From an uncultured Acidobacteriota bacterium (GTDB lineage Bacteria > Acidobacteriota > Terriglobia > Acidiferrales > UBA7541), in the NCBI GenBank assembly GCA_963813185.1, contig CAWEYA010000019.1, positions 44,561 to 108,560 on the forward strand: a stretch of DNA of 64,000 bases. The letters are read 5' to 3'. Shown here piece after piece: positions 1-64,000 of the stretch; position 1 is the first letter of the stretch, and each line of letters begins with the position of its first letter. Both the position numbers and the translations under genes were made by a program. A model generated the notes under the pieces. It saw nothing but the letters and a program-made list of their open reading frames with translations, made no database searches and had not been told where the DNA came from.

Positions 1-20
1 AAGCTAAAGCGTGCGCCACT
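1..20. repeat. Right arm of a type-A REP-like unit, cut by the window edge
   Basis: aagctaaagcgtgcgccact matches the right arms at 1893-1912, 2581-2600 and 5916-5935. Confidence 0.6.
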
Positions 21-88
21 AAACCCGCCCCAACGCCGCCCGGCTGCAATTGATTTCGCAATTTGAAAGCAGGAATCCTGGAGAATTC

Positions 89-265
89 ATGACCACAACT
101 TCCGCAACAACATCCTGGCAGTCCATCGGCCTTTACGTGCAGATCGCCGGAGCGGGCGCCTTCGTCGCCGGCATCGTCCTCAGCCTGCATCACTACGCGA
201 TCGGGGTCTGCTTCATCGCCGGCGCCGCCGCGTTTTACATCGGGAAAAAATTGAGGGCGTCGTAA
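89..265 (+). CDS. Small two-helix membrane protein (phage, function unknown)
   Basis: ATG at 89 with GGAG 5 nt upstream. Two hydrophobic stretches (IGLYVQIAGAGAFVAGIVLSL, IGVCFIAGAAAFYI). The ORF-track start at 50 is less likely. Confidence 0.5.
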   Translation: MTTTSATTSWQSIGLYVQIAGAGAFVAGIVLSLHHYAIGVCFIAGAAAFYIGKKLRAS

Positions 266-269
266 ATTT

Positions 270-337
270 GCTGTCGCCCGGGGATTTTTGCCGCGCGGGG
301 ACAGAAAACCCCCGCCTCTAAAGAGGCGGGCTGCAGC
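270..337. repeat. Type-C-like double hairpin downstream of the small ORF, possible terminator
   Basis: Perfect 8-bp hairpin cccgcctc-taaa-gaggcggg at 311-330. The outer gctgtc...ctgcagc resembles the elements at 7034-7114 and 51207-51290. No U tract. Confidence 0.4.
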
Positions 338-370
338 AGACTGCGAATCCTGCAATGAATTTGACACCCC

Positions 371-1812
371 ATGCCTTCCAAGGCCGACAAATCGCTGGCG
401 AAGAAATGCATCCGCGACTTCAAGGAATTTTGCAGGAAATTCGGATATACGCCTTTCGACCGCCAGAGTGAATTCCATAAATCCGAGGCCAAATACCGCC
501 TGTTCGGCGGAGCGGCGGGGCCCGGAAAAACGAAGGCCCTGCTGTACGAGGCCATCTACCAGGCGCATCTGCATCCGGGCGTGGACACGCTGCTCTTGCG
601 GCGCACCTTTCCGGAGCTCGAGGCTTCGCTGATCACCTATTTCCGGCGCGATGTGCCGCGCGAGCTGTACGAGAAATACAACGAAGCCAAGCACACCGTC
701 ACGTGGCTGAACGGCTCGACCACGCGCTTCGCCTATTGCGATACCGAAAACAACGTCTACCGCTACCAGGGCGCCGAATATTTATTCATCGGCGTCGATG
801 AGCTCACGCACTTCACCCTGAAGCAGTGGCAATTTCTCACCAGCCGCAATCGCTGCCGCATCAAAGGCGCCAAGCCCTGCATGGCCGGCGCCACCAATCC
901 CGGCAACATTGGCCACGCCTGGGTGAAGGCGCTGTGGGTCGATCGCGTCACGGCTCCGGGGATGGACCGCCCCGACCAGTACGATCCGGACGACTACGAA
1001 TTTATTCACGCAACGATCGCGGACAATCCGTACTTCGCGCACGACGACCAATATAAAAAAACGCTTGGACAACTTCCCGAGGCGCTGCGCCGCGCGTTTC
1101 TCGATGGCGAGTGGGACGTCTACGCCGGGCAGTACTTCGATATTTTTTCGCGGGAGCGGCACACCGTGCGCGCCGAGCAAGTGCAGCTCGAGCCGTGGAC
1201 GCCGCGCTGGATTTCGATTGACTGGGGATTCGAGCATCCCAGCGCGGTCTACTGGCACGCCACGCGCAATGACGGCGTCGTGGTGACTTATCGCGAGTTC
1301 GTGCAGAACCGCCTCTCGCCGCGCATCCGCGCGCACACGCATCCGCGCACATTTATCTTTCGCCGGACGCCTTCGCGCAACGCACCGCCGATGCTTCGAT
1401 CGCTGAGCAGCTCGGCGACGGCCTGGCCGCCGCGGGCCTGCCGCGCCCCACTCCCGCGGACAACGATCGCGTGGGCGGCTGGATGCTGATGTACCAGGCG
1501 CTCGAAGCCGATCACTGGCTGATCGCCGAAAATTGCCCGCGCCTGATCGAAAATTTGCCCACGCTCACGCGCGATCCCGCGAATGTCGAAGACACGCTGA
1601 AGTGCGACGGCGACGATCCCGCCGACTCCGCGCGCTACGGCCTGAAGTCCGCGCTGGAACCAGGCCGCGCCCCCGCGGAAGTCCTCGCCGCCGAGCGCAT
1701 CAGCGCAGTCGACCCCACCTCGCGCGCCATCTGGCTGAAGAAATTTTCCGCCGAAGAGCAGCGCAGAGTAGCCCCGGTAGTGCCAAGACGCTGGCGCCCG
1801 CAAGGGTGGTAG
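371..1812 (+). pseudogene. terL: Phage terminase large subunit with one frame switch around 1322-1350
   Basis: Walker A GGAAGPGKT and Walker B FIGVDELTHF in ORF 371-1489. The C-terminal nuclease-type sequence IYLSPDAFAQR...ADNDRVGGW continues in the frame of ORF 1471-1812. Confidence 0.85.
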
Positions 1813-1824
1813 TGGCGCGCGTTC

Positions 1825-1912
1825 AGTGGCGCATGCTTTAGCTTGCGGGGTTGGGTGGGAGGACAACGCACCTTGCCGCAACCAAACCCCGCAAGCTAAA
1901 GCATGCGCCACT
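1825..1912. repeat. Type-A REPIN-like double hairpin (AGTGGCGCATGCTTTAGCTTGCGGGG arms)
   Basis: The 28-nt left arm and its reverse complement are separated by a 32-nt spacer. Each arm holds a small internal hairpin gcatgc-ttta-gcttgc. Confidence 0.9.
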
Positions 1913-2468
1913 CATGCGCCACCCAATTTGGATTTGACGCGCTGGACCACGGCCAGTCTTCTGGGCTCGCAACAAGCCGCGCGGCGACCGGATTGTTTTC
2001 AATGTACGCACGAATTTTCTGCCCCTCGCCGGGATTCCGTACCCAGTGATCAAACGATTCCTCCTGCCAGAAGGGCTCTCCGGTGCGGCCCAGGATCAGA
2101 TTCGCAGCGCGGGCCGAGGCACCCTTGATTTGCAACGTGATCCGCTCGAGCGGCGAATTTGGAGCGAGCAACACGTGAACATGATTTGCCATCACGGCGT
2201 AGGCGCGCAGCGCGAATAGTTGCCGCCGCTGGGCCTCCCGCAGCGCTGTGAGAAGCGCCTCGGCGACGCGGCCATCTTTCAGCCACATGGGGCCGGTTTG
2301 GGCCTTGTCCAGGGCGCGGTCATAGTTGACGAAGGCCCTGCCGCTGGATTCGGCTTCCCTTGGCAGGCGGAATTGCGCGGGGAGCGAGCCGTGAAGCCGC
2401 CAGGTGATGAAGATGTCTTGCCCGGCGGGGTGCCAGTGCGGCAGACGGCGCTGGTAGAATGTCACCAT
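1896..2468 (-). CDS. REP-associated tyrosine transposase (RAYT; IS200/IS605-like Y1 HUH family)
   Basis: N-terminal RRLPHW, HUH motif NHVHVLL, C-terminal tyrosine motif AYIENNPVAARLV followed by DWPWSS. Start moved to the internal ATG at 2468, because the ORF-track start at 2522 lies inside the repeat. Confidence 0.85.
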   Translation of the reverse strand: MVTFYQRRLPHWHPAGQDIFITWRLHGSLPAQFRLPREAESSGRAFVNYDRALDKAQTGPMWLKDGRVAEALLTALREAQRRQLFALRAYAVMANHVHVLLAPNSPLERITLQIKGASARAANLILGRTGEPFWQEESFDHWVRNPGEGQKIRAYIENNPVAARLVASPEDWPWSSASNPNWVAHEWRML

Positions 2469-2513
2469 TCGTGACACGGTAGCACTGGCAGGCAAGCTGG
2501 ACAAGAGGTTTCC

Positions 2514-2600
2514 GTGGCGCATGCTTTAGCTTGCAGGGGTTGGGCGGGAGGACATCGCGCCTTGCCGCAACCAACCCCCGCAAGCTAAAGCATGCGCCAC
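2514..2600. repeat. Type-A REPIN-like double hairpin
   Basis: gtggcgcatgctttagcttgcagggg ... cccccgcaagctaaagcatgcgccac; near-identical to 1825-1912. Confidence 0.9.
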
Positions 2601-2607
2601 CTGATCT

Positions 2608-2871
2608 ATGCGGCAAACGATCATTACCTGGCTCGGACGGCGGTTGCGCGGGCGTTACGTGCTGCTTCTCGAGGAAGAATTGGCGCGGCTGCGCGCGGAG
2701 AATCGCGCGCTGGTGAATTCGCTGCTCGGGACGGCGGGTTTTCCGCCGATTTCGCTTGAGGACGACGCACGGCGCGGCGTGGTGGGCCTGCCTCCGGTGC
2801 GCCGCCGCACCTGGACGCAGATCGCTCGCGAAAGGGAATTCGCGGCCGGGAAAAACGCATCTGAAAAGTGA
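2608..2871 (+). CDS. Hypothetical coiled-coil protein
   Basis: 87-aa ORF starting 8 nt after the repeat. Helical LLLEEELARLRAENRAL segment. No recognisable family. Confidence 0.4.
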   Translation: MRQTIITWLGRRLRGRYVLLLEEELARLRAENRALVNSLLGTAGFPPISLEDDARRGVVGLPPVRRRTWTQIAREREFAAGKNASEK

Positions 2872-2875
2872 GAAA

Positions 2876-3124
2876 TTACGCCTTCTTAATCAAGCGCACG
2901 ATCCACAGCAGGATGCAGGCGCCGACGAAGGCCACGATGATGGAGCCGATTAGTCCGCCGGCAAAAATTCCGAGCAGGCCGAAGACCCATCCACCAATTA
3001 TGGCGCCGATGATGCCGATGACGATGTCCATGATCACGCCGAACCCGCCGCCCTTCATTACTTTTCCGGCCAGAAAACCGGCGATTAAACCGACGATAGC
3101 CCACCACAGCAATCCACTTAGCAT
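2876..3124 (-). CDS. GlsB/YeaQ/YmgE-family small membrane protein
   Basis: 82 aa, MLSGLLWWAIVGLIAGFLAGKVMKGGGFGVIMDIVIGIIGAIIGGW... The Gly-rich transmembrane pattern is typical of this family. GGAGG lies upstream of the ATG at 3124. Confidence 0.8.
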   Translation of the reverse strand: MLSGLLWWAIVGLIAGFLAGKVMKGGGFGVIMDIVIGIIGAIIGGWVFGLLGIFAGGLIGSIIVAFVGACILLWIVRLIKKA

Positions 3125-3224
3125 GGCGCCTCCTGTTTTGCTTTGAGAATGAGCGGCTGTAATTGCAGCGCGCGGGGTCCGAAGACTGCACCTCTTTCTA
3201 TACCAGCTGTGTCGGAACGTCAAC

Positions 3225-3357
3225 AGTGGTGCATGCTTCAGCTTGTGGGTTTTCGTGTGGCCACGGCTGATGGTGGCAAGCGACGATAGCATCACAGCAA
3301 GCATGATGAGATGGTGCCGCGTGAGACTAACCCCCGCAAGCTGAAGCATGCGCCACT
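3225..3357. repeat. Type-A REPIN-like double hairpin with a long (about 78 nt) spacer
   Basis: agtggtgcatgcttcagcttgtgggtt ... aacccccgcaagctgaagcatgcgccact, between divergent genes. Confidence 0.85.
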
Positions 3358-4406
3358 GCGAAATCTGATGGCCGCAGACTGAATCTGTGCTACGAAAAAT
3401 ATGAATACACAGCTCAATGATGCTACCGACATGGCCATCTTGAACGGCGAGAATGAAGCGCCGAACGACGGCAGCATTGCGCCGCTGGACGGTTCCTCCG
3501 CCGCCAGCGGATTTACCGCAAGCGGCGCGCAGTCCGCGCAGGGCGTAACTGCCGCGCGCGGCTTGCCGCTCGGCATTGACGGCAAGCAGCCGGCGGCGAA
3601 TTTGCAGGAAGCGCTGGCCAAGCAGGCGCTCGGGCCGAACAACGAGCGGCTCGAGGAACTGCGGCCGGATCTAGTGAATGCGCTGCGCGAACTCGTGGTG
3701 CAGTATCGCGAAGAAGGCATCGTCGCGCGGCGGCACGAAATTCGCCGCATCCGCCAAGCGCGCCTGTTCTGGCAGGGCTTGCAATACGCGTGGTGGAATC
3801 CGCAGGACATGACCTGGCACCTGCCCTACGAATCGAAAATTTACGATGACAGCGCCGCGGCGGAAATGCCGCGCTACCAGTTTGTCACCAATCTCTATCA
3901 GGCCTTCGGCCTCTCCTTTATTTCCATACTCAGCCAGGACGTGCCGGCTACGCGCTTCTATCCGCAGTCGGCGCAGTCCATAGGAGACATCACCGCGGCG
4001 CGCGCCGCTTCCGAGGTGTGCGATCTCGTCGAGCAAAACAATCGCGTGCAGCATTTGCTCACCGGCGTGGCGTTTTATTTGTGGACGGACGGAAAAATCG
4101 GCGGCTACGTGCGTTATGTCGCCGACGCACAGCGTTTCGGTTCGCACGATGAGCCGGTGATCGAGGAACATTACGTTCCGCTGGGCGATGACGCCTATGT
4201 GTGCCCCGAGTGCGGCGCGGAGCAGGAAGTAGGCGACGGAAGCAGGAAGCTGCGGAAGCAGGATCGGCAAGGAGGCAGGCGAATTCGAGAGCCCGCGTCT
4301 CAGAGGAGGAGAATTCGCGATGGGCTCGAGAAGCTGCGGGCGATACCGGCGCTGACGGGGAACGTGCGACGCTCTACAGTTTGCACGGCAATCGCTGACT
4401 GGGTCA

Positions 4407-4434
4407 AAATCCGCAAGCTGAAGCGTGCGCCACT
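4407..4434. repeat. Solo right arm of a type-A unit inside the portal reading frame
   Basis: aaaatccgcaagctgaagcgtgcgccact; no matching left arm within 200 nt upstream. Confidence 0.7.
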
Positions 4435-5801
4435 GGTGGCCCCGGCTTGCTTCCACCAGTGATCTGCAAGAACTGCGGGGCCTCGCTCGGGCCGGAACAT
4501 TTCAAACCCGCGCCGCGCGTGGCGGTGCCGCTGATTACCGGAGTGCGGCGCGTCGCCAACGGGCAGGAAGTGATCTCCGTGGTCGGCGGGCTGGAGTTGA
4601 ATACGCCCGTGTGGGCGAACGAGATGCACGAGTATCCGTACCTGCAATGGTCAGATGGAGGTGCATCGCGCGAAACTCAAGGCCAGCTACCCGCACGCGG
4701 CGGATAAAATTCAGATGGGCGGGCCGCAATCGGCGGACGAAGTGTACGCGCGGGCGACGCGCGTGGCCGATTGCGCAGGGATTGCCAACGACGCATCCGG
4801 GCGACGCGCTGTTTAATTTAATTACGTTTTCGCGGACCTGGATACGGCCGTGGTCGTTCTACGCGATCGAGGACAAGAGCGTGCGTGACGCGCTGCTGGC
4901 GCTGTTTCCCGACGGCTGCTATGTGGCGTTACGCGGGCGACACGTACTGCGAATCGCGCAACGAATCCATGGATGATCGCTGGCGCGTGATGCACGCGCT
5001 TCCCGGCGACGGGCAGAACCGGCCGAGCGTCGGCGATTCGCTGGTGCAGATTCAGGAGCGCTATAACACGCTCTCCAATATTCAGGCGGAAACGTACGAG
5101 TACGGCATCCCGCCGATTTACGCCGATCCGCAGGTGCTCGATTTCGACGCGCTCGCGAATCAAACGGCCGAGCCCGCGGCGCATTATCCAGCGCGCGCGC
5201 GGCCCGGTCAGCCTCTGGCGGCGGGATTTTTTCAGCCTGCCCCGGCGCAAGTGCCGCCCGACCTGGTGCGCCATCAGCAGGAATTGATGGGGCCTGTCGC
5301 GCAATTTCTTACCGGACTTTTTCCCGCCGTGTTTGGCGGCGAAATGGAATCGGTGAAAACCGCGTCGGGCTACGCCATGGCGCGCGATCAGGCGCTTGGG
5401 CGCCTGGGACTGGTGTGGCGGCGCCTGAAAACTTTTTATGCGGACGTGATGCTGCTGTCGGTGGACTGCTTCCGCAAAAATCGTCCCGAGGACGCGGAGA
5501 TTCCCATTCTCGGGCCGGGAGGCGAATTCGAGTCGCGCTGGATTCGCCTGGCCGATTTGAAGGGCAACATTCAGGCGCATCCCGAAAGCGACGAAACTTT
5601 TCCGCGGCTGAAATCGCAACAGCGTGCCGTGGTGCAACAACTAATGGCGTCGTCCGACCCGATGATCCAGCAGGCCCTCGCCGATCCGTCCAACATCGGC
5701 TTCGTGAAAGGCGTGCTCGGTTTGTCGGACCTGGTCGTGCCGGGCGAAGATTCGCGCAACAAGCAGCTGCGGGAGATCGATCAGCTGCTGGCCGGCGCGC
5801 C

Positions 5802-5935
5802 AGTGGCGCATGCTTCAGCTTGCGGGGTTTGGTACGAAGGAGACGTATCGACACACACGGCCGAGGACACGTCGAGCCCACCTGTTACAGCCCGGGAGCG
5901 CGAGACAAAAGCCGCAAGCTAAAGCGTGCGCCACT
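5802..5935. repeat. Type-A REPIN-like double hairpin inserted in the portal gene
   Basis: agtggcgcatgcttcagcttgcgggg ... gccgcaagctaaagcgtgcgccact, 134 nt. The portal frame changes from phase 1 to phase 3 across it. Confidence 0.9.
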
Positions 5936-6195
5936 CGAGCCCTCCGTCCCGGTGGATTTACTCTTCGATAATCATGTCGTCGAGCTGGAGGAGTGCAGAC
6001 GCTGGGCGAACTCGGACGCGGGGCAAATCGCGCGCATCGAAAATCCAGCGGGCTTCGCCAACGTGCGCGCGCACGCCGAGGCGCATTTGCGGGCAATCGG
6101 CCTGGCGTATGCCGCGCAGGGTGCGGGGCAGGCCACGAACCGGGGCGGATCCTCGCCAGCCTCTGATACGGTTGACGCTAATTCAAACCGGGACT

Positions 6196-6312
6196 CACCA
6201 CAGAGGACGCAGAGGAGCACAGAGGAAAAGCGGGAGAAACCTGGAGAGCGCGCTCATTCCTTACTCTGCCGATTATCTCTGTGGCCCTCTGTGATTCTCG
6301 GTGCCCTCTGTG
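6196..6312. repeat. Inverted pair of CACAGAG-type short tandem arrays
   Basis: Left array caccacagaggacgcagaggagcacagagga; right array ctctgccgattatctctgtggccctctgtgattctcggtgccctctgtg. Confidence 0.8.
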
Positions 6313-6980
6313 TAGAGCATTTGAATTTCAATAGTCATGCCAAGGTCTCGCCAAGGAGAGAACGATGAGCAGTGGAACGCAAGTGGATCTGGATTGGGCT
6401 GGGACGGATGCGGGGCAAGGCGGGGCGGGCGCTCCTCGGCGAGCGCGCCGAATAGTGGCGCGACGGGCGGGGCGTACCTGACGGACGAGGAAATTTTGGG
6501 GATTGACCCGCCTTCGCCCGACGGCGGCTTCGGCGCTCAGGCATGCCAGCAGAGCAACTCCGCGATGCGGGGCAGCAGAGACGATTCCTCGGCGGCGAAA
6601 GACGGCCCTGCGGATATGAAAGCGCCCACAGGCTGAACCATGTGCAAGCGGCCAGATGCCGGCGTGGATGGCGACGCTGGCGGCGGATCCGAAGCATGGC
6701 GGCGAGGCGCAGCAGCTTTGGCGCGAGCATCAGGAATTTCGCGCGGCGTTTGCTTCTCCGGAGGAGGCGCGGGCGATCAAGGAATTGTTGCCTGGAGGTG
6801 TGCGCGATGTTTTGACGCTGCGCGAGGCGACGCAGTCCGTGGACAGGATCGACGCGGCGATTTTTTCCGGCGATGCGCGGGCGCAGTCGGAAGTGGTGGC
6901 GGAGCTGGCGCGCGCAAATCCGGCGGCGTTTCGGTCGATGTTTGCCGAGGCGGCGAAAGTTCTGGCGGGGATGGGGACAC

Positions 6981-7027
6981 GAGGCAGTGAGGCAGGAGGC
7001 AGGGAAACAGGAGGCAAGGAGTCAGGG
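6981..7027. repeat. GAGGCAG-type 7-8 nt tandem array inside ORF 6656-7795
   Basis: gaggcagtgaggcaggaggcagggaaacaggaggcaaggagtcaggga. Confidence 0.6.
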
Positions 7028-7033
7028 AATCCC

Positions 7034-7114
7034 GCTGTAGCCCGCCTCTTCAGGGGCGGGGAAGTTGGCGCGAACGTTGAAGAAATCCCCGGGTCTAAAG
7101 ACCCGGGCTACAGC
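7034..7114. repeat. Type-C REPIN-like double hairpin inside ORF 6656-7795
   Basis: gctgtagcccgcctcttcaggggcgggg ... ccccgggtctaaagacccgggctacagc. GTAGC/GCTAC clamp, one small hairpin per arm. Confidence 0.8.
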
Positions 7115-7140
7115 AGTTCGCCCCAGCCAGCGTTGGACGA

Positions 7141-7209
7141 ATCACGAATCACAAATCGCCAGTCACTAGCCGCGAATCACGAATCACAAATCACGAATCA
7201 CCAGTCACC
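7141..7209. repeat. nnnTCAC heptamer array (about 10 units) inside ORF 6656-7795
   Basis: atcacga atcacaa atcgcca gtcacta gccgcga atcacga atcacaa atcacga atcacca gtcaccc; strict period of 7. Confidence 0.85.
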
Positions 7210-7278
7210 CTTCGCAGGAGCTCAGGGCGAGCCAGTCACTAGTCACCCTTCGCAGGAGCTCAGGGCGAGCCAGTCACC
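7201..7278. repeat. Tandem 31/38-bp direct repeat
   Basis: ccagtcac(tagtcac)ccttcgcaggagctcagggcgag occurs twice, followed by ccagtcacc. Confidence 0.85.
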
Positions 7279-7784
7279 GCATTTCGATCCTGCGGCCTAC
7301 GCGGCCTTTGAGCGGGCTACCAACGACGCTGTCGCGCGCGACGTGCGCGGGTCGATCGGCGACACTCTGGCGCGCGTGATGCCCGAAGGAGTGGCGGAGG
7401 GCGCCGCGCGGCGCATCGGCGAAGATATTTTCAACGAAGTGCATCGCGCGCTGGCGGCGGACCGCACGCTCTCCGAGCAGGTCGCCGGCGTGCTGCGCGA
7501 CCGGCGATTTGGCGGCGCGGAACAGCAGCGCGTCGCGGCGCTCCTCGCGGGACGCGCCAAGCAGCTGGTGCCCAGCGTGGCACGGCGCGTCATCGGCGAA
7601 TGGACCAGCACGGTGTTGAACACGGCGCGATCCAAAGCCGCGCGGCAAGCGGCCGCGGCGTCGCGCGTCGATATCGCCGCGCCCGGCGGCTCGCTCGACT
7701 CTATGCCCCTGCGTCAAATGTCGCCGCGCGAAGTGAACTACGCGTCGATGAGCGACGAAGAAATTCTTGGGAATGCGATGATGA

Positions 7785-7916
7785 GTGGCCAGTGACGCAG
7801 TGGCTAGTGGCTAGCTAAGAACCAAACTCAATTACGCCGAGGTTTTCCGGGACCGCAGCGGCAGTGATTCACGGTTCGCAAATCGCTAGCCACTCGCCAC
7901 TAGCCACTAGCCACTC
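7785..7916. repeat. Inverted heptamer-array pair (GTGAnnn 7785-7815, nnnTCAC 7868-7916)
   Basis: gtggccagtgacgcagtggctagtggctagc ... ttcacggttcgcaaatcgctagccactcgccactagccactagccactc. The stop codon at 7793-7795 lies in the first block. Confidence 0.85.
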
Positions 7917-7993
7917 TTCCGACCGATTTCAAGCCATCCTGCACTTCATACCTACTACCTGCATTCATACCCATATAACAACAAGGAGCCATC

Positions 7994-9265
7994 ATGGCAC
8001 AACAAAACAACGCACAAACCGTCGCGTTGCAACTGGAGAAGGTGCGCGACAAAGTGCCCCTGCTCTACGAGCGCGACGATGTTCTGCTCAGCATGATCCA
8101 GCAACGCGGTGACGTCGAAAAAGTCAGCTCGCGCAATATGCGCTTGCCCTTGCAACTCATTCCCGGCGGCAAGGCCGGCAGCTACAGCGCCGACGGCGGC
8201 GACCTGGGACTCGGCTCGGGCAGCACCTACGACGTGGCGCAAGTCTCGCCGATTTTCTTCCGTTTCGCGGTGCAAATCACCAAGCTCGTCGAATACGCCT
8301 CGAACGCGCGCGAGAAGGCCATCGAAAATGCCGTGAAACGCGAAATCGCCAGCGGCATGAAGCAATTCCGCGCCTTCCTTGACAAAGTGATCCAGACCGC
8401 CGGCAACGGCGTGCTGGGCACGATCAGCGCGATCGCCAGCAACACGTTCACCATGGCCGTGCCCACGGGCGCGGCGCTGGTCTACGTGGGGCAGACGATT
8501 CAGATTTACGATCCGACGCTCACGACCAACCGCAACGTCGCGGCCGGCGTGGTCACCAGCGTGACCGCGGCCGATCCGATATCCTCGACGCAAACCATCA
8601 CCGTGGACAATGTGCCTACGGGTACGTCCGTCAACGACGTGATCGTGCACGACGGCCTGACCGGCTCTTCGCCCGTGTCGCTCTTCGGCATCAAGTATCA
8701 TCAGAACAACGCCACCACCGGCACCTGGCTCAACCTCAACCGCGCAACATATCCGCAGCAATTGCAAACGCCGCGCGTCAATGCGGGCAACGCCGCGCTG
8801 GTTCCCGGCCACGCGCGCCTGGCGATCAACAAAGTCCGCAAAGCGCTGGGCATCAACCATCTCGGCAAACTGATCGCCTACACCAGCGTCGAGCAGGAAC
8901 ACGCCTGGGAAAATCTGGGCATCACGGTTTCCCAAATAGTAAAAGAAGGGCCGGGAGGCCGCGCCAGCGACCTGGACATGCTCTTCTCCGGAAAGAAAAC
9001 GATGTCCGGCATTCCGATCAAAAGTTCGGTGAACGCCGATCAGACGCGCGTGGATTTTCTCGACCTGTCGCACTGGGGCCGCGCGGTGATGAAGGACATT
9101 GATTTCTTCGAGGTGGGCGGGCAAACCGTGTTCCCGATTTATGGCGCCAGCGGCGGCATCTCCGCGTCCTTCATCTTCTATTTCGACACCGGATTCCAGG
9201 TGTGGAACGACTCCCCGCGCAGCGGCAGCTTCATCGATTCGCTGGCGCGGCCGAATGGGTACTAG
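7994..9265 (+). CDS. Major capsid protein (HK97-fold inferred)
   Basis: 423-aa intact ORF after the portal and scaffold. AAGGAG 6 nt upstream of the ATG. Size and position are typical; no motif could be verified without a search. Confidence 0.6.
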   Translation: MAQQNNAQTVALQLEKVRDKVPLLYERDDVLLSMIQQRGDVEKVSSRNMRLPLQLIPGGKAGSYSADGGDLGLGSGSTYDVAQVSPIFFRFAVQITKLVEYASNAREKAIENAVKREIASGMKQFRAFLDKVIQTAGNGVLGTISAIASNTFTMAVPTGAALVYVGQTIQIYDPTLTTNRNVAAGVVTSVTAADPISSTQTITVDNVPTGTSVNDVIVHDGLTGSSPVSLFGIKYHQNNATTGTWLNLNRATYPQQLQTPRVNAGNAALVPGHARLAINKVRKALGINHLGKLIAYTSVEQEHAWENLGITVSQIVKEGPGGRASDLDMLFSGKKTMSGIPIKSSVNADQTRVDFLDLSHWGRAVMKDIDFFEVGGQTVFPIYGASGGISASFIFYFDTGFQVWNDSPRSGSFIDSLARPNGY

Positions 9266-9275
9266 GAAGAAAAAC

Positions 9276-9333
9276 GTGAATGGTGGCTGGTGATTGGTGA
9301 CTGGTGAAAACCAAGTCGCCGGTCACCAGCCAC
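9276..9333. repeat. Short heptamer-array hairpin after the capsid stop
   Basis: gtgaatggtggctggtgattggtgactggtgaaaacc ... ggtcaccagccac; gtggctggtga pairs with tcaccagccac. Confidence 0.8.
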
Positions 9334-9357
9334 GCTTGTTTCCGGACGCGGCGTACA

Positions 9358-9503
9358 GTAGCACAGACTTCAGTCTGTGGGTTTCCATTTGATCTTGGCT
9401 GGGGGCCCCGTCCAAGCTGCGCGCCGCTTTTCGGTTCACGCAGGTATACGTGGCGCACGCTGGGCGAAATTGACAAAACCCCACAGACTGAAGTCTGTGC
9501 TAC
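9358..9503. repeat. Type-B REPIN-like double hairpin (GTAGCACAGAC)
   Basis: gtagcacagacttcagtctgtgggtt ... aaccccacagactgaagtctgtgctac. The spacer begins ccatttgatcttggct, as in 31412-31531. Confidence 0.9.
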
Positions 9504-9522
9504 CAAAGAACAGGAGAAGAAC

Positions 9523-9909
9523 ATGTCTGTCACACTTACGCTTACCGATATCGATCCGGGCGCGACCCAAATTTATGCCTTTGGCGCGGTGCATCTTTCG
9601 GGGAATTACCCTACGGGCGGCGACACCGTCGACTGGACGCAGCTCCTCGGGCAAATTGCGCTGCGCGGCGAAACCGTCGAATCGAGCATGGCCGATCCCG
9701 CGTACGGGCCGGTCCAGGCGAGCTTCACCGTGCAGGGCGGCACGCCCAATCAATATCAAATGCAGCAGGGCGCCGCGGCCAATAATTGGAAGATGCGCGG
9801 CTTCACCACCGGATCCAGCGGCGCGGAATTCACCGGCGGCTCGGCCTACCCGTCGTCGGCCACGAGCGACATCATCACGTTCTCCGCGCAATTCCGCAAA
9901 TTGACGTGA
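9523..9909 (+). CDS. Hypothetical virion protein (possible head decoration or accessory)
   Basis: ATG at 9523 after caggagaaga. 128 aa starting MSVTLTLTDIDPG. The ORF-track start at 9304 runs through repeats. Confidence 0.55.
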   Translation: MSVTLTLTDIDPGATQIYAFGAVHLSGNYPTGGDTVDWTQLLGQIALRGETVESSMADPAYGPVQASFTVQGGTPNQYQMQQGAAANNWKMRGFTTGSSGAEFTGGSAYPSSATSDIITFSAQFRKLT

Positions 9910-9936
9910 TTCGTGATCGTGAATCGTGGAAAACCA
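9906..9936. repeat. GTGAnnn heptamer array supplying the stop of 9523-9909
   Basis: gtgattcgtgatcgtgaatcgtggaaaacc. Confidence 0.8.
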
Positions 9937-10023
9937 GGCATGACAATGCAATGCGGTTTCGCAGCCCGGTCTGGCTCGCATCACTTGCGCCTCCACTCGT
10001 GCTGAAAGTTGTATACTATTTCT

Positions 10024-10259
10024 ATGAGTCCAGAAGCACGCCGAGCATTTATCAAACTTGCGCAAAACATCAAAAAAAATACTCCGCGAGTGAGGAGAAA
10101 CTGCGCAAGGCTGGGGTCAAAAGACCCGATCCCGCGCTGGTGTTCACTGCCGCAAAGTACTATGACTGCCTCAACCGCCTTGCCAAAGAGACAATAAAGG
10201 TCGCCTTTGCAGGTGGGCGCTCCATACATGCATTCGGCGCCATTAGTATAATCGTTTAA
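10024..10259 (+). pseudogene. Small low-GC gene split by an A8 tract (10072-10079)
   Basis: MSPEARRAFIKLAQNIKK in one frame, then YSASEEKLRKAGVKRPDPALVFTAAKYYDCLNRLAKETIKVAF... in the next. Both pieces look protein-like. Confidence 0.35.
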
Positions 10260-10317
10260 TTTAGTTCTCCTTTGCTGCATCCGCAAAACTTCTGTGATCC
10301 ACATTATTCGCGAAACG

Positions 10318-10417
10318 CATGACGCGCCGCCGGACGTGGCGCGCGAGCTCTTGCTTGCCGGCGGGCGCATGAGGCGCCGGCGGATGTGGCGCGCGCGCTT
10401 GAACTCGCGGGAGGGCG
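10318..10417. repeat. Diverged 50-bp tandem duplication
   Basis: The copies 10318-10367 and 10368-10417 match at 39 of 50 positions. They encode HDAPPDVARELLLAGGR and HEAPADVARALELAGGR in different frames. Confidence 0.8.
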
Positions 10418-10895
10418 CAATTTGTTTGGCGAGGCCAATTACCGGGCGGTGTGGGGATGGTCGCGGCTGGATTGGATTGGGGGGAAGTGGGAGGACCGCG
10501 ATCCTGTTTCGGGGGCGCTGGTCCGCGAGGTGGTGGAGCTGCGGCGCGAGCCGAAGTATGCGCCGCACAATCGCTGGCACATCGAGCGGTGGATGCCGGC
10601 GGAGAGCTACGGTTCTCCGGCCGAGTGGCAGACGCGGACGATCGAAATTGTGAATGGGCGGAACGTTCCGGCGCTGGGGCCGTATCCTTCGCGTGGGGAC
10701 TACGAGCACTGCTTCACGCTGGAGGGGCCGCGCGGCGAGTTCGTGCAACTGACGCCGGCGGTGGCGCGGCACATCGCGCGCGCGATTGAAACCAGTCGCG
10801 GCGTTCCCGCTGCGAAGAAAAGGGAAGCGCTCGAGGAGCGCACGCGGCGCGAGGAGCGCGAGTACGATGCGTACGCGGATGCAGTGCTGTCGTGA
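10386..10895 (+). CDS. Hypothetical phage protein
   Basis: 169-aa ORF with a GTG start. A possible older start at GTG 10294 is displaced by the 50-bp duplication. No recognisable family. Confidence 0.5.
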   Translation: MARALELAGGRNLFGEANYRAVWGWSRLDWIGGKWEDRDPVSGALVREVVELRREPKYAPHNRWHIERWMPAESYGSPAEWQTRTIEIVNGRNVPALGPYPSRGDYEHCFTLEGPRGEFVQLTPAVARHIARAIETSRGVPAAKKREALEERTRREEREYDAYADAVLS

Positions 10896-11090
10896 CTAGT
10901 GGCTAGTGACTGGTGACTAGTGGCTAGTGAACTGAGAATCGTGACGGATGACTCGTGAACGAAGGCGTGAGTCCTGATCGGCGATGAGGGATTTGAGATT
11001 TACGAATACCGGAATGTTTGTGCCATTGGCGGAGTCTGGTGATGTGGGTTTTGACCAGTCACCAATCACTAATCACTAGCCACCAGTCAC
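10892..11090. repeat. Inverted heptamer-array pair (GTGAnnn 10892-10970, nnnTCAC 11055-11090)
   Basis: gtgactagtggctagtgactggtgactagtggctagtga... and ccagtcaccaatcactaatcactagccaccagtcac. Confidence 0.9.
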
Positions 11091-11114
11091 ATTTCCGCAA
11101 GGAGAACAGCCAAA

Positions 11115-11765
11115 ATGCAAAGCGAGACCGCGGTTCACGCAGAGCGTTCACCACAAGCGGTAATTGCCAACATCACCGAGCAGCGCTACATGGCGCAGCG
11201 GATGTACGGCACGTTTCAGATTGCTGAGCGCGGCGAAGGGGAATCGTTCGCGCTGACGCGCATCACGCCGCGCACGGCGGTGATGGACTACGGCGACAAG
11301 CGCACGCTGCCGCTGGCCATTACGGCGCGCGAAATCGCCGAGGACCTCTGCCGCGAGATTAATTCCGACGCGGGCGAGCGCAGTTTTCTGGGCGTCTTCG
11401 TGTGCGCGGGCGACTCGCCCACCGAGCAGGAGTTGCGCGCCGCTCAGGAAAAGCTCGACGACTTTTACCGCGCCCTGGTGGCCGCGGCGGATCGCGAGTG
11501 GGAACGCTCGCACTCGTTTCTGTTCATTCACGATTTGCAGCGGCGCGCCGCGGCGCGGCTGGGCCTGGAAAAGGAATGGCATTACCAGGCGCGCGAAACC
11601 GAAGAGTGTCCCGGCTGCGGCGAGCGCGTCAAGCCCGGCGTGGCGGTTTGCAAATCCTGCCACGCGATTCTCAACCGCGACAAGGCGCTGGCCCTCGGAC
11701 TCGTCCAGCCTCCGCCCGAGGGAATGCCACAGAGACACAGAGCCGCAGAGAAGAGCAAAGACTGA
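11115..11765 (+). CDS. Hypothetical phage protein with a C-terminal zinc ribbon
   Basis: 216 aa. AAGGAG upstream. CPGCG...CKSC near the C-terminus. The last residues are encoded by a CACAGAG array (11727-11756). Confidence 0.6.
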   Translation: MQSETAVHAERSPQAVIANITEQRYMAQRMYGTFQIAERGEGESFALTRITPRTAVMDYGDKRTLPLAITAREIAEDLCREINSDAGERSFLGVFVCAGDSPTEQELRAAQEKLDDFYRALVAAADREWERSHSFLFIHDLQRRAAARLGLEKEWHYQARETEECPGCGERVKPGVAVCKSCHAILNRDKALALGLVQPPPEGMPQRHRAAEKSKD

Positions 11766-11771
11766 GAGTGG

Positions 11772-11914
11772 AACCACGGATGCACACGGATTCACACGGA
11801 TAAAAACCGATAAAGCAAATTAGACGGTTTTCAAGAAAACCGGCAAGCTTCTGGTTCTTCCCGCACAGTTTCTTCCCAGTTTTCATCCGTGTTCATCCGT
11901 GTGAATCCGTGGTT
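11772..11914. repeat. Inverted pair of CACGGAT-type short tandem arrays with internal hairpins
   Basis: aaccacggatgcacacggattcacacggat ... atccgtgttcatccgtgtgaatccgtggtt. The centre has aaaaccg...cggtttt and ggtttt-caag-aaaacc. Confidence 0.85.
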
Positions 11915-11945
11915 ACAAAGATTTTGCATTTATCACGGGAGATGA

Positions 11946-14900
11946 GTGGAAATGACGAGACTGACGAAACATTTTCTCGCACTGGCGGTGGTCGCGCTGC
12001 TGGCGTGCGGCGCTAACGCGCGCGCCCAGGGATCGCGCAAGGATGACATCGTGTTCAACGCGCAGGGGCGGCCGATGGCGGGCGCATCCGTGCGCGTGTG
12101 CACTTCCGCGGCCACGGGGCAACCGTGCTCGCCGCTGGCGCTGATTTACTCCGACGCGGGGCTGACGCAGGCGCTGGCCAATCCGACCTCGACCGACGGC
12201 CTGGGAAACTACAATTTTTACGCCGCGCCGGGACGCTACGAGATCGAGATCAGCGGCCCTTCCATCACAACCAAGCAGATCCCCAACGTGATTCTGCCCA
12301 GCGATCCGACCGCGCCCACCTTCACCACCGTCACCACCACCAGCGGCATTTCCGCGTTTTCGCTTTCGCTCAGCGGCAATCTCACCGTGAACGGTTCGGC
12401 CGCGGTGACCGGATCGCTCACCGTGGGCGGCAATCCCGTGCCCTCCACCAATCAGGATAACCAGTGGAACGGCGCGCAGCGCTTCAAGGGGCCGATTCCG
12501 TGGCGGGACATCTCGGCCTACATGCCTCCCGGGGGCTGCGATAATTCGGCGATCAACATCAATCAAAATACCTCGGGGAGCATCAGCGCGACTTCCACCG
12601 CTCTGACTCTCAGCGCGGATCTCGGATTCAAGAATGGTTGCGGCATTTTTGTGCAGGCCGCCGGTGCGACCTCGACTCTCGCCGCTCCCACCGTCGGCAC
12701 GCCGGCGCCGATTGTCTACGGCGGAACCGGCTCAACGACGGTTCACTACAAAGTAGCCGCCATCGATCCGCACCTCGGAACGTCAGCGGCCAGCTCCGCG
12801 ATCACGGTTACCACGGCGCCGGCCACGCGAACGCCCCTGGACATGGTTGCGATTTACTGGGCCTACGACGCGGGCGCCGTCGGCTACCTGATCTGGAGCG
12901 ATGCCACGGGTAGCTATACGCCGCTCGGATATTCGTTTCAGTGCTCGCAATTCTCCTCGGGCGGAGTTTGCGGCTACATTGACAAAGGGGCGGAAACTTT
13001 CAACTTCTCCAAGTCTTCGATGTTTCCGTTTTTTCCGTACACGCCGCCCGCGTCGGCCACGGCGGACGCGCTGGTTACCACGATTGTTTCAGGAGCGGGA
13101 ACACTCAGCCTGGTTCTTGCCAACGCGGCAACCAACTCATCCGGCGCCAATGCGTATGTCTATCCCGATGCCAGGCCCTTCTTTGATTCCGCGCTGGCTG
13201 CCGCTGCCGCGGACGGCACAAGCCTGAATCGCAGCCAGGTATTCATCCCCGAAGGACTTTGGTATTTGTCTGGAATCGATTTTCCGGCGAGCCCGGCGGG
13301 AGTCTCCATCGTTCAGAGCGGCGCGATTCAATTATTCGGGCTTCCGATCTTCGGCACCGTCGGAGGCGGTTCCGCAGGTTCGGGCGGGGTGTCCTGGTTC
13401 GGCAATGGCGGCGCTTATACTTCGGGCTTCTGGACTTTGTCGACCGCCAGTATTTTCGCGCAAACGCAAGTGGGCGCGATTTTCGTGGCCTACGGTAGCC
13501 CGAACAATATGGATCTGGAACGCCTGACTCTCAGCAGCAGCGAGGACGTCATCGTGGAAGATTCGCTGGGCGCCCTGACCATGAGGGATGATGAGGTGAT
13601 AGAGAATCAGGGAAGTGGCGTCGGATTGCGAATCGATGCGAATACCTATTTCAGCCAGTTCTATCATGTGGACTGGAACAGCTCAAACAACTCCAACACT
13701 CTGATTCCGCTGGTTTGGTATACCGGCCTGACGTCTTCCTTGCAATCCGCGGTATTTGGTTTTCACGACAATGCCTTCCGCTACCACACGATCAGGGATG
13801 ACGACATTTTCGGCGGTAACGCCTTCGGCACGATCGCCATTGATGGGACCACCAGCATCGAGAGCAACTGGGATCAAGGCCTGATCACAGCCGTGGCCGG
13901 CGGTCCCGGGAGCGTTTCCATCAGCGGGCAGGCGAGCGACAACGACCCCAACATACCGGACCAATCACTGCAATACGATTACGGACCGACCGGCACGCTT
14001 CCCGGCACCACCTGGAATGTGACGGCGAACTTGACGGGCTTTGTGCACTACGTCTGGGGCGCGCAGTTCGTCGGGAACGCCACCAGATGCATAGGTTGGA
14101 CATTCAACAACGCCAGCACGCTCCTGAACGGGCAGTGGGGAAGCGTGGACGGCACAACTTACGCAGGGTGCGACCTGGGCGCAACCTCGCTGGGATACGA
14201 TGTCCAGACTTCCGGAATTCTGACCAGCGGCGGGAACGATCCCGCGGTGGCCGCTCTGGAGCCCATGCTCGGCCATGTATTCCGCCGGCCGGTCCCCAGC
14301 GTGACGGGAACCGGCAGCGGATCGCTTTCCGCCGGCACCTATTATTTCGTTGCGACCGTCCTGGACGCGGCAGGCCGCGAGGGCGGGGCCAGCCAGGAGA
14401 TTTCGCAGACGGTCGGCGCAACCAGTTCCATCAACTTGTCGGTGGCGGAGGCCATTTACTTTCCTACTAGTTGCAACATTTATTATGGAACCACGCCTGG
14501 AGGCGAGGCGCACTTCTTCAATTCCACCGCCGTGACCAACGGCACTTGCACGTTTACGTTCACGTCCGCTTCCGGCACGGCGGGAACGCCGCCTGTGGTC
14601 GGCAACGCCATGCGTTCCTGGCTCAATCAGGAGAACAACGGCAACTCCTGTTTGTTCTGCGGACTCGGCGGCGGCTTGGGAACCGGCTTCCTGGGCTTCA
14701 ATCTCACAGCGTCGCAATATTCCGCGCTGCCGGCGGGCGTGCAATTTCCCTTTAATGGCGGCGTCCATAGCTATAAATTTTATTCGGCCTCCGAGACCAC
14801 CGCTCCCGCGGGGGTTGCCAACGTCGACCAGCTGTATGCCGACTCTACCGCGCACCGCTGGAAAAAAATCGAGAACAACGGCGCCGCGCAAACGGTGGGA

Positions 14901-15353
14901 AGCGCCGACAGTTCCGCGTGCGCTTACCAGGGTCCCGCGTCACCGGTCACCGGAACAGGGGCGGCGGCCACCTACTACACGTGCACGCTCCCGGCGGGCG
15001 TGATGGGTGCGGGGCAGGGAATCATCATCACCGTCCTGGCCAAGCACACGACGGGCACTGCCGCCGTTACGTACACGCTTTCGTTTGGCGGCACGTCCAC
15101 CACGGCCGTGGCCCCGTCCGGCGCGGCCAATCAACTCGAGCGCAACACCTACGTCATCATGAACAATCCGGGCTCGACCAGCGCGCAATCCATTTCCACG
15201 TTGGGCCAGGACAGCAATGGCGGAACCAACTCGATCAAGTTGGACACCGCGGCCGTCAGCACCGCGTCCGCGGTGACCATCAACCTGCAGTTCAACGTGG
15301 CGTCCACGGACGCCATTACCCCGGAAATGTTCCTCGTGGAATTGAAGCAGTAG
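11946..15353 (+). CDS. Large fibre/tailspike-like protein with a Sec-type signal peptide and an N-terminal CarboxypepD_reg-like domain
   Basis: 1135 aa. N-terminus LALAVVALLACGANARAQG, then GASVRVC...GNYNFYAAPGRYEIEISGP. The remainder is rich in Gly, Ser and Thr, suggesting a beta-rich fold. Confidence 0.6.
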   Translation: MEMTRLTKHFLALAVVALLACGANARAQGSRKDDIVFNAQGRPMAGASVRVCTSAATGQPCSPLALIYSDAGLTQALANPTSTDGLGNYNFYAAPGRYEIEISGPSITTKQIPNVILPSDPTAPTFTTVTTTSGISAFSLSLSGNLTVNGSAAVTGSLTVGGNPVPSTNQDNQWNGAQRFKGPIPWRDISAYMPPGGCDNSAININQNTSGSISATSTALTLSADLGFKNGCGIFVQAAGATSTLAAPTVGTPAPIVYGGTGSTTVHYKVAAIDPHLGTSAASSAITVTTAPATRTPLDMVAIYWAYDAGAVGYLIWSDATGSYTPLGYSFQCSQFSSGGVCGYIDKGAETFNFSKSSMFPFFPYTPPASATADALVTTIVSGAGTLSLVLANAATNSSGANAYVYPDARPFFDSALAAAAADGTSLNRSQVFIPEGLWYLSGIDFPASPAGVSIVQSGAIQLFGLPIFGTVGGGSAGSGGVSWFGNGGAYTSGFWTLSTASIFAQTQVGAIFVAYGSPNNMDLERLTLSSSEDVIVEDSLGALTMRDDEVIENQGSGVGLRIDANTYFSQFYHVDWNSSNNSNTLIPLVWYTGLTSSLQSAVFGFHDNAFRYHTIRDDDIFGGNAFGTIAIDGTTSIESNWDQGLITAVAGGPGSVSISGQASDNDPNIPDQSLQYDYGPTGTLPGTTWNVTANLTGFVHYVWGAQFVGNATRCIGWTFNNASTLLNGQWGSVDGTTYAGCDLGATSLGYDVQTSGILTSGGNDPAVAALEPMLGHVFRRPVPSVTGTGSGSLSAGTYYFVATVLDAAGREGGASQEISQTVGATSSINLSVAEAIYFPTSCNIYYGTTPGGEAHFFNSTAVTNGTCTFTFTSASGTAGTPPVVGNAMRSWLNQENNGNSCLFCGLGGGLGTGFLGFNLTASQYSALPAGVQFPFNGGVHSYKFYSASETTAPAGVANVDQLYADSTAHRWKKIENNGAAQTVGSADSSACAYQGPASPVTGTGAAATYYTCTLPAGVMGAGQGIIITVLAKHTTGTAAVTYTLSFGGTSTTAVAPSGAANQLERNTYVIMNNPGSTSAQSISTLGQDSNGGTNSIKLDTAAVSTASAVTINLQFNVASTDAITPEMFLVELKQ

Positions 15354-15455
15354 TAGCACAGCCACTCCTGGCTGTGCGGTTTTGCATGCTGAACACGCAG
15401 GCTGCGAATCCAGCGACAATCGCAAAAACCGCATAGGCAAGAGTGCCTGTGCTAC
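15353..15455. repeat. Type-B REPIN-like double hairpin (GTAGCACAGCC)
   Basis: gtagcacagccactcctggctgtgcggtttt ... aaaaaccgcataggcaagagtgcctgtgctac. It overlaps the last base of stop codon 15351-15353. Confidence 0.9.
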
Positions 15456-15495
15456 TGAGACCTTTCAACTAATCCGCACGAAAAGGACTCCACAT

Positions 15496-15900
15496 ATGCG
15501 CAAATTTCAAAATCACCGCTGGCGAGCTTCGCGCGCCCTGCTGCTTGCCTTCGCCTTGTTCGCGGCCGCAACCGCCGGCGCGCAAGGCGTTCCCCCAGGC
15601 ACCGCTCACAGCGTCACACTCACTTGGACGGCGCCATCGCCCGTGGGAGGTTCGGGAACGATCAGCGGCTACAACGTGTACCGCTCGCCGGCGAGCGCGG
15701 CAGCCTACACGAAGCTGGACACGGCCCTCACCGCCGGGCTGACCTACACGGACACCGCTGTGTCCGCGGGCGCCAGCTACAGTTATTGCGTGACCACTAT
15801 GGACTCGCTGAATGAAGAATCGGCATGTTCCGCGCCGGCCACCGCCAATGTGCCCTCAAACCCAAACGCCCCGAGCGCTCCCCTCATCACCGTAAAGTGA
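15496..15900 (+). CDS. Secreted fibronectin type III domain protein
   Basis: Signal peptide ALLLAFALFAAATAGAQG. SVTLTWTAP...GYNVYRS...YTDTAV...YSYCVTT is an FN3 pattern. Confidence 0.7.
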   Translation: MRKFQNHRWRASRALLLAFALFAAATAGAQGVPPGTAHSVTLTWTAPSPVGGSGTISGYNVYRSPASAAAYTKLDTALTAGLTYTDTAVSAGASYSYCVTTMDSLNEESACSAPATANVPSNPNAPSAPLITVK

Positions 15901-16187
15901 GGCGTGACCGGAGGGCGTGAGTTGTGATTCGTGATTTGTGAATGCCAAGCCTACGCGACGGCGGAGAGTGACTGGAGGCTGGTGACTAGTGGCTAGTGAC
16001 GAGTGACTAGTGGCTAGTGAAACGATTTCTCCATAACGCTGCGTGAATGGATTGAACAGGTCTTTCCGCATGAATTCATCTCAAATTTGAATTTCAAATC
16101 ACGGTTTAGAGGCTGCGAGCGTTACTCAAACCTTTCTGCTCGCGAACGGTTCTCACGAATTGCGAATCGCCATTCACGAATCACGCG
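15897..16187. repeat. Inverted heptamer-array pair (GTGAnnn blocks 15897-15943 and 15968-16020; nnnTCAC blocks 16081-16103 and 16151-16187)
   Basis: gtgaggcgtgaccggagggcgtgagttgtgattcgtgatttgtgaa; gtgactggaggctggtgactagtggctagtgacgagtgactagtggctagtga; tctcacgaattgcgaatcgccattcacgaatcacgcg. Confidence 0.85.
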
Positions 16188-16234
16188 AATGAAACGACGA
16201 TCTGGTGAGCGCCTGGACAAATTATTAAGCACCT

Positions 16235-16326
16235 GGGACAGATTTCAGTCTGTAGGGTTCCGTCGATGCTTCGAGGCGCAGGCTTGCATAAGCAATGGAA
16301 ATCCACAGACTGAAGTCTGTGCCACT
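16235..16326. repeat. Type-B REPIN-like unit with a degenerate left arm, flanked by a 19-bp direct repeat
   Basis: gggacagatttcagtctgtagggtt ... atccacagactgaagtctgtgccact. gtgagcgcctggacaaatt occurs at 16205-16223 and 16337-16355. Confidence 0.75.
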
Positions 16327-16336
16327 AGAGGACTTC

Positions 16337-16573
16337 GTGAGCGCCTGGACAAATTTTCAAGTGTGGTGGCGCGGCCTGGTGGCCGCCGCGATTGCCGGGG
16401 GCGCCAACGGCGTTATCACCGGCTTCGCCGCCGTGGGCATCGACCCGCAAACTTTCAACCTGCAGGCCGGCCTGCACTCCACGCTGGCCATCGCCGGGGT
16501 GAGCGCGCTGATGTCCGGCATCATCGGCGTGGCCGCGTATTTGAAGCAGTCGCCGCTGCCTGCTGGAACGTGA
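16337..16573 (+). CDS. Small membrane protein (two hydrophobic helices; holin-like or virion-associated)
   Basis: GTG 16337 gives (M)SAWTNFQVWWRGLVAAAIAGGANGVITGF... The alternative ATG at 16295 lies inside the repeat. Confidence 0.5.
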   Translation: MSAWTNFQVWWRGLVAAAIAGGANGVITGFAAVGIDPQTFNLQAGLHSTLAIAGVSALMSGIIGVAAYLKQSPLPAGT

Positions 16574-16799
16574 TTCGTGAATCGTGATTCGTGAAGGCGG
16601 AAAATATCTGTGGTCGATTTTCGCCGGTCTACACATTCATCGCGAAACAGAAGTGGCTTCGAGTCAAGTGGTGTAAGCCCCAGTCTGTGGGTGTGTGACC
16701 TTGCAGAGACTGAAACGTACAGGCTGAAGCCTGCGCCAATCAAGCCGCGAATTCAGCGGCTCATTCCACGAATTACGATTCACGAATCACAAATTACGA
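16570..16799. repeat. Inverted heptamer-array pair (GTGAnnn 16570-16594, nnnTCAC 16764-16799) enclosing a REP-like unit
   Basis: gtgattcgtgaatcgtgattcgtga ... ttccacgaattacgattcacgaatcacaaattacg. Confidence 0.85.
16667..16739. repeat. Degenerate short REP-like double hairpin
   Basis: agtggtgtaagccccagtctgtgggt ... acgtacaggctgaagcctgcgccaat. Confidence 0.5.
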
Positions 16800-16808
16800 G
16801 GTCTCCTC

Positions 16809-17534
16809 ATGCCAGTCGTCGGAACAACGGCTTACAACACAGCGGGGCAGATCACGGCGCTGGTGCGCTCGCTCTTGAATGACGCCGCCGGAAATCTTTT
16901 TACCGATGCGGTGCTGCTGCCGTACGTGAACTCGGCGTACCGCAAGGCGCAGCGCGCGCTAGCCAACGTGCAGTCGGGCAGCTTCCTGAGCGACGACGTT
17001 TTGCTGGTTGTGCCGGCCGTAACCGTGGTGGACGCCTCGGCGCAAGTTTCGATCACGGACGCGACGGCGCCGCCGAATCAATTGCCGCCGGACCTGCTCG
17101 TGCCCGTGAAATTGTGGGAGCGCGCCAACCTCAGTTCCAACGATTTCATCGAGATGACAGACCTCACCGGCCACGATGGCCTGCCGTCGGAGCCACAGGC
17201 GCTGACGCTGCGTTTCTGGGAATGGCGCGCGGACGGTTTGTATTTTCTCGGCGCCACGCGCGACACGCAAATTCGTTTGCGCTATCAAAAATCCTATCCC
17301 GACCTGTCCGATGCCACCAGCCCCGTGCTGATCCGCAACGCGCAGGAAGCGCTGGCCTACGCCGCCGCCGCGATGGCCGGCGCCGCCCGCGGCGCCCCGC
17401 AAGCCGAGCGCTGGGACATCGCCGCGAGCGACGCCCTCGAAGACCTGGTCGTGCGCGCCACGCAGCGCGAGCAGCAAACCGGCCGCCGGCGCAGGCCGTA
17501 TTCCGCCCGCGCAGGGTTCGCGCCGCTGATCTGA
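16809..17534 (+). CDS. Virion structural protein, possibly an adaptor or tail-tubular-A-like protein
   Basis: 241-aa intact ORF immediately upstream (apart from a moron island) of the nozzle-like gene. The assignment is by position and size only. Confidence 0.35.
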   Translation: MPVVGTTAYNTAGQITALVRSLLNDAAGNLFTDAVLLPYVNSAYRKAQRALANVQSGSFLSDDVLLVVPAVTVVDASAQVSITDATAPPNQLPPDLLVPVKLWERANLSSNDFIEMTDLTGHDGLPSEPQALTLRFWEWRADGLYFLGATRDTQIRLRYQKSYPDLSDATSPVLIRNAQEALAYAAAAMAGAARGAPQAERWDIAASDALEDLVVRATQREQQTGRRRRPYSARAGFAPLI

Positions 17535-17683
17535 ACCAAATTTGAACCATGAACTCGGTCCAGGGTTTGCGGCATCTCATAGATAAGCTGGAGGTTATTT
17601 GGCGGGTACATAAGGAAAAAATAATAACTGGGGCAGCTCTTGTGTTCATTTATACTAAACATTATTCCGCACGGAGCCAGACA

Positions 17684-17944
17684 ATGCCCGATTTAGACAA
17701 GGATATCAGCGCTTACGAAGCACGGCGTCAAGAGCTCGAAACCCGGCATATGGGTAAATGGGTTGTCTTTTATGGCGCTGAAATGGTGAGTTTGTATGAC
17801 TCCTTTGAAATGGCTGCTGAGGATGCAGTACGCCGATTCGGGCGTGGCCCTTACCTTATCCGGCAAGTAGGTGCCCCTCCGATTACGTTGCCAGCTTCCG
17901 TGATGTATTCACCTACGCATGCCACAAACAAAGTGCGGTTTTGA
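17684..17944 (+). CDS. Small hypothetical protein in a low-GC island, partner of the protease gene
   Basis: ATG at 17684 with GGAG upstream. 86 aa, MPDLDKDISAYEARRQELETRHMGKWVVFYGAEMV... It overlaps the start of the next gene. Confidence 0.55.
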   Translation: MPDLDKDISAYEARRQELETRHMGKWVVFYGAEMVSLYDSFEMAAEDAVRRFGRGPYLIRQVGAPPITLPASVMYSPTHATNKVRF

Positions 17945-18365
17945 CAATACGCCGGGAGCCTCCGGGAGCGATCTTTTAGTAGCGTGGGGGCCCACTTTGA
18001 TTGTCAACGTGGGGTTTGACCCCAATTTCAAGGGTCCTCCTGGGATACCTGTTTCCGGGATAACTGATATACACGCTTTGGTGGACACAGGCGCGACCGA
18101 GTGTGGCATGACAGCCTACTTGCGTCTCAGTTGGGGCTTCCACAGTTGATAGACACTCAATACTGGCGTGCAAGGACCAAATGCAAAGTGCATTTGGCGC
18201 AGGGTTTGTGCCTCCCTGAATTTTACAATGTACGGTGCCTTTGCTGCTGTTGACCTAGCAGCTGGGGGACAAGCGCATCAAGTACTCATGGGTAGAACGT
18301 TTCTTCGTGCCTTTAAGATGACCTATGAAGGTCTTACCGGAACAGTTACAATTTCCTCGCCTTAG
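17919..18365 (+). pseudogene. Retropepsin-like (clan AA) aspartic protease with two frame switches
   Basis: ALVDTGAT catalytic motif. IDSLLASQLGLPQLIDTQ continues in another frame around 18100-18170. The C-terminal VLMGRTFLRAFKMTYEGLTGTVTI returns to the first frame. Confidence 0.6.
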
Positions 18366-18430
18366 ACTCCTAACTCTGAGCTGCTAACTGTCAAGTTCTC
18401 CTCGGCACTTGTCACAAGTTGCCAGCCATC

Positions 18431-18462
18431 CATCGCTAATCACGATTCACGAATCACAAATT
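18431..18462. repeat. nnnTCAC heptamer array ending 5 nt before start codon 18468
   Basis: catcgctaatcacgattcacgaatcacaaatt. Confidence 0.8.
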
Positions 18463-18467
18463 AACCC

Positions 18468-21155
18468 ATGAGCATCGCTGGAACCATCGACGCGCCGCTG
18501 GACTTGTTCGGCGGGCTCGTCACCGACATGGCTGCGGCCGATCTGCCGCAAGGGGTGTCGCCCGATTGCCGCGACGTCGCGTTTGTGCAGGGCGCGGTGA
18601 AAACGCGGCCCGGGCTTTTGTCGATCTATTCTCCGATCGCGGGGAATCCCACCGTCAACTATCTGAAAACTTTCACGCAGCCGAATCTGGCGAAGACGCT
18701 GCTGGCGATTGACTCGGCGGGAAAGCTGTGGGGCGAGAATTCTCCCGGCGTGTTGACGCAGATCGCCGCGGGGCTTACTGCGAATGCGGCGGCGAGTTCC
18801 ACATCGCTCTTCAGCCGCGAATATATCGCGCAGCACGACGGCAACTTCGGCGTGGACATGCCGCGCCAGTACGACGGCGCCAATCTGGATCGCGTGAGCC
18901 AGATCGGGCCGGGCGCGGGACCGGCCATGGTCGCGGACGTTATCGCCAATATTTCCGCGATTTCGCGCAGCTCGAATGTGGTCACCGTGACCACGGCAAC
19001 AGCGACGGGAATGCTCCCGACCGATCAGGTGGTCATCGCGGGCGTCACCGACACGACTTACAACGGAACTTTTCCGATCGCCTCGATCATCGATTCGCTG
19101 CATTTCACCTACGCGCAGACGGCGGCCAATTCGTCCTCGAGCGGCGGCACCGCCGCGCCGGTCGGCTCGATCAGCGCGGGCGTGCACCAGTGCGCGGTGA
19201 TTTTCGTGACGCGGCAGGGCTACTTGACGCGGCCTTCGCCGCCAACCAGTTGGACGGCGGCCGGCGGCCGCCGCGCGAACGTGACCGGCATTCCCTCGGT
19301 CGGCACGCTGCCGAATGTCGTCGCGCGCATTCTTGCTTTTACCGGCGCGGGCGGCGATTTGTTTTTCTATACGACGGGGCTGGACGGCGCGCCGCAGATG
19401 CAGGTGTTCGACAACAGCGCCTCGTCGTTTATCGTGGATTTTTCGGACACGGCGCTGCTCGCGGGCATCGAAGCGGATTCGTTGTTCAATCTCGTGGAGC
19501 TCGGCGAATGCGCCGGCGTGATCGGCTATTCGCAGCGCCTGTTCTGGTGGGGCGAACGCAACAAGCAAAATAATTGGGAGAACCTCACGTTTGACGGCGG
19601 ATTCGGCGTCGGCGGAAACAACGTGCCGCTCGGCTGGACTCCCGACGCGACGTTTTTTGCCGGCGGCAGCTTTGACACCACCGGCGAAGCGGTTTGGGGC
19701 GGCGACTACGCCATCCTCGGCGACGGCGCCACCGCGACGCGCGGGCTCATGACGCAAACCGCCGTCGCCGATTACAACGGCGTGCCGCGCCTGCAAGCGA
19801 ATACGGGCTACTCGGCGCGCGTGCGCGTGCGCATGACCGGCGTGCTGACGCAAGGCACTCTCCACGTGCACATTTACAGCGCGTCGCTGGGAATTTCAAC
19901 CCCCGGCATTTCCGTTCCTGCCGCGCAAATCACCACCAGCGCGTGGAAAGAATTCATCGCGCCGATCACTCCGGCGCTGGGCTTCGCCACGATTCCGTCC
20001 GATTTGCTGCTGCGCATCTATGCCGACGGCACGCCCACGGCGGGCGCGGGATTCCTGGTCGACAACATCGAAATTTTTCCCACCGCACAGCCGTACAACA
20101 CTTCGCTCGTGCGCGCGTCGTTCGCCGAGGATCCTGAAAGCTACGACGGCGTCAGCGGATTCATGAACGTGTCTGAAAACGACGGACAGACCGTGCGCGC
20201 CGCGTTTTTGCTGCGCGAGCGACTTTACTTCGTGAAGGACCGCTCGATCCACGTCACCGAGGACGACGGTGTGAACGAGCCCGCCTCCTGGGCAATCAAC
20301 GAAGTGTCGCGCGCCGTCGGCACGCCCTCGGTCGCCGGCGTGGATGTGGGCGAGGACTGGGCCGTAATCGCCGGCCGCGCCGGCATGTACATTTTCGACG
20401 GCGGCGAGCCCATAAAAATTTCGCAGGAAATTCAACCGCTGTGGGACAGCATCAATTGGGCCGCCGGGCAAACACTGTGGGTGCGCGTGGACACGCGCAA
20501 CAAGCGCATCCTGTGCGGCGTGCCCACGGGCGCGGCTACCTCACCGAATCTGATTTTAGTTTTGGATTATCGCAGCCTCTCCAGCGCCGGCGAAATCGAA
20601 TCGCTCGGCTCGGTCCTCTTTTCCACATTGTCGGGAAAACTCTACGCGGTAGGCCGCTCGCGCAAGTGGTGCCCGTGGACCATCGCCGCGAATTCGTGCA
20701 CGCTCGCCGAACGCTCCGACGGCACCGCGCAAGTATTTCTAGGCAACGGCGCAGGCAACGGGAAAATCTACCAGCTTTCCGACACGCAATTTTCCGACGA
20801 CGGCGCGGCCATCAATTCCTACTACACGACGTACTTTTTCCTGAGCCACGACCTCGAGCAGACCTACCAAGTCCGCGCGCACCGAAAACTTTTCGCCTAC
20901 CTCACGATGTACGCCGAAGGAGCAGGAAACTTGAACCTCTCCGCCTTCGTCGACAACGAAGCTTATCCCACAGCGCTGACGCCGCTGCCGCTGTCCTCGC
21001 CCGGCCCAAAAGATCTCGAGTTTCCAATCAATTTGCTAGGCGAACGCGTCGCTTTCCAGGTCGGCACAAACACCCCAGGCGCGTGGTTCAAGCTCGAGCG
21101 TTTCATCCCGTCACTCTTGCCGGATCCCTGGGCGCCTGTAAGAGGAGGGAATTAG
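18468..21155 (+). CDS. Large virion protein, possibly nozzle or tail-tubular-B-like
   Basis: 895-aa intact ORF. The N-terminal LFGGLVTDMAAADLPQGVSPDCRDVAF..KTRPGL resembles, from memory, the N-terminus of T7 gp12-type proteins. Not verified. Confidence 0.4.
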   Translation: MSIAGTIDAPLDLFGGLVTDMAAADLPQGVSPDCRDVAFVQGAVKTRPGLLSIYSPIAGNPTVNYLKTFTQPNLAKTLLAIDSAGKLWGENSPGVLTQIAAGLTANAAASSTSLFSREYIAQHDGNFGVDMPRQYDGANLDRVSQIGPGAGPAMVADVIANISAISRSSNVVTVTTATATGMLPTDQVVIAGVTDTTYNGTFPIASIIDSLHFTYAQTAANSSSSGGTAAPVGSISAGVHQCAVIFVTRQGYLTRPSPPTSWTAAGGRRANVTGIPSVGTLPNVVARILAFTGAGGDLFFYTTGLDGAPQMQVFDNSASSFIVDFSDTALLAGIEADSLFNLVELGECAGVIGYSQRLFWWGERNKQNNWENLTFDGGFGVGGNNVPLGWTPDATFFAGGSFDTTGEAVWGGDYAILGDGATATRGLMTQTAVADYNGVPRLQANTGYSARVRVRMTGVLTQGTLHVHIYSASLGISTPGISVPAAQITTSAWKEFIAPITPALGFATIPSDLLLRIYADGTPTAGAGFLVDNIEIFPTAQPYNTSLVRASFAEDPESYDGVSGFMNVSENDGQTVRAAFLLRERLYFVKDRSIHVTEDDGVNEPASWAINEVSRAVGTPSVAGVDVGEDWAVIAGRAGMYIFDGGEPIKISQEIQPLWDSINWAAGQTLWVRVDTRNKRILCGVPTGAATSPNLILVLDYRSLSSAGEIESLGSVLFSTLSGKLYAVGRSRKWCPWTIAANSCTLAERSDGTAQVFLGNGAGNGKIYQLSDTQFSDDGAAINSYYTTYFFLSHDLEQTYQVRAHRKLFAYLTMYAEGAGNLNLSAFVDNEAYPTALTPLPLSSPGPKDLEFPINLLGERVAFQVGTNTPGAWFKLERFIPSLLPDPWAPVRGGN

Positions 21156-21426
21156 GATTTTGTGGCACACAGCCCTGCCTGTCGGAAGGTTACAGACACA
21201 GTTTTGAAATACAAGCCGACTAGGAAAGAGAGACAATAAGACCAAGAGGACGCGAAATGGAACTTTTAAGAAGGGGCCTAAGTCATAGTAGAATAAGGAA
21301 TAATGCCTCTCGTGATTTTCCAATACTTTTCCTTGACAATCGGTAGGGTAGTAGTAGAATGGCATTGTAAGTTTGCTGGATTTTATCCAGCGCGTTCTCG
21401 GTTCCTGAGCACAATAAGGGAAAACC

Positions 21427-21452
21427 AAAGGAGCCTAGCGATAGGCTCCTTT
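21427..21452. terminator. Strong hairpin in the low-GC island, possible bidirectional terminator
   Basis: 11-bp stem aaaggagccta / taggctccttt with loop gcga. Followed by tcgttattt on the plus strand and ggttttccc on the minus strand. Confidence 0.45.
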
Positions 21453-21763
21453 CGTTATTTAGGCCACAGGAGTTCACTTTTCAGATTGCTCTTGCGTCGT
21501 TTGCATCAATAGATGTCCCGACCTTAAAGTCGAAATGGAACGTGCCGTCATACCCCATTCTGAGACTAATAGACAGCGTTTTATATTATGTGGCGCGCTG
21601 ATGGAGCGAACTGCGATAGATAGACCTCAGCATGAATCGGTTGGCGATCATTCTTTGGATGGAAATCGGCAGTCGGACGGTAGGAGAGCGAGAAGCAATC
21701 CGTGTATGGGCATATGACCGCCTCCCATTTATATCGTTCACGTCGCATTATAATTCACATCTG

Positions 21764-21912
21764 AGTGGCGCACGCTTCAGCTTGCGGGGTTTCCATCTAA
21801 TATCCACAGTGCGCATCAATTCTTACAAGCCGTCACGCGCCGACATTCCTGGCTAATCGCGCGCGGCCGGGTTCGCGGATCGACCCACAGCAAGCTAAAG
21901 CGTGTCGCCACT
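21764..21912. repeat. Type-A REPIN-like double hairpin
   Basis: agtggcgcacgcttcagcttgcggggttt ... cccacagcaagctaaagcgtgtcgccact. Confidence 0.85.
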
Positions 21913-21919
21913 TAACCCC

Positions 21920-22459
21920 ATGCTGAAAATCGGCCAACTCGCGCAGATCAAGAGCGAATCGCCCTACGTGTACGAAGCGCTGACGCAGCTTGTCAACGGC
22001 GTAAACGCCGTGGGGCGCGCCACCGGCGTCGATCCCTCGGGCTCGATCGCCGCGCCGTCGCCGATCGGCAGCCTGAACGTCACCGCCGCCGACGGAATTT
22101 TCGATCTGGCCATCACCGACAATTCCTCGCTCAACCGCGGCATTTTTTATTTCGCCGAATCCGACACCACGCCCGCGTTCAGCCAGCCCTACGTGCATTT
22201 TCTCGGCAGCTCGCGCAATTTGCGCGTGGCGCTCGGCAACCAGACGCTCTACTGGCGCGCCTATTCGCAATATCTCGGATCGGATACTTCGCAGCCGGTC
22301 ACCTTCGGCTCGCCGCCCACCGCCGTCGCGGGAGGCGGCACGGCCGCGGGCCCCGCGCTGCAGCCCTCCAGCGGCAGCGGCACCGCCTCCGGCAGCGAAG
22401 GCGGCTCCGGCTTCGGCCTGGTCGCGAAGAGCAGCAACCTCCCCGTGATTTTGCGCTAG
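21920..22459 (+). CDS. Hypothetical virion protein
   Basis: ATG at 21920 just after the repeat. 179 aa with a Gly/Ser-rich C-terminus. The ORF-track GTG at 21902 lies in the repeat. Confidence 0.55.
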   Translation: MLKIGQLAQIKSESPYVYEALTQLVNGVNAVGRATGVDPSGSIAAPSPIGSLNVTAADGIFDLAITDNSSLNRGIFYFAESDTTPAFSQPYVHFLGSSRNLRVALGNQTLYWRAYSQYLGSDTSQPVTFGSPPTAVAGGGTAAGPALQPSSGSGTASGSEGGSGFGLVAKSSNLPVILR

Positions 22460-22464
22460 GTTTA

Positions 22465-22562
22465 AGTGGCACACACTTCAGCCTGTGTGCTTTTCCGTGA
22501 GACCTTGAGAATACGCCGCCTGAAAAAAATGCAAACCCGCACAGGCTGAAGCGTGTGCCACT
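22465..22562. repeat. Type-B REPIN-like double hairpin (GTGGCACAC)
   Basis: agtggcacacacttcagcctgtgtgctttt ... aaacccgcacaggctgaagcgtgtgccact. Confidence 0.85.
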
Positions 22563-23106
22563 GGAAACCTTGCGCATCCGCGAATACACCCCGAATGATT
22601 TCGACGCGCTGCGCCGCATGCACGCCGCGCAAGGATTTGGCTACCCGTTCCCCGATCTGGACAGCCCGCTGTTCCTATCAAAATTAGTCCTGGAAGACGA
22701 ACTCGAAAATTCGCTCGACGAAAACAGGGAAGACGAGGGCAGGGAAGAAGCGCATCGCAATTCCCCGCCGCAAGCAGCCGTGGGCGCAGCCCCGCCGCTC
22801 GACTCGACGCCGCGCGATCCGGACCCGCGCAACCGCCAGCCGCGCATCGCCATGGCCGTCCTCCTGCGCCTCACCGCCGAAGCCTACCTGCTGCACGATC
22901 CCGCCGCCGGCACGCCTCGCCAGCGCTGGCAGCGCTTCCTCGCCCTGCACGAAGCCGCGCAGCGCAGCTCCGCCGCCCGCGGCCTGGACGACGTCCAAGC
23001 CTTTCTCCCCCCGCGCATAGCCCGCGCCTTCGGCCGCCGCCTCGCCCGCCTCGGCTGGACGCAAGATCCGTGGCCGTGTTTTTCAAGAATCGTGACTAGT
23101 GACTAG
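22555..23106 (+). CDS. Hypothetical protein, possibly GNAT-like with an acidic insertion
   Basis: LRIREYTPNDFDALRRMHAAQGF is a GNAT-like N-terminus. The start is uncertain because it falls in the repeat arm. The last five residues are encoded by a heptamer array. Confidence 0.35.
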   Translation: MPLETLRIREYTPNDFDALRRMHAAQGFGYPFPDLDSPLFLSKLVLEDELENSLDENREDEGREEAHRNSPPQAAVGAAPPLDSTPRDPDPRNRQPRIAMAVLLRLTAEAYLLHDPAAGTPRQRWQRFLALHEAAQRSSAARGLDDVQAFLPPRIARAFGRRLARLGWTQDPWPCFSRIVTSD

Positions 23107-23272
23107 TGACTAGTGAAAAGTGACTGGTGAAAACCGCTCTCCACAAACGTACTTCAAAGGCAAAGTGGCCATGTTTTTCATAATTTTCAAATCTCAAATT
23201 TCAATTCTCTCACCACAAATCACGACTCACGCCTTTCGTTTCACCAGTCACCAGTCACTAATCACCAGTCAC
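23092..23272. repeat. Inverted heptamer-array pair (GTGAnnn 23092-23136, nnnTCA(C/A) 23184-23272)
   Basis: gtgactagtgactagtgactagtgaaaagtgactggtgaaaacc ... ttttcaaatctcaaatttcaattctctcaccacaaatcacgactcacgcctttcgtttcaccagtcaccagtcactaatcaccagtcac. Confidence 0.9.
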
Positions 23273-23289
23273 GACATCGGAGGTGTCCC

Positions 23290-23835
23290 ATGGGACGCGG
23301 CGCACAAGCCCAAACGCAGCAAATGATCGATCAGCAACTTTCCCAGCAAAACGCCATGAACCAGCAGCTCTACGGCTCCAGCCAGGCGCTCGGCTCGCAA
23401 GCCGCGTCCGGCTACCAAAACCTGCTCGCCAATCCCGGCTACACGCCCGCGGAACAATCGGCCATCACGAATCTCTCCCAGTCGGCGCTGTCCTCCTCCT
23501 TTGACGCGCTCGCGCAAAACGCCGCCAACCGCGCCGCGCGCACGCGCAATTCCGCCGGCTACGGCGAGCTCATCGACTCCCTCGCGCGCACCCAGGGCCA
23601 GGACCAGGCCAACCTCGCGCAGCAAAATCAAATCGCCTTCGCCAACGCCGCGCGCTCCGGCACGCTCTCGGCGCTCTCCGGCCTCTCCGGCCTGTACGGC
23701 ACCGACACAGGCCTGCTCGGCCGCGCCCTCGGCGTCCCCGCGCAGCTGCTCGACGCCAGCGCCCGCAACGCCGCCTCCAGCGGCTTCAACCTGGGCTTCG
23801 GCCCCGGCGGCCTCTCCTTCGGTTTTCGGGGCTAA
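23290..23835 (+). CDS. Gln/Ala/Ser-rich virion protein (internal or ejection-type protein is possible)
   Basis: 181 aa, GGAGG upstream, low-complexity Q/A/S composition. Confidence 0.5.
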   Translation: MGRGAQAQTQQMIDQQLSQQNAMNQQLYGSSQALGSQAASGYQNLLANPGYTPAEQSAITNLSQSALSSSFDALAQNAANRAARTRNSAGYGELIDSLARTQGQDQANLAQQNQIAFANAARSGTLSALSGLSGLYGTDTGLLGRALGVPAQLLDASARNAASSGFNLGFGPGGLSFGFRG

Positions 23836-23942
23836 GTAGCACAGCCACTCTTTACTCCGAGCCCCTGCGAGGGGCTGGCTGTGCGATTTTTGCAGCTCTG
23901 AACGAAGGCGCACAGCTCCGCCGCGGCGGATGGCCGTGCTAC
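23836..23942. repeat. Type-B REPIN-like double hairpin with an expanded left-arm loop
   Basis: gtagcacagcc-[actctttactccgagcccctgcgagg]-ggctgtgcgattttt ... ggccgtgctac. It starts directly after stop 23833-23835. Confidence 0.75.
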
Positions 23943-24106
23943 TCGACTGCCTCACTTCTTCCGCGCGCTGCCTAGCCACGGGCCTGTTCTAATTTGATTG
24001 GCCGCACTGACTCATTGCGTCTCCGTAAGCGTTCTCGGCCAGCACCGGTCGGAGTCTTGAAGTCCGCGCAATCGTGCACCACACATTTGCTTTCATCCCT
24101 CTGATG

Positions 24107-24137
24107 AAAAAGCACACAGACTAAAGTCCGTGCCACT
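24107..24137. repeat. Solo right arm of a type-B unit
   Basis: aaaaagcacacagactaaagtccgtgccact, followed 19 nt later by a left arm. Confidence 0.7.
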
Positions 24138-24156
24138 CATCCCCGCGAACCTCAAA

Positions 24157-24306
24157 AGTGGAACACGCTTCAGCCTGTTTGCTTTTCCGCGCAATCTCTC
24201 ACACCGCTCCGCCCGCCATCCCGAAGTTAGCGCAAAAATGGATCGCACCAAAATTTCAGTGCGCCAATGAAAACCTCACAGACCCGCCGCAGCGGGCCTG
24301 TGCTAC
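24157..24306. repeat. Type-B REPIN-like double hairpin with unlike arms
   Basis: agtggaacacgcttcagcctgtttgctttt ... aaaacctcacagacccgccgcagcgggcctgtgctac. Confidence 0.7.
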
Positions 24307-24314
24307 CCACCCCC

Positions 24315-24557
24315 ATGAACCCCTACTGGATCGTCGTCGGCTTCTCCTCCTGCCTGCAACTCTTCTTCTTCCTCCGCTGGCTGCACCGCCGCACGCGCGA
24401 CGACGAAATTCGCCGCGCCTTCGTCCGCGACATGGCCATCAACCACCTCCCGCACCTCTATCACGCCCTGCGCCAAATCGCCGACCACCTCGGCATCCAG
24501 CTAAAAGAGCCCCCGCACGTCCAGTTCCTGGAACTCAACGGCCGCGAAAGGCCGTGA
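24315..24557 (+). CDS. Small single-pass membrane protein, candidate holin
   Basis: MNPYWIVVGFSSCLQLFFFLRWLHRR... lies directly upstream of the transglycosylase gene. Assignment is by position only. Confidence 0.4.
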   Translation: MNPYWIVVGFSSCLQLFFFLRWLHRRTRDDEIRRAFVRDMAINHLPHLYHALRQIADHLGIQLKEPPHVQFLELNGRERP

Positions 24558-24670
24558 TTCGTGACCCGTGATTCGTAACCCGTGAAAATCTGATTGTGTT
24601 GTGCGCTGTTTCAGTTCACGGATTGCGTGTCGCTAGACACGGGTCACCGGCCACGAATCACTGATCACGA
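24554..24670. repeat. Inverted heptamer-array pair (GTGAnnn 24554-24586, nnnTCAC 24615-24670)
   Basis: gtgattcgtgacccgtgattcgtaacccgtgaa ... ttcacggattgcgtgtcgctagacacgggtcaccggccacgaatcactgatcacga. Confidence 0.85.
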
Positions 24671-24674
24671 CCCC

Positions 24675-25139
24675 ATGCCTCCAGAACCCGTCCCATCCGA
24701 AATCATCGACCTCGCCCGTCACATCGCGGTCGAACACGCCCTGGACCCCGCTCTCGTCTGCGCCGTCATCGAGCAGGAATCCGCCTGGAATCCCTGGGCC
24801 GTGCGCTACGAGCCCGGATTCCTGTCGCGCTACGTCGCCCCGCTGTACACCACGGGAAAAATCAGCGCCACGGAAGCCTACACGCGCGCCATGTCCTGGG
24901 GCCTGATGCAAGTGATGGGACAAGTGGCCCGAGAATTCGGCTTCCAGGAAACGTCGCTCTCCGAACTCTGCGATCCCTCCACCGGGATCGACTTCGGCTG
25001 CCGCATCCTCGCCGCCCGCCTGGCCCGCGCCAAAGGCGACGTCCCCGCCGCCCTGCTGGCATGGAACGGCGGCGCCAACGACAACTATCCCGCCGAAGTC
25101 CTGGCCCGCAAGCGCAATTATTCCTCCCGCCCCAAGTGA
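24675..25139 (+). CDS. Lytic transglycosylase (SLT domain), likely the endolysin
   Basis: EQESAWNP catalytic Glu-Ser motif, GLMQVMG, LLAWNGGAN. Internal ATG at 24675. Confidence 0.85.
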   Translation: MPPEPVPSEIIDLARHIAVEHALDPALVCAVIEQESAWNPWAVRYEPGFLSRYVAPLYTTGKISATEAYTRAMSWGLMQVMGQVAREFGFQETSLSELCDPSTGIDFGCRILAARLARAKGDVPAALLAWNGGANDNYPAEVLARKRNYSSRPK

Positions 25140-25243
25140 GCCGCCAGAAGCCGGGCGATGCATATTTCGCCCGCTCCACCGCCATCCGAAGCCACCAGCA
25201 TTCCCGGCAGGGAAGTAGTCCCCATCGTCACCAACTTAACCCG

Positions 25244-25378
25244 CTCACGATTCCCGTATTCCCTCTCGCGAAATTTATATTCACGGATCTTCACTCCCTG
25301 ATTTCCAATCCGAAATTTCAATCTCAAATTTTAAATTTCAAATCTCCAGACTCCAACTTCCAGCTTCCAACCTCCAGC
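25244..25378. repeat. Degenerate AT-rich TCA(C/A)-type heptamer array plus CTCCA(A/G) repeats upstream of 25387
   Basis: ctcacgattcccg...attcacggatcttcactccc...aaatttcaatctcaaattttaaatttcaaatctccagactccaacttccagcttccaacctccagc. Confidence 0.6.
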
Positions 25379-25386
25379 ACACCCCG

Positions 25387-25986
25387 ATGAAGCCCACACT
25401 CGACATCATCCTATTCGTCGCCGCCTTGATCGTCGTAGCCCTCCTCGCCGATGCCTGGCGATCCGCTCGTCATGACTCCCAACAACTCGCCGCCACCCTG
25501 GCCGCGCAGAACACGCTCATCCAGCAAGCCGGCGATCGCGAGAAACTGCGCGACTCGCAGCTCGCCGCCGCCCTCGCCGCCATCCAAGCGCAAAAGCGCA
25601 GTGTCCACACCCCGCAAGAAGCCGCCAAACAACTCCCGACCGTCCTCCCCGATCTCCCGCTCCCCGTTTCCATTCACGATCCCAATCTAACCGCCCCGCT
25701 CCCGCCCGGAGAACCCGCGACGACCACCATCTCCATCCCCCAGCCCGACCTCGTCCCGCTCTACGACGGTCTGCAGGACTGCCGCGCCTGCGCCCTACAG
25801 GCAGACTCCCTGAAAAAAGACTTGTCCGACGAAAAATCGCGATCCGCGTCCCTCCAACACGAACGAGACGCCGCCATCGCTGCCGCCCACGGCGGAGCAT
25901 TCTTCGTCCGGCTCAAGCGAGCCGCCAAATGGTTCGCCATCGGCCTGGCCACCGGAGCCGCCGTAGCAGCCGTCGCACACCACTAG
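25387..25986 (+). CDS. Membrane-anchored coiled-coil protein, candidate spanin
   Basis: N-terminal transmembrane helix IILFVAALIVVALLA, a long Ala/Gln-rich helical region, and a C-terminal hydrophobic segment. It follows the endolysin. Confidence 0.4.
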   Translation: MKPTLDIILFVAALIVVALLADAWRSARHDSQQLAATLAAQNTLIQQAGDREKLRDSQLAAALAAIQAQKRSVHTPQEAAKQLPTVLPDLPLPVSIHDPNLTAPLPPGEPATTTISIPQPDLVPLYDGLQDCRACALQADSLKKDLSDEKSRSASLQHERDAAIAAAHGGAFFVRLKRAAKWFAIGLATGAAVAAVAHH

Positions 25987-26574
25987 CGAACGAGCTCGTC
26001 TCGCAACTCCAGAATTGTGGATCCACTTAACTCAGATCAAATGGAAGAGACTACGTTGCGGTAGGGAACTACGAGTAGGCCGCGATTTCCCCCCGGCGAA
26101 GCGAGGCGTGCCCTATCCTTTTTCTGCAAACCACTCCATCCCTGCAACAAAATGAATCCCCTGTCCGGCGCCCCCGAAACCCTGGCAAATCTTTATCCTT
26201 GTGAATTTTTCCAGGCCGCGGATTCACAAGCTGCTGCAAGATTCAAATTTTTGTCATCGCGTTCACGGTAAACGTTCACGGTGAATCGAGGCGCCCTGCG
26301 CGCCGCGGAATCTCTCTCTTCTTGAATCTAAACCGATGAGAAATCCCTCGCTTCGCTCGCAACGACAATAGCGCGCATCATTTCGCAACCTCTGCAGCCG
26401 TTCCGCACCGAAAAGAGAATCAACCAGACATGAGCCGTTGGCCCTCCCGGGATCGAGTTCTCACACAGGCTCTTCGCCCTCCGGTTTTCTCCCTGCAACT
26501 CCATCAAAGAGCGGCAAGCAAAACCACGAATATGCGCCCCGCCAAATCCTCGCATGCACCTGCATCGACCCACG

Positions 26575-26970
26575 CCGAAAGTCCCCCCGAATTCCGCCCT
26601 CACCCTTTGCGGAATAACTCACGGCTCTCTCTCCCATTCCCAGAGAAAGTCCTTATCGCGAATCCGGCAAGCACATGCCACTCTCCTCCACCCCCCCATC
26701 ACCCGCAAAGTATTTCGCACCCCCCGAACCCCCGCAGCCCCCCCAAACATCGTGCATCCCCTCAACAGGCACTCCCCCGCCTCCGACCCGCCACCATCCT
26801 CTGCCCTCCACCCCGAAGTGCGATGCCGCCCCCCACATCCATCTATTTACCCCATCGAAAACGCCAATGAAAAACCCCCCATTCCCCCAGCACTAAAACC
26901 GCCCCTCCTGCCGCCCCACCCCGGCGTTCCAATCTATATCCCACAACCCCTCCGATTCCCTCTCCCCCCA
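26575..26970 (+). other. Roughly 400-bp C-rich, G-poor tract (G-runs on the minus strand)
   Basis: More than 20 runs of three or more C, several of C5-C7. Only Pro-rich nonsense ORFs are present. Confidence 0.7.
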
Positions 26971-27014
26971 GCCAGGAATGTACAAAAAAGTGACAAAAAT
27001 TTCCAACATCACTC

Positions 27015-27043
27015 TTGACACAAATAGTCTTATAAGCTATATT
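27015..27043 (+). promoter_or_regulatory. Sigma70-consensus-like promoter (TTGACA, 17 nt, TATATT)
   Basis: ttgaca at 27015-27020, a 17-nt spacer, tatatt at 27038-27043. It points into the 3' end of the convergent gene 27048-27938. Confidence 0.3.
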
Positions 27044-27047
27044 ATGT

Positions 27048-27938
27048 TTATATTGTGGGGTGGTTAAATGCGATGAATTGTTCTAGCGTGGATTTGTCGG
27101 GGCCGATGACTCGGCGGCTGTTTACGAACGTCGTGGGAGTGGCGGTAATGGTTAGGGCGTGACCTTCTTCGATGGTTTGCTTCACTTGATTGGCGGTTTC
27201 TGGGTTTATCATGCAGGCTCGATAGGCGTCTGGATTCAATCCTTGTTGATTTGCTAAATCTTGCAGCTTATCCGAGACGTTTAAAGGGGTAATTGCGTCT
27301 TGGGCGTCAAAGATGGCGTCGTGGATTTTCCAGAAGGCGGCGGGGCTTTGTTGGAAGGCGCACTGGCTGGCGATCGCGGCGGTCATAGCCCAGGGGTGAA
27401 TGTCGGTTAGGGGGTAGTGCTTGAAGACCAGGCGGACCTCTGGATGGCGCGGTAGGAGATCTCTAAGAACTAAATCAAGTTGACGGCATGAGGGGCACTC
27501 GAAATCAGCGAACTCGATTAGAGTGATTTTGGCATCCTCGGGGCCCAGTGACGGTGAATTGCCAACGTGAAGTTTGGATCTGATTTCGGCGAAGGGGTCG
27601 ACAGACATGTCTGTGAGCTCGCCTCGCAGTAGGAAATTGCCGGTTTTTGAGACGTAGACGACCGCAGTGTCGGACTGTCCTCCCATCGAGACGGTTACGG
27701 GAACTTGGAGCAAGTCGGCAATGGGCGAGGGTTTGGGCGGACCGACTTTGACGTCAAAGGCCGGGCCCCAGGCGTACAAATTCCTTAAATATTGCTCCAC
27801 GCGGTTCTCAAGGGTTTCTGATTTCGTGTTTGGCGAATCGGCTGCTTTGGAACCTGGGGATTTTTCCTTTCCCGAGACCGTTTGAGCCACTGCAGGCAAC
27901 CGGAAAACCGTAAGAAGTAAGAGGGCGCAAACGAACAT
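27048..27938 (-). CDS. DsbA-family thiol:disulfide oxidoreductase (secreted)
   Basis: Signal-like MFVCALLLLTVFRLPAVAQ. FADFECPSCRQL carries a CxxC active site. Start moved to the ATG at 27938 to avoid overlap with nadE. Confidence 0.8.
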   Translation of the reverse strand: MFVCALLLLTVFRLPAVAQTVSGKEKSPGSKAADSPNTKSETLENRVEQYLRNLYAWGPAFDVKVGPPKPSPIADLLQVPVTVSMGGQSDTAVVYVSKTGNFLLRGELTDMSVDPFAEIRSKLHVGNSPSLGPEDAKITLIEFADFECPSCRQLDLVLRDLLPRHPEVRLVFKHYPLTDIHPWAMTAAIASQCAFQQSPAAFWKIHDAIFDAQDAITPLNVSDKLQDLANQQGLNPDAYRACMINPETANQVKQTIEEGHALTITATPTTFVNSRRVIGPDKSTLEQFIAFNHPTI

Positions 27939-27963
27939 TTTTCGGAACACGGTGGGGCTCCTC

Positions 27964-29601
27964 TCAGGGATTGAATTTTTGAACGATCGGAAAAGGGCGG
28001 CCCAGTCCAAAGGCCCGGGAGGTAATTTTCAGGCCGGGAGGGGCTTGCCTTCTTTTATATTCATTGCGGTCTACCTTGCCGGCGATGGAACGAACTAGGT
28101 CGAGATTCAGTTCACACTCGGCGGCTATTTCCTCGGGGCTTTTTACTTCTTCGATATAGGCCTTCAAGACGCGGTCCAGAACATCGTACGGAGGAAGGGA
28201 ATCCTGATCCATCTGATTCGGGCGAAGCTCGGCGGATGGCGGCTTTTCGATGGAGGCGCGGGGGATTAGTTCCCTTTCGCGATTGATCAATTCTGCGAGT
28301 GCATAGACCATTGTTTTGGGGACGTCCGAAAGCATAGCCAGGCCGCCTGCCATGTCTCCGTAAAGAGTGCAATACCCTACCGCCATTTCCGATTTATTTC
28401 CTGTGCTAAGAACCATGGAGCCAAACTTGTTTGATAGTGCCATCAAATAATTGCCACGCACTCTCGCCTGAAGATTCTCCTCGGTCACGTCTTCCGGGCG
28501 GCCGCGGAAAGCGTCAGCGAGCAGGGCTCGATAGGACTGGAAGACGTCGGTAATGGGAATTGTCTGAAACTCGATTCCCAGATTCTCCGCTAGCCGCCGG
28601 GCATCGGCGCGACTTCCTTCGGAGGAGTATGGCCCGGGCATGGAAACGCCAAGGACATTTTCGCGGCCCAGGGCGGCGACGGCAACGGCGGCGACAACGG
28701 AGGAATCGATGCCTCCGCTGAGGCCCACGACAATCGAGTGGAAGCCAGACTTACAAACGTAGTCGCGAGTTCCGCAAATAAGGGCTTGCAGGACGAGATC
28801 GAGTTCGGTCGCAGGCTGGGGGTGAAGGTCGCCCGAGTTTGTATCGGTGTCAAAAATGACGAGGTCTTCCACGAAGGAACCGGCTTGAGCGGGGACACAG
28901 CCGTCGGGCAAGACCACGACGCTGCCTCCATCGAAAACCAAACTGTCATTCCCGCCAACCTGATTGACGTAGATGACTGGCCGGCCGTGCGACTTGGCCA
29001 GCGCGCGCAACATGTCCATGCGCAGGGCTCGCTTATCGATCGTGTAGGGGGAGCCGGAGATATTGATGATCAGGCCGGCGTTTTTGGCAATCAGTTCGGC
29101 GACAGGATCGCGCTCGTAAAGGGGCTTGGCCCAGAATGTTTTATCGTTCCAGATATCTTCGCAGATGGTGATGCCCAAATTTTGTCCGCCAAAGGAAAAA
29201 ACATTTTGCGTCGCGGCGGGTTGAAAGTATCTGGATTCGTCGAACACATCGTAGGTGGGGAGCAGCATTTTGTGCTGGACGAACGCGATTTTTCCGTTGG
29301 CCAGGAGGGCCGCCGCGTTGGCAGCGGATTTTCCAGTCGATCCAGTTGCGCGGGCCGCGTAGCCAACGATGGAGGGAATCGGCAACTGTTTCGCCAGGCA
29401 AGCCAATTCCCTTTCGTTGCGGTCAATAAATTGAGGGCGCTCAATCAGGTCCATCGGCAGGTACCCGCAGAGACACAGTTCGGAGAAAACGGCCAAGTCC
29501 GCGCCGCGCTCGGCTGCGCGCCGGGCAAAATCCAAAATCCTGGCGGAATTTCCGGCGAAATCGCCGACGGTGGGATTTAACTGCGCGAGAGCGATTTTCA
29601 T
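27964..29601 (-). CDS. nadE: Glutamine-dependent NAD+ synthetase
   Basis: N-terminal CN-hydrolase domain plus a C-terminal synthetase domain with the SGGIDSS P-loop; 545 aa. Confidence 0.9.
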
Positions 29602-29754
29602 GAGCGGCCTATAGAATACGGGCCACGGTAACGCATTGCAACGAGTTCACGACGGTCCGCATAAACGGCGGATGAAAAAGAAAATGGGCCTGAGCGATGC
29701 CTCGCAAAGGCCCATGGGCAAAAGCGTCCGAAACGGGAAAGTATCGCGGCGTTC

Positions 29755-30078
29755 TTAAACGCTGAACGAACTGCCACAGCCGCAGGTACTCTTGACGTTC
29801 GGGTTATTAAACTTGAAGCCGGCGCCTTCCAGCGTCTCGATATAGTCGATGGAGACGCCTTCCAGGTACATTTCGCTCATCTGATCGACGAGGACTTTGA
29901 GTCCGTCGAATTCATAGACGTTGTCGGTTGGGTTCTCCGAGTTCTCAAACGCCATGTGATAGCTGAAGCCTGAGCAGCCTCCGCCTACGACGGCCACGCG
30001 GAGCGCCACAGGGGCGGGGTTCTGCTGGCCCATAATTTCTTTAACCTTCGTTGTCGCCACTGGAGTAACTGTAATCAT
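29755..30078 (-). CDS. Iron-sulfur cluster insertion protein (HesB/IscA/ErpA family)
   Basis: GGGCSGFSY and C-terminal CGCGSSF motifs. Start at the internal ATG (MITVTPVA). Confidence 0.85.
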   Translation of the reverse strand: MITVTPVATTKVKEIMGQQNPAPVALRVAVVGGGCSGFSYHMAFENSENPTDNVYEFDGLKVLVDQMSEMYLEGVSIDYIETLEGAGFKFNNPNVKSTCGCGSSFSV

Positions 30079-30392
30079 TTCAGTGTTTTCACTCCCTGCC
30101 GGTTTCGGCGAAATTTCTTCCAGGAACATTATAACACAGGATGCAAGTGCTTGGCCTCGTACAGCAAATCCTGTCTTTCACTATACCCAATTTGATGCAG
30201 TGAATCGGCAGAAGTTTCGCTTGGGTGCATCCCCTGTGTCGCACTTGTATGGGCTTGATTCGAGGTTCGAAATTTTCCCATTACTTGCGTGGGGGCTACG
30301 GCATGTCGTCCCCGTCGGGACTTTCCGGATGATGGCAAAGGATTGCAATCATTCGATGGCGGTTTTCGACAAAGTTCGGGCTTTCCCTTAAG

Positions 30393-31415
30393 ATGATTGA
30401 AACTATGACGCACAAAATTACTCTTCTTCCGGGGGACGGGATCGGGCCTGAAGTGGCGAATGCGGCCAGGCAAATCGTGGAGGCTTCGGGAGTTTCGGTG
30501 GATTGGGAAGTGTTCGCGGCGCCGCTTAAGGACGGCAAACGCGTGGGGGAATTTCCGCGCGAGCAAGCGGTGGAATCAGTGCGGCGCACGCACGTAGCAT
30601 TGAAGGGGCCGATGGCCACTGCTGTCGCGGAAGGACCCCCGAGCATTAATGTGGCGCTTCGCAAGGAACTGGACCTCTATGCCAACCTGCGTCCGGTGCG
30701 CAATGTTGCCGGCGTTTCTTCCCGTTGGTCGGGTGTGGACCTGGTTATCGTACGGGAAAATACCGAGGATCTGTACGCGGGGCTCGAACACACGGTGGTT
30801 CCCGGCGTTGTAGAGAGTTTGAAGATTATTACGGAGCATGCTTCGACGCGCATCGCCCGGTTCGCCTTTGAATACGCGCGCAAGAATGGACGCAAGAAAA
30901 TTCATGCGATCCACAAAGCCAACATCATGAAACTTTCCGACGGGCTTTTCCTCAATTCCATTCGCGCGGTGGCGAAAAAATATCCGGAGATAGAATATCG
31001 CGAACTGATTGTGGACAATGCGTGCATGCAATTGGTTATGAATCCGGCGCAGTTCGACGTTCTGCTGCTGCCGAATCTTTATGGGGACGTGGTCAGCGAT
31101 CTCGCGGCTGGCTTGGTGGGAGGACTGGGTGTCGTGCCCAGCGGGAACATTGGAGATGTGGCTGCCTTGTTTGAAGCCGTTCACGGGACGGCGCCCGATA
31201 TCGTCGGCAAAGGGATTGCCAATCCGACGGCCATCGTGATGTCGGCGGCCATGATGCTGAATTATTTGAACGAAGGGGACGCTTCACGCCGAATTCTTGG
31301 CGCTCTCGATAAAGTGTATCGTGAGGGAAAGCACACGACGCGCGACGTTGGGGGTACGGGGACGACGCAGGAGTTTACGCGGGCGGTGATTGAGGAAATG
31401 GGCGCGATTGGGTAG
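30393..31415 (+). CDS. Isocitrate/isopropylmalate dehydrogenase family, NAD-IDH-like
   Basis: LLPGDGIGPEV, SINVALRKELDLYANLRP, VRENTEDLY, NLYGDVVSD. The start may instead be the ATG at 30405. Confidence 0.8.
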   Translation: MIETMTHKITLLPGDGIGPEVANAARQIVEASGVSVDWEVFAAPLKDGKRVGEFPREQAVESVRRTHVALKGPMATAVAEGPPSINVALRKELDLYANLRPVRNVAGVSSRWSGVDLVIVRENTEDLYAGLEHTVVPGVVESLKIITEHASTRIARFAFEYARKNGRKKIHAIHKANIMKLSDGLFLNSIRAVAKKYPEIEYRELIVDNACMQLVMNPAQFDVLLLPNLYGDVVSDLAAGLVGGLGVVPSGNIGDVAALFEAVHGTAPDIVGKGIANPTAIVMSAAMMLNYLNEGDASRRILGALDKVYREGKHTTRDVGGTGTTQEFTRAVIEEMGAIG

Positions 31416-31531
31416 CACAGACTTTAGTCTGTGGGGTTCCATTTGATCTTGGCTAGCGCGCTTGGCCCGGGTTCTTGAACGGACACCCACAGACTGCCCT
31501 TCCTCCACTCAGGGTGAAAAGTCTCTGCTAC
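31412..31531. repeat. Type-B REPIN-like double hairpin filling the gap between two convergent stop codons
   Basis: gtagcacagactttagtctgtgggg ... cccacagac-[tgcccttcctccactcagggtgaaaa]-gtctctgctac. The TAG at 31413-31415 lies inside the GTAG head, and the minus-strand TAA at 31532-31534 abuts the tail. Confidence 0.85.
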
Positions 31532-33328
31532 TTAAAAACCTGCAGGGCGTTCTTCTGCTACTCCGAAGATTTTCTCCAGGGCCAAGCCTGCGCGGCCTAA
31601 AGTGCCCTCGTCGAAAAGGCGGCCAATCAGGGTGACACCGTGAGGGACGCGGCGCGGCGGGGTGAATTTAGGAAGCGGTTTTTTGGGATCCGGCGCCCAA
31701 TCGCTGCGCGCGGTGGATACTTCGACGAAGCCGGCACGTAGCGTGAGCGAGGGATGGCCCGTGAAATTAGTGATGGTTAGCATTTCGTCGCGCAGCGAAG
31801 GCACCAGGAGCAAGTCCACGCCGGAGAAAACGCGAGCCATTTCCATAGCCACGCTGCGGCGGAAGCGGTCGGTCTGCACGAAGTCCACGGCCGAAAGAAA
31901 GCGCGACTGGCGGAAAATGTTTGGCCAGGCGTCGGGAACCTGAGCCTTCAACTGGTCAACGCCGTGGCTCAGCGTGAGCTCTTCAAAGGCGGCTGCCGCT
32001 TCAGCAAACAGGATAAGGTCCAGCGAGTCATAAGGCCAGTCAGGGATCGACACCTCAACTGGAACCATGCCCGCTTTCCGAACCGCGTCCAAGGCATTGC
32101 GGTCCACATCGGTTGCGGGGTTCTCTTTCATCCAGCCGGGAAAATATCCCACGCGCAGACCTTGCACGCTCGCGCCGGTGTCGAAATCAAGCTTGCTGGG
32201 CACGCTGGACAAGTCTCCGGGGTCCGGTCCGGAGATGGCGTGCAGCACCAACATGGCGTCCCCAACGCTGCGAGTCATCGGGCCAAGCTTGTCCAGCGAC
32301 CAGCACAGAGTCATGGCCCCGGTGCGCGGCACGCGGCCGTAGGTGGGACGCAAACCGGTAATGCCGCAACGCATGGAGGGACTTACGATGCTGCCGTCCG
32401 TCTCGCTCCCGATCGCGAAGCCTACAAGTCCCGCCGCAGTGGCAGCGCCAGGGCCGGCGCTTGAACCAGACGATCCCTCTTCGAGCAGCCACGGGTTCAT
32501 GGTTTGTCCGCCGAACCAGATATCGTTGAGCGCCAGAGCGCCCATGCTGAGCTTCGCAACTAGGACCGCGCCTGCGTCATTGAGGCGTTTCACCACTGCG
32601 GCGTCCGCTGTGGGAACGCGGTTTCGGAAGGGCTCGGCGCCGTACGTGGTGGCAATTCCTGCTGTGTCCAGGAGGTCCTTAGCGCCCCACGGGATGCCAT
32701 GCAGCGGGCCGCGGTACTTCCCTGCTGCAATTTCGGCGTCGGCCTTCTTGGCTTGCGCCAGTGCGGAATCTCGCGCCAGGGTAATGACGCAGCGCAACTT
32801 GGGATCGAATTTCTCCAGGCGGTCGAGATAAATTTGCGTGAGCCGCACGGAGGTAAGTTTTCGCTGCTCCATCCAGCGCGAGAGCTGCGTCAGGGGCGCG
32901 AACGCAATTTCGTCATCCATTGCGGGCAACGATCCTGAGTCGATTGGTTTGAAGACGAAGCGGTCGCGCTCCGGGCCGCGCTTTTCGCCGGGCAGCACCG
33001 GATCCCAGCGCGACCAGGGGGCTAGCGACGGCTCCAGCGCAACCTTTCGAGGGCCGGTACGCCGTTCGTAAACCGCGGCGATGTTCATTCTCCAGCTTCC
33101 GGCCGCGAGGTCGCGTTCCGCGCTGGTCAGATTGACCTGCATGAGTTTCTCTGCTTCGGCAAAAGTTGCAGGCGACACTTCCGGTCCGGCGGGCGGCGAA
33201 GTGCCGAACGCGGGTGGCGCGCCGGGAGGAGCTTCCGCAACTTTTTGTGACTTGCTGCGGCATCCCGCAGCCGCTCCTAGCAAAGCAAGCGAAGAGCGCG
33301 TTAAGAATTCTCTGCGCGATTTTGACAT
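31532..33328 (-). CDS. Amidase-signature enzyme with a Tat signal
   Basis: SRREFLTRSSLALLGAAAGC twin-arginine leader. GSSGSSAGPGAATAAG amidase signature. GGAGGAG upstream. Confidence 0.8.
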   Translation of the reverse strand: MSKSRREFLTRSSLALLGAAAGCRSKSQKVAEAPPGAPPAFGTSPPAGPEVSPATFAEAEKLMQVNLTSAERDLAAGSWRMNIAAVYERRTGPRKVALEPSLAPWSRWDPVLPGEKRGPERDRFVFKPIDSGSLPAMDDEIAFAPLTQLSRWMEQRKLTSVRLTQIYLDRLEKFDPKLRCVITLARDSALAQAKKADAEIAAGKYRGPLHGIPWGAKDLLDTAGIATTYGAEPFRNRVPTADAAVVKRLNDAGAVLVAKLSMGALALNDIWFGGQTMNPWLLEEGSSGSSAGPGAATAAGLVGFAIGSETDGSIVSPSMRCGITGLRPTYGRVPRTGAMTLCWSLDKLGPMTRSVGDAMLVLHAISGPDPGDLSSVPSKLDFDTGASVQGLRVGYFPGWMKENPATDVDRNALDAVRKAGMVPVEVSIPDWPYDSLDLILFAEAAAAFEELTLSHGVDQLKAQVPDAWPNIFRQSRFLSAVDFVQTDRFRRSVAMEMARVFSGVDLLLVPSLRDEMLTITNFTGHPSLTLRAGFVEVSTARSDWAPDPKKPLPKFTPPRRVPHGVTLIGRLFDEGTLGRAGLALEKIFGVAEERPAGF

Positions 33329-33347
33329 TTCTCCTCCGAATAGGGCA

Positions 33348-33467
33348 GTGACTAGTGGCTAGTGAATGGTGACTAGTGGAAAACCCGTAGCAATCTGGGA
33401 GCTTGCCGTCGCCGGCGGTGTTCACTAGCCACTAGTCACTAATCACTAGTCACCGGTCACCAGTCAC
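33348..33467. repeat. Inverted heptamer-array pair between two minus-strand core genes
   Basis: gtgactagtggctagtgaatggtgactagtggaaaaccc ... ttcactagccactagtcactaatcactagtcaccggtcaccagtcac. The MFS stop (TGA, 33464-33466) lies in the array. Confidence 0.9.
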
Positions 33468-34780
33468 AATTCCTCGTCCTTCGTCTCGCGCGCGGCAAGC
33501 AGGCCGACGAATGTCAAGGCCGCTGCGCCGGTGAGGTAGTAGCCGACGTATTGTAGGCCGTAAGTCTTGGCCAGCCACGTGGCGATGTACGGCGCGAGCG
33601 AAGCGCCGAAAATACCGGCGAAGGTGAACGTCAGCGAACTGCCGGTGTAACGCACCGAAGTCGGAAAAAGTTCGGACAGCACCGTGCCAAGCGGGCCGTA
33701 GGTCAGGCCCATCAGGGAAAGGCCCACTGTCATCATCAGCACGGCTCCCGTCGTCCCGGCGAGAAACATGGGCGCCATGATCAGTCCGAATGCGCCGATG
33801 GCCGCGGTCACCCAGAGGAGCGTGCTGCGGCGTCCGCGTTCGGCGAGGATCGCGCCGATGGGAATAAAAACCGCGAAAAACACGATGGCGAAGAGCTGCA
33901 TCACCAGAAACTTCTGGCGGCTGTAGCCAAGCGCAGTGGTGCCCCAGGACAATGCGAAGACCGTCATCAAATAAAAAATCACGAACGTTGCGAGCGCCAC
34001 GAGCGTGCCCACCACCACTGTTCTGGGGTGTTCGCGAAACACGGTCAGCATGGGCACCTTCACGCGCTCCCTGCGGCTGAGGGCGTCGCGGAACACGGGC
34101 GTCTCGGTGATCGTCAACCGCACGTAGAGGCCGACGAGCACCAGCGCGGCGCTGGCCAGAAACGGAATGCGCCAACCGAAGGCGAAGAATTGCTGGTCGG
34201 TAAGCCATCTGGAGAGCGCCAGAAATATTCCGCCGGAAAAAAGGAATCCGGCAGGCGCGCCGAGCTGCGGAAACATGCCGTACCAGGCGCGCTTTCCCGG
34301 CGGCGCGTTCTCAATCGCCAGTAGTACCGCGCCTCCCCACTCGCCGCCGAGGCCCAGCCCCTGCCCAAAACGAAACAGCGCAAGCAGCGTCGGCGCTGCC
34401 ACACCGATCGTGCCGTAAGTTGGCAGAGCGCCAATTGCAACTGTGGAGAGCCCCATGGTGAGGAGCGCGGCTACAAGTGTCGCCTTGCGTCCAACACGAT
34501 CGCCGAAATGGCCGAACAGCGCCGAGCCGACAGGCCGCGCAAAAAACGCAATTGCAAAAGTCGCGAGCGAAGCGAGCGTCGCGGAGGCCGGGTCGGTCGA
34601 CGGGAAAAACAATTTGGGGAATACAAGAACCGCGGCGGTCGCAAAAATGTAAAAGTCGAAGAACTCGATCGTCGTTCCGATCAGGCTCGCAAACAGCACC
34701 TGCGCAGGCTTGTTGATACCCACGCCCGCGCGGGGGTCCTCCTGGCTGACCGCAACACCGTTGTCGGGGGTTTCATTCAA
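33464..34780 (-). CDS. MFS transporter, metabolite:H+ symporter type
   Basis: TIEFFDFYIF and GALFGHFGDRVGRK motifs, about 12 transmembrane helices. The start is uncertain (TTG 34780 or GTG 34723). The ORF-track N-terminal extension to 34999 looks non-coding. Confidence 0.8.
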   Translation of the reverse strand: MNETPDNGVAVSQEDPRAGVGINKPAQVLFASLIGTTIEFFDFYIFATAAVLVFPKLFFPSTDPASATLASLATFAIAFFARPVGSALFGHFGDRVGRKATLVAALLTMGLSTVAIGALPTYGTIGVAAPTLLALFRFGQGLGLGGEWGGAVLLAIENAPPGKRAWYGMFPQLGAPAGFLFSGGIFLALSRWLTDQQFFAFGWRIPFLASAALVLVGLYVRLTITETPVFRDALSRRERVKVPMLTVFREHPRTVVVGTLVALATFVIFYLMTVFALSWGTTALGYSRQKFLVMQLFAIVFFAVFIPIGAILAERGRRSTLLWVTAAIGAFGLIMAPMFLAGTTGAVLMMTVGLSLMGLTYGPLGTVLSELFPTSVRYTGSSLTFTFAGIFGASLAPYIATWLAKTYGLQYVGYYLTGAAALTFVGLLAARETKDEEL

Positions 34781-35036
34781 TGGGCTCCAGCTTACAACAT
34801 GTTCGCCTCGAATCAACTTGCGGATTCTTGTTTTTATATGGTGTGATCTTCTCGAAATAGGGCCCTGTCGAGAAAAACCACTTACCCGAAAATCCGTTAA
34901 TCGGAATTTGGGTGTCTGCTCCACTGGCAAATTCGTTGTGCCATGGGCAGGAGAGGCGTACGATGCGCAAGTCACAGGCCCGAGTCGGACATCCCCCATT
35001 TCGAAATCAAGAAAGAAAACTGTGAGAGGAGATTAA

Positions 35037-35501
35037 ATGAAAATTACGAGGTTCTTGCTTACCGCTGCAGCGTTGTTAAGTGTCGCCGTAGTATGCTTCG
35101 CCGCCGACGTGAACACGGGCACCTGGAAGCTGAACGAAGCCAAATCCAAGATCAGCCCCGGAGCCGGGAAGAATAACACAGTCGTCATCGCGGCCGCGGG
35201 CGACAGCATGAAAGTCACCGTGGACGGTACCGGCGCGGACGGCAAGCCCACGCATAACGAATGGACGGGAAAGTTCGACGGCAAAGATTACCCCATCACC
35301 GGTGATCCAACGGCTGATATGCGGGCGTATAAGCCGGTCAACGATCATACCCTGGCGCTGACCAAGAAGAATGGCGGCAAAGTTACCAATACCAGTAGCG
35401 TCGTCGTCTCGGCCGACGGTAAGACACGCACGGTCACCGCCAACCGAACTGATGCTAACAGCAAAAACATAAGTTTCACCTTTGTCTACGACAAGCAATA
35501 G
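35037..35501 (+). CDS. Secreted hypothetical beta-rich protein
   Basis: Signal peptide LLTAAALLSVAVVCFAADV. 154 aa with an alternating beta-strand-like pattern. Confidence 0.65.
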   Translation: MKITRFLLTAAALLSVAVVCFAADVNTGTWKLNEAKSKISPGAGKNNTVVIAAAGDSMKVTVDGTGADGKPTHNEWTGKFDGKDYPITGDPTADMRAYKPVNDHTLALTKKNGGKVTNTSSVVVSADGKTRTVTANRTDANSKNISFTFVYDKQ

Positions 35502-35526
35502 TTGGCAGACTTGCTGAACTCCCGAT

Positions 35527-35556
35527 GGGCCGCCGATTCCAGCGGCCCTTTTCTTT
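35527..35556 (+). terminator. Rho-independent terminator
   Basis: gggccgc-cgattcca-gcggccc followed by ttttcttt, 26 nt after stop 35501. Confidence 0.7.
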
Positions 35557-35759
35557 AAAGTGACGATGGCTACCGAGCGCAAAAGTGACTCAAGCGCGCC
35601 GTTGATCGCCTTTTAGATCAAGAAGTGTCTGAAATTCGCTTTCGAACACATGCGCGCGTATCGCGCGACGGGGCCAACATCAATTCGGGTGTGTCCGTAT
35701 GCGCCATGTTTCATTCCCGATCCGGTCCCTGTTCAGGTAGACTTAGCCGGATTTCTTCT

Positions 35760-37923
35760 ATGCCACTTTCCACAGGCGAAAAGCTCGGCCCTTACGAAAT
35801 CGTCGCGCCCATAGGCGCCGGCGGCATGGGGGAAGTGTATCGCGCGCAAGACCCGCGTCTGAATCGCGACGTGGCGATCAAAGTTTCCGCCGCGCAGTTC
35901 ACCGAGCGGTTCGAGCGGGAAGCCAAGGCAATCGCGGCGCTGAATCATCCCAACATCTGCCAGATTTACGACGTCGGTCCGAATTATCTGGTCATGGAGT
36001 ATATCGAGGGCACTCCGCTCCACGGCCCTTTACCGCTCGATCGGACGCTGCGCTATGCCGCGCAGATTTGCGATGCGCTCGACGCCGCGCACAAGAAGAG
36101 CATCACGCACCGCGATCTGAAGCCCGCCAACATTCTGGTGACCGCATCCGGCGTGAAGTTGCTGGATTTCGGGCTGGCGAAGATAGGAACCGCCAGCGCT
36201 CCGCATGAGTTCCGATGACGCCACGCAATCGATGGACCTACGGAAGCGGGCACGGTCCTGGGCACCGCCGCCTACATGTCGCCTGAACAGGCCAAAGGCG
36301 AGCAGCGGACGCGCGCTCGGACATCTTCTCCTTCGGCGTGGTGCTGTATGAAATGCTGAGTGGCCGCCGGGCGTTCTGCGAGGAACTCCGCCATCGAAAC
36401 CATGGCCGCAATCCTGCGCGAGGAGCCCGCGCCGCTGGATGCGCCGCCGAACCTCTCCGCAATCGTTACGCGCTGCCTGCGCAAGTCACCCGCCAGCCGG
36501 TTCCAGACGATGGGCGAAGTTCGCGCGGCGCTCGAACAAGCTACCGCGACGGCCGCATCGACCAAGGCTCCCTCCATCGCCGTCCTGCCCTTCGCCAACA
36601 TGAGCGCGGACAAAGAGAACGAATACTTCAGCGACGGCCTGGCCGAAGAGATCCTCAACTTGCTCGCCAAGATTCCGGGTCTGAAGGTGATTGCGCGCAC
36701 GTCCTCTTTCGCGTTCCGCGGCAAGGAGCAGGACATCACCAAGATCGCCGAGACGCTGCGCGTGCGGACGATCCTCGAAGGCAGCGTGCGCCGAGCCGGC
36801 AACCGCATCCGCGTCACCGCGCAGCTGATCGATGCCGACGACGGATCGCATCTCTGGTCGGAGCGCTACGACCGCGACATGACTGACGTTTTCGCCATTC
36901 AGGATGAAATCGGCCGAGGCGATCTCGGAAGCGCTCAAAGTGCGGCTCGCTCCTCGCGCGCAGGCGGTGAATATCGAAGCCTACCAGAATTACTTGAAAG
37001 GACAGTATCACCGCGTGCGGCTCACGCCGGAGAGCCTGGCGAAAGCGAAAGAGTGCTTTGACCAGGCCTTGGCCATCGACCCGAATTACGCTCCGGCTTA
37101 TAGCGGACTGGCGGTGTACTACTACATGCTGGCGGTGTTCGGCATAAAACCGGCTAGCGACATGGCGCCTTTGGCGAAATCGGCTGCGGAGAAAGCGCTG
37201 GCCATCGATCCTGCCAATAGCGACGCGCACAGCGTGTTGGCGAGTCATGGCGGCAGTCTTCGATTATGACTGGAAAGTGGCCGAAGAGCATTTCCGACAA
37301 GGCCATGGCGGCTGAACCCGTCCCGCCCATGGTGCGATACCGCTACGCCATGTATTATCTGCTCCCGTTGGGACGAGTTCGCTGAAGCGATGGAACAATG
37401 CCGGTTGGCGCTCGAGACCGATCCACTTTCCATGCTTCTTCACTGGGGCATGGCTTGTTCCATGCTACTGCGGCGAAACAGTACCGGGAAGCAATTGAGT
37501 ACGCGCGCAAAGCCCTGGAAATCGATCCGAACTTCTACATGATCTGGTTTGTGATGGGGTTCGCCCAGCTTCAGCGCCGGCCTCCCACAGGAAGCGATTA
37601 CCAGCTTGAAACGGGCTGTGGAGTTGGCGCCCTGGTGGCACCATAGGTGCGTGGTCACTGGCCGCAGCCTACTATCAGGCTGGCGATCGCGAGCGCAGCC
37701 AGGAATGGGCACGGAAGCTCGCCGACTCGCACGGTCACAACTATCGGGGCGGCGTTGTATTACGCCGCCACCGGAGAAGTGGATGCGATGTTCGAAGCGC
37801 TCGAAGGGGCCTACCGGCAGCGCGATTATTACATTATCGAAATTCAATACCTGCCGTTCTTCGACCCTTACCGCGCCGACCCGCGCTTCCAAGCCCTGCT
37901 CACAGAGAATGAACCTGGCGTAG
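35760..37923 (+). pseudogene. Ser/Thr protein kinase with TolB-like and TPR C-terminal regions, many frame switches
   Basis: GAGGMGEVY, HRDLKPAN, DFGLAK in ORF 35625-36218. TEAGTVLGTAAYMSPEQ, DARSDIFSFGVVLYEML, ETMAAILREEP, SIAVLPFANMS and the TPR segments each continue in shifted frames. The natural stop is probably 37921-37923. Confidence 0.8.
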
Positions 37924-38190
37924 ACGTTGGCGAGAGACTTGATTGCCTTGTGGGAATTCACGAGCGGGCCCCGACTAGGTCGGCCTCCTCGACTTCAGCC
38001 TTTCTGATTTTCGTGTGGATCTAACGAGAACCAAAAGTAGACAGGCTTGAAGCCTACCCCCCCTCAGATCGCGTGGTGTGTGCTTTGATCGCTTGGAAAC
38101 TGATTTGCGGCCTCTCGACCAGTGGCATTGACAACTTGAATCGGGTCAGCAAGAATATGTTTTAGTAACCCATATTTTTGGAGGCTCGAC

Positions 38191-38568
38191 GTGGCGTATT
38201 CGGCTCCTAGCATCGAGGAATTTCAGGCGGGAACGGTCGTCAAGTACTCGCCCATATCCACAGGCACGACGACCCAGAGGAAGCGCAAACCCCACATTCT
38301 TGCGGTAATCAATGAATGCTGTACGGGATGCGCCGGCTCGCCTGCCTGCGTCGAGTACTGCCCCGTGGCGGATTGCATGTACTGGGCGCCGGATGAGGAC
38401 CACGCCCCCTTTGGCCGCATCATCGTCGATCCCCTGCTCTGCATCGGCTGCAAGCTGTGCACCAGCAAAGGCCCCGACGGCGCGTTCCTTGAAGGCTGCC
38501 CGTGGGACGCGATTGACATGGTTCCCCTCGCCGAGTTTGAAGGTGCGAACGGCGCAATGCCGTTTTGA
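38191..38568 (+). CDS. 4Fe-4S dicluster ferredoxin-domain protein
   Basis: CTGCAGSPACVEYCP and CIGCKLC...GCP cysteine motifs. Confidence 0.8.
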   Translation: MAYSAPSIEEFQAGTVVKYSPISTGTTTQRKRKPHILAVINECCTGCAGSPACVEYCPVADCMYWAPDEDHAPFGRIIVDPLLCIGCKLCTSKGPDGAFLEGCPWDAIDMVPLAEFEGANGAMPF

Positions 38569-38574
38569 GAAGGC

Positions 38575-38848
38575 GTGACTGGTGACTGGTGATTAGTGAC
38601 CGGTGATTCCCCGGCCCGAGGTCGCCACGGGGAGGGACACGTGATTCGTGATTTGTGATTCGTAATTCGTGAACCCCGAAGAAGTGGCGTTCCGTTGCTC
38701 TCTCGACCTTTGCCCTCGACAGGTTCTGCGTGAAGCTCGCGCGCCCTAAAGATTGGAATTGTGCAGCTGTGGGCCGGTTTTTCACCAGTCACTGGTCACC
38801 AATCACTTTCCTGGTTTCACGAATCGCAAATCACGATTCACGAATCAC
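38575..38848. repeat. Inverted heptamer-array pair between convergent genes (38575-38608 and 38641-38673 versus 38777-38848)
   Basis: gtgactggtgactggtgattagtgaccggtgatt; gtgattcgtgatttgtgattcgtaattcgtgaa; ttcaccagtcactggtcaccaatcac...ttcacgaatcgcaaatcacgattcacgaatcac. Confidence 0.9.
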
Positions 38849-39723
38849 TTCTTCTCCCCCCGCGCGGAAATTTCGCGGGCCGTCATCGACGCCTGCTGCT
38901 GAATCTGCGGCGGCATTCCTTCCGTACCTCGAACGTAGGGACTGACGGCGGGCAGGTCTTCCATTTGGCCAATTAGATATAGCGCGCGCAAGGATTCCCA
39001 CACCATTTCGGGGCTGGGATCGACGAGCAGCAAAGGGTCGCCGGATTTGACCCACATGTTATCGGAGGGAATCCACTGGCGGATCGTGCCGGGGACATCG
39101 GAGCGGATTTCCGTCCTGTCGCGGTCAACTGTGAGGTGCGCGAGCAAGGTGCCGGGGTTGATCGCGTCTCCGGGCTTGAGACGGATCGAGAGAATGCCGC
39201 TGCGCTGCGCGGCCACCGTGTAAGGCGCGAGCATTCCCGCGATAAAGGCGTGGCCCGCGGGATCGGCAAAGCGCACCAGCGAGAGAGCCGCGTTGCGCTG
39301 CACCATGGGATTCGCGTCGGCAAGCTGCCTTAACAGCGCGGCGTGAAATTGCGGCGACTGGTTGTCCTGGCCCATGACCCACGCGGCGGTCACGCGCAAT
39401 TCATCGCTTCCCTTCTCTGAAAAACTGATCACTTCGGGATACCAGACTTTCGCCGACTCGCGGATTCCGGGATTCGGGCTCATGATCCGGTCGGCGATTT
39501 GGGAGAGCGCGTGTTGCGCGCGGCGGGGGTGCAGTGTGTCCGCAAAGTAGGAGGCAAGATCGGCGTCATTCAGCGGCCGGGTGAACGTCGTCATATACCA
39601 CAGCAGGAACGGCATCAGCACAAATGCAAAAGTAAGGACGAGAATGGCGACGAGCCACTTCTTGGCCATCCCCGGTTTGGCCGGGGCGGCCGGAGATTCC
39701 GCGGAATGTGGCACGCTATTCAT
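38845..39723 (-). CDS. Membrane-anchored HEAT-like repeat protein with a C-terminal lipoyl/barrel-sandwich-like domain
   Basis: One transmembrane helix (WLVAILVLTFAFVLMPFLLWY). NPMVQRNAALSLVRFADP is HEAT-like. Function unknown. Confidence 0.55.
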   Translation of the reverse strand: MNSVPHSAESPAAPAKPGMAKKWLVAILVLTFAFVLMPFLLWYMTTFTRPLNDADLASYFADTLHPRRAQHALSQIADRIMSPNPGIRESAKVWYPEVISFSEKGSDELRVTAAWVMGQDNQSPQFHAALLRQLADANPMVQRNAALSLVRFADPAGHAFIAGMLAPYTVAAQRSGILSIRLKPGDAINPGTLLAHLTVDRDRTEIRSDVPGTIRQWIPSDNMWVKSGDPLLLVDPSPEMVWESLRALYLIGQMEDLPAVSPYVRGTEGMPPQIQQQASMTAREISARGEKK

Positions 39724-39847
39724 CGCGCATTTGCCATAGTCATCCTTCTATCGTAACTCAAGTGAAAGAGGTTTTCGTAGCGCCGGCGTCTCGCCGGCAA
39801 TTTTGCATTTTTTGACGCGTTGAAAAATCGCTGGCGGGACGCCGGCG

Positions 39848-40285
39848 CTACGGACGCGGCGCGTAAATCTGGTAGAGCACCACATAAATCAGCACGCCGG
39901 TCACGGAGACGTAGGCCCACAGCGGGAGCGTCCAGCGCGCGATGCGTTTGTGCGCCGGGAAATTGGAGCGCAACGCGCGTGCGAGCGAAAGAATCACCAG
40001 CGGGACGATGACGATCGCGAGGATGGTGTGAGTCGTGAGCATGGTCAGGTAGGCGTAACGCGGCGCGCCTGTACCAGGAAAATGCACCGGGGCTTCGCCC
40101 GATGCGTACAAGCGGTAGTGATAGCTGACGTAGGAAATCAGGAAAGCCGCCGAAGTGGCTGTTGCCGCCAACATGCAGGTCTTATGCGCGAAGACACGCT
40201 TCGTGCGGATCATGACGTACCCCACTGACACCAGAATGGCGCTTGTGCCATTGAGGACGGCGTCCAAGGCAGGCGGGGAAATCAA
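39848..40285 (-). CDS. DUF420-family membrane protein
   Basis: LNGTSAILVSVGYVMIR..HKTCML...HKRIARWTLPLWAYVSVTGVLIYVVLY pattern. TTG start. Typical neighbour of haem a/o genes. Confidence 0.7.
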   Translation of the reverse strand: MISPPALDAVLNGTSAILVSVGYVMIRTKRVFAHKTCMLAATATSAAFLISYVSYHYRLYASGEAPVHFPGTGAPRYAYLTMLTTHTILAIVIVPLVILSLARALRSNFPAHKRIARWTLPLWAYVSVTGVLIYVVLYQIYAPRP

Positions 40286-40301
40286 TGGGGCTCCTTCCGT
40301 G

Positions 40302-40402
40302 GTAGCACAGCCACTCTGGGCTGTGCGGTTTTGTATATCGGACTATGGTCTACCGGCCTGCCGACACTTGAAAACCCGCACAGGCAGGAGTGCCTGTGCT
40401 AC
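40302..40402. repeat. Type-B REPIN-like double hairpin (GTAGCACAGCC / CACAGGC arms)
   Basis: gtagcacagccactctgggctgtgcggtttt ... aaaacccgcacaggcaggagtgcctgtgctac. Confidence 0.9.
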
Positions 40403-40410
40403 TTGAAGCG

Positions 40411-40665
40411 CTACTTCACCACGGCCGGCGGCCCTGCGGGGCCTTCATCCTTGTGGCGTTTTCCGATCCATCCCTGCTGCTTCGCCTGCACCAGCAGTAG
40501 CAGGCTGAAAATCAAAAGAATCATCAGAGCCACGCCCAACATCAGCAGGCCATCAATGCCGCCAAAAAGATCTCTGGAAAAACCGGCGACGATCCCCGAT
40601 ACCGAAAGAACAATCATCACCACAGACATGATGGTCAACTCGGCCTCATTTTCCTGTCCGCTCAT
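40411..40665 (-). CDS. Small two-helix membrane protein
   Basis: 84 aa, two hydrophobic helices, same strand and spacing as the neighbouring haem genes. Confidence 0.5.
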   Translation of the reverse strand: MSGQENEAELTIMSVVMIVLSVSGIVAGFSRDLFGGIDGLLMLGVALMILLIFSLLLLVQAKQQGWIGKRHKDEGPAGPPAVVK

Positions 40666-40698
40666 GGCCTCTCACGTGCGCCCCGCGCGCGCCGAATC

Positions 40699-41601
40699 TT
40701 AACGGGTAAATTTGTCGTAGATCAGCAATCCCAACAGCACCGGCAGGTGAAGAACGGTCGCGTGCATGAGCCACTTGGCGCGAATATTGGTCTTCGACGC
40801 CGCAGCCCACAAGCACACTTCCACCAGCATGATCCCCACAACCACCGCTCCGAAAAAGTAACGCGCGCCGGCGAGTCCGGTCACCGCCGGCAGCAGGCTG
40901 ACGGGCACCAGCAACGCCGCCGTCATCAGGATTTCACGAAATGTCCGCGTGCCCTCGGGGTCTACCACCGGAAGCATCTTGATCCCCGCGCGCTTGTAAT
41001 CCTCGCGGTACACCCAGGCAATGGCGTCAAAATGCGGAAATTGCCACAAGAAAAGCATGCCGAAGAGGAACCAGGCCTCGAGGTTGAGCGTTCCTCTTGC
41101 CGCGGCCCAGCCGATCAACGGCGGGACGGCGCCCGGAAATGCGCCCACAAATGTGGCCAGCGTGGTGCGCCGCTTCAGCGGCGTGTAGACGCATAGATAC
41201 AAGACGGAAGTGGCAATGCCCAGCAGCGTGGCGAGCGCGTTCGTGGCCAGGGCGAGATAGAGCGAGCCGAATCCGAGCAAGGACAACGCAAACCAAAATG
41301 CCTCGCGAGGGCTCAGCTGCCCGGAAGGCAGCGGGCGCGAGGCTGTGCGCCGCATCAAGGCATCGGTATCGCGCTCGAAGTAATGATTGAGGGCGGACGT
41401 ACCCGCGGCAATCAGCGTGGTTCCAAAAACAGTGTGCGCCATGCGCAGCCAATCCAGCGGGCCGCGCGTTCCCAGGGCGTAGCCTGCCACCGTGGTCATA
41501 ACCACGAGGAAGGAAACGTCAGGCTTGGTCAGCGCCAAATAAAGCGCGGGGCGGGTCGCTTCCGCCGTGGTTGTTCCCGTGGCCTGCATCGACTGTCTCA
41601 T
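40699..41601 (-). CDS. ctaB: Protohaem IX farnesyltransferase (haem O synthase)
   Basis: UbiA-family pattern, 300 aa, adjacent to ctaA. Confidence 0.9.
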   Translation of the reverse strand: MRQSMQATGTTTAEATRPALYLALTKPDVSFLVVMTTVAGYALGTRGPLDWLRMAHTVFGTTLIAAGTSALNHYFERDTDALMRRTASRPLPSGQLSPREAFWFALSLLGFGSLYLALATNALATLLGIATSVLYLCVYTPLKRRTTLATFVGAFPGAVPPLIGWAAARGTLNLEAWFLFGMLFLWQFPHFDAIAWVYREDYKRAGIKMLPVVDPEGTRTFREILMTAALLVPVSLLPAVTGLAGARYFFGAVVVGIMLVEVCLWAAASKTNIRAKWLMHATVLHLPVLLGLLIYDKFTR

Positions 41602-41630
41602 CTGCTTTTCATTCGCTTTTCAACAGCCCC

Positions 41631-42602
41631 TCAATGGGCAATCTGTTCCGAGGCCCGCGGCGAGTCCCCCACAACGACGCTTGCCCTGAGCATGCGATCA
41701 GTGATCAAGGCGGTCACCAGCGTCGCTGCCAGCACCAGCGCGCCCGTTACCGTGTGCACGACCGTCAGGGCCACCATTATCCCTATCGGTTGCGGGAAGC
41801 GCGCGCTGTAGAGCCGGGACCAATAGGCGCCCGCTCCAAGCAAAAGCTGCAAGCCGATCAAGATGTGCAGATAGCGCGCGCAACTGCGAAGCGCCGGCAC
41901 GTCGGCGAAGCGCGTCTTGAGCGCTCCCGCGGTCATAAAGATCAGGATAGTAACAATGACCGCGCCAACGAGGTGGGGAATAATTCCAAAACCCTTGTGC
42001 CGGAACGCCGCGCCCAGAATCAACTGCAGGAAGACAGCCGCAAGCGTCCACGCCAGCAGCGTTCGAACGCGAGGCGACCCCGGGTCGTCCAGGGAAGTAT
42101 GTGCGCCGTTCCACCAGGGACTGGTTAACACGGCGATGGCGACGACCGTGGAAAAGAAAAGCTGGGCCAACGTCGCATGCGCAGCGGACACTGGCGGAGG
42201 TTGGAACATGCGAACGGTCATGCCGCCGAGAATCCCCTGCGCAATGACCCCGCCAAGGGCCACCCAGCCCAGCCAGCGCATCCAAAAGCGTTTTTCGACC
42301 TTCCATAGCCAAGCCGCGAGTCCGATCGTCAGAAGGCCTACGCAGGTGGCAATTACGCGGTGAGTAAATTCGTAGCGGATGCCGCCCACCATAGGCGGTG
42401 TCAAAGAGCCGTAGGCCAGGGGCCAGTCCGGAATGGAAAGCCCCGCATCATTCGAAGTAACCAAAGCTCCGGCGATCAACAGGAGAAACGTGCACGACGC
42501 CGTAAGGACGGCGTATTGGTGGACGGCCTTGTTGTATGCGGTGATCATCTGCGTTCGAACGCCGACACGAGCCCAGAACCCGCCCCGGGTCTCTGATGTC
42601 AT
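41631..42602 (-). CDS. ctaA: Haem A synthase (COX15/CtaA)
   Basis: Eight-helix membrane protein with conserved His-containing helices (FTHRVIA, SAAHATLAQ, FRHKGF, HTVTGAL). Confidence 0.85.
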   Translation of the reverse strand: MTSETRGGFWARVGVRTQMITAYNKAVHQYAVLTASCTFLLLIAGALVTSNDAGLSIPDWPLAYGSLTPPMVGGIRYEFTHRVIATCVGLLTIGLAAWLWKVEKRFWMRWLGWVALGGVIAQGILGGMTVRMFQPPPVSAAHATLAQLFFSTVVAIAVLTSPWWNGAHTSLDDPGSPRVRTLLAWTLAAVFLQLILGAAFRHKGFGIIPHLVGAVIVTILIFMTAGALKTRFADVPALRSCARYLHILIGLQLLLGAGAYWSRLYSARFPQPIGIMVALTVVHTVTGALVLAATLVTALITDRMLRASVVVGDSPRASEQIAH

Positions 42603-42611
42603 TCCTTGCGG

Positions 42612-42679
42612 CCCTCTGTGCCTTACTCTGCGTTCTCTGTGTTAAAGCCTTTAAGGCTTTAGCACAGAGAACGCAGAGA
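42612..42679. repeat. Inverted pair of CTCTGTG / CACAGAG arrays around a small hairpin
   Basis: ccctctgtgccttactctgcgttctctgtg - aaagcctttaaggcttt - cacagagaacgcagaga. Confidence 0.8.
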
Positions 42680-42708
42680 AATACGAAGGGCGCGGCGAGA
42701 CTTGCGCT

Positions 42709-43518
42709 TTAGTCTCCAGCAGCGGCCGCGGCTTTGAATGTGAACATCACGTTCTTGGTTTCTTTGGGACCAATGGTGACGGTTTGCGGGTCGCTCGAAC
42801 CATAGAGTTCGTGCCAGGCGACCAGCGTGTACGTGCCCGGGGGAAGATTTTTCAGATCGAATTTGCCGTCTTTATCGGTGACCTGGAAATCCGGGTTCGA
42901 CATGACGGCCATATACGCCTTCATCCACGGATGGACGTTGCACTTCACCGGGATGGCAATCTCTTCGCGGGTAAACGATTTCTCGATGGGTGCGGCGCCG
43001 GGAGGCTGCGACTCGTTCCACTCACGGTTATCCTTTGGGATCGGGTGGATGTTGTGCGTCGTCTGGTCTTTGTTCACGACGTCAATGTTCTGTCCAACCT
43101 GCATGGCAATCACATGCGGATGATACTGGCAGCCCTCTTGCGTGATGGTCATTGCCCCGGTCGGAGCCGGGAAAGAATATCCCTCGAGACCGGTCTTTAC
43201 GTATACGACGACGTTGGCGAGCGCCCCGCCGTCTCCGGTGACGACTTCTTCGGTCGTCGCAGGGCTAGTGCGGCCCTTGGCACAGGCCGGCTCGGCCGCC
43301 ATGTTGATCGACTTTGGTTTCGGCCCGGCGCCATCGAGCTTCACTGAACCAGTGACCTCGCCCGCTGTGGCGGGATCGACCGTTTTTCCTGCCGCCGCGC
43401 CTGCCGCCGGCGCGGCTGTATTCTCCGTTGACTCCGGCTTACTCCCGCCGCAACCGGTGATCGCCAAAGCGAACGCCCCGACTGCCAGCGAGTACAACCC
43501 AAATCTTGTTTTACTCAC
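42709..43518 (-). CDS. Lipoprotein with a cupredoxin-like copper site and a C-terminal CarboxypepD_reg-like domain
   Basis: Lipobox LAITGC. HNIHP ... CNVHPWM resembles type-1 copper ligands. DGKFDLKNLPPGTYTLVAWHE. Confidence 0.55.
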   Translation of the reverse strand: MSKTRFGLYSLAVGAFALAITGCGGSKPESTENTAAPAAGAAAGKTVDPATAGEVTGSVKLDGAGPKPKSINMAAEPACAKGRTSPATTEEVVTGDGGALANVVVYVKTGLEGYSFPAPTGAMTITQEGCQYHPHVIAMQVGQNIDVVNKDQTTHNIHPIPKDNREWNESQPPGAAPIEKSFTREEIAIPVKCNVHPWMKAYMAVMSNPDFQVTDKDGKFDLKNLPPGTYTLVAWHELYGSSDPQTVTIGPKETKNVMFTFKAAAAAGD

Positions 43519-43581
43519 GAAACATTTCCTCCTCTTCGAATGCAGAATTTCTCACCCCTATGATAGCAAGTCCAATAAGCT

Positions 43582-46500
43582 TTATCTCCCGGCGCCAGCG
43601 GAGCCGCCGCCGGAAGGCGTCCGGCCCATCAGCGCGCGTTGCTCCTCGGGCGTCAATTCGAACATATAGCGCACCAGCAGGTTGGCATGGTCTCCCGAAT
43701 ATCCCTTAAAGCTGGCCGGCAGCGGGCCGGAGAAGACCCAGCGATCGCCGTCGCGCTTGAAGAGCCCGGAAGGCATGGCGGTTCCCGGAGCGATTAGAGC
43801 GGGATTGGTGATCCAGCGTTCGGTCCAGCCGGGCTGCAACCGTTCCTTGGCGAAAAGGAAATTCGGAGCGATGGCGTTTCTGTCGTGTCCCGGATCGCCC
43901 GTCGCGTGGCACTTGAGGCAGGGCGCGGCCGTGCTGGTGAACAGGTCGCGAGCCATTTCTTTTTCCGCCGTGGTAATCGGTTCGATCTTCTGCGGAATGT
44001 AGGGCTGCGGCTGGTTGGACATGGCCTGGAAGAACGACACCAGGGTGCGGATTTCGTCATCGGACAAGAAGAACGTCGGCATGCGCACTTGCAGATAAGA
44101 GCGGACGCCGTTGCGGTTCACGTCCGTGGTGCTCAGCGACGGGTTGGCCAGAAACGCCTTGAGCCAGTCGGGACTGACGCGCGCGCCTTCGCTTGTCAGC
44201 ACGGGCGGCAGGTTCTGCTTGCCTTCCGCCTGGTACTGCGGCAGGCCCATCAGCACCGAACGCTGGCCGATGCCGATCTGGTGGCAGCCGATGCAATTGT
44301 ATTTGGTGACCAGCCACCAGCCCTTTTGAATGGCGGCGCGCTGGTCGGCGGGTTTGTACATGTATTCCTGCGGCAGGGTCGGGTCGGTCGAGCCGAGGAG
44401 GAAAGTAGTTAGAGCGTCAATGTCCTCTTTGGTAACATTTGGCTTAGGCATGCGCAGCCGGTCCATGGGATCCGGTTTGTACTTGCCGCGATCGAAAATG
44501 GCGGGGTCCGAAAGCTTGGTATCGAAGAAGCCCTTCAAGTCATACCATTCGCCGCGGGGAGACTTCTTGCCATCGGGCTGGATGCCCAGCTTGGCGTCTT
44601 CGGTCAGCAGCGCGAAATCCAGGCGCTCGATGGGCTTGCTGCCTTCGTTGGTCAATTCCGTGCCGATGCGGCCTTCATCTTCGAGGCCGGAAATTTCATG
44701 GCAACCGGCGCAGCCGTAGTGCTGGATCAATTCCTTGCCGTGCTGCTTGAGGTCCGCGTTGTCCATGAAATCCGCGGGCGGGAAGGATGCGTCAGGGTGC
44801 TTTTGCGTCTCCAGATAGCTGGCGATGTCGCGCGCATCTTCCACCGTCAGGCGGAGGCTGGGCATAATTGTCATTTGCTGCACGACGAGTTCGTGGCCGT
44901 CGTTCGGGCTGCGCGAGTGGTCGAGGTCAAACACAAACGGCAAGTTGTGCCTGGCGTAATCTTCCGGGCCGAGATCCTTGTGTTCGAACGGGCTGTAGGG
45001 ACGCGTGCGCGTGCGGGGATTTAGAATCCAGCGGACGAGGTAATCGTAATTGTCTTTTTCTCCGACGCGCGAAAGGTTCGCGGCGAAATCTCCGCCGACC
45101 ATGTTCGCCCCCTCGCCGATCGAGTGGCAGGCCTCGCAGCCGCGCTCTTCAAAGAGCACTTTGCCGTTGGCCGCGTTGCCGGGGGCTTGCTTGGGTAGCT
45201 CGGGGCCGGTAATGGCCGACTGCCAGATGTACGCGGAAATCGCCTGAATCTCGTCGTCCTGCAGGCGGAACTGCGGCATCTTCGTGGTGGGCCGCCATTC
45301 ATGCGTGTTCTTCAACCAGTTCGGAATCCATTCCTTGTGGATCTTCATCCGGACTTCTTTGAGGTCCGGGCCAACTTTCTTGATTTCGCGGAGCAGGTTA
45401 CCGGAGCGCCGGTCGAGCTGTTCGATCTTGGCGTCCATCCCGGACATGGTGACGGTCAGGTTGGTGCCTTCCGTGTAATAGCGGTTTGCGGTCTCGTTGT
45501 CGGGAGCGGTGTCGCCCTTCTTGTTCAACTGGGCGATTTGCAAGCGATCGTCCACCTTTTGGTTTTCGAGCTGGGTGATGGCCTGGCGCGCGCTGACGAG
45601 TTCCTCGTCCTGATTATCGAAGCCTTGGAAGCGGTGGCAGCCAATGCAGCCCTTTTCCCGGTACAGTTGCTTGGCGCGGTTCAGGACAGGGGCGTGTTCG
45701 GTGACCATGTCGGAAGCGTGGCACTGCTGGCATCCGGCATTAAAATTTTCTTTATAGTAGAGCGGCCAGAGCCAGTGTTCGTAGCGGCCGTGCCCCTTCT
45801 CGACGGTGTCCAGGGCGCGCCCATTACCGCCGTGGCAGGGCGAGCAGCCGAATTTTTCCAGGGGATGATATTTCATCATGTCCGGATCGGGGTGGCTGGT
45901 GAACGGGGCGTCGTTGGTCTTCGCCAACCCAAGGTCGGCTTTGGTGAGCGTCATGGTGACGGGAACGATCAGCGGGTCCGTCCCGAGATGGCAGGATTGG
46001 CAGCGATCGACCAGGCCCGCGCCGCCAAGATTGTTGATGGAGGTTCCCGTGGGATTCACGTTGACCTGGCGGATGTGAATGTCCAGGCTCTTCATGCTCT
46101 GGCTCAGGGAAAATAAATCCTTGGAGGCCAGGCCGGGCAGCTGCTCCTTCACGTATTCGTTCAGCTTGTCCTGCGCGTCCTTGGCCGGCTGATCGACATC
46201 GCCGCGCTGGGCGACAAGTTTCGCCTTAGATTGCATAATCGAAACGAACAGGCCATTGAGCTTGTCGTAGTTAAATTTATCCTGTTCGATCTTGCCGCCT
46301 TCTACAGGCCAGGGCACGTCAAACGTCAGGGCTTTCGCGTCGTTCAGTTCCTTGAGCTTGGACGCTTTGCCGCTTTTGTCGTTCTCGCTGATTTGTTCCA
46401 GTTGATAGGTGAGGGAGCCGACCAGGCCGCGCGAAGTGGTGAAGGAGTCGGTCATAGCCGCGCGCTGGCGATCGAGCAAATCGATTTGCTGGCCGATTTC

Positions 46501-46797
46501 CTGATCCTTGGTCCGAGCGGCGTCGGTGGCGGCTTTTACGTCGGCCAGAAGTTTCAAGTATTCGGGCGTGGCGTAGAATTTCTGTTCGTCGGCCCTACGC
46601 TGCTTGTACTCCTTGTCCAGGTAATTGGAATACGCGCTGGAAAATTCGGCCTGGTACTTGCGCCACGGGCGCAGGCCGTAGAATTCATCGTAGAGCGACC
46701 AGGAAACGGTCAGCATCAGGACGAATACGGAAATCAAGACCAGCCCGGCCATCGGCCGGCTTGTAACCGGATCATCAGGAGGAAGCTGCTCAGGCAC
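43582..46797 (-). CDS. Membrane-anchored octahaem c-type cytochrome
   Basis: Eight CxxCH motifs (CQSCH, CSPCH, CQQCH, CIGCH, CEACH, CAGCH, CIGCH, CLKCH). N-terminal transmembrane helix. 1071 aa. Confidence 0.85.
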   Translation of the reverse strand: MPEQLPPDDPVTSRPMAGLVLISVFVLMLTVSWSLYDEFYGLRPWRKYQAEFSSAYSNYLDKEYKQRRADEQKFYATPEYLKLLADVKAATDAARTKDQEIGQQIDLLDRQRAAMTDSFTTSRGLVGSLTYQLEQISENDKSGKASKLKELNDAKALTFDVPWPVEGGKIEQDKFNYDKLNGLFVSIMQSKAKLVAQRGDVDQPAKDAQDKLNEYVKEQLPGLASKDLFSLSQSMKSLDIHIRQVNVNPTGTSINNLGGAGLVDRCQSCHLGTDPLIVPVTMTLTKADLGLAKTNDAPFTSHPDPDMMKYHPLEKFGCSPCHGGNGRALDTVEKGHGRYEHWLWPLYYKENFNAGCQQCHASDMVTEHAPVLNRAKQLYREKGCIGCHRFQGFDNQDEELVSARQAITQLENQKVDDRLQIAQLNKKGDTAPDNETANRYYTEGTNLTVTMSGMDAKIEQLDRRSGNLLREIKKVGPDLKEVRMKIHKEWIPNWLKNTHEWRPTTKMPQFRLQDDEIQAISAYIWQSAITGPELPKQAPGNAANGKVLFEERGCEACHSIGEGANMVGGDFAANLSRVGEKDNYDYLVRWILNPRTRTRPYSPFEHKDLGPEDYARHNLPFVFDLDHSRSPNDGHELVVQQMTIMPSLRLTVEDARDIASYLETQKHPDASFPPADFMDNADLKQHGKELIQHYGCAGCHEISGLEDEGRIGTELTNEGSKPIERLDFALLTEDAKLGIQPDGKKSPRGEWYDLKGFFDTKLSDPAIFDRGKYKPDPMDRLRMPKPNVTKEDIDALTTFLLGSTDPTLPQEYMYKPADQRAAIQKGWWLVTKYNCIGCHQIGIGQRSVLMGLPQYQAEGKQNLPPVLTSEGARVSPDWLKAFLANPSLSTTDVNRNGVRSYLQVRMPTFFLSDDEIRTLVSFFQAMSNQPQPYIPQKIEPITTAEKEMARDLFTSTAAPCLKCHATGDPGHDRNAIAPNFLFAKERLQPGWTERWITNPALIAPGTAMPSGLFKRDGDRWVFSGPLPASFKGYSGDHANLLVRYMFELTPEEQRALMGRTPSGGGSAGAGR

Positions 46798-46827
46798 CCC
46801 GTGCCTCCTTAATTTTATTCATGCTCA

Positions 46828-47811
46828 TCAGATACTGAACCACGGCGTCACCCACACGTACTTGATGCGCAGCAATAAGCGAAGCAGGATTTTCACCGGC
46901 AGGCTCAGCATCAGGATCAAAAACAGTTCCATGGTCATCATTTGCAAGAGCGTCATGCGCTTGAAAATCCTTTTGCTGAAATCCGTCAACAGCAACATGC
47001 GGTGCACCAGATATCCGGCGACAATGAAATAGAGCGCTAACGGGAAAATCCCGAAGATGATGCGCGCGAGAATCGGGGCGTAGCTGGCATTCGATGCCGG
47101 CATGAAGTGAACGATCCACGAACCGTTGATCCCGAAAATCTGATCGACGTTCCGGTTCACGGCGAACTCTACGCGCTGCGCGTCCCATGTTTGCCCTGGC
47201 CAGAACCACATCCAGCCAGGGCCTCGTATGAAGGTCCCTATTACAATCATTAAGACCCATAAACCAATGAAGCCAAAGAGGAACGTCCAAATCGCAAATT
47301 TCCGCTGTTTGTATGTGTAGTAGCCGTTCCCGAGAGGATTCGCGTCGATGTACGGCACGACCATCAGGCCGACGATGATGAGCGTCGGCATAATCACCCC
47401 GGCAATCCACGGATCAAAGTAGACGAGCATTTCCTGCAGACCCAGGAAATACCACGGGGCTTTTGCTGGATTCATCGTGACGTTTGGATTGGACGGTTCT
47501 TCAAGCGGCGCGCTCAGCGTGATGGACCACACCATGAGCAGCGCCGTGACCAGGACTGCCGCGACGAGTTCGACGCGCATCAGGTACGGCCAAGTGTGAA
47601 CTTCGCGCTCCCACTTCGGATTCCACGGCTCGGTCTTGCGGTATTCGGTTTTCGCGAGAGCCGGGTCGGCGGAGAGCTTGTCAATCAAGCGATCGTTCGC
47701 GAACGCCTGCCGGAACGCATACCAAACGTAAAACGGGACCAGGAATAGCAATGCCACAATCGGCACGTTATCCGGAGCGGATGCAACCTCCCATATCTGG
47801 TGCCAGTTCAT
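46828..47811 (-). CDS. Cytochrome b C-terminal (subunit IV/PetD-like) extended subunit
   Basis: PAKAPWYFLGLQEMLVYF motif, multiple transmembrane helices. Confidence 0.8.
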   Translation of the reverse strand: MNWHQIWEVASAPDNVPIVALLFLVPFYVWYAFRQAFANDRLIDKLSADPALAKTEYRKTEPWNPKWEREVHTWPYLMRVELVAAVLVTALLMVWSITLSAPLEEPSNPNVTMNPAKAPWYFLGLQEMLVYFDPWIAGVIMPTLIIVGLMVVPYIDANPLGNGYYTYKQRKFAIWTFLFGFIGLWVLMIVIGTFIRGPGWMWFWPGQTWDAQRVEFAVNRNVDQIFGINGSWIVHFMPASNASYAPILARIIFGIFPLALYFIVAGYLVHRMLLLTDFSKRIFKRMTLLQMMTMELFLILMLSLPVKILLRLLLRIKYVWVTPWFSI

Positions 47812-47849
47812 ATCGGCCTCAAACCCCGCCTGTTAGTTTGTCAAATCTT

Positions 47850-47923
47850 GTAGGACAGCCACTCTTGGCTGTCCCCGCGATATTGCCGCGGCGCCGGAGG
47901 ACAGCCAAGAGTGGCTGTCCTAC
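47850..47923. repeat. Type-B REPIN-like double hairpin (GTAGGACAGCC) between the two cytochrome b genes
   Basis: gtaggacagccactcttggctgtcc - ccgcgatattgccgcggcgccg - gaggacagccaagagtggctgtcctac; the arms are perfectly complementary. Confidence 0.9.
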
Positions 47924-47946
47924 TGAAACACGAAACTGCTTCCCTG

Positions 47947-48885
47947 CTATGCCATTCCGCTCGGCCGCAGGATGACCGGCCGGTGGCCCTTTTCTTCCTT
48001 GATTTCCGATTCCAGCATGATCGGCGCGGGTCCGGAGATTCCTCCGTCTTTGCGCACGCGCCAGAAATGCAACGCCATGAAGATGCTGGCGATCAGTGGG
48101 ATAGCGATGCAGTGCCAGATGTAGGCGCGCAGGAGCGCATTGGCATCCACAATCGATCCGCCGAGTAAGGCGAAGCGGACATCGTTGTAAGGCGTCATGC
48201 CGAGGAGCGCGCCGAACGGTCCTTCCGTTCCTAACAAAGGCGTGGCCCTGGCCATATTTGTTCCCACGGTCACCGCCCAGAAGCCCAATTGATCGTCGGG
48301 CAAGAGGTAGCCGGTGAAGGAAAGCAGCAGCGTCAACACCATCAAGAGGACGCCGATGCACCAGTTGAATTCGCGCGGGCGCTTGTAGGAACCGGTAAGA
48401 AAAACGCGGAACATGTGCAGCCACACGGCGATGATCATCAAGTGCGCGGCCCAGCGATGCATGTTGCGCAGCAGTTTGCCGAACGGTACGTCGTTCTCAA
48501 GATACAAAATATCGCGGAAGGCCTGCACCTTGCTCGGGTGGTAGTAGAACATCAGCAGCACGCCGGTAAAGGTGAGGACGATGAACAAATAAAAGGTGAT
48601 GCCGCCCATGCCCCACGTAAATTTGTATTTTACGGCGTCGCGATTGACCTTGGCGGGATGCAGGTGGAAGAAAACGTTGGACAGGACCGAGAGAGCGCGA
48701 TTGCGCGGCGTCTCATCGTGCTTGACGCGGAAAATGGACCGGAAAACCTGGGTCTTCTCGGGCTCTTTTAGCCCTTCGATCTCTTCCTTGCCCTTTTCCT
48801 TGATCGTATCCTTGAGATCTGTAATGTCCTGGCGGACACGGTCGAGCAACCCTGTGCCCTTTTTTTCGCCGTTTTCTTCGGCCAT
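47947..48885 (-). CDS. Cytochrome b N-terminal (b6/PetB-like) subunit
   Basis: RNMHRWAAHLMIIAVWLHMFRVFLTGSYKRPRE and FTGYLLPDDQLGFWA motifs. Start at the ATG at 48885, because the ORF-track start lies in the repeat. Confidence 0.85.
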   Translation of the reverse strand: MAEENGEKKGTGLLDRVRQDITDLKDTIKEKGKEEIEGLKEPEKTQVFRSIFRVKHDETPRNRALSVLSNVFFHLHPAKVNRDAVKYKFTWGMGGITFYLFIVLTFTGVLLMFYYHPSKVQAFRDILYLENDVPFGKLLRNMHRWAAHLMIIAVWLHMFRVFLTGSYKRPREFNWCIGVLLMVLTLLLSFTGYLLPDDQLGFWAVTVGTNMARATPLLGTEGPFGALLGMTPYNDVRFALLGGSIVDANALLRAYIWHCIAIPLIASIFMALHFWRVRKDGGISGPAPIMLESEIKEEKGHRPVILRPSGMA

Positions 48886-48898
48886 TCCTACGCCCCCA

Positions 48899-48993
48899 GT
48901 AGGACAGGCTTCAGCCTGTCGGTTTGACGAGGTGAGATCCAAAAACCAGACAGGCTGCCCTTCCCTGCGCTCAGGATAAAAAGCCTGTCCTAC
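48899..48993. repeat. Type-B REPIN-like double hairpin (GTAGGACAGGC) between the Rieske and cytochrome b genes
   Basis: gtaggacaggcttcagcctgtcggttt ... gacaggc-[tgcccttccctgcgctcaggataaaa]-agcctgtcctac. It touches the Rieske stop codon. Confidence 0.9.
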
Positions 48994-49595
48994 TACACCG
49001 GCAAATACGCCCCTGGATCGTTGAACTGATTGACTCCGGCGCGCGGGTCATCCATGAACAGCTTGCTCGTATCCACCACAATTTTTCCGGTCGGATCGAG
49101 AGCGATCTTGGCTCGGTCCATGGGCCGCGGCGCGGGCCCTTCAAAGTTGACGCCCTCGCTGTCGTAACCGCTGCCGTGGCAAGGACACTTGAATTTGTTT
49201 TCCGCGGGCTTCCATTCCGGAGTGCAGCCGAGGTGCGTGCAGCGCGCGAAAATCACGAAGATGCGGTCCGGCTCGCGAACCACCCAGGCCCGGTTGGTCA
49301 TGAGGAAGCGCTGGTCAATGCCGATGGAAAAATCCGCGGGGTAACCGATATTGAAAATGGTATTGGGTTCGTAGAGCGCGCGCGGGAAAAAAAACCGCAA
49401 GAACATCAGCAGGTTGATGCCCAGGTAGCCGTAAATCATCCCCCAAATGACGCGCCTCCGCATGGGATCCGGCGGGTCCGCGCTCTCTTTTGGTTTTGCC
49501 GCCGGCTTGGGTGCGGCTGGCGGTTTTGGTGCTGTTACTGCTGCGATTTTGGCTGCTGGGGGAGCCGCAGTACTTCCTTCTACAGGGTCGGCCAT
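48993..49595 (-). CDS. Rieske [2Fe-2S] subunit
   Basis: CTHLGC ... CPCHGS cluster-binding boxes and an N-terminal transmembrane helix. Confidence 0.9.
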
Positions 49596-49847
49596 ATTTC
49601 CGCTATCAGACCTCTCGATACTAGTTATAAATCGAGACTATGGATGAACCAAGTTCTTTGCAACAGTTTTTCGATACAACTTCTTATATTTCCGCAACAC
49701 CCTTCCTGTCAAGGCGAAATCCGGTTTTTGGTGTTTTTTGTGGCCGTGGTTCTTTTTTTGGACCGCGCGGTGAATTCTGGATGGGAGGCGAGCCGGCACC
49801 CCGCGCATTTGTCTGCGCCGCGCCCATCCATGCCGAAAATTGTTTAA

Positions 49848-49944
49848 CACAGAGGGCACAGAGAACGCAGAGATAGGAAGAGAACACCAGTCAAGAAAAT
49901 GCCGTCTCCTTTCGTTTCACTGTGCCCCTCTGTGTTCTCTGTGG
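49848..49944. repeat. Inverted pair of CACAGAG / CTCTGTG arrays
   Basis: cacagagggcacagagaacgcagagatagg ... ttcactgtgcccctctgtgttctctgtgg. Confidence 0.8.
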
Positions 49945-49981
49945 TGAAAACTTTTGAATTTGGTTTGCGGGTTTGCGCGTC

Positions 49982-50965
49982 CTACCTGGCGGTATCGCTC
50001 AAAGAACGGAGGACGACGTCAGCGAGGGCGGAAATAAATGTGGGCGAATCGCCGACGGCTGGCATCATTTCAAATTGCTCTATGCCCAGCTTGTGGGCCT
50101 GCTCGCGGGCTTCGATATTGATTTCGTGCAGGGTCTCGATGTGCTCGGTGACGAAGGCGATGGGCACGATGAGGAGATTTTTTTCGCCCGCGCGGGCTAG
50201 CTGGTCAATCGTGTCCGTGAGCGATGGCGAAAGCCATTTGCGGCGGCCGACCTTGCTCTGAAAGCACAGCGTGTGCGCGTTTTTCCAGGCGCCGCATTGC
50301 ATCACGAGTTTCACCGTGTCGGCCACCTGGCGCGCGTAGGGGTCGCCGCGCTCGATCAGGCTGAGCGGCAATCCGTGGGCGCTGAAGACAATGTGCGCGC
50401 TGTCCGGCTGGTCAAAGTGCGTGAGCGTGAGAGCGATTTTTTCCGCGATTGACTGGACATACAAAGGGTGGTCGAAAAATGTCTCCACGGTGTGCGCCCG
50501 CGGCCCGTTGCCGTTGGGGTGAAACACGCGTTTCCATTCCTTGAGGCTGCTTGACGTGGTCGCAAACGAAAATTGCGGATACATCGGCAGCAGCACGACT
50601 TCGGGCGCGTTCCAGGCGCTCACTTGCGCGGCTGCCTCCGCGGAGAGCGGGTGCCAGTAGCGCATGGCGATAAAACACCTGGCGTCGCAATGCGGGGCAA
50701 GAGCAGATTCGAGGGCGCGCGCCTGGCGTTCGGTGAGCAGGCGGATCGGCGAGTGGCCTCCGATGGCGTCATAGTGCTCGCGGACCACGCCCGCGCGGTT
50801 GCGAGCGATATAGCGCGCGAGAGGGCGGCGCGCAAACCAGGCCCCGAAAAAATCGATGATGTCGGGATCGCAAAACAGGTTGTAGAGGAAGGGCTCCACG
50901 GCGTCCGGAGAATCCGGTCCGCCCAATTGAAACATTACGACGCTGACTTTTTTCTTTTCGCTCAC
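49982..50965 (-). CDS. hemH: Ferrochelatase
   Basis: 327 aa. VVMFQLGGPD, FSAHGLP and AFVTEHIETL patterns. Confidence 0.9.
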   Translation of the reverse strand: MSEKKKVSVVMFQLGGPDSPDAVEPFLYNLFCDPDIIDFFGAWFARRPLARYIARNRAGVVREHYDAIGGHSPIRLLTERQARALESALAPHCDARCFIAMRYWHPLSAEAAAQVSAWNAPEVVLLPMYPQFSFATTSSSLKEWKRVFHPNGNGPRAHTVETFFDHPLYVQSIAEKIALTLTHFDQPDSAHIVFSAHGLPLSLIERGDPYARQVADTVKLVMQCGAWKNAHTLCFQSKVGRRKWLSPSLTDTIDQLARAGEKNLLIVPIAFVTEHIETLHEINIEAREQAHKLGIEQFEMMPAVGDSPTFISALADVVLRSLSDTAR

Positions 50966-50998
50966 TTAGTTTGGCCGCGCCCCTCGCCGTGGAATTCT

Positions 50999-51133
50999 TT
51001 ATTTGCCATCTTGTTTCAGGCGGCGAATATCGTCCTTCAGATTGGCCATACGCCGCGCTACAGACAAAACGTATCCGCAAAACACGAGCCAGATGGCGAT
51101 GTATGCCGCCGCCAGAAAATTCAAATTCTTCAT
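50999..51133 (-). CDS. CcmD-like small membrane protein (below the ORF-track cutoff)
   Basis: My own translation: MKNLNFLAAAYIAIWLVFCGYVLSVARRMANLKDDIRRLKQDGK (44 aa). GGAG about 8 nt upstream. Lies next to ccmC. Confidence 0.55.
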   Translation of the reverse strand: MKNLNFLAAAYIAIWLVFCGYVLSVARRMANLKDDIRRLKQDGK

Positions 51134-51206
51134 TAATCTTCTCCCCACAATGAATTGCTGAATCTGTGGATACTTTCAATCATGCGGCCGTCCGGCGTGA
51201 TTACAG

Positions 51207-51290
51207 AACCCCCCCACTGAAGAGGCGGGCTACTGCAATACTCCAATCGTCGCGCGTGCCGTAGCACGGGCTTTCAGACCCGGGGATTTT
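51207..51290. repeat. Two type-C arms facing outward (CTAC, 27 nt, GTAG)
   Basis: aacccccccactgaagaggcgggctac ... gtagcacgggctttcagacccggggatttt. Confidence 0.7.
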
Positions 51291-51299
51291 CTGTCCCGG

Positions 51300-52013
51300 T
51301 CACCGGCCGCTTCGTGCTCCCTCCATGCGATACGCATCCACTTCGGCGCGCAGCGCTTCCAGGCGGTAGCGCAAACGAATCAGCACGGTCATCACCCCGA
51401 GCATCGCCGCCCAAGTCAAGAGCAGCACCCAACCCATGCGGGCGTCGAGCGATCCACCGTCGCCGATTACGGGCTGCGGGTGCTGCGTGCGAAACCACCA
51501 GATGGAGAAATACACCAGGGGAATGTCCAGAGCGGCGAAAATTCCAAAGACGGCCGAAACCAGGGCGCGGCGTTCGGGCTCTTCGACCAGAGTGCGCAGC
51601 ACGAGATAGCTTACGAACAACACCCACAACAAAAAGGAAGACGTCAGGCGCGCGTCCCAGGTCCACCAGATTCCCCACACTGGCTTGGCCCAGATGGGGC
51701 CGGTCACCAGCACAATCGTAAAAAACGCCACGCCCACTTCCGCGGAGGCCACGCTGAGCCAATCCCACTTCAGCTTGCGCGTGCGCAGGTAGGCGATGCT
51801 GCCAATGAAGACCAGAATAAAAGAGACGAAGCCGGACCACGCGCTGGACACATGAAAATAAAATATGCGCTGGACAAGGCCCATGGTGTTTTCCGTGGGA
51901 GCCCAGATCAGCGCTCCGTAGCTCGCAGCGGCCAGCAGGAGAAAAACGAGCAGGATCGACGGCACGGAAATCACCGCGCGCGTCGCCGTCTCGGGTTGCG
52001 CTTCGGTCGCCAT
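51300..52013 (-). CDS. ccmC: Haem exporter CcmC
   Basis: WGIWWTWDARL tryptophan-rich motif, six transmembrane helices. Confidence 0.9.
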   Translation of the reverse strand: MATEAQPETATRAVISVPSILLVFLLLAAASYGALIWAPTENTMGLVQRIFYFHVSSAWSGFVSFILVFIGSIAYLRTRKLKWDWLSVASAEVGVAFFTIVLVTGPIWAKPVWGIWWTWDARLTSSFLLWVLFVSYLVLRTLVEEPERRALVSAVFGIFAALDIPLVYFSIWWFRTQHPQPVIGDGGSLDARMGWVLLLTWAAMLGVMTVLIRLRYRLEALRAEVDAYRMEGARSGR

Positions 52014-52014
52014 T

Positions 52015-52689
52015 TCACTCCTCCAACAAATATTCGCCGACCATCCAGGCCGCCGTCAAAAATACCACGTCAAAGCATGCCAGAAACGTCAACCATACCA
52101 GGGACAATTCGGAAGGGTCGCGCAGGACTCCGATGGTCGCCTCCGTGCTGGCGATCAGCACCGGGGCCAGCACCGGGAGGAGCAAGAGCGGAAGAAGCAA
52201 TTCGCGTAGGCGCGCCTGCGCGGCGACCGCGGAAAATACCGTGCCTGTGGCGGCCAGTCCAATCGTGCCGAGGGCGAGGACGAGGAGAAGCGGCCCGAGG
52301 ACTGGGAGGATCGCGACGTTGTAGAGCACCGCGAACACGGGCAGCAAGATGACTTCGACAAGGAGCAGGAAGAGAAAATTGGCGGCCATTTTTCCCGCGA
52401 GGATGCTGAAGGGATCGATGGGCGCGAGGCGCAGCGCGGCCAGCGTGTCATTCGTCTGCTCCCGCAAAAAGGAAGACTGCAACATCAGCGAACCGGCAAA
52501 TAAAAATGCCAGCCACAATAGTCCGGGTCCAAAGCGGCGCGATTCGGAGGAAGTCGGATTGAATGTAAAGCTGAACAGTACGATCACGATCAGAACGAAA
52601 ACAACGGTTGTGCCCAGCAATTCCCGCGAACGGAACTCGGTCCGTAGTTCCTTGGCGAGAATCACGCCGGTGGCGCGCGCCAGTGTCAT
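52015..52689 (-). CDS. ccmB: Haem exporter CcmB
   Basis: 224-aa polytopic protein between ccmA and ccmC; 4-nt overlap with ccmA. Confidence 0.8.
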   Translation of the reverse strand: MTLARATGVILAKELRTEFRSRELLGTTVVFVLIVIVLFSFTFNPTSSESRRFGPGLLWLAFLFAGSLMLQSSFLREQTNDTLAALRLAPIDPFSILAGKMAANFLFLLLVEVILLPVFAVLYNVAILPVLGPLLLVLALGTIGLAATGTVFSAVAAQARLRELLLPLLLLPVLAPVLIASTEATIGVLRDPSELSLVWLTFLACFDVVFLTAAWMVGEYLLEE

Positions 52690-53399
52690 GGGGCGCTCTC
52701 TTCCCCGCCGTCGCGGACAGCGGCCATGACCAGAATTTCATTTGGATTGCCGCCGGCACCGGAGTCATGCGTAATTTTTCCGCCGTCCAGGCGGATCGCG
52801 CGCGTGACCGCGCCCTGCGTCTCATTTCGCCCGTGCGTGCTCATCAGAATCGTGCAGCCCGAATCGCGCAGCCGCTGGATGGTCGCTGCGAGCCAATGCT
52901 GGCCTTCGGGGTCGAGGCCGGTGCCCGCTTCATCGAGGAGAAGCAATCCGGGCGAGGCGAGCAGAGCGCGGGCAATCGAGAGGCGCTGGCGCATGCCGCG
53001 TGAAAATGTGCGCACCAGGTCCGTGGCGCGGCCGGTAAGGCCGACCGGCTGCAGCGCTTGCCGGGCTTTTTCGGCGGGATTTTCCAAGCCGAACAATTTT
53101 GCGAAGAAGATGAGATTTTCCTCGGCGCTCAACTCTTCGTAGAGCAGCGTGTGATGCCCGACCATTCCGATCCGGCTCTTCACTTCTTCGAGTGAAATCG
53201 GATTTTCTCCTGAGTCGAATGTGATTTTCCCGCGCGAAGGCCGCGTCAGCTGCGCCGCAATCTTGAGCAGCGTGGTTTTGCCCGATCCGTTGTGGCCCAC
53301 AAGGGCAACGCATTCGCCGGCGGCAATCTCAAGCGAGATGCCCCGCAGCGCCAGGCGCATCCCGTAACGCTTTTCGACTTCGCTGAATTGGATACTCAA
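52686..53399 (-). CDS. ccmA: Haem exporter ATPase CcmA
   Basis: Walker A GHNGSGKTT, signature FSRGMRQRL, Walker B LLLLDEA. Start set to TTG 53399 (LSIQFSEVEKRYG); the longer ORF-track N-terminus looks non-coding. Confidence 0.85.
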   Translation of the reverse strand: MSIQFSEVEKRYGMRLALRGISLEIAAGECVALVGHNGSGKTTLLKIAAQLTRPSRGKITFDSGENPISLEEVKSRIGMVGHHTLLYEELSAEENLIFFAKLFGLENPAEKARQALQPVGLTGRATDLVRTFSRGMRQRLSIARALLASPGLLLLDEAGTGLDPEGQHWLAATIQRLRDSGCTILMSTHGRNETQGAVTRAIRLDGGKITHDSGAGGNPNEILVMAAVRDGGEESAP

Positions 53400-53481
53400 T
53401 CCAGGGGGTGGGCCACCACGGGCGCCTTCGCCTGTGCCGCCATTCGGGGAAGATGCATGCGGTGTGGACACGCGCGACGGC

Positions 53482-54783
53482 TCAGCCCTGGACCAGATCG
53501 CGCAGCAATTGCTCCGCGCGACCACGCTCCAGGGCATATTCCGCGTCCGTAATTGTGCCGGCCTGGCGCCGCAATTCGAGACGCAGCAAGGTGTCTTTCA
53601 GGGAGTCCAGATTCGAGTTCACTTCGCGAGTGACCTTCTCCACCGGCGGCGGCGCGGGCGCGGCTTGCACAGCCTTCGCCTGGGCGGCTTTCTGCGCCTT
53701 GCGGCCTTTGGGAGCCGCGGGAAGTGAGGGAGCGCTTACCAATTCAGCAACCGGCTTGCGCATCAGCAGACCCACGCCTACGGCGAAGATGGCCGCAAGG
53801 CCGCCGAGCAAAATCCACTTTTCATCATCGAGGCGCGCCGGTGCGGTTTCAATAGTCGATTCCGGGCCGGAGTCCCGGCCGTTCACCTGATCCGGGGAGG
53901 AAGAGGCCGAATTTTCCGTGGGGGGAGGAGCGGTCCCCGAAACCTTGACGTCAAATCCCATTCCGGCTTTCAAAGATTCCTTTGAAAATACGTTGTAGCC
54001 TTGCTCCGTGCCCGCGGAGTTGAATCCCGCGCTGGCCACTTGCATGGTCGGCGGAATGACCAGCAGGACGCGTTGCGCGTCATAGGTAGAGGATTCGCGG
54101 AATTGGGCCTGGTTGCCGGTGTAAGGAACAATGTAGGAGATGCGCACGCCGTTTTGCCCCGGCTGAAAAGCGTACGAAATGGAGTAACGGCCCTTGCCTT
54201 TGTCGATCGTCCCCTGGCGCACGGGCATGCCCGAAGGACCGAACGTCGAAACCTGGTCCAGGTCGGCGCCTTGCGGAATGGTGAACTCGAAATTTCCGTC
54301 CTGCTTGAAAAAAGCGGCGGGGGGATTCGAGTTGTTCTGGACGGAATATTCCTCGCCGACCATCAGTTTGTCGCCGTTGGGCTGGAAAACGAGCAGGCGC
54401 AGCGGAACCTGGATGGCGGCGGGATTGGTGGTCGGTTCGTAGATTGTGACGTCGACGTTTGCAGTGCCCGGCGTGAGCGGCTGGTGAAAGAAAACGCCGC
54501 GATAGACCGCCCGGATCAACATGGGGCCCTGGCCAATGCCCGGGTTGTCAAAATGAAAGCGCCCGTCGGCGTCCGATTTGGTGCTGGCCACTACCGACAT
54601 GCCGCCCTGCAACTGGATGAGCAGGACATCCACGCCCGCTGTCGCCGTATTGTTGTTCGTGCCGTTGTGCACGATGCCTGTAACCGTTCCGGCTTGAGCA
54701 GCGGCCGCGGAAACGAGCAACAACAGTGCGACGATGTATACGCGCCGCGAGGCAAGCAGGCGGTTCCACGATTTCATGAGCAA
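53482..54783 (-). CDS. Secreted CarboxypepD_reg-like domain protein with a transmembrane anchor and cytoplasmic coiled coil, embedded in the ccm cluster
   Basis: Signal peptide, GTVTGIVHNG...DADGRFHF, transmembrane helix WILLGGLAAIFAVGVGLL, C-terminal helical tail. Confidence 0.6.
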   Translation of the reverse strand: MLMKSWNRLLASRRVYIVALLLLVSAAAAQAGTVTGIVHNGTNNNTATAGVDVLLIQLQGGMSVVASTKSDADGRFHFDNPGIGQGPMLIRAVYRGVFFHQPLTPGTANVDVTIYEPTTNPAAIQVPLRLLVFQPNGDKLMVGEEYSVQNNSNPPAAFFKQDGNFEFTIPQGADLDQVSTFGPSGMPVRQGTIDKGKGRYSISYAFQPGQNGVRISYIVPYTGNQAQFRESSTYDAQRVLLVIPPTMQVASAGFNSAGTEQGYNVFSKESLKAGMGFDVKVSGTAPPPTENSASSSPDQVNGRDSGPESTIETAPARLDDEKWILLGGLAAIFAVGVGLLMRKPVAELVSAPSLPAAPKGRKAQKAAQAKAVQAAPAPPPVEKVTREVNSNLDSLKDTLLRLELRRQAGTITDAEYALERGRAEQLLRDLVQG

Positions 54784-54888
54784 AGTAAACTCTCGTAAAT
54801 TGAAAACATTCGGTCGCTTCTTCCACGAACTATCATGTGGAGCGTATGCAGAACACTTGAAAATAGCCGGACCCTCGCGGCCGGTTTT

Positions 54889-54962
54889 AGTGGCACAGGC
54901 TTCAGCCTGTGGGTTTTAGTGCTTGCAAGGTCCAAACCCCACAGGCTGAAGCCTGTGCCACT
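54889..54962. repeat. Type-B REPIN-like double hairpin (GTGGCACAGGC)
   Basis: agtggcacaggcttcagcctgtgggtttt - agtgcttgcaaggtcc - aaaccccacaggctgaagcctgtgccact. Confidence 0.9.
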
Positions 54963-54975
54963 AGAACCATATGAA

Positions 54976-55335
54976 TTATTGCCGAGGGTTCGCGGCGGTG
55001 GCCGGGTCGCGGCGCGGAATGGGCGCTTGATTCCCGGTCACGCGTTCAATTTCCAAAAGCACTTGCGCCGCCTCGTTTTCCAGCGCGTCCCTCATCTGCT
55101 CGTAGTCCTGCTCGGCGTACTTCCCCGCGCGGTTTTCAAATTTCAGATCGCGCAAATTGTCGTATATGGAGTCCCGGCGCTCGAGGAGCTGATCGAGCTG
55201 CGAGCGGTGCGGCGCGGAATCTCCCGGATCGGGCTCAATCCAAAAAACAAAGATGACCACCGCGAGGGTGAGAACGACGCACGCGGACAGCATTACCGCA
55301 TCCGGGAACATTGCCACGATAAGAGCAAGCGTCAT
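54976..55335 (-). CDS. Small membrane protein, possibly a CcmI N-terminal-like protein
   Basis: One transmembrane helix, then RSQLDQLLERRDSIYDNLRDLKFENRAGKYAEQDYEQM. Assignment is by context and weak pattern. Confidence 0.4.
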   Translation of the reverse strand: MTLALIVAMFPDAVMLSACVVLTLAVVIFVFWIEPDPGDSAPHRSQLDQLLERRDSIYDNLRDLKFENRAGKYAEQDYEQMRDALENEAAQVLLEIERVTGNQAPIPRRDPATAANPRQ

Positions 55336-55357
55336 CTTTTTTTTCCGTGCTCCTTCT

Positions 55358-55876
55358 TCAGTCCTCGGTCTCGCGGTCCACTTGCTTGCGAGCGCGTTCC
55401 AATTGCACATCGCGAAGTTCGGAAGCCGCGTCTTGCGGAACGGGCGGCGCGCTGGAAGCGGTCGCGAGCCGCGCCACATCGCGCTGCCGCCACAACCGGA
55501 TCAAAGTAATCACGATGCCGAGCCCGATGGCAAACGCCACGCCCGGAATGTACCAGGCGATGCTGTTAAATCCCTTGGTGGGCGGCGCGCTTAATACTTT
55601 TTCGCCGTACTCCTGCACAAAATCCTGAACGATCAGGTCGTCGGCCTCGCCCTTGGCGACGTGCGCATCCAACTCCTTGAGCATCGGGCCGGACGACGGG
55701 CAGTTGATGTGATTGCACTGTGTGAGGATCTGGCCGCAGCCGCACATGCACATCAGCTTCGTGCCCAGGGATTTGGCGCGGTCGGTTTTCTGCGCGTCCA
55801 CATGCAGGGGAACGAGAGCCGAGGCGATCGCCACGCACGCGGCGCAAATGATCGCAAGTCGCCGCCGGTTAGTCAT
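55358..55876 (-). CDS. ccmH: CcmH/NrfF-family protein with an atypical Cys motif
   Basis: DLIVQDFVQEYGEKVLSAPPTKGFNSIAWYIPG matches the CcmH core. The Cys region is LMCMCGCGQILTQC rather than LRCxxC. The ATG overlaps the ccmF stop (ATGACTAA). Confidence 0.7.
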   Translation of the reverse strand: MTNRRRLAIICAACVAIASALVPLHVDAQKTDRAKSLGTKLMCMCGCGQILTQCNHINCPSSGPMLKELDAHVAKGEADDLIVQDFVQEYGEKVLSAPPTKGFNSIAWYIPGVAFAIGLGIVITLIRLWRQRDVARLATASSAPPVPQDAASELRDVQLERARKQVDRETED

Positions 55877-57947
55877 GACTGTCCGGCAATTGCGATCGAG
55901 CGGAGTATGGCACCTGCGCAGCTTGCGTCCCACCCGGCACCGGCGAGGAAGCTCCCGCGCCGGCTGCAGAAAGCACCATAACCGCTTGGCGGTTCGGCAA
56001 AAGAGCGAGGATCGTTCCCAAGACAACCACCGCGCCGCCCAGCCAGATCCACTTCACCAGCGGATTCAGGTAGGCATGAATCACGGGAAGGTTCGTGTCC
56101 GGATTCGTTCCGGCATAGACCACGTAGAGGTCTTCGCGAAGCGTCGAGGCGATTGCCACCATCGTGCCGGATTCCTGGTTGGAGGGATAAAAGCGCCGCG
56201 TAGGATAAAGCATCATCACGGAGCGGCCGTTCTTTGAGACATCAATCGTGGCGCGCTCGGCGCTGTAATTGGGCGCCGAAGTGGAGTCGTAATTTTGCAG
56301 GCCAAGGTCATAAGGTCCGATTTCCATATGGGATCCGGCCGACATGTCCATCTGCTTGTCTTGATTGAAGGCCTGGCCACAAATGCCGATGAACACAAGC
56401 ACCATTCCGAAGTGGACGACGTAACCGCCGTAGCGCCGCGTGTTGCGCATGGTGAGCTGCGAGGCGGCGGAAAACAGATTCGCTCCCGTGCGCGCGGAGA
56501 TCACGCGCGCGCCGCGATAAAACTCGGAGAGTATCGTCAGCGTCACAAACGCGGAGAGCAACAGGCAAAGCGTCACGTAAAATTCGCGCAGTCCAAGCGC
56601 GACCGCGATAACTGCCGCCACGATGCCGCCGATCAGCGGAAAACCGAAATTCTTTTTCAGGCTTTCCACCGACGTCTTCCGCCAGGCGAGCAGCGGGCCA
56701 ACGCCCGTCAGAAACAGCAGGAACATGGCGATGGGAATATTCACGCGGTTGAAAAACGGAGGGCCGACGCTGATCTTCGCGCCGCGCACCGCTTCCGAAA
56801 GCACCGGGAAGAGCGTGCCCGCCAGAACCGCGACGCAGGCGACGAGGAGAATCAGGTTGTTGAACAAGAAGCTGGACTCCCGCGAAAGCATGGAGTCCAG
56901 TTGATTGTCGCTGCGCAGGTAATCGCGATTCTTGAAGTACGCCGCGAGGCATACGAGGAGGATTATCAGCAGGAAACTCCAAAACCAGTGGCCGATATTC
57001 GATTCCGCGAAGGCGTGCACTGAATTGACCGCGCCGCTGCGCGTCAGCGAAGTCCCCAGGATGCACAGCATGAAGGTGAGGAAGACCAGCCAGACGTTCC
57101 ACACCCGCATCATCCCGCGCTTTTCCTGCATGATGACCGAATGGAGAAAGGCTGTTCCGGTCAGCCAGGGCATCAACGAGGCATTTTCAACCGGATCCCA
57201 GCCCCAGTATCCGCCCCATCCGAGGACGGCGTAGGCCCAGTGCGCCCCGAGCAGAATTCCCGCCGACTGAAACGCCCAGGCGATCATGGTCCAGCGGCGC
57301 GTCAGGTGAATCCACTTTTCTCCCGGATAGCGGCCGAGGAGCGCGGCCAAAGCAAACGCAAATGGAATCGTAAAGCCCGTGTAACCCGAATACAGCGTCG
57401 GCGGATGGATGGCCATCTCCGGATACTGCAGGAGCGGATTGAGGCCGCTTCCATCGGCGCGCGTGGCCAGGTGCAGAATCCCTCCGGCGCCCGAACCCGC
57501 GAACACCTGGAAGGGGCTGGCGACAAAATTATTCATGGTCAAAAAGAAAATCTGAACTCCGGCCAGAACCACTCCCACATACGGCATCAGCTCCGGATGT
57601 TTCCCTCTGTACGTAAAGAGAGCGGAAAAAACATAAATCGAAAGCAGAAAACTCCAGAAGAGCAGCGAGCCTTCCTGGCCCGACCAGAGCGCGGAAAATT
57701 TGTAGTACGGGGAGAGAGCGCGGTTGCTGTGCGCCGCGACGTAGGCCATCGAATAATTGTCGGTGTAAAACAGGTACCACAGGCTGAGGGTTCCAATCCA
57801 GATGAGGACGCAGACCGCGAAGCCGGCATTGCGCGCGGATTTAATCAGGAGGGGGCGCCGGGTGATGATCGCGGCGATGCCTCCGAAAATCGCATAGAGC
57901 GCGAAAGCAAATGCCAACAACAAGGCGTAAGAACCGAAAAGATCCAA
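55869..57947 (-). CDS. ccmF: Cytochrome c haem lyase subunit CcmF
   Basis: 692 aa, WGGYWGWDPVEN tryptophan-rich motif. Confidence 0.9.
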   Translation of the reverse strand: MDLFGSYALLLAFAFALYAIFGGIAAIITRRPLLIKSARNAGFAVCVLIWIGTLSLWYLFYTDNYSMAYVAAHSNRALSPYYKFSALWSGQEGSLLFWSFLLSIYVFSALFTYRGKHPELMPYVGVVLAGVQIFFLTMNNFVASPFQVFAGSGAGGILHLATRADGSGLNPLLQYPEMAIHPPTLYSGYTGFTIPFAFALAALLGRYPGEKWIHLTRRWTMIAWAFQSAGILLGAHWAYAVLGWGGYWGWDPVENASLMPWLTGTAFLHSVIMQEKRGMMRVWNVWLVFLTFMLCILGTSLTRSGAVNSVHAFAESNIGHWFWSFLLIILLVCLAAYFKNRDYLRSDNQLDSMLSRESSFLFNNLILLVACVAVLAGTLFPVLSEAVRGAKISVGPPFFNRVNIPIAMFLLFLTGVGPLLAWRKTSVESLKKNFGFPLIGGIVAAVIAVALGLREFYVTLCLLLSAFVTLTILSEFYRGARVISARTGANLFSAASQLTMRNTRRYGGYVVHFGMVLVFIGICGQAFNQDKQMDMSAGSHMEIGPYDLGLQNYDSTSAPNYSAERATIDVSKNGRSVMMLYPTRRFYPSNQESGTMVAIASTLREDLYVVYAGTNPDTNLPVIHAYLNPLVKWIWLGGAVVVLGTILALLPNRQAVMVLSAAGAGASSPVPGGTQAAQVPYSARSQLPDSHD

Positions 57948-58063
57948 ATCAAGTCCTCGATTCTGTGCTGTTCACCGGCATCCCACGGAGAAATTTCCGA
58001 TTCACAAGCCATCCGGAGCAATTCGGACAGCTCCCTCTGTTTCCTACCGCTCGAACAATGAGG

Positions 58064-58510
58064 CTAGCTCTTGCCGTTTTGATACGAATCTCCGGTCGTG
58101 TTGCCCGGCTGCGACTGGCCATTCGGCGCCGCCTCATACTTAGACGCGCACTTGGCCTGAAGCGTCTCGGCCACAAATCGCCCGTCGGGCTGCACTTTGC
58201 CTTCGACCAGGCATTGCGCGCCATCCTTAAACGTATCGGGAAGCGGATCGGTGCCCACGTAGCTGACAGGGAGGGTTTTTCCCTGTTCCACCAGCACGAA
58301 ATCCACGCGGCCGGAATAGTGCTGGATCGAACCGTTCTGCACATCGCCGCCTACGCGCAGGCGCTGGTGCAACGCCGTGCCATTCAGCGTGGGAATTTCC
58401 GAGATTGTATGGTAGTACGTCTTGCTTTGCTGCGCGCCGACATAGGCCAGGCAGGAAAGAGTGACGAGAATGATCGCGACTCCAATGCCAAATTTCGCTT
58501 TTGCTTTCAC
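58064..58510 (-). CDS. ccmE: Haem chaperone CcmE, CxxxY variant
   Basis: N-terminal anchor and OB-fold-like body. AKCASKY replaces the canonical HxxxY. Confidence 0.8.
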   Translation of the reverse strand: MKAKAKFGIGVAIILVTLSCLAYVGAQQSKTYYHTISEIPTLNGTALHQRLRVGGDVQNGSIQHYSGRVDFVLVEQGKTLPVSYVGTDPLPDTFKDGAQCLVEGKVQPDGRFVAETLQAKCASKYEAAPNGQSQPGNTTGDSYQNGKS

Positions 58511-59187
58511 GATTTACCCCCTGCTCGTAAATCACGCTGCGTCGATGTAACTTGAATTCTATCATACCCGGAAGAAAGATTTTCGCGAGCTGGCACAGTT
58601 GCCACCGCTTTTTGGATCAGGTCCATCCATCCCCGGTCCCCAGTCCCCGGGGATGGCAGAGCTAGTCCCTGGTCCAGGGTCAGGATGGGTCCAATTCCCG
58701 CGACTCTTAACATCTCGACCAAAGGGAACAGCTCTTGGCCGAGCAGCGCAATGTGTTTTGGCTTGTAATTGAAGCGGATTCGCCGAATCAGCGTCGGTGA
58801 GAGACGCGCAACGGTCGTCGCGGGGGGTTCCCCGTTTTCGGGTATCCGGCATTCCGAAAGATAAGCCAGGTAGTACCCTCGGTGCTGAAATTCAGCGAGT
58901 CTGGCGGAGGCATTCGCAAGAGCGTCCAATTCCGGCGCAACCTCTTCGACGCGCGAGGAAATTTCCAGTGCGTCCAGGAATGGATCGAAGAATTCCTTTG
59001 ATTCCGCGGGGCCGTAGAAATCGTCTTCCAGGCGAACGGAGGGCGCCAAAGCTACGAAGAGAACGCTGATGTGCACCGGACGAAACCGCGTGGAGAGTTC
59101 GAGCCGCCGGAGCCGCTCGGCGATGTGTTCAGGCGACGCGGGAAGACCGCAACCATCGCAAGCAAGACAATTCGGCGAAGTTTCCAT
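58507..59187 (-). CDS. Hypothetical protein translationally coupled to ccmE
   Basis: 226 aa, N-terminal CLACDGCG, 4-nt overlap with the ccmE start, no recognisable family. Confidence 0.55.
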   Translation of the reverse strand: METSPNCLACDGCGLPASPEHIAERLRRLELSTRFRPVHISVLFVALAPSVRLEDDFYGPAESKEFFDPFLDALEISSRVEEVAPELDALANASARLAEFQHRGYYLAYLSECRIPENGEPPATTVARLSPTLIRRIRFNYKPKHIALLGQELFPLVEMLRVAGIGPILTLDQGLALPSPGTGDRGWMDLIQKAVATVPARENLSSGYDRIQVTSTQRDLRAGGKS

Positions 59188-59270
59188 ATACGTTCAGCAT
59201 CCTACAGCAAATAGCCGGTGAAGGGTTACGGGAATCAGACGAATGCGGAGACCGCGATTTTATAGGCAGA

Positions 59271-59585
59271 TTATTGCGCGCCGAAAGGCTGGTTTTGGTA
59301 GCGCCGGCGACGGCTCTCTTCATCGAATTGTAATAAATACCGGCAAGATGACGGCGCTGCCAGAGGCGCCGGTACCAGGGACTCCAAAACCGCCAAGAAG
59401 TCGAAGGGCGCGCCGTAATCGGGGACGGCGCGCCCTTCGATGCTCAACTCTGCAGCCTGGGGGTCCAGGGGTGGATTCAGACCGCAGCGTTGAGCAGACT
59501 CAAGAAACGGGTCTTCAGGAAAAAACACGGGCGCGGGCAAAAAGTTGCGGATGATGAAATGTCCTGCGTTTAAACAGGGTACCAT
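59271..59585 (-). CDS. Hypothetical protein
   Basis: 104-aa ORF on the same strand as its neighbours. The opposite-strand ORF is Arg-rich and typical of antisense. Confidence 0.35.
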   Translation of the reverse strand: MVPCLNAGHFIIRNFLPAPVFFPEDPFLESAQRCGLNPPLDPQAAELSIEGRAVPDYGAPFDFLAVLESLVPAPLAAPSSCRYLLQFDEESRRRRYQNQPFGAQ

Positions 59586-59628
59586 ACGAAAATCGCTGGG
59601 GACACCTGGCGCGTCCTGACGGCAGACC

Positions 59629-59982
59629 CTACTTGTCCAGCTTGTTTTTGAGGCAATAATTCAATTCGGGGCTGATCTCGGTAATTTCCATGCCTGCGCT
59701 CACCAGAAACTTGCAACTCAGGAGGTCGTGCGGGCGGTCTTCATCGGTGAGTTTGCCTACCACGCGGCAATATTGGCAGTCCTGATTCCAACAGAAACGC
59801 CCATAGGGGATAGTTTCCGGGCTGATGTACTGAAAGCAGCGAAGGATCGTGTTCTTTTCGGGGACTTGGAAAGTCTTCCCCATGACCTTGATTTCTATCA
59901 AACGCTCATAGGGGCGAAAAACCTGAGTCGTTCCATTCGATGCGGAAGTTTCCGATTCTTGAGGTCCCGTTTGCTTTGACAT
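59629..59982 (-). CDS. Small Cys-rich protein, probably 2Fe-2S ferredoxin-like
   Basis: 117 aa from the internal ATG. Cys spacing is FCWNQDCQYC...C. Confidence 0.45.
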   Translation of the reverse strand: MSKQTGPQESETSASNGTTQVFRPYERLIEIKVMGKTFQVPEKNTILRCFQYISPETIPYGRFCWNQDCQYCRVVGKLTDEDRPHDLLSCKFLVSAGMEITEISPELNYCLKNKLDK

Positions 59983-60201
59983 GAGAGGCCTGTCTCCGTT
60001 CACCAAGACTATGACGAGAAGGCACGGCGCAACAATGAGGATGCTGGAAAGTGGTGCGAAACTAGCAACGCTCCCTTGCACCCCGGAAAATGCCGCCCTG
60101 AAGGGCAAGTCATTGGCCTCGCCCGTGGGACGCCTGCGATCTTGCGACGCGTATCGAGCGAAAAAATCGCCGGCGAGTCGCCGGCGCCACATCCCGGCGG
60201 A

Positions 60202-61158
60202 TTAGATTTGAGCAGCCTCAAAAAACTGGCCCATGCGACGAAATTTTTCGTACCGACGATTGAGAAGTTCGGCGATCGGGAAGTGTGTAAGATCGCGAAG
60301 CGCGCGGAAGAGAACTCTGTCCAGCAGCGCAGCGGAAGCTTCGTGATCCAGATGCGCGCCGCCTTCCGGCTCGGAAACGATTTCGTCGATGATTCCGAAC
60401 TCCTTCAGGTCGGTTGGGGTAATCTTCAGCGCTTCGGCGGCGGTTTCCGCTTTGGCCGCATCACGCCACAGAATCGAGGCGCAACCCTCGGGAGATATGA
60501 CGGAGTAGACGGAATTCTCGAGCATATTCACCTGATCGCCGATGGCGATGGCCAGAGCGCCGCCCGAGCCGCCTTCTCCGGTGATGGTCACAATAATGGG
60601 AACGGGAAGACGCGCCATTTCGCGCAGATTCCGTGCGATGGCTTCGGCCTGGCCGCGCTCTTCCGCATCGATTCCGGGATAAGCGCCCGGGGTGTCAACA
60701 AAGGTGAAGATCGGGCGGCCAAACTTGGCGGCGAGCTGCATAACACGCAGGGCCTTGCGGTATCCCTCGGGCTTGGCCTGTCCGAAATTTTGCGCCACGC
60801 GCTGCTTGGTGTCCCGGCCCTTTTGCTGGCCGACAAGCACGACCGGACGCCCATGGAAGCGCGCAAAACCTGTCACCATTGCGGCATCATCGCCGTACGC
60901 GCGGTCGCCGTGCAGTTCATGGAAATCCTCAAACAGGATGCGCACGTAGTCCATCATGTAGGGGCGTTGGGGATGGCGCGCCAGGAGGGTCCGCTGCCAG
61001 GCGCCCATGTGCTCGTAAAAGTCGGCCCGCAATTGCGCGACTTCGCCGCGCAGACGGTCCAAGTCAACGGAAGGAACTTCCGGTCTGGTCATGCGCTGCA
61101 GGTCGGCTAATTCCCGCTCCAGCTTGGCAATTTCTTCTTTACGAGATTCTCGGGCCAT
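60202..61158 (-). CDS. accA: Acetyl-CoA carboxylase carboxyltransferase alpha subunit
   Basis: 318 aa, [32 protein letters not shown]. Confidence 0.9.
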
Positions 61159-61306
61159 AAATTTTAGGAATGCGATTGCGACCTATCTCATGATTCCATG
61201 AAAGCGTATCGTGTTCGAAGCTCCAGGGGCCAAAGCCCAGTCTTTCCTGCCGTTTTTATGTCGCGGCCGAAGCCGCGACCCACAAAACACATTCTTTAGC
61301 CGACTC

Positions 61307-64000
61307 CTACGCACGCGCTTCGAGCTTCACAGCACCGTCGCCGCACAGGCGGCAGACTTCCCGCACGAGTTCCTGATCCGCCCGCACGCGCTGATCGGCG
61401 CGAAGCGTGGCTACCGCGCCTTCCGGCGAAACCAGATCAAACGCGACCGAGCACGAACCGGGCTTGTTCGCGAACAGCTCCTTCAGTTCATCAAGCACCC
61501 CGGCATCGACCGTCTCCAGATTTACCCGGACGCGCATCACGCTGGGAGGGCGCTGCCCGATGTCTTCGAGTTTCCGCGCGTCCATGACCGCGAGGCGCGT
61601 TCCGGCCTCTTCAACGTTGACCCGGCCTTTCAGAAGCAAAGGCGCATTGCTCTTATACACGGCTTCGAGACGCGAAAACGATTCCGGAAAGGCCAGAATT
61701 TCGAGCACTCCGGTCATGTCCTGCAGCGTGAGAATTCCCCAGCGCTCTCCTTTGCGGGAACGCATGCTGCGCATGGCCACCACGATGCCCGCGACGGTAA
61801 TCTCTTCGCCGCTGCGCCGACCCTCCACGCCAGCGAGATCAATGGCTCCGAGTTCCGCGAGCTTCGACACGTATTTCGAGAGCGGGTGGCCGGAAATATA
61901 AAAGCCCACCGTGGCAAATTCCGCAGCGAGCGTTTCGTGTTCGGGCCATTCTTCGAGGTCGGGCAGGGGTTCCTCGGCGGGTTCGGCGGCCGCCGAGGCC
62001 CCGCCAAAAAGGCCGTGCTGGCCGCTGGTTTTTTCGCGCTGGCGGCGCTGCGCCTTCTCCATGGAGCGGTCAATGACCGCGAACATTTGCGACCGGCGCG
62101 ATCCGAGCGAATCCATGGCGCCCGATTTGATCAGACTTTCGAGGACACGCTTGTTCAAGAGCCGCGTATCAATGTGATCGCAGAATTGGTAGATCGAAAT
62201 AAAGCGCCCGAGTTCCGCGCGCGCGTCGAGAATTCCCTTGACCGTGTTTTCTCCGACGTTCTTGATGGCCCGGAGCCCGAAGCGGATGGCTTCGCCGACC
62301 GGAGTGAAATCGAGATCGCTTGAATTGACATCGGGTGGGAGGACCGTGATGCCCATGCCGCGCGCCTCGTTGATGTACTTCACCACTTTTTCGGTGTTGC
62401 CGGTTTCCGACGTAAGCAGCGCGGCCATGAATTCGACGGGATAGTGGGTCTTCAGATACGCGGTCTGATAGGCGAGCAAGGCGTACGCGCACGAGTGCGA
62501 CTTATTGAAGCCGTACCCGGCGAATTCCGCCATCAGGTCGAAGATCTTTTCGGCCTTTTTCGCCGGTACTTTTCGCGTGGCGCATCCGCCCAAGAATTTT
62601 TCCCGCTGCGCCGCCATTTCAGCGTGGTTCTTTTTACCCATGGCGCGGCGCAGAATGTCGGCTTCGCCGAGCGAAAAACCGGCCAGGCGGTTGGCGATCT
62701 GCATCACCTGCTCCTGATACAGAATCACGCCGTAGGTTTCTTCGAGAATTTCTTTCAGCTCGGGCAGGTCGTACGCGACTTTCTTTTTTCCGTGCTTGCG
62801 GTTGATGAAGTCGTCGATCATGCCGCCCTGGATGGGGCCTGGGCGGTACAGCGCGTTGAGAGCGGTGAGATCCTCAAGTCGCGTGGGTTGGTAGCGGCGC
62901 AAAATGTCCCGCATGCCGTGCGACTCAAATTGAAAAATCGCGGTCGTTTCCCCGCTGGCGAAAAGTTTGTAAGTGGCGGCGTCATCCAGAGGCAGCGTGC
63001 TCAGATCGATGCGCGCGGCGCGATTCTGCCCGATCATGCGCACGGTGTCGTCCAGGACGGTGAGCGTTGTGAGGCCCAGGAAATCCATCTTGAGCAGACC
63101 GATGTGTTCGAGGCCCTTCATGTCGTACTGCGTGGTGATTTCATCCCGGTTGGACTTGTACAGGGGAACGATGTTGGTCAGCGGCTCGGGCGAGATCACC
63201 ACACCCGCGGCGTGCGTGGAAGCGTGCCGCGCGAGGCCCTCCAGTCGCCTGGCCACTTGCATCAGATCCGTGTAGCGAGCGTCGCCGTCGATCAAGCTCT
63301 TGAGTTGCGGCGCCTGTTTCAAGGCTTCATCCAGCGTGATGTTGAGCTGCGCCGGGACGAGTTTCGCGATTCGATCCACTTCTCCGTAAGGCAAGTCCAT
63401 GGCGCGGCCAACATCTTTAATCGCCGCTTTGGCCGCCATGGTTCCGAAGGTGATGATCTGCGCCACGTTGGAACGACCGTACTTTCCCGTGACGTATTCA
63501 ATCACTTCGCTCCGGCGGCGCATGCAGAAGTCGATATCGATATCTGGCATGGAGACGCGTTCCGGATTGAGGAAGCGCTCGAACAGCAAATCATATTGCA
63601 GTGGATCGACGTCCGTGATCCGCAGCGCGTAACTCACCAGACTGCCTGCCGCGGAACCGCGCCCCGGCCCCACCGGAATTCCCTGCGCCCTGGCATGATG
63701 AATAAAATCCCAGACGATCAGGAAATATCCGGCGTAGCGCATCTGCTGGATCATCCGGATTTCATTGGTCAGGCGCGATTCGTATTCGGCCAGCGTCTTG
63801 CGGAGCAAGCCGGCCTTGGCGCGCGCCTCGAGGACCGGCAAGCGGGATGCGAAACCTTCGCGGGAGACGGCCTCGAAATAACTGTCCACCGTGTGCCCTT
63901 CGGGAACCTGGAAGTCCGGAAAGGAATTTTGCACGGCGTCGATCTTTACGTTGCAGCGCTCCGCGATGGCCACCGTGCGTTCCAGCGCCTGGGGAATTTC
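61307..64000 (-). CDS. dnaE: DNA polymerase III alpha subunit, N-terminus beyond the window
   Basis: GFNKSHSCAYALLAYQTAYLKTHYP and other DnaE core motifs. The ORF stays open to the window edge. Confidence 0.9.
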   Translation of the reverse strand, partial: EIPQALERTVAIAERCNVKIDAVQNSFPDFQVPEGHTVDSYFEAVSREGFASRLPVLEARAKAGLLRKTLAEYESRLTNEIRMIQQMRYAGYFLIVWDFIHHARAQGIPVGPGRGSAAGSLVSYALRITDVDPLQYDLLFERFLNPERVSMPDIDIDFCMRRRSEVIEYVTGKYGRSNVAQIITFGTMAAKAAIKDVGRAMDLPYGEVDRIAKLVPAQLNITLDEALKQAPQLKSLIDGDARYTDLMQVARRLEGLARHASTHAAGVVISPEPLTNIVPLYKSNRDEITTQYDMKGLEHIGLLKMDFLGLTTLTVLDDTVRMIGQNRAARIDLSTLPLDDAATYKLFASGETTAIFQFESHGMRDILRRYQPTRLEDLTALNALYRPGPIQGGMIDDFINRKHGKKKVAYDLPELKEILEETYGVILYQEQVMQIANRLAGFSLGEADILRRAMGKKNHAEMAAQREKFLGGCATRKVPAKKAEKIFDLMAEFAGYGFNKSHSCAYALLAYQTAYLKTHYPVEFMAALLTSETGNTEKVVKYINEARGMGITVLPPDVNSSDLDFTPVGEAIRFGLRAIKNVGENTVKGILDARAELGRFISIYQFCDHIDTRLLNKRVLESLIKSGAMDSLGSRRSQMFAVIDRSMEKAQRRQREKTSGQHGLFGGASAAAEPAEEPLPDLEEWPEHETLAAEFATVGFYISGHPLSKYVSKLAELGAIDLAGVEGRRSGEEITVAGIVVAMRSMRSRKGERWGILTLQDMTGVLEILAFPESFSRLEAVYKSNAPLLLKGRVNVEEAGTRLAVMDARKLEDIGQRPPSVMRVRVNLETVDAGVLDELKELFANKPGSCSVAFDLVSPEGAVATLRADQRVRADQELVREVCRLCGDGAVKLEARA

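Follow-up and report, generated by a model that had tools for sequence, protein, structure and literature searches.

The stretch of DNA analysed here (the window; 64,000 nucleotides from an uncultured member of the Acidobacteriota, class Terriglobia, close to 'Candidatus Acidoferrales') carries many short units built from two hairpins and headed GTAG or GTGG, which raises the question of what these units are and what maintains them. A REPIN consists of two inverted REPs and a spacer, and is a non-autonomous single-strand-DNA mobile element copied by a RAYT (REP-associated tyrosine transposase). The units very probably belong to a genuine REPIN-RAYT system, in which they are REPs, mostly arranged as REPINs, and are copied by a Y1/HUH RAYT encoded in the window itself.

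Pattern searches and a covariance model built from 17 arms detected approximately 24 REP or REPIN units with approximately 42 arms in the 64 kb. A sequence-only reading of the same DNA had counted at least 22, which is right, and every unit that it named was recovered at its coordinates; its three sequence types, however, have become at least six. The arms begin with GT[AG]G directly before an imperfect palindrome, the arrangement that defines a REP, and run through a 7-8 bp stem, a 4-nt loop (TTYA or CTCY) and the return stem to a G/T-rich tail. T2 and G4 of the head are invariant in the alignment and G1 is near-invariant, with a 7-bp helix following, and most arms in the window are arranged as inverted pairs. 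The pattern GTRGSRCRKRCTTYAGYYTGYS, allowing up to 2 mismatches, matched 21 times in the window compared with 0.00 expected from 100 shuffles, and the 8-bp/CTCY and CCCGSSTC class patterns matched 6 and 5 times (0 expected for each), giving 32 matches against 0 for the three degenerate patterns combined. The covariance model added arms at 3226+, 4433-, 5803+, 5934-, 16739-, 21765+ and 21911-. Judged from the window and related MAGs rather than from the complete genome of the window organism, copies are far above chance, mostly extragenic and dispersed, and many units lie directly 3' of stop codons or between convergent genes.

Family D (GTGG CGCATGC TTYA GCTTGCG) is the most numerous in the window, with 11 arms which retain a T.T mismatch at stem position 5. 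Its REPINs are located at 1826..1911 (GTGG CGCATGC TTTA GCTTGCG ... CCAC), 2514..2600 (near-identical to the former), 3226..3356 (left arm variant TGCATGC/GCTTGTG), 5803..5934 (at the 3' end of a portal-like ORF) and 21765..21911 (right arm degenerate). A solo family-D arm (4404..4433, minus strand) lies in a hypervariable linker of the portal-like ORF, a spot occupied by other REPIN families in relatives. Family F (CACACRC/GCCTGTG) is a second family with a retained mismatch, here C.C at stem position 5, and comprises a REPIN at 22466..22561, a solo arm at 24107..24136 (minus strand) and one half of a mixed doublet at 24158..24306, in which the family-F arm 24158(+) faces an arm with a GC-rich loop insert, 24306(-). 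Two degenerate solo arms, both on the minus strand, are present at 3365..3393 (GTAG CACAGAT TCA GTCTGCG) and 16710..16739 (TTGG CGCAGGC TTCA GCCTGTA).

Family-A REPINs are present at 9358..9503 (CACAGAC/GTCTGTG), downstream of the major capsid gene, at 16233..16325, where the left arm is degenerate, at 31412..31531 and at 54890..54961 (CACAGGC/GCCTGTG; 72 nt with a palindromic spacer). The third of these sits exactly between two convergent stop codons, its GTAG head supplying the TAG with which the isocitrate dehydrogenase gene ends. It shares the spacer sequence CCATTTGATCTTGGCT with the unit at 9358, as had been noticed from the sequence, and the loop insert reported to be common to 31412 and 48899 was found in their right-hand arms, 31531(-) (approximately 25 nt) and 48993(-) (23 nt). 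The latter arm belongs to a family-C REPIN (GACAGGC/GCCTGTC) at 48899..48993, between the Rieske and cytochrome b genes; the other family-C REPIN, at 47850..47923, carries GACAGCCA CTCT TGGCTGTC. Family B, with an 8-bp stem and a CTCY loop, is represented at 15353..15455, where the head adjoins the stop codon of ORF 11946-15353, at 23836..23942, with nested loop inserts in both arms, and at 40302..40402. The unlike arms (CC/GG versus GC/GC) described for the first and last of these were borne out. Family E (GTAG CCCGSSTC TTYA ...) includes a decayed unit upstream of the terminase gene (271..334; right arm 310-334, GCAG CCCGCCTC TTTA GAGGCGGG), a 75-nt REPIN at 7037..7111 lying in frame (25 codons) within ORF 6656-7795, and two arms placed head to head at 51205..51292 (51233- and 51261+).

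An ORF at 1896..2468 on the minus strand, which the sequence-only reading overlooked, encodes a protein of 190 aa with the motifs NHVH, WQ and YIENNP. It matches Pfam PF01797 (Y1_Tnp, E 2.4e-6), and its best NCBIfam model is REP_Tyr_transpos at 72 bits, below the curated cutoff of 80, compared with only 21 bits against the IS200 model (cutoff 55). Among PDB entries, 4er8 (E. coli TnpA-REP) ranked top by sequence and 4er8_A top by fold (E 5.4e-8). The HUH and tyrosine residues (H96, H98, Y155) are invariant in 13 homologues, as are W-Q and YIxNNP, and dN/dS is 0.09-0.25. By sequence and predicted fold the product is a Y1/HUH transposase of the RAYT type and resembles TnpA-REP more than IS200 TnpA. 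The gene is sandwiched by the two near-identical family-D REPINs, 2514..2600 directly upstream and 1826..1911 directly downstream, and the last 16 nt and stop codon of the gene lie within the downstream REP arm. The presence of this gene settles the identification of the units as REPINs, and the ORF is their predicted cognate transposase. One RAYT gene was seen compared with at least six REP families, and families B and E, in which stem length or sequence differs, may need other RAYTs.

In every context examined, orthologues of the RAYT (61-99% identity) occupy one slot, between the terminase and the portal-like gene of a phage-derived cluster with conserved synteny in Acidobacteriota MAGs. 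The contexts sharing this slot and its neighbours are L001-L009 (L009 for the cluster structural genes only), L126, L127, L208 and L209. REPINs are present on both flanks of the RAYT in the window and in L001, L002, L003, L005 and L007, and the flanking stems are lineage-specific (CGCATGC, CGCAGGC, GACGGGC, CACAGGC), with the stem type shifting along with the RAYT lineage across five lineages. The dS of the RAYT is 2-3 times that of neighbouring genes, so it may have been exchanged as a cassette. All 11 family-D arms of the window lie inside the cluster, and in the close relatives L128, L129 and L181 this family also has REPINs at chromosomal sites.

Whether the stems are under selection was assessed in an alignment of 150 arms. 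There were 58 double-change cells compared with 18.5 +/- 3 in shuffles, although copies within a family, being amplified from master copies, are not independent, so that these comparisons with shuffles count too many compensatory events. The covariation score was 0.233 compared with 0.143 in the controls, a value reached by 0 of 500 shuffles, and covariation exceeded both the shuffled and the slid controls. The stem changes are therefore more compensatory than in controls, as had been proposed, but only three of the seven stem pairs covary. The claim that changes are always paired was wrong, as family D keeps T.T and family F keeps C.C, and the abundant families have conserved G.T, T.T or C.C mismatches.

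These mismatches are not symmetrical between the strands. On the GTAG-headed arm, G.T/T.G mismatches were found in 120 copies (47 loci, 32 haplotype positions), compared with 16 copies (13 loci, 12 haplotype positions) for A.C/C.A, and this excess suggests that selection acts on a single-stranded hairpin formed by one specific strand. The proposed selection on structure is best read as probable selection for being recognised and replicated by the RAYT on one strand, rather than for RNA structure in the host. Folded as ssDNA, the units are far more stable than shuffled sequences (z -3 to -11.6), with the long hairpin as their minimum-energy structure. Most of the 106 doublets found have 0 inter-arm mismatches, even where the arms carry G.T or T.T. 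They consist of inverted REPs with a short spacer that fold as one long hairpin, and would be replicated as a unit. The mixed-arm subfamily of family B accounts for 7 of 19 doublets across genomes, a recurrence that copying of entire doublets would predict.

Units of this kind also occur beyond the window. The covariance model detected 145 arms in 99 kb of related loci and 393 matches in 912 kb, and at least 117 stretches in GTDB genomes contain the exact pattern, mostly from Acidobacteriota among the matches listed. None of these GTDB loci encodes a RAYT among the matches listed, and so these REP copies sit away from the RAYT gene. The family is dispersed in many genomes of the Terriglobia, Acidoferrales and Bryobacterales. 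At orthologous sites, REPINs are present or absent, or replaced by another family, between genomes. The REPIN at 47850 is absent from the orthologous spacer in L128 and many other relatives. At 48899 the spacers are filled in some genomes and empty in others, and in L128 the 23-nt right-arm loop insert is missing from a site otherwise 99-100% identical. The 51205 site holds A, B, D or E REPINs, or nothing, in relatives; at 54890 the L128 and L181 orthologues keep the spacer, but both arms have family-D stems. The 40302 REPIN is nearly unchanged in L128, the closest relative. Among the orthologous sites compared in relatives, none was a clean empty site that showed exact insertion boundaries, and it is from these comparisons between genomes that we infer mobility of the REPINs. 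The GT[AG]G head and hairpin, the inverted doublets, the RAYT with its flanking doublets and this dispersal together strongly support the REP/REPIN reading.

The following model is proposed for the system. In single-stranded DNA, for example at a replication fork, each GT[AG]G-headed arm would form its 7-8 bp hairpin, and the RAYT would recognise the hairpin with its 5' tetranucleotide, the strand then being cleaved and rejoined. By analogy with E. coli TnpA-REP and the IS200/IS605 paradigm, the RAYT would bind and cleave the REP as ssDNA, and REPINs would be copied by a single-stranded route with the doublet as the copied unit. Copies would turn over quickly, being inserted, lost or swapped for another family at shared intergenic hot spots, and the stem sequence of the dominant family would drift along with the RAYT lineage. 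A stem change would be fixed only where the GTAG-headed hairpin can still fold, such that the path from A-T through G.T to G-C would be tolerated and A.C would not, and complementarity between the two arms would also be maintained.

The units could instead be regulatory hairpins evolved by the host, acting as bidirectional intrinsic terminators or mRNA-stabilising 3' structures, kept by selection on RNA structure and not mobile. Their position right after stop codons or between convergent genes would suit this, as would the GGTTTT that follows the hairpin, and an RNA helix would also tolerate G.T. However, only two of approximately ten arms in 40-56 kb (40305+ and 54894+) passed a terminator-like scan, and in most arms the GGTTT(T) tail is too short for a terminator; the GC-rich hairpin with a T-run of an intrinsic terminator was otherwise not seen in that interval. 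Units also occur in frame within ORFs and in likely operons (Rieske/cytochrome b), near-identical copies occupy unrelated loci in many genomes, orthologous sites differ in presence and family, the RAYT is flanked by matching repeats, and there were 0 matches to Rfam 15 at gathering thresholds. This makes such an origin unlikely, although a secondary host effect, for example by exaptation, may exist.

It is very unlikely that the repeats are, by origin, packaging, replication or regulatory sites of the phage-derived cluster (a prophage or gene-transfer-agent-like element) with secondary chromosomal copies. In the contexts examined the RAYT always resides in the cluster, which holds every family-D arm of the window, and arms are 3-7 times denser there than in chromosomal DNA (0.73-1.24 compared with 0.18-0.24 per kb), yet hundreds of copies, spread over dozens of genomes, occupy ordinary chromosomal positions remote from RAYT or phage genes. 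REP families in the cluster also vary between genomes while its structural genes stay 85-92% identical, which fits colonisation better than a conserved cis-acting site, and structural ORFs are interrupted or extended by units. Least credible of all, and close to dismissible, is the view that the units are MITEs, deletion derivatives of a DDE-type IS moved via terminal inverted repeats (TIRs), with the Y1 gene nearby by coincidence. They are short, non-coding, multicopy and polymorphic between genomes, with inverted termini, but no target-site duplications or direct repeats were seen beside the window units inspected, the conserved end is the GT[AG]G typical of REPs, every arm is a hairpin in its own right, and at six independent loci REPs of the type proper to that genome stand on either side of the Y1 gene. 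The window ORFs scanned (those outside 35.6-61 kb) included no DDE transposase, and there the MITE hallmark of TIRs with target-site duplications and a full-length IS was not seen.

On the REPIN-RAYT reading, a system of a known kind gains a new host and a new setting, and its home in a phage cluster is unusual. As in P. fluorescens SBW25 (Bertels and Rainey 2011, PMC3116915; group 3 / subclass 2.5), the replicating doublet is two inverted REPs and a spacer, the RAYT is flanked by its own REPINs and, in the contexts examined here, keeps to a conserved locus, and several mostly extragenic REPIN families share a genome. Unlike in SBW25, the host is a member of the Acidobacteriota and carries its RAYT within a cluster of phage-derived genes, arms are locally packed far more densely (up to 1.24 per kb), and the motifs are NHVH, WQ and YIENNP rather than the DH[LF]H and YI[VI]ANP of subclass 2.5 (PMC6006769, Table 1). 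The E. coli REP/BIME system with TnpA-REP (4ER8; group 2 / subclass 2.2) shares the 5' GTAG with an imperfect hairpin and conserved stem mismatches, and is the best match in fold and sequence, but identity is only ~19%, the HUH and Y motif signatures differ, and the hairpins here have short stems of 7-8 bp, fixed loops (TTYA or CTCY) and often GTGG heads.

TnpA-Y1 subclass 2.4 has the motifs NH[IFV]H, WQ and YIxNNP, a length of ~194 aa and 'long' or 'double-foot' REPs (Quentin et al. 2018, PMC6006769), and is known mainly from Cyanobacteria and Bacteroidetes (PMC6006769). On its motifs, rather than on the authors' HMMs or tree, the window RAYT may belong to this subclass (Bertels group 4): NHVH, WQ and YIENNP fit, as do the length (181-190 aa), unit ends marked by GT[AG]G and C[TC]AC, and a REP that intrudes into the coding region, here at the 3' end and stop codon. 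Group 4 RAYTs have flanking repeats of only modest abundance (Bertels et al. 2017, PMC5581495), whereas the doublets here occur in great numbers and each of their two arms retains its own hairpin. The GTAG REPs of Stenotrophomonas maltophilia, and more generally the GTAG-tagged REP superfamilies (Di Nocera et al. 2013, PMC3733652), are likewise GTAG-tagged stem-loops forming dimers, with subfamilies set apart by paired stem changes, intragenic in-frame copies and a 'REPtron' layout of the transposase gene. In that survey, cultured Acidobacteria (Terriglobus, Koribacter, Acidobacterium, Granulicella) had only RAYT-like 'TIRYT' genes flanked by unrelated TIRs, and no GTAG REP families were reported from them (PMC3733652); the lineage here differs in having true GT[AG]G REPs. 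The Y1/HUH fold is shared with IS200/IS605 elements (IS608, ISDra2), which recognise single-strand hairpins and an adjacent guide or target tetranucleotide, but in the contexts examined the RAYT here is at one conserved locus rather than scattered, and the hairpin elements far outnumber the gene.

The REPIN-RAYT model is the best-supported reading of the repeats; the REPIN interpretation made from the sequence alone is supported by their anatomy, their association with a RAYT, their dispersal and their turnover. The window is chromosomal DNA of about 60% G+C and codes for housekeeping products that include DnaE, CcmF, NadE, isocitrate dehydrogenase and a multihaem cytochrome. All of the units named in the sequence-only reading were found where it had placed them, and its figure of at least 22 was borne out by a total of about 24 units (two inverted arms and a spacer) and about 42 arms (single REP hairpins). 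In an arm, GT[AG]G is followed by a hairpin with 7-8 bp in the stem and 4 nt in the loop (TTCA/TTTA or CTCC/CTCT), and the return stem leads into a G/T-rich tail (GGTTT or CGGTTTT). For most arms an inverted partner ending C[TC]AC lies 15-110 nt away. Three degenerate patterns were compared with 100 dinucleotide-preserving shuffles of the window: the 7-bp stem with a TTYA loop gave 21 matches, the 8-bp stem with a CTCY loop 6 and the CCCGSSTC stem 5, each against an expectation of 0.00. A covariance model built from 17 arms and searched with the filters off added arms at 3226+, 4433-, 5803+, 5934-, 16739-, 21765+ and 21911-. The proposal of three sequence types proved too low, as at least six families were counted, with the stems CACAGAC or CACAGGC (family A), CACAGSCA with a CTCY loop (B), GACAG.. 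(C), CGCATGC/GCTTGCG (D), CCCGSSTC (E) and CACACRC/GCCTGTG (F). Rfam contained no match for the window units, and a reading of them as terminators was rejected, a terminator-like look being seen in only two of about 10 arms in 40-56 kb.

The RAYT is a 190 aa ORF at 1896-2468(-), missed in the sequence-only reading, and matches Pfam Y1_Tnp. Among NCBIfam models the top one is 'REP-associated tyrosine transposase', whose 72 bits fall below the curated cutoff of 80, and the IS200 model gives 21 bits only. The top PDB sequence match is 4ER8, the E. coli TnpA-REP with a bound REP hairpin, and the predicted structure (pLDDT 71.5) likewise has 4ER8 as its best fold match (E 5.4e-8), with IS200/IS605 transposases next. 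The HUH (NHVH), W-Q and YIENNP motifs are unvarying across 13 aligned homologues and, at the level of motifs, this set fits TnpA-Y1 subclass 2.4, equivalent to Bertels group 4 (Table 1 of Quentin et al. 2018, PMC6006769). The dN/dS of 0.09-0.25 shows purifying selection, consistent with an active enzyme. Homologues number 2826 at E below 1e-5, several of them named RayT (JGI) or 'Candidatus Acidoferrales' (NCBI). The gene is bracketed by two nearly identical family-D REPINs at 2514-2600 and 1826-1911, and its reading frame enters the downstream REP, where the stop is a TAG made by the REP loop and stem.

The contexts of RAYT orthologues with 61-99% identity were compared in related loci (L001-L008, L208, L209 and the IMG/VR fragments L126 and L127). 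The gene occupies an identical slot in every context, with the gene for the phage terminase large subunit on one side and a portal-like gene (about 900 aa) on the other, and the far end of the surrounding phage-derived cluster is marked by the same small cytochrome c gene wherever the contig extends that far. A REPIN was present on either side of the RAYT in all six loci for which the flanks were read. The flanking stem is CGCATGC/GCTTGCG in the window, L001 and L003, CGCAGGC/GCCTGTG in L005, GACGGGC/GCCTGTC in L002 and CACAGGC/GCCTGTG in L007, so that stem type varies with RAYT lineage, and the stem found beside the gene is a dominant one in the rest of that locus as well. Within a genome one stem is common to all four flanking arms, a concerted change and not independent mutation. 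Searching IMG/VR with the single RAYT protein returned no relative, and searching with the RAYT alignment returned two fragmentary viral contigs only, both with the same cluster. The terminase-portal slot behaves as a cargo site (window 1826-3400; L002 6500-10000; L007 5400-10000; L208 7400-10000), which besides the RAYT contains an 87-aa ORF and a Transgly_assoc (GlsB/YeaQ-like) gene and, in L002, L007 and L208, additionally one or two MFS/BT1 transporter genes.

Rather than being confined to the window, arms are abundant in related loci. The covariance model detected 145 arms in 99 kb of RAYT-context loci and 393 arms in 912 kb of mixed loci, and at least 117 stretches with the exact REP pattern were found when one genome per GTDB species was searched. 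Among the matches listed these belong overwhelmingly to Acidobacteriota MAGs (Terriglobia, Acidoferrales/Acidiferrales, Bryobacterales and 'Acidobacteriaceae') and lie at many separate spots on large contigs; a RAYT gene was found in none of the 117 listed loci around REP copies, as should be the case for dispersed REPIN copies. Arm density is 0.24 per kb in the chromosomal part of the window (26-64 kb), 0.18 per kb in 80 orthologous loci and zero in several distant relatives with 56-86% protein identity (L144, L185, L186 and L206), and the REP family is therefore limited to one lineage. The cluster part of the window (1-26 kb) has 0.73 arms per kb and the cluster loci of relatives 1.24 per kb, a three- to seven-fold enrichment in the home cluster of the RAYT. 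A few of the matches listed are in bins of other phyla, including four Hymenobacter records (L065, L070, L097 and L125). A Promineifilum bin (L073) has a tandem array of four direct copies of the 22-nt REP pattern with a 32-nt period, and scattered matches to this pattern occur in bins of Binataceae, Verrucomicrobiia, Saccharimonadales and others (including L019, L055, L098 and L117). Related REP families, mis-binning of contigs and chance are all possible sources of these non-acidobacterial matches.

The claim that stem differences between copies are compensatory was compared with shuffled controls, and covariation exceeds them. For 17 window arms, 90.8% of cells are paired against 81.5% in the shuffles, with 13 double-change cells against 4.3. 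For 150 arms from many genomes (124 distinct) the values are 96.0% against 90.2% and 58 against 18.5 +/- 3; the covariation score of 0.233 (against 0.143) was reached by none of 500 shuffles, and slid controls all fell far short of it. In neither set are cells independent events, as copies are amplified from masters. Covariation is seen at three of the seven pairs, namely pair 1 (C-G/G-C), pair 2 (A-T/G-C via G.T) and pair 6 (G-C/A-T). The further statement that stems always change in paired fashion is wrong, as pair 5 is unpaired in 27 of the 124 distinct arms. At this pair a T.T mismatch is retained by family D, the RAYT-flanking family and the largest one of the window, and a C.C mismatch by family F.

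For a count of mismatches, arms were detected by criteria that ignore pairing at the variable positions. G.T/T.G mismatches on the GTAG-headed strand are present in 120 copies (47 loci, 32 haplotype positions), and A.C/C.A mismatches in only 16 copies (13 loci, 12 haplotype positions). Since G.T and A.C both arise by single transitions, yet G.T is far commoner, the bias points to one strand, and to the GTAG-headed hairpin on it, as what must fold, and the asymmetry predicts the strand and hairpin that would be read by the enzyme. The series from CACAGGC/GCCTGTG (123 copies) through CGCAGGC/GCCTGTG with its G.T pair (40) to CGCAGGC/GCCTGCG (14) is a classic compensatory path, the A.C alternative in the same series having 3 copies. 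Inter-arm mismatches are zero in most doublets, even with G.T or T.T inside each arm, and whole units folded as single strands form a long inter-arm hairpin. The unlike arms noted in the sequence-only reading were confirmed: in family B, 7 of 19 doublets have CC/GG in one arm and GC/GC in the other, each arm being perfectly self-paired with two mismatches in the long hairpin. This mixed form recurs in several genomes, which fits copying of the doublet as a unit.

Turnover was followed in the 80 metagenome loci orthologous to the ferrochelatase region of the window. At 48899, in the Rieske/cytochrome b gap, a family-C REPIN is present in the window and in seven other genomes, at differing positions in the spacer, and in eight genomes the spacer is plain and 36-62 nt long. 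At 47850 a REPIN is present in the window, L130 and L181; many other genomes have an unrelated native spacer, among them L128, the closest relative at 97% protein identity. The 51205 site has REPINs of family A, B, D or E, or none, depending on the genome. At 54890 the spacer (...TGCTTGCAAGG.CCAAACCC) is retained across genomes, with both arms CACAGGC/GCCTGTG in the window, L130 and L134 and both CGCATGC/GCTTGCG in L128 and L181; as a 72-nt REPIN with a palindromic spacer is found with several stem types at many loci in many genomes, this switch was likely made by replacement or conversion from other copies. Comparison of filled and empty chromosomal spacers shows replacement rather than simple insertion. 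Clean empty sites were sought inside the cluster and none was found, the orthologous intergenic sites being filled in all genomes, often by another family. In the portal-like ORF, the linker between two CxxC motifs is hypervariable, with a different REPIN family per genome (window 4233-4450; L002 5276-5445; L007 4176-4405; L003 8040-8114; L127 3026-3100), and the ORF remains open across it in L003 and L007. The native linker sequence has GTAG in several genomes, a suggestive hint of REPIN insertion beside a pre-existing GTAG.

A broad scan for hairpins with long loops was noisy, and recurrent loop-insert modules alone were retained. One 23-28 nt module, TTTTAYCCYGAG...GRAGGGC (the B-family version ends GCCCCTGCGAGGGGC), recurs inside REP loops of differing stem families and genomes: in the window at 31490-31515 (arm 31531-), 48955-48977 (arm 48993-) and 23851-23875 (arm 23836+), and in relatives at L208 4827 and 4612, L209 846, L068 5692, L148 5852 and L175 624 and in L140 and L141. 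At the 48899 site this module (23 nt) is the sole difference from the 99-100% identical L128 orthologue and must therefore have arisen recently, as a discrete event. Another loop insert, GC-rich and CCGCCGCGGCGG-like, is present at 23942- and 24306- and in several relatives.

REPINs and RAYTs have been argued to be long-lived, vertically inherited replicators in bacterial genomes. To our knowledge, detailed work on them is almost all from Pseudomonas and enterobacteria, and we know of no transposition assay. By analogy with E. coli TnpA-REP and IS200/IS605, from which binding, cleavage and a single-stranded route are inferred, the RAYT would recognise the GT[AG]G-headed hairpin on single-stranded DNA, cut the strand and then rejoin it, and doublets would thereby be copied to new places, in many cases to permissive intergenic spots that are used repeatedly. 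The system is of the same kind as the REP/REPIN-RAYT systems of Pseudomonas and E. coli, the GTAG repeats of Stenotrophomonas and the 'double-foot' REPs of subclass 2.4, but differs from known systems in host phylum, density and RAYT home. Cultured Acidobacteria were reported to have TIR-flanked 'TIRYT' genes only (Di Nocera et al. 2013, PMC3733652), whereas this locus carries true GT[AG]G REPIN populations into soil Acidobacteriota. Strong repeat association was described for RAYT groups 2 and 3 only (Bertels et al. 2017, PMC5581495), from which the subclass suggested here by the motifs differs. The interest of the locus is the new phylum, the co-variation of RAYT and stem, the strand-asymmetric mismatches and the residence of the RAYT in a phage-derived cluster. 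RAYT lineages with switched flanking and genome-wide stems, and orthologous sites that differ in presence, family or the 23-nt loop insert, are natural experiments, and the observations supply concrete oligonucleotide pairs for biochemistry.

The fixation of a RAYT in a conserved, REPIN-saturated, phage-derived cluster is unexpected; no paper describing it was found in the incomplete literature covered, and it raises the question of whether phage-derived clusters aid the spread or action of RAYT-REPIN systems. From 1 to about 26 kb the cluster encodes a terminase, the portal-like gene, a major head protein, large virion structural proteins and an SLT lysozyme. PHROGs matches were to the terminase, major head protein and virion structural proteins only, ten further cluster proteins had no Pfam match, and neither an integrase (among the scanned ORFs) nor a tRNA was found. 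The cluster is also present in L002, L003, L005, L007, L009, L040, L126, L127, L208 and L209, and its gene order and small cytochrome c neighbour are kept where the RAYTs are only 61-66% identical. For the capsid gene dN/dS is 0.04-0.055 and for the terminase 0.07-0.11, values of strong purifying selection, and the cluster looks like a long-resident, selected and podovirus-like element, either gene-transfer-agent-like or a domesticated prophage, but may alternatively represent a family of temperate phages whose attachment site is fixed. Compared with L001, L003 and L005, the window terminase (371-1812) lacks 41 nt near 1323-1338, which splits it into ORFs 371-1489 and 1471-1812, and the portal-like gene of the window (about 900 aa, 3401-5922) is split into three ORFs, which may be local decay of the cluster or assembly errors.

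Between genomes, the RAYT has a dS 2-3 times as high as the capsid and terminase genes next to it (in window versus L209, 1.10 as against 0.36 for the capsid gene), which could be due to weaker codon constraint or to a separate history or exchange of the RAYT-REPIN cassette. A functional or evolutionary coupling of the RAYT-REPIN system to its host cluster is considered improbable. One possible form is that a particle moves the RAYT and its flanking REPINs between lineages, which would account for the high RAYT dS and the lineage specificity switches; another is that RAYT nicking at REPs, or the REPINs themselves, feed cluster packaging or regulation. In a weaker version the RAYT may prefer to act in cis and, if so, the home cluster would be a REPIN nursery and a natural read-out of RAYT action.

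Host-level side effects of the REPINs are visible. Stop codons are abutted or supplied by REP heads at 15353 (15351-15356), 23836 (23833-23839), 31412/31531 (31412-31415 and 31531-31534) and 48993 (48990-48995); the stop of isocitrate dehydrogenase is the TAG of the GTAG at 31412, and the 31412-31531 REPIN occupies the entire gap between two convergent genes. In-frame REPINs are also found in two cluster ORFs, within hypervariable linkers. Tandem arrays of 4-10 heptamers (GTGACTA, GTGACTG, GTGATTC or their complements) form a second class of repeat. At least 14 sites, mainly intergenic and in many cases beside REPINs, have such arrays: 7137-7209, 7886-7915, 9276-9308, 10892-10930, 15967-16020, 16569-16595, 23092-23133, 23241-23272, 24552-24585, 33347-33378, 33422-33467, 38575-38606, 38640-38672 and 38817-38848. 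They also occur in L003 and L127, and those within ORF 6656-7795 code for ITNHQSP-like repeats.

Follow-up and report, generated by a model that had tools for sequence, protein, structure and literature searches.

A probable REP-RAYT system resident in a vertically fixed, phage-derived gene cluster of uncultured Acidobacteriota

RAYT genes have been described, in a preprint, as absent from horizontally mobile elements. A RAYT gene found between a large terminase gene and a putative portal gene, in a 64-kb stretch of DNA from an uncultured Acidobacteriota bacterium (the window, in which all coordinates below are given), looked like a counter-example. It raises the question of whether a phage carries this gene and its flanking repeats from host to host, as a preliminary description of the window had proposed. 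The evidence gathered here argues for another answer, which we hold with good confidence: the locus would be a REPtron, i.e. a chromosomal RAYT and a REP family mobilised in trans, that resides in a vertically fixed phage-derived cluster, defective in the window, and whose RAYT and REP sequences changed together.

The nature of the gene is well documented by comparison. The minus-strand ORF 1896-2468 (190 aa, intact) carries RRLPHW, the HUH motif NHVHVLL and AYIENNPV followed by WPWSS, i.e. all the transposase motifs previously claimed for it. Its protein matches the Pfam Y1_Tnp profile (PF01797) with 31.4 bits for a cut-off of 23 (E 2.3e-7), the check that had been proposed for it. The best NCBIfam model is REP_Tyr_transpos (NF047646; 72 bits, E 4.7e-20), this score being below the curated cut-off of 80 of this equivalog model; IS200 profiles also give weak matches, the IS200 model scoring far worse (21 bits). 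Both the top sequence match and the top fold match are PDB 4er8, the Escherichia coli TnpA-REP bound to a REP hairpin (Foldseek rank 1, 4er8_A, E 1.7e-4, TM 0.46/0.52, from an AlphaFold model of moderate confidence, pLDDT 65), with NHVHVLL and AYIENNPV aligned with EHMHCIW and DYIYINPV. Furthermore, 36 homologues all have N95-H96-x-H98, Y155 and FWQxESFDHW. Judged by these sequence features, the ORF is a HUH/Y1 transposase of the RAYT kind. Its dN/dS of 0.08-0.20, computed with our own Nei-Gojobori code, indicates purifying selection.

The stop codon of the gene lies inside the right arm of the repeat located downstream, and its start codon, which may be an ATG at 2468 or a GTG at 2465, is surrounded by GTCAC-N5-GTGAC. 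Alignment of 10 lineages shows, in the spacer upstream of the gene (2469-2512, minus strand), a conserved motif, TGCTAnnnT, similar to an extended -10 box, which we infer to be a putative promoter element; a scan for the sigma-70 consensus found no promoter for the gene.

Two REPINs flank the RAYT gene: REPIN A (1825-1912, 88 nt), where the terminase and RAYT genes converge by their 3' ends, and REPIN B (2513-2601, 89 nt), in the divergent region between RAYT and the next gene, g87. They are direct copies (alignment score of 74 in direct orientation, 48 in inverted orientation), about 93% identical including their spacers. The preliminary description had correctly recognized two copies in the same orientation, each made of inverted arms; on the other hand, it placed the second copy at 2514-2600, counted about five differences where 6 substitutions and 1 indel are found (end positions counted), and gave the arms 28 nt instead of 26. 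The arms of a REPIN pair over 32 nt with 97% complementarity. As single-stranded DNA, REPINs A and B would each form one long hairpin (-43.3 and -42.5 kcal/mol, z about -10.4), none of 200 shuffled sequences folding as well; REPIN C, described below, folds with -41.9 kcal/mol (z -6.1). Each REP arm consists of a GTGG foot and a hairpin, whose stem carries a T.T mismatch in the window.

The same arm recurs in the window, at all the places where it had been announced: with up to 3 mismatches, 8 occurrences are found for 0.00 expected (100 shuffles), and a looser match yields 12 arms within 1-21912, again for 0 expected. Besides those of REPINs A and B, these include a minus-strand arm cut by the window start (1-20, AAGCTAAAGCGTGCGCCACT, repeat family D8, identical to 5916-5935), REPIN C (3225-3357, 133 nt, with a long spacer; arms at 3225 and 3332), which is intergenic and upstream of the putative portal gene, a single minus-strand arm (4409-4434, site 1) and REPIN D (5802-5935, 134 nt, site 2; arms at 5802 and 5910), both inside the putative portal gene, and REPIN E (21764-21912, 149 nt; arms at 21764 and 21884), between an 895-aa virion protein gene and a 185-aa gene. 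All 12 cognate arms belong to the phage-derived part of the window and none to 41 kb of host DNA. Other hairpin families and arrays of 7-nt repeats, for which no transposase is visible, also fill the intergenic space of the window.

The repeat extends far beyond this locus. An exact REP 23-mer was found on at least 20, at least 26 and at least 26 separate stretches in three related MAGs and, among the matches listed, on fewer stretches in six further acidobacterial MAGs and on three Chloroflexi contigs. The over-representation of the flanking repeat that the preliminary description had made a condition of its reading is therefore found both in the window and in related genomes. Thirty pairs of REPs in opposite orientations were found, with a commonest spacing of 49 nt between arm starts. 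RAYT is encoded on only one of 94 REP-bearing stretches (about 0.7 Mb in total), and the window contains one copy.

This last observation bears on the idea that RAYT and its two direct REPINs constitute a self-mobile unit like those of the IS200/IS605 family, recently inserted beside the terminase gene. The direct orientation and close identity of REPINs A and B, which resemble left and right ends, would fit such a unit, as would the weak IS200 profile matches of the protein. However, a recent insertion hardly accounts for a gene whose slot is the same in every lineage sampled, including those where the protein is 62% identical and where RAYT dS exceeds 1; moreover, no TnpB gene accompanies it, and in other lineages the two REPINs flanking RAYT have different spacers. 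A self-mobile unit therefore appears highly improbable.

Comparison of lineages also links the enzyme and the repeats. The flanking-REPIN arrangement holds in every relative, and the REP variant found on either side of RAYT is specific to the lineage. Across 12 lineage variants of the REP, the GT(A/G)G foot is conserved and the 7-bp stem is 96% paired, although 3 of the 7 pairs change on both sides; the covariation score of the stem was reached by none of 500 shuffles. As far as sequences can tell, RAYT and REP have thus changed together lineage by lineage, compensatory stem changes included. The REP-RAYT (REPtron) arrangement that the preliminary description had recognized is supported by the sequence data, i.e. 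by HUH/Y1 motifs, profile and fold matches, GT(A/G)G-footed hairpins on both sides of the gene and spread of the repeat in the window and in related genomes.

It could be argued that the repeats are hairpins selected as regulatory elements or terminators of the host rather than sequences mobilised by RAYT, the latter being a domesticated enzyme with another role. Indeed, REPINs are mostly intergenic, as exemplified by the one between the convergent terminase and RAYT genes, and the intergenic space of the window is also filled by the other hairpin families and the 7-nt arrays without visible transposase mentioned above. However, the REP type changes on both sides of RAYT with the RAYT lineage, REPINs of different types occupy orthologous sites in different lineages, REP copies located within a coding gene break it, and near-identical copies are scattered over many contigs. 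Taken together, these four observations fit copying by a cognate enzyme better than conservation in place, and we give the regulatory explanation very little credence.

The REPtron would thus be a usual one, but its surroundings are not. The genes around RAYT are phage-derived (large terminase, major head protein, virion structural proteins) and belong to a plus-strand cluster of which positions 1-25986 lie in the window, about 5 kb of its left end falling outside. Its order is g58, terminase, RAYT, putative portal gene, a g446-like gene, capsid gene (7994-9265) and 1135-aa and 895-aa structural genes, the portion present in the window ending with lysis-like genes (24267-25986). The conserved 58-aa gene g58 (89-265, plus strand) precedes the terminase gene (371-1812, plus strand; Pfam Terminase_6N and Terminase_3 matches), and its position is occupied in every related locus. 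Downstream of RAYT and REPIN B come g87 (2608-2871, plus strand), a conserved 87-aa gene whose equivalent is g133 in one related locus (L002; related loci bear L numbers), and a minus-strand gene (2876-3124) for an 82-aa small membrane protein of the Transgly_assoc type, an ORF whose homologues in L010, L157, L158 and L159 carry PF04226. In relatives lacking RAYT, g87 directly follows the terminase gene, and L106 shows such an empty site. The unit was said to lie between terminase and portal genes: the terminase gene does adjoin RAYT, but the two small genes precede the "portal" gene (3401-6104, plus strand), whose name relies only on its position and size. Indeed, the putative portal and most cluster proteins had no match in searches of Pfam, PHROGs and PDB sequences. 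Neither tRNA nor tmRNA that would mark an attachment site was found in the window by ARAGORN, and an Rfam search at gathering thresholds gave no match there. A minus-strand ORF (23269-23979) considered as a host gene at the right border was rejected, as comparison with L009 and the ORF list show that the real genes of this region have the opposite orientation (plus strand) and are part of the cluster.

That RAYT lies "inside a prophage" is thus true of the origin of its neighbours but not of their state in the window. The terminase gene is read in frame 2 to about position 1333 and in frame 1 from about 1330, and intact 493-aa terminases of L001 and L002 align by tblastn in two frames, split at aa 321/334. 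Sequencing error was rejected as the cause, since nucleotide alignment reveals a net 40-nt deletion around 1331-1340. The putative portal gene is broken into at least five pieces, the intact 909-aa protein of L002 aligning successively in frames 2, 1, 2, 1 and 3. This results partly from REP insertions, and single-base insertions can also be seen by eye in the sequence. The REP arm at site 1 splits a zinc-ribbon-like motif between its CPECG and CKNCG halves, and REPIN D, at site 2, is inserted out of frame and introduces a stop codon; at this very codon position, REPINs of other types are found in L008 and L158. Although the capsid gene is intact, the full set of packaging and head genes expected of a functional prophage is lacking in the window, where both the terminase and the putative portal genes are broken. 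About a third of the sampled lineages have packaging or structural genes that are disrupted or deleted, and some of them have lost about 19 kb of structural genes, while RAYT remains intact (window, L008, L158, L009, L190 and L231).

Is RAYT nevertheless transported by phages? All sampled relatives of the gene, which are 62-99% identical and represent at least 14 different sequence versions of the locus, lie beside the terminase gene in the same slot. This holds for the nine RAYT clusters looked up (62-99% identity), all with the same neighbours, and for the further cases of L061, L107, L113, L190 and L231. The same host genes bracket the cluster, cytochrome c on the left and DsbA-like/NAD synthase on the right; the left flank is common to related loci and the right one to at least 25 metagenome contigs, the related records being named Candidatus Acidoferrales, Acidiferrales or Acidoferrum. 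The tree of the right end of the cluster agrees with that of the host flank, and in the closest pairs cluster dS is similar to host dS. Between the window and L009, for example, terminase has a dS of 0.69-0.84, to be compared with 0.80 (NAD synthase) and 1.09 (DsbA-like gene) for the host genes. Searches of phage sequences point in the same direction: no RAYT homologue was found among 50,697 sequenced phages, and the slot is devoid of RAYT in 48 of the 51 IMG/VR relatives of the terminase. A scan of IMG/VR with peptide words of the window RAYT retrieved no relative, those of L107 and L113 surfacing only through the terminase scan. Carriage of RAYT by a phage between hosts, as proposed in the preliminary description, is not supported in view of these data and of the persistence of an intact RAYT where about 19 kb of structural genes are gone.

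This proposal can be spelled out as follows: in many lineages, the cluster might still be active, either as a temperate phage or as a particle-forming element, delivering RAYT as cargo between close hosts and landing each time at a single attachment site. Most lineages have intact terminase, putative portal and capsid genes under strong purifying selection, with dN/dS of 0.04-0.11 at dS 0.3-1.3; the 51 related contigs are listed as viral in IMG/VR, and two of them carry RAYT. Downstream of the DsbA-like gene, the distant L223 and L216 have other phage-like genes, which suggests an integration hot spot, and in the most distant pairs terminase dS (0.8-0.95) is lower than that of host NAD synthase (2.1-2.4). 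In addition, a 19.4-kb segment has been deleted with a junction, GGCGAC joined to AAATGATCGA, that three contigs share exactly and a fourth almost exactly. As this junction falls in non-sister lineages, it hints at exchange, and some exchange between lineages at the RAYT locus is possible in view of these sequences. The constancy of the host genes on both sides, the agreement of trees, the equality of cluster and host dS in closer pairs and the absence of RAYT from the phage records oppose this explanation. So does the survival of RAYT beside broken or deleted packaging or structural genes. Moreover, the related loci, where most cluster proteins lack any match, have no recorded integrase, repressor or replication domain, host MFS transporter genes lie within the cluster next to RAYT in L008, L010, L158 and L159, and the presence of the cognate REP on dozens of host contigs would need a long residence. 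An active phage or element of this kind is therefore considered unlikely.

Although RAYT is under purifying selection, its dN is 4-5 times and its dS 1.4-4 times those of the terminase. Occasional replacement of RAYT alleles is a possibility. L113, whose capsid is close to that of the window and whose RAYT is 67% identical, was considered as such a replacement and rejected: with L157 included, both genes group L113 with L157 as its sister.

The features of the cluster also recall those of domesticated prophages and gene transfer agents (GTAs) such as RcGTA. Bobay, Touchon and Rocha reportedly described in 2014 vertically inherited prophage remnants under purifying selection. The cluster likewise shows a fixed site, co-divergence with the host, no integrase on record and, on terminase and capsid, dN/dS values of 0.04-0.11, which indicate purifying selection on structural genes. 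Unlike GTAs, it is known from its genes alone, in which no sequence relation to those of RcGTA was seen. It is conceivable, although rather unlikely, that the cluster is a GTA-like system, domesticated in the Acidoferrales clade and able to form particles, which selection has kept at one fixed site over a period corresponding to a dS of about 1 and in which RAYT and its REPINs have resided since one subclade arose. If so, RAYT could move among close relatives in particles like any gene, or be functionally tied to the cluster, and the repeated disappearance of precisely this 19.4-kb structural module would result from a specific rearrangement, not from decay.

Coming back to the REPtron that we favour, the closest known systems include that of E. 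coli (TnpA-REP/RAYT, yafM, 4ER8). The two REPtrons share the HUH and tyrosine motifs, a gene that is flanked by REP pairs and serves many REPs, and REPs made of a GT(A/G)G foot and an imperfect hairpin. They differ by the low identity of the proteins (about 18% over the fold alignment), the foot (GTGG here, GTAG in E. coli), the host phylum and the phage-derived neighbours found here. As in the REPIN-RAYT systems of Pseudomonas (Bertels and Rainey; Group 2/3 RAYTs), REP doublets form long hairpins, RAYT occupies the same extragenic space across species, is inherited vertically and changes together with its REPINs; however, the REPINs studied here are for the most part shorter (about 72-75 nt), the pair flanking RAYT having 88 and 89 nt. 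TnpA proteins of IS200/IS605 elements (IS608, ISDra2), the next-best matches, have the same HUH/Y1 fold and hairpin-guided single-strand chemistry. In contrast with these mobile units found in multiple copies, the gene appears here to be a single copy, at a fixed locus, without TnpB, and its flanks belong to a dispersed repeat family instead of being private left and right ends. In the same phylum, RAYT-like "TIRYT" genes flanked by TIRs were reported in cultured Acidobacteria, a phylum not listed among those with GTAG repeats (Di Nocera et al. 2013, PMC3733652). They also encode tyrosine transposases of the RAYT kind and have flanking palindromic repeats but, by their description, they are set apart by long inverted repeats instead of the canonical GT(A/G)G-footed REPs found here.

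By analogy with the E. coli TnpA-REP, the enzyme would be an HUH/Y1 single-strand DNA nuclease-ligase whose target in single-stranded DNA is the GT(A/G)G tetranucleotide forming the 5' foot of the REP hairpin. By cutting and rejoining at this foot, it would promote the copying of REP doublets to new, mostly intergenic places. The gene itself would be immobile: its location, with the large terminase gene on one side and the following small gene on the other, probably dates back to the common ancestor of this Acidobacteriota clade, and the cluster would have remained at one chromosomal site and diverged together with its host. In the genome of the window, REPINs would have piled up around RAYT, two of them inside the putative portal gene.

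Therefore, the RAYT of the window would not be a counter-example to the absence of these genes from mobile elements, because the phage-derived cluster that harbours it appears itself to be a fixed and vertically inherited part of the chromosome. So understood, the case supports the current view of REPIN-RAYT systems. It would also extend canonical GT(A/G)G REP/REPIN-RAYT systems to uncultured soil Acidobacteriota, and provides a series of lineages in which RAYT and REP appear to change together, with compensatory changes in the stem, and in which corresponding codons of a single gene harbour REPINs of different types, these being in frame in some lineages but disrupting the gene in the window. 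The long-lived phage-derived cluster may merit a separate study.

The open reading frame at 1896-2468 (minus strand, 190 aa), taken in the preliminary description for a REP-associated tyrosine transposase (RAYT), indeed carries RRLPHW, NHVHVLL and AYIENNPV followed by WPWSS, and matches the Y1_Tnp profile with 31.4 bits (Pfam cut-off 23). Its top NCBIfam model is the REP_Tyr_transpos equivalog (72 bits, E 4.7e-20, below the curated cut-off of 80 bits), the IS200 model scoring 21 bits. The top PDB sequence match is 4er8, TnpA-REP of E. coli, whose EHMHCIW and DYIYINPV align with the HUH and Y motifs. The fold search with an AlphaFold model (36 input homologues, pLDDT 65) also ranked 4er8_A first (E 1.7e-4, TM 0.46/0.52), followed by the ISDra2 and IS608 transposases. 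The HUH histidines, the tyrosine and a FWQxESFDHW block are invariant in the alignment of the 36 homologues. With an E-value limit of 1e-3, the family numbers 2828 database proteins, several of which come from Candidatus Acidoferrales/Acidiferrales MAGs and several of which are already labelled 'REP element-mobilizing transposase RayT' by JGI.

Most of the listed relatives have 181-183 aa. The RAYTs of the window and of the related locus L001 run 9 aa beyond the usual 181 (window 1896-1925) because the downstream REPIN, an inverted pair of REPs, provides the last codons and the stop codon; the C-terminal tail of the homologue P0075 (…AQASACGD) is REP-encoded too. At the other end of the gene, TGCTAnnnT and then GTCAC-N5-6-(G/A)TGAC span the start codon (window 2440-2512, minus strand) and are kept in 10 lineages. 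They may correspond to an extended -10 box, which would leave a very short leader, together with a small palindrome; a consensus promoter scan of this region returned no promoter.

As previously proposed, the gene is bracketed by two copies of one palindromic element in the same orientation, i.e. REPINs of 88 nt on the left (1825-1912) and 89 nt on the right (2513-2601), which differ by six substitutions and one indel and align far better directly than inverted. Within each, the arms form an inverted pair with 97% complementarity across 32 nt, and single-stranded folding gives one long hairpin each (-43.3 and -42.5 kcal/mol, z about -10.4). Allowing up to three mismatches, 8 occurrences of the arm GTGGCGCATGCTTTAGCTTGCGGGG were counted in the window, for 0.00 expected. 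A looser match retrieves 12 arms, including the recurrences listed in the preliminary description: paired arms at 1825/1887, 2513/2576, 3225/3332, 5802/5910 and 21764/21884, and single arms at 1-20 (truncated by the window edge) and 4409-4434. All 12 cognate arms lie within 1-21912, ten of them less than 4 kb from the RAYT gene, and none was found in the 41 kb of host DNA of the window. This clustering fits local insertion, insertions tolerated in a decaying region, or both.

The repeat is also over-represented in related genomes: an exact-match scan of GTDB species representatives with the probe GTGGCGCAYGCTTYAGCTTGCGG returned at least 94 stretches. They include at least 20 in the MAG palsa_90 (on 20 contigs), at least 26 in Candidatus Acidiferrales SMAG_U9837, at least 26 in Candidatus Acidoferrum SMAG_U12711 and, among the matches listed, fewer in each of six more acidobacterial MAGs. 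At least 30 plus/minus pairs were found, with a most frequent arm-start spacing of 49 nt, corresponding to REPINs of about 72-75 nt. A RAYT is encoded on just one of the 94 listed stretches (L061), and the window holds a single RAYT copy. In the window and in the related genomes covered, the refuting condition named in the preliminary description, a flanking element without over-representation, thus did not apply. The exact REP was also found on at least three contigs of Chloroflexi MAGs (L013 at 144-262, L028 and L068; Promineifilum, Ardenticatenaceae), where L013 carries four copies of the 23-mer on one strand with a 32-nt spacing; misbinning, transfer or a different repeat structure could account for these.

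In each arm a GT(A/G)G foot precedes a hairpin that has a 7-bp stem and a TTYA loop; such a foot and hairpin make up the canonical REP anatomy (PMC6006769, PMC3733652). A REPIN lies on both sides of the RAYT gene in every relative examined, with an arm type that depends on the lineage: GTGGCGCATGCTT(T/C)AGCTTGCGG in the window, L001, L002 and L061; GTAGCGCAGGCTTCAGCCTG(T/C)GG in L004 and L009; GTGGCGCAGGCTTCCAGCCTGTGG in L113, L157 and L190; GTAGCACAGGCTTCAGCCTGTG in L010; GTAGCACAGACTTCAGTCTGTG in L158; GTAGGAC(A/G)GGCTTCAGCCTGTC in L159 and L008; and GTAGCGCAGACTTCAGTCTGCG in L231. Across 12 aligned REP variants, foot positions G2, T3 and G5 are invariant, 96% of the stem cells are paired (the exceptions, T.T or C.T mismatches, are confined to the REP type of the window itself), and three of the seven stem pairs are altered on both sides, a level of covariation reached in none of 500 shuffles. 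Loci sharing a REP type have the closest RAYTs (window/L002, 83% identity; L113/L157, 86%), an instance of the RAYT-REP co-evolution that other REPIN-RAYT systems also show. Further GT(A/G)G-footed hairpin repeats, e.g. GTAGCACAGACTTCAGTCTGTGG, GTGGCACAGGCTTCAGCCTGTGG and GTAGGACAGGCTTCAGCCTGTC, occur at window 9358, 9503, 16325, 22464, 22561, 24136, 24158, 31412, 48899 and 54889-54962 and match the RAYT-flanking types of L158, L010 and L159; they could be left over from earlier REP types, or belong to other RAYTs encoded elsewhere in the genome.

The location of the gene inside a prophage has to be qualified. Its neighbours are phage-derived: 371-1812 encodes a large terminase (Pfam Terminase_6N and Terminase_3; 31-37% identity to TerL of cultured phages), 7994-9265 gives a weak match to a major head protein family, and 18468-21155 matches virion structural families. 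The stretch 24267-25986 resembles a lysis cassette, its products being an SLT-type transglycosylase, a small membrane protein and a membrane-anchored protein of 199 aa. Profile and PDB searches gave no match for the large gene downstream of the terminase (3401-6104, plus strand); its name 'portal' is guessed from where it lies and how large it is. Compared with the intact 493-aa terminase genes of L001 (96% nucleotide identity to the window) and L002, that of the window has a net 40-nt deletion with a frameshift, and the putative portal gene, intact in L002 with 909 aa, is broken into at least five frame pieces. Two of its breaks coincide with the REP arm 4409-4434 and the REPIN 5802-5935. At one codon position near its 3' end (window 5773-5960), the REPIN type differs between lineages: the window has its own type, which breaks the gene there, L008 and L002 have a GTGGCGCCGGC… type, and L158 has a GTAGCACAGGC… type.

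The preliminary description had further proposed that a phage carries the REPIN-RAYT system between hosts. The locus position is identical in all nine RAYT clusters looked up (99% to 62% identity), with the order cytochrome c, g123, g106, genes of ~448 and ~780 aa, g58, terminase, RAYT (opposite strand), g87, Transgly_assoc, putative portal, g446 and capsid; L061, L107, L113, L190 and L231 are additional cases of the same slot. Cytochrome c and a 167-192-aa protein form the left flank in L004, L008, L009, L010 and L030. For the right flank, a metagenome scan with the DsbA-like protein returned 80 contigs; in all that are long enough except L191, L216 and L223, the right end of the cluster comes after NAD synthase and the DsbA-like gene, with DsbA-like identities of 57% to 96%. 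The phage-derived cluster spans about 31 kb including its left part (window 1-25986; L002, L010, L157, L159, L189, L208, L236-L239), with the same host genes on either side in dozens of contigs. Distant lineages differ downstream of the DsbA-like gene: L223 (14603-20850) carries GH108 lysozyme, Phage-tail_3 and GH18 genes, L216 (10730-16405) phage-like genes including a ParB-like one, and L191 (3100-11600) plain housekeeping genes; phages may in the past have used this site as an integration hot spot.

By neighbour joining, the host flank and the right end of the cluster recover the same main groups, and the cluster diverges together with its host: between the window and L009, dS values are 0.80 (NAD synthase) and 1.09 (DsbA-like gene) for host genes and 0.69-0.84 for the terminase. 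One caveat is that in the most distant pairs the host NAD synthase has a higher dS than the terminase. The dN/dS is 0.04-0.11 for terminase and capsid and 0.08-0.20 for RAYT, whose dN is 4-5 times and dS 1.4 to ~4 times that of the terminase; occasional replacement of RAYT alleles is possible, these dS estimates being near saturation. A host-type MFS transporter gene adjoins RAYT inside the cluster in L008, L010, L158 and L159, and the terminase is broken in L008 and L158. One or two such MFS/BT1-type genes lie directly upstream of RAYT (L008 8487-9803, L010 6787-9642, L158 6396-7802, L159 6545-7834); they are absent from the window.

No RAYT homologue was found in 50,697 GenBank phage records, and none of the related loci has a recorded integrase or replication domain, although most of their proteins matched nothing in the searches. 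A related terminase (42-95% identity) occurs in 51 IMG/VR contigs, only two of which, L107 and L113, carry RAYT, both in the same subclade. In the remaining ones g87/g133 directly follows the terminase; in L106, whose terminase is 87% identical, the spacer holds only 7-nt repeat arrays. Same slot, host flanks, matching trees and absence from phage records argue against carriage between hosts. Rather, RAYT appears to have arrived in the slot a single time, in the ancestor of a particular subclade, and to have been inherited since with the chromosome, whether or not the surrounding phage genes still work. The exception that this RAYT seemed to make to the avoidance of mobile elements dissolves, because the phage-derived cluster is a fixed chromosomal feature.

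A 19.4-kb segment equivalent to window ~3951-~23320, which begins at aa 182 of the putative portal, extends to the tail genes and ends where a 181-aa gene starts, is missing from L009 (at ~7890), L178 (~4850), L190 (~8600) and L231 (~10845). The junction GGCGAC|AAATGATCGA is identical in the first three and near-identical in L231, and these loci are not sisters in either the host-flank or the cluster tree, so that the deletion either arose repeatedly or was spread by exchange of alleles. Terminase and RAYT are both intact in L009; L231 has an intact terminase with RAYT-coding sequence adjoining, L190 retains RAYT-coding sequence, and the L178 contig stops short of this region. The terminase dN/dS is 0.10 in the deletion-bearing L009 and L231.

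Other repeat families are present. Tandem arrays of 4-10 units of GTGAYTN (TCACNAN on the other strand) lie in many intergenic regions of the window (7137-7209, 7886-7915, 9276-9308, 10892-10961, 11047-11090, 15967-16020, 16569-16595, 18403-18465, 23092-23133, 23241-23272, 24552-24585, 33347-33378, 33422-33467, 38575-38672, 38817-38848) and in L106 (5440-5560), often as two inverted arrays 100-140 nt apart with a core between them; one array is translated within the ORF 6656-7795 (…ESQITNHQSP…). A third hairpin family, (G/C)TGTAGCCCGCCTCTTCAGAGGCGGGG, occurs at 310-338, 7087-7115 and 51209-51237. An inverted pair of it with 7-nt repeats lies in frame in the intact putative portal of L002 and L157, in a zinc-ribbon-like motif region ('site 1'), and is translated as …AVARLFRGG…GSEDPSYSS…SPVTSHQSPVT…, a pattern also seen in the window ORF 6656-7795.

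Enzyme family, catalytic motifs, REP anatomy, dispersal of near-identical copies and lineage-specific RAYT-REP pairing are all observed here, and a REPtron in Acidobacteriota, i.e. one fixed chromosomal RAYT with hairpin REPs mobilized in trans, is a reading in which we have good confidence. By analogy with work on E. coli TnpA-REP and Pseudomonas REPINs, RAYT would recognize, in single-stranded DNA, the hairpin with its GT(A/G)G foot, and would cut and rejoin at the REP, thereby copying REPINs in trans while its own gene stays in place. The surrounding cluster could be a domesticated or GTA-like element. Long-lived, under purifying selection, with recurrent loss of one 19.4-kb module and densely populated by repeats of several families, of which some are translated in frame, it is what most deserves study.

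Follow-up and report, generated by a model that had tools for sequence, protein, structure and literature searches.

In a window of 64,000 nt (the whole stretch of DNA analysed) from an Acidobacteriota host close to Candidatus Acidiferrales, we found polar arrays of the degenerate heptanucleotide GTGRnnn, which we tentatively read as repeats akin to the cyanobacterial STRR sequences that build REP-like hairpins between genes and likely punctuate transcripts by an untranslatable stem. We put the probability of this whole statement, including the inferred function, at about 0.45; the identity alone, that of a slippage-driven, hairpin-forming, STRR-like heptamer array, we regard as very probable. 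The arrays are strictly polar, have a GTGR unit and occur across many phyla.

A regular-expression search for at least three consecutive GTGRnnn heptamers (GTG[AG]NNN) or their complement nnnYCAC returned 20 runs, all within 7.1-38.9 kb of the window, against a mean of 0.02 in 50 dinucleotide-preserving shuffles, and TRF independently recovered the same loci; the arrays reported by an earlier sequence-only reading are thus real. Twelve of the 13 loci it listed are GTGR/YCAC heptamer arrays at the positions it gave, whereas 25244-25378 consists mostly of other heptamers; with this locus left out, our parts list holds 24 GTGR-type arrays, mainly intergenic (Table 1). Exactly one array is intragenic: the array placed by that reading at 7141-7209 does consist of heptamers, but it extends over 7139-7277 and lies in frame within phage gene 6656-7795 rather than between genes. 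A few others reach only the last codons of the gene that they abut. As had been claimed, the arrays occur beside both prophage and core genes, and other genomes carry many arrays per 8-kb locus. The GTGR/YCAC core is conserved, positions 5-7 are variable and the period is strictly 7; GTGRCTR and GTGAWTY are the main flavours, and many different flavours stand side by side in one genome.

Table 1. Heptamer arrays and associated elements in the window, with strand and relation to neighbouring genes
Position	Strand	Feature	Context
7139..7277	-	TCAC-sense array, 10 + 3 units	in frame, variable linker of conserved phage gene 6656-7795
within 7139..7277		two copies of 24-nt mini element CCTTCGCAGGAGCTCAGGGCGAGC	separate the 10-unit from the 3-unit part
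7785..7813	+	short GTGR array	contains TGA stop (7793-7795) of gene 6656-7795, in second unit
7887..7914	-	TCAC-sense array, 4 units (TAGCCAC type)	80 nt ahead of capsid-like gene start 7994
9276..9310	+	GTGA-sense arm, 5 units, inner unit GTGAAAA	10 nt past capsid stop
9313..9333	-	TCAC-sense arm, 3 degenerate units	predicted to pair with 9276-9310: -43.7 kcal/mol, z -8.9
9906..9932	+	GTGA-sense array (GTGATTC type), inner unit GTGGAAA	first unit = stop 9907-9909
10892..10933	+	GTGA-sense arm, 6 units	first unit = stop 10893-10895
11056..11090	-	TCAC-sense arm, 5 units	25 nt ahead of start 11115; ribosome-binding site AAGGAG between
15897..15944	+	GTGA-sense array, degenerate then GTGATTC type	first unit = stop 15898-15900
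15968..16023	+	second GTGA-sense array (GTGACTA/GTGGCTA type), inner unit GTGAAAC	
16151..16185	-	TCAC-sense arm (GAATCAC type, degenerate)	faces 15897-16023
16570..16597	+	GTGA-sense arm, 4 units	first unit = stop 16571-16573
16765..16799	-	TCAC-sense arm	10 nt ahead of start 16809
18437..18457	-	solo TCAC-sense array, 3 units	11 nt ahead of start 18468
23092..23133	+	GTGA-sense arm, 6 units	TAG 23104-23106, second CTA/G junction (units 2-3) = stop of gene 22555-23106
23210..23272	-	TCAC-sense arm, 3 + 5 units	18 nt ahead of start 23290
24554..24588	+	GTGA-sense arm, 5 units, inner unit GTGAAAA	first unit = stop 24555-24557
24641..24668	-	TCAC-sense arm, 4 units	8 nt ahead of SLT (lytic transglycosylase) domain gene start 24676
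25244..25378	.	other-flavour heptamers AAATTTC, TCCAACT; TCAC units merely scattered	outside GTGR family proper
33348..33382	+	arm by amidase start (33328, minus strand)	TCAC-sense on transcribed minus strand
33419..33467	-	7-unit arm, GTGA-sense on minus strand	first unit = MFS transporter gene stop (33464-33466)
38575..38609	+	GTGA-sense array (GTGACTG type)	7 nt past ferredoxin-like gene stop 38566-38568
38641..38675	+	second GTGA-sense array (GTGATTC type)	
38779..38806	-	TCAC-sense array, CAGTCAC type, 3 units + inner TTTTCAC	
38814..38848	-	TCAC-sense array (GAATCAC type)	outer unit = stop (38845-38847) of minus-strand HEAT-repeat gene

Classic STRR units read CCCCAGT, TTGGTCA and CAACAGT, and the window arrays show neither these unit sequences nor the cyanobacterial host range. 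The GTGRnnn arrays, with 7-nt units repeated head to tail in at least three copies, are of the kind represented by cyanobacterial STRR and the long simple-sequence heptamers of bacteria. STRR sequences are 7-bp tandem repeats dispersed in intergenic regions of filamentous cyanobacteria, and STRR hairpins lie between hupS and hupL, where transcript stability or translational coupling was proposed and the function is unexplained (PMC2670836). Dispersal, intergenic position and hairpin formation are thus shared, and the difference lies in the unit family and the hosts (Acidobacteriota, their phages and many phyla). The sequence-only reading had recognised no named family; the kind is known (STRR, PMC2670836; heptanucleotide repeats), but in the literature searched we found no report of the GTGR unit family or its polarity, nor of strict polarity, flush contact with stops or stop donation for STRR. 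According to the summary in PMC4679880, Mrazek (2007) found heptanucleotides to be the commonest long simple-sequence repeats in many bacterial genomes and proposed polymerase slippage as their cause. The dominance of period 7 recurs here (157 of 252 tandem arrays in a sample not selected for arrays), whereas the repeats of that survey, as summarised, are near-perfect and given no architecture, and GTGR units are degenerate around a fixed core, stand in inverted pairs and keep a set orientation to gene ends.

Is the orientation relative to genes a genuine property of these arrays? Most runs form pairs in which a GTGA-sense array comes first and a TCAC-sense array second (F..R), flanking an unrelated core. 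Among adjacent arrays at most 250 bp apart, we counted five F..R and no R..F pairs in the window, and 78 versus 1 in ~2.7 Mb of fetched loci. The proposed rule that GTGA-sense arrays follow stops and TCAC-sense arrays precede starts is automatic for pairs, because an F..R pair reads alike on both strands; its real content is that pairs are F..R and not R..F. Solo arrays conform too: in 43 cases their GTGA 5' end meets the stop of a same-strand gene, against 3 in the opposite arrangement, and where the stop codon is independent of the array the count is 49 against 7. The claim of one orientation across loci holds. In other period-7 flavours the G-rich strand is in sense 20 times against 3. The GTGA 5' end ties every array to a gene boundary, either flush with or including a sense-strand stop, or ~10-45 nt upstream of a start on the antisense strand; the median distance of this end to a stop is 5-6 nt, or to a start 29-44 nt, and from the opposite end to the next gene it is 110-255 nt. 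The one array within a coding region is TCAC-sense. For the spacing between TCAC-sense array and start, previously given as 5-80 nt, we found 8-25 nt at six loci and 80-190 nt at three. Convergent genes are each followed by their own GTGA array, as had been noticed: one starts at 38575, 7 nt past the stop, and the other (38814-38848) supplies the minus-strand stop at 38845; the minus-strand pair at 33348-33467 also obeys the rule, its first unit giving the stop at 33464. In this convergent spacer (38.6-38.8 kb) the arms stand in the order A B .. A' B' and are not nested. A known parallel are the TAACTGA direct repeats of Beggiatoaceae, cyanobacteria and Bacteroidetes (MacGregor 2015), likewise intergenic heptamers of patchy distribution over phyla, with fixed orientation, in-unit stops and no known mechanism. 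TAACTGA arrays are forward, just upstream of starts and almost never inverted, whereas GTGR arrays lie in sense behind stops or antisense before starts, usually as inverted pairs.

The contact with stop codons is close, and the claim that GTGA arrays begin at or just after a stop was borne out. The TGA of the first unit is the stop at 9907, 10893, 15898, 16571, 24555, 33464 (minus) and 38845 (minus); elsewhere the stop lies in the second unit (7793), as TAG at the junction of units 2 and 3 (23104), or 7 nt upstream of the array (38566). Offsets of +4, +11 and +18 (TGA) or +8 and +15 (TAG) make up 43 of 70 paired cases. All three frames are closed in 213 of 260 GTGA-sense arrays versus 90 of 260 TCAC-sense arrays; about one third of the units are GTGG and have no TGA, and a G at unit position 4 is linked only modestly to a junction stop. 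On the core side, most window arrays close with a GTGRAAN-type unit, and the inner-end motif described earlier is real: GTGRAAAMC occurs 7 times against 1.9 expected, five of the seven at inner array ends.

Facing arrays across the unrelated core are predicted to make a long imperfect hairpin with many registers between the genes, with stems of 25-45 bp. RNA folds of three window pairs gave z-scores of -5.2, -8.9 and -5.2, and at 33346-33469 the minimum-energy structure makes up only 3.5% of the ensemble, which indicates slipping between registers; the predicted folds (z -5 to -9) thus support the long, imperfect, register-slipping stems suggested before. Mismatches between arms were not enriched for G·U on the transcribed strand (43 vs 47, 31 vs 25, 31 vs 31), and the unit order of one arm mirrored that of the other no more than expected by chance (2.911 vs 2.894 matches per unit), with no arm covariation; we therefore see no sign that pairing was selected for beyond what the common consensus gives. 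The many solo arrays are unable to form a long stem.

What could such a stem do? A canonical intrinsic terminator, one of the roles put forward for the arrays, finds no support: the stems have no T-tail, and terminator-like sites in the window (28 vs 20.9 ± 4.8) are not enriched and never fall on a long two-array stem. Two low-ranked 5-bp minus-strand terminator-like matches (7170-7158, 9330-9318) lie within single arrays. The predicted stems are consistent with RNase III processing or mRNA stabilisation and would place at least ~20 bp of double-stranded RNA between cistrons, as in RNase III sites. In T7, the RNase III hairpins that separate genes are each of unique sequence, with a defined internal loop, and not tandem repeats; long stems between cistrons, here predicted ones, and a phage late operon are common to both.

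We infer that the element works at the transcript level, as a stem-loop that cannot be translated. Ribosomes would halt at the stem foot because the G-rich, C-poor 5' arm has TGA or TAG in all three frames, and they would do so independently of frame or unit number. The same arm would offer Rho no C-rich single strand for loading, and the C-rich 3' arm would pair back once made. The stem could then punctuate the polycistronic mRNA, by 3'-end protection or as a double-strand processing site, and might bring the stop of one gene near the start of the next for re-initiation. The reverse polarity (TCAC first), which is almost never seen, would lack these properties.

Comparison with relatives shows vertical persistence with VNTR-like replication slippage: unit number shifts between orthologs while position and core persist. 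In the orthologous spacer between MFS transporter and amidase the element is kept with a conserved core and 5 vs 7 and 6 vs 5 units; an ortholog of the window's 3-unit site (38779..38806) carries 13 perfect CAGTCAC units; a further relative has no array at the compared locus, and close relatives may lack an array or carry a replacement. Identical units were found in at least 15 phylum-level groups, including the cyanobacteria Chamaesiphon, Chroococcidiopsis and Gloeocapsopsis. A purely structural role leaves such identity of units in many phyla unexplained.

Could the arrays be neutral or selfish microsatellites, expanding by slippage in any dispensable spacer? We consider this unlikely, although it is the alternative that survives best. 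On this account, polarity is a survival filter against false starts, C-terminal extensions and Rho loading sites, and the hairpin arises incidentally where two arrays have one consensus. The varying unit number (up to the perfect 13-unit run), the arms lacking covariation or a G·U signature and the array loss or replacement among close relatives all agree with it, as does the absence of a dedicated gene nearby in 119 loci; a mutational preference would also predict the dominance of period 7 (Mrazek 2007, as summarised in PMC4679880). However, the filter alone gives no reason why a TCAC-sense array after a stop should be harmful, yet such arrays are rare (3/46, 7/56), and it leaves the flush, in-phase stop contact, the special A-rich inner unit and the recurrence across phyla unaccounted for. 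Nor does it explain why packaging-limited phages retain a structured spacer at the same site. Among 62 distinct phages linked by their capsid gene, the 160-nt stretch that follows the capsid stop folds with a median z of -4.46, 89% being below -2, compared with a median of -0.07 and 16% below -2 in the coding control. These spacers are built from different repeat families, so that structure, not sequence, is what is conserved.

We judge it improbable that the heptamers are sequence-specific binding sites, one protein per 7 nt, marking or insulating gene boundaries, with an RHH protein on duplex DNA (like omega/ParB of pSM19035) or an OB-fold/cold-shock-domain protein on single strands as candidates. 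The strict period with its constant core and variable positions 5-7 would suit such sites, and a factor that is shared or moves horizontally could account for identical units in many phyla. CspB is a precedent, binding heptamer repeats with one protein per heptamer (PMC4679880). The pSM19035 parS has 7-10 contiguous WATCACW heptads with a TCAC core, each bound by one omega (RHH ParB) dimer, at least four being needed (PMC9499535), and array sizes here are similar. The GAATCAC flavour reads AATCACA or AATCACG, a match or near-match to WATCACW, whereas the commoner CAGTCAC and TAGCCAC do not fit. The plasmid heptads, however, lie in mixed orientation and with no spacer on three par promoters beside the omega and delta genes. 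The window shows no such arrangement: long direct runs abut stops of unrelated genes and not promoters next to RHH ParB and ParA genes. Ten small window ORFs contained no RHH or omega-like domain, no protein family other than housekeeping genes recurred beside the arrays in 119 loci, one array is translated, and many unit flavours occur together in a single genome.

REP sequences are palindromes of fixed form, 20-40 bp long, that carry a GTAG or CGTC head and come with a RAYT transposase. GTGR arrays resemble REP/REPIN sequences in being extragenic, often in inverted pairs after gene ends and in the same spacers of these phages, and mRNA-stabilising or terminating roles have been proposed for both, but the GTGR arms start with GTGA, have no fixed length or palindrome of that type and no associated gene was found. 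That the arrays are terminal inverted repeats of a REP- or MITE-like mobile element, with a transposase (RAYT, for instance) moving it in trans, is very improbable: the F..R polarity with sharp outer ends, the differing presence among relatives and, in Dialister, the location of the arrays within a dispersed element bounded by terminal inverted repeats (AAGTTTGAAA) would agree with it, but within one genome the cores of different loci are unrelated, being conserved only between orthologs, arm length varies in whole units, solo arrays are common, no target-site duplication is definable, and no transposase recurs near the arrays of 119 loci. Among the recurrent neighbours in these loci and the window ORFs scanned, no RAYT gene was seen. 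The heptamer arrays do fill the same intergenic niche as the GTAG-type REP/REPIN palindromes in these genomes, the GTAG-headed palindromes being a separate family in the same loci, and REP-like elements fill two of the long gaps between TCAC-sense array and start (9333->9523 and 16185->16295).

Tandem heptamer arrays are a genuine feature of the window. A regular expression for at least three GTG[AG]NNN units or their complement returned 20 arrays, all between 7.1 and 38.9 kb, against a mean of 0.02 in 50 dinucleotide-preserving shuffles, and TRF called identical loci as period-7 or period-14 arrays, in agreement with the sequence-only reading. Twelve of the 13 loci listed there are GTGR/YCAC arrays when the sequence is read; the remaining one, at 25244-25378, consists mainly of AAATTTC and TCCAACT heptamers. 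Two flavours of unit predominate, GTGRCTR (GTGACTA, GTGGCTA, GTGACTG) and GTGAWTY (GTGATTC, GTGAATC, GTGATTT). We consider it well supported that the arrays belong with heptanucleotide tandem repeats of the STRR kind (short tandemly repeated repetitive heptamers, as in filamentous cyanobacteria) or long-SSR kind, forming REP-like intergenic hairpins and evolving by slippage. The first 26 kb of the window, whose overall G+C is about 60%, are prophage-like, with weak PHROG matches and an SLT lysozyme-like domain. The remainder is chromosomal (amidase, MFS transporter, multihaem cytochrome c, DnaE). Judging by MFS homologs of up to 83-96% identity, one of which carries the NCBI name Candidatus Acidiferrales, and by an Acidobacteriota MAG with 81% DNA identity across 2.2 kb, the host is an acidobacterium close to Candidatus Acidiferrales. 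An exact-sequence look-up of the amidase returned no record, and the window held no Rfam family at the gathering threshold and no tRNA or tmRNA gene.

Is the orientation of the arrays more than a matter of symmetry? A GTGA-sense array (GTGRnnn) followed by a TCAC-sense array (nnnYCAC) has the layout of its own reverse complement, so that the rule of GTGA after stop codons and TCAC before start codons is automatic on both strands. Its real content is that pairs run GTGA..TCAC and not TCAC..GTGA, and that solo arrays keep a fixed direction; both hold. Among adjacent arrays at most 250 bp apart, the two orders occurred 5:0 in the window, 30:0 in 120 viral contigs retrieved by a generic (GTGANNN)x5 pattern, 32:1 in bacterial genome stretches (119 matches listed) and 11:0 in 72 phage loci retrieved via the capsid protein, summing to 78:1. 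At solo arrays, counted at loci of at most 58% G+C with ORFs of at least 150 aa, a same-strand gene ended at the GTGA 5' end 43 times and an opposite-strand gene at the other end 3 times. Where a stop lay 0-15 nt upstream and outside the array, the G-rich sense orientation prevailed 49:7. The claimed fixed orientation relative to gene ends is thus upheld by pairs, by solo arrays and by array-independent stops. Median distances from the GTGA 5' end were 5-6 nt to a stop or 29-44 nt to a start, and the array 3' end lay 110-255 nt from the next gene. The main rival to any functional reading, a functionless microsatellite moulded by purifying selection alone, leaves the near-absence of TCAC-sense arrays behind stops unexplained.

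Most arrays are paired, with a GTGA-sense run, an unrelated core of 3-170 nt and a TCAC-sense run in that order. At seven window sites (9907, 10893, 15898, 16571, 24555 and, on the minus strand, 33464 and 38845) the upstream gene stops at the TGA within the first unit. The other three stops are close by: at 7793 within the second unit, at 23104 as a TAG at the second CTA/G junction (units 2-3), and at 38566, 7 nt upstream of the array. The GTGA arrays thus begin at or just behind stops, as had been noticed, and the TCAC-sense runs finish 8-25 nt ahead of the next start at six loci. The A-rich inner ends, also noticed before, are borne out: the core-side unit is nearly always GTGAAAA, GTGGAAA or GTGAAAC, and GTGRAAAMC occurs 7 times in the window where 1.9 were expected. 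In other phyla the last unit is A-rich as well (position 5 is A in 27%, versus 4% in middle units), and the gene-side unit matches the consensus as closely as middle units do. Paired arrays are predicted to form long, imperfect stems with energies from -44 to -109 kcal/mol; three of the pairs have z scores of -5.2, -8.9 and -5.2. At 33346-33469 no more than 3.5% of the ensemble adopts the best structure, and the arms are unpaired in the centroid, in line with the predicted slipping between registers. In the convergent spacer at 38575-38848, between ferredoxin and HEAT genes, four arrays follow one another as CTG-type, ATTC-type, CTG-type and ATTC-type, a non-nested order in which the like-with-like pairings cannot both sit in one simple hairpin; this odd A B .. 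A' B' arm order is kept in an orthologous locus, L320 (1567-1952).

Because a seven-base period is out of step with the codon, 213 of 260 GTGA-sense arrays contain stops in every frame, compared with 90 of 260 TCAC-sense arrays. Of the 70 ORFs next to arrays in the paired set of high G+C, 43 terminate at +4, +11 or +18 (TGA) or at +8 or +15 (TAG), the array-supplied stop comes most often from the first unit, and the median stop offset across the 70 elements is +4. The MFS gene can illustrate how such stop donation may arise: most of its orthologs, including that of the array-less locus L315, end in TTG TGA, which puts array and native GTGA in phase (one, L316, ends in TTG TAA). We rejected the stop codon as the sole selected feature. 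GTGG units make up about one third of all units, and G at position 4 is only modestly associated with a TAG at the junction; for other heptamer flavours just behind stops, a rule of being G-rich in sense (20:3) does better than one of having more stops in sense (10:5). The functionless microsatellite gives no account of the in-phase stop contact or of the special inner unit.

It does account for the absence of covariation between the arms. Unit order across the two arms was no more mirrored than after permutation, which speaks against a true palindrome, and the arm complementarity of about 82% reflects the shared consensus rather than compensatory change. An RNA-level signature was likewise rejected: mismatches of G·T type and A·C type on the transcribed strand numbered 43 vs 47, 31 vs 25 and 31 vs 31, with no excess, and sense versus antisense folding energies were mixed. 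An intrinsic-terminator role, one of those first suggested, is not borne out, as the stems lack T-tails and cores and arms show no enrichment of promoters or terminators. Shine-Dalgarno mimicry, suggested by the complementarity of GGTGA(T/C) to the 16S 3' end, fails as a general explanation: A prevails at position 7, and the majority of flavours in other genomes lack SD likeness. Likeness to matS (GTGACRNYGTCAC) or DnaA boxes was dropped for misfitting spacing in a comparison by eye only.

Orthologous chromosomal loci, retrieved through the MFS homologs, show that unit number changes by slippage-type events while elements persist vertically and are occasionally lost. At 95% protein identity (L312) the element of the MFS transporter-amidase spacer is kept with a recognisably conserved core and arms of 5 + 6 units, against 7 + 5 in the window. 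Other states include two units with a gained GTAG-type palindrome pair (L313), three units beside a different repeat hairpin (L319, L320) and none at all (L315). The ferredoxin/HEAT spacer of L320 has 13 perfect CAGTCAC units versus three in the window.

The capsid-like protein led to 72 related loci in IMG/VR, in which the sequence just past the capsid stop is unalignable even among phages about 90% identical in the gene. Over 160 nt past this stop, 62 distinct loci gave a median z of -4.46 with 89% below -2; the corresponding control within the capsid gene gave -0.07 and 16%. The stems are built from GTGR heptamers in some phages, from GTAG-headed REPIN-like palindromes in others, and in further phages from 9-mers (GTAAAGGAG), 8-10-mers or ATTTGAA heptamers. 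Structure, therefore, is what is kept, and a GTGR array is one way to build it. In this sample of loci, not selected for arrays, 157 of 252 tandem arrays had period 7, and 72 of these 157 a GTGR core.

The phylogenetic spread, earlier left to a survey of related genomes, is wide. The exact 18-mer GTGACTAGTGGCTAGTGA occurs in at least 119 stretches of a one-genome-per-species collection, against about 17 matches expected for a random 18-mer by our own arithmetic, and all listed matches fall within arrays. By record titles, the carriers among the matches listed are Firmicutes-type (Dialister, several Clostridia and Eubacteriales, Peptococcaceae), Acidobacteriota (Bryobacterales, Acidiferrales, Terriglobia), Gamma- and Alphaproteobacteria, Cyanobacteria (Chamaesiphon, Chroococcidiopsis, Gloeocapsopsis), Gemmatimonadaceae, Planctomycetes, Chloroflexi, Bacteroidota, Armatimonadota, Elusimicrobia, Kiritimatiellae, Opitutales and three candidate-phyla-radiation lineages. 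Isolates and closed long-read chromosomes are among them, which excludes an assembly artefact. Different GTGAnnn flavours are in use in other genomes and phages. Reuse of identical units in so many phyla is a further point that a functionless microsatellite leaves unexplained. Dialister spacers combine GTGACTR with GGGATTA, GTCAGAT/AGTCTGA and CCCTGAA arrays. In four Dialister stretches (L142, L152, L168, L188) GTGACTR arrays lie within a dispersed element that starts with AAGTTTGAAAGCAGGGAT, continues with arrays and then AAATACCGCCTTCGGGCATCGCCACTATTTATACTCCGCGGCGC, and in some copies ends with an inverted repeat ...TTTCAAACTT; a MITE carrying a minisatellite is one possible identity.

From the layout of the arrays we infer that a transcript-level role fits best. 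A stem starting at the stop codon would be closed to translation, would expose no C-rich leader to Rho and would end just ahead of the next start; a role of this kind is also an unproven proposal for the STRR hairpins of cyanobacteria (PMC2670836). A protein reading the heptads is possible, with an RHH protein resembling omega of plasmid pSM19035 on WATCACW (PMC9499535) or a cold-shock-domain protein (PMC4679880) as candidates; no RHH/omega-like domain was found among ten small window ORFs. A transposase-driven element is least likely, as cores are unrelated between loci; among the 119 matches listed no transposase or other special gene recurs beside the arrays, the sole recurrent neighbours being ABC ATPase, ECF sigma factor, LysRS and HisRS.

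We regard as improbable, though far-reaching, the bolder proposal that GTGRnnn arrays are a pan-bacterial, sequence-specific gene-boundary signal, read by a conserved or horizontally spreading factor at one heptad per subunit. Candidate readers are a protein of cold-shock/OB-fold or RHH type and the 16S rRNA 3' end with its GAUCACC sequence. Recognition may then set the 7-nt period, the polarity and the special inner unit, and the arrays may insulate each gene's transcription or translation from its neighbours in bacteria and phages of many phyla. If a factor does read the arrays, it would define a new gene-boundary system.

Heptamer repeats have been known in cyanobacteria for decades, and we know of no accepted reason for seven bases or for array function. 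Among long tandem repeats of bacteria, heptanucleotide units are the most frequent (Mrazek 2007, as summarised in PMC4679880). The GTGR family offers directly testable rules: a fixed core, 78:1 polarity, stop contact or donation, a special inner unit and interchange with REP-like palindromes at one phage position. Cultivable carriers (Dialister, Chroococcidiopsis) make RNA-end mapping and reporter swaps feasible. If their role is transcript punctuation, bacteria would have in the arrays an evolvable, widespread alternative to classical terminators and REP elements, and the arrays would matter for gene calling because of stops inside repeats and repeat-coded protein linkers. The class is already known, and the GTGR variant with its polarity and stop donation is apparently undescribed: six array 14-mers had no exact occurrence in the 8 million literature texts searched, and in the literature we found no description of the family, its polarity, stop-codon donation, inner terminal unit or phylum breadth.

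Coordinates of phage genes and of further repeat families (window positions unless stated)
Feature	Coordinates	Evidence or layout
Major head protein	7994-9265	weak PHROG match
Virion structural proteins	18468-21155	weak PHROG matches
GTAG-headed REP/REPIN-like palindromes	1825-1912, 2514-2600, 9356-9505, 15352-15456, 16300-16325, 39776-39852, 40302-40402, 54883-54968	inverted pairs
Inverted arrays of 8-10-nt units	6199-6226 / 6277-6312; 11772-11914, also 11728-11751	arm-core-arm
Further heptamer flavours	23187-23209, 25313-25376, 16080-16100; phage locus L244, downstream of capsid gene

One of the listed arrays, at 7141-7209, is not intergenic: it spans 7139-7277 in frame within gene 6656-7795, and related phages have homologs of this gene over its full length. 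This TCAC-sense array is translated within a hypervariable linker (...ESRITNRQSLAANHESQITNHQSP...VTSH...) of a conserved, probably scaffold-like phage protein, whose relatives carry the repeat-coded peptide ITNHQSPVTSHQSP in varying copy numbers; heptamer arrays thus create disordered protein segments, in the stop-free orientation only. A 24-nt mini element, CCTTCGCAGGAGCTCAGGGCGAGC, occurs with variants at 7209-7232 and 7247-7270, in the comparison locus L260 (about 7370-7400) and in L320 (1567-1952, both arms, mirrored). Always bordered by CAGTCAC units, it acts like a small dispersed repeat inside heptamer arrays.

The GTAG-headed palindromes, with a consensus of about GTAGCACAGNCTTCAGNCTGTGNGGTTTT, form a second abundant intergenic family in host and phages and occupy spacers alongside heptamer hairpins. 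Arrays of 8-10-nt units (CACAGAGGAG versus CTCTGTGGCC; CACGGATGCA versus TTCATCCGTG) share the layout of the heptamer pairs, as do 9-mers (GTAAAGGAG) in related phages. More heptamer flavours (TTCAAAT/ATTTGAA, AAATTTC, TCCAACT) lie in cores or beside GTGR arrays. Between gene 17549-17944 and the solo TCAC array at 18437, about 490 nt (17945-18436) hold no assigned ORF and are lower in G+C than the flanking sequence. Finally, a 50-bp unit, CGCATGA(C/G)GCGCCGCCGGA(C/T)GTGGCGCGCG..., is repeated 2.1 times (79% matches) at 10316-10419, near the start of ORF 10386-10895, and may represent a duplicated gene start.
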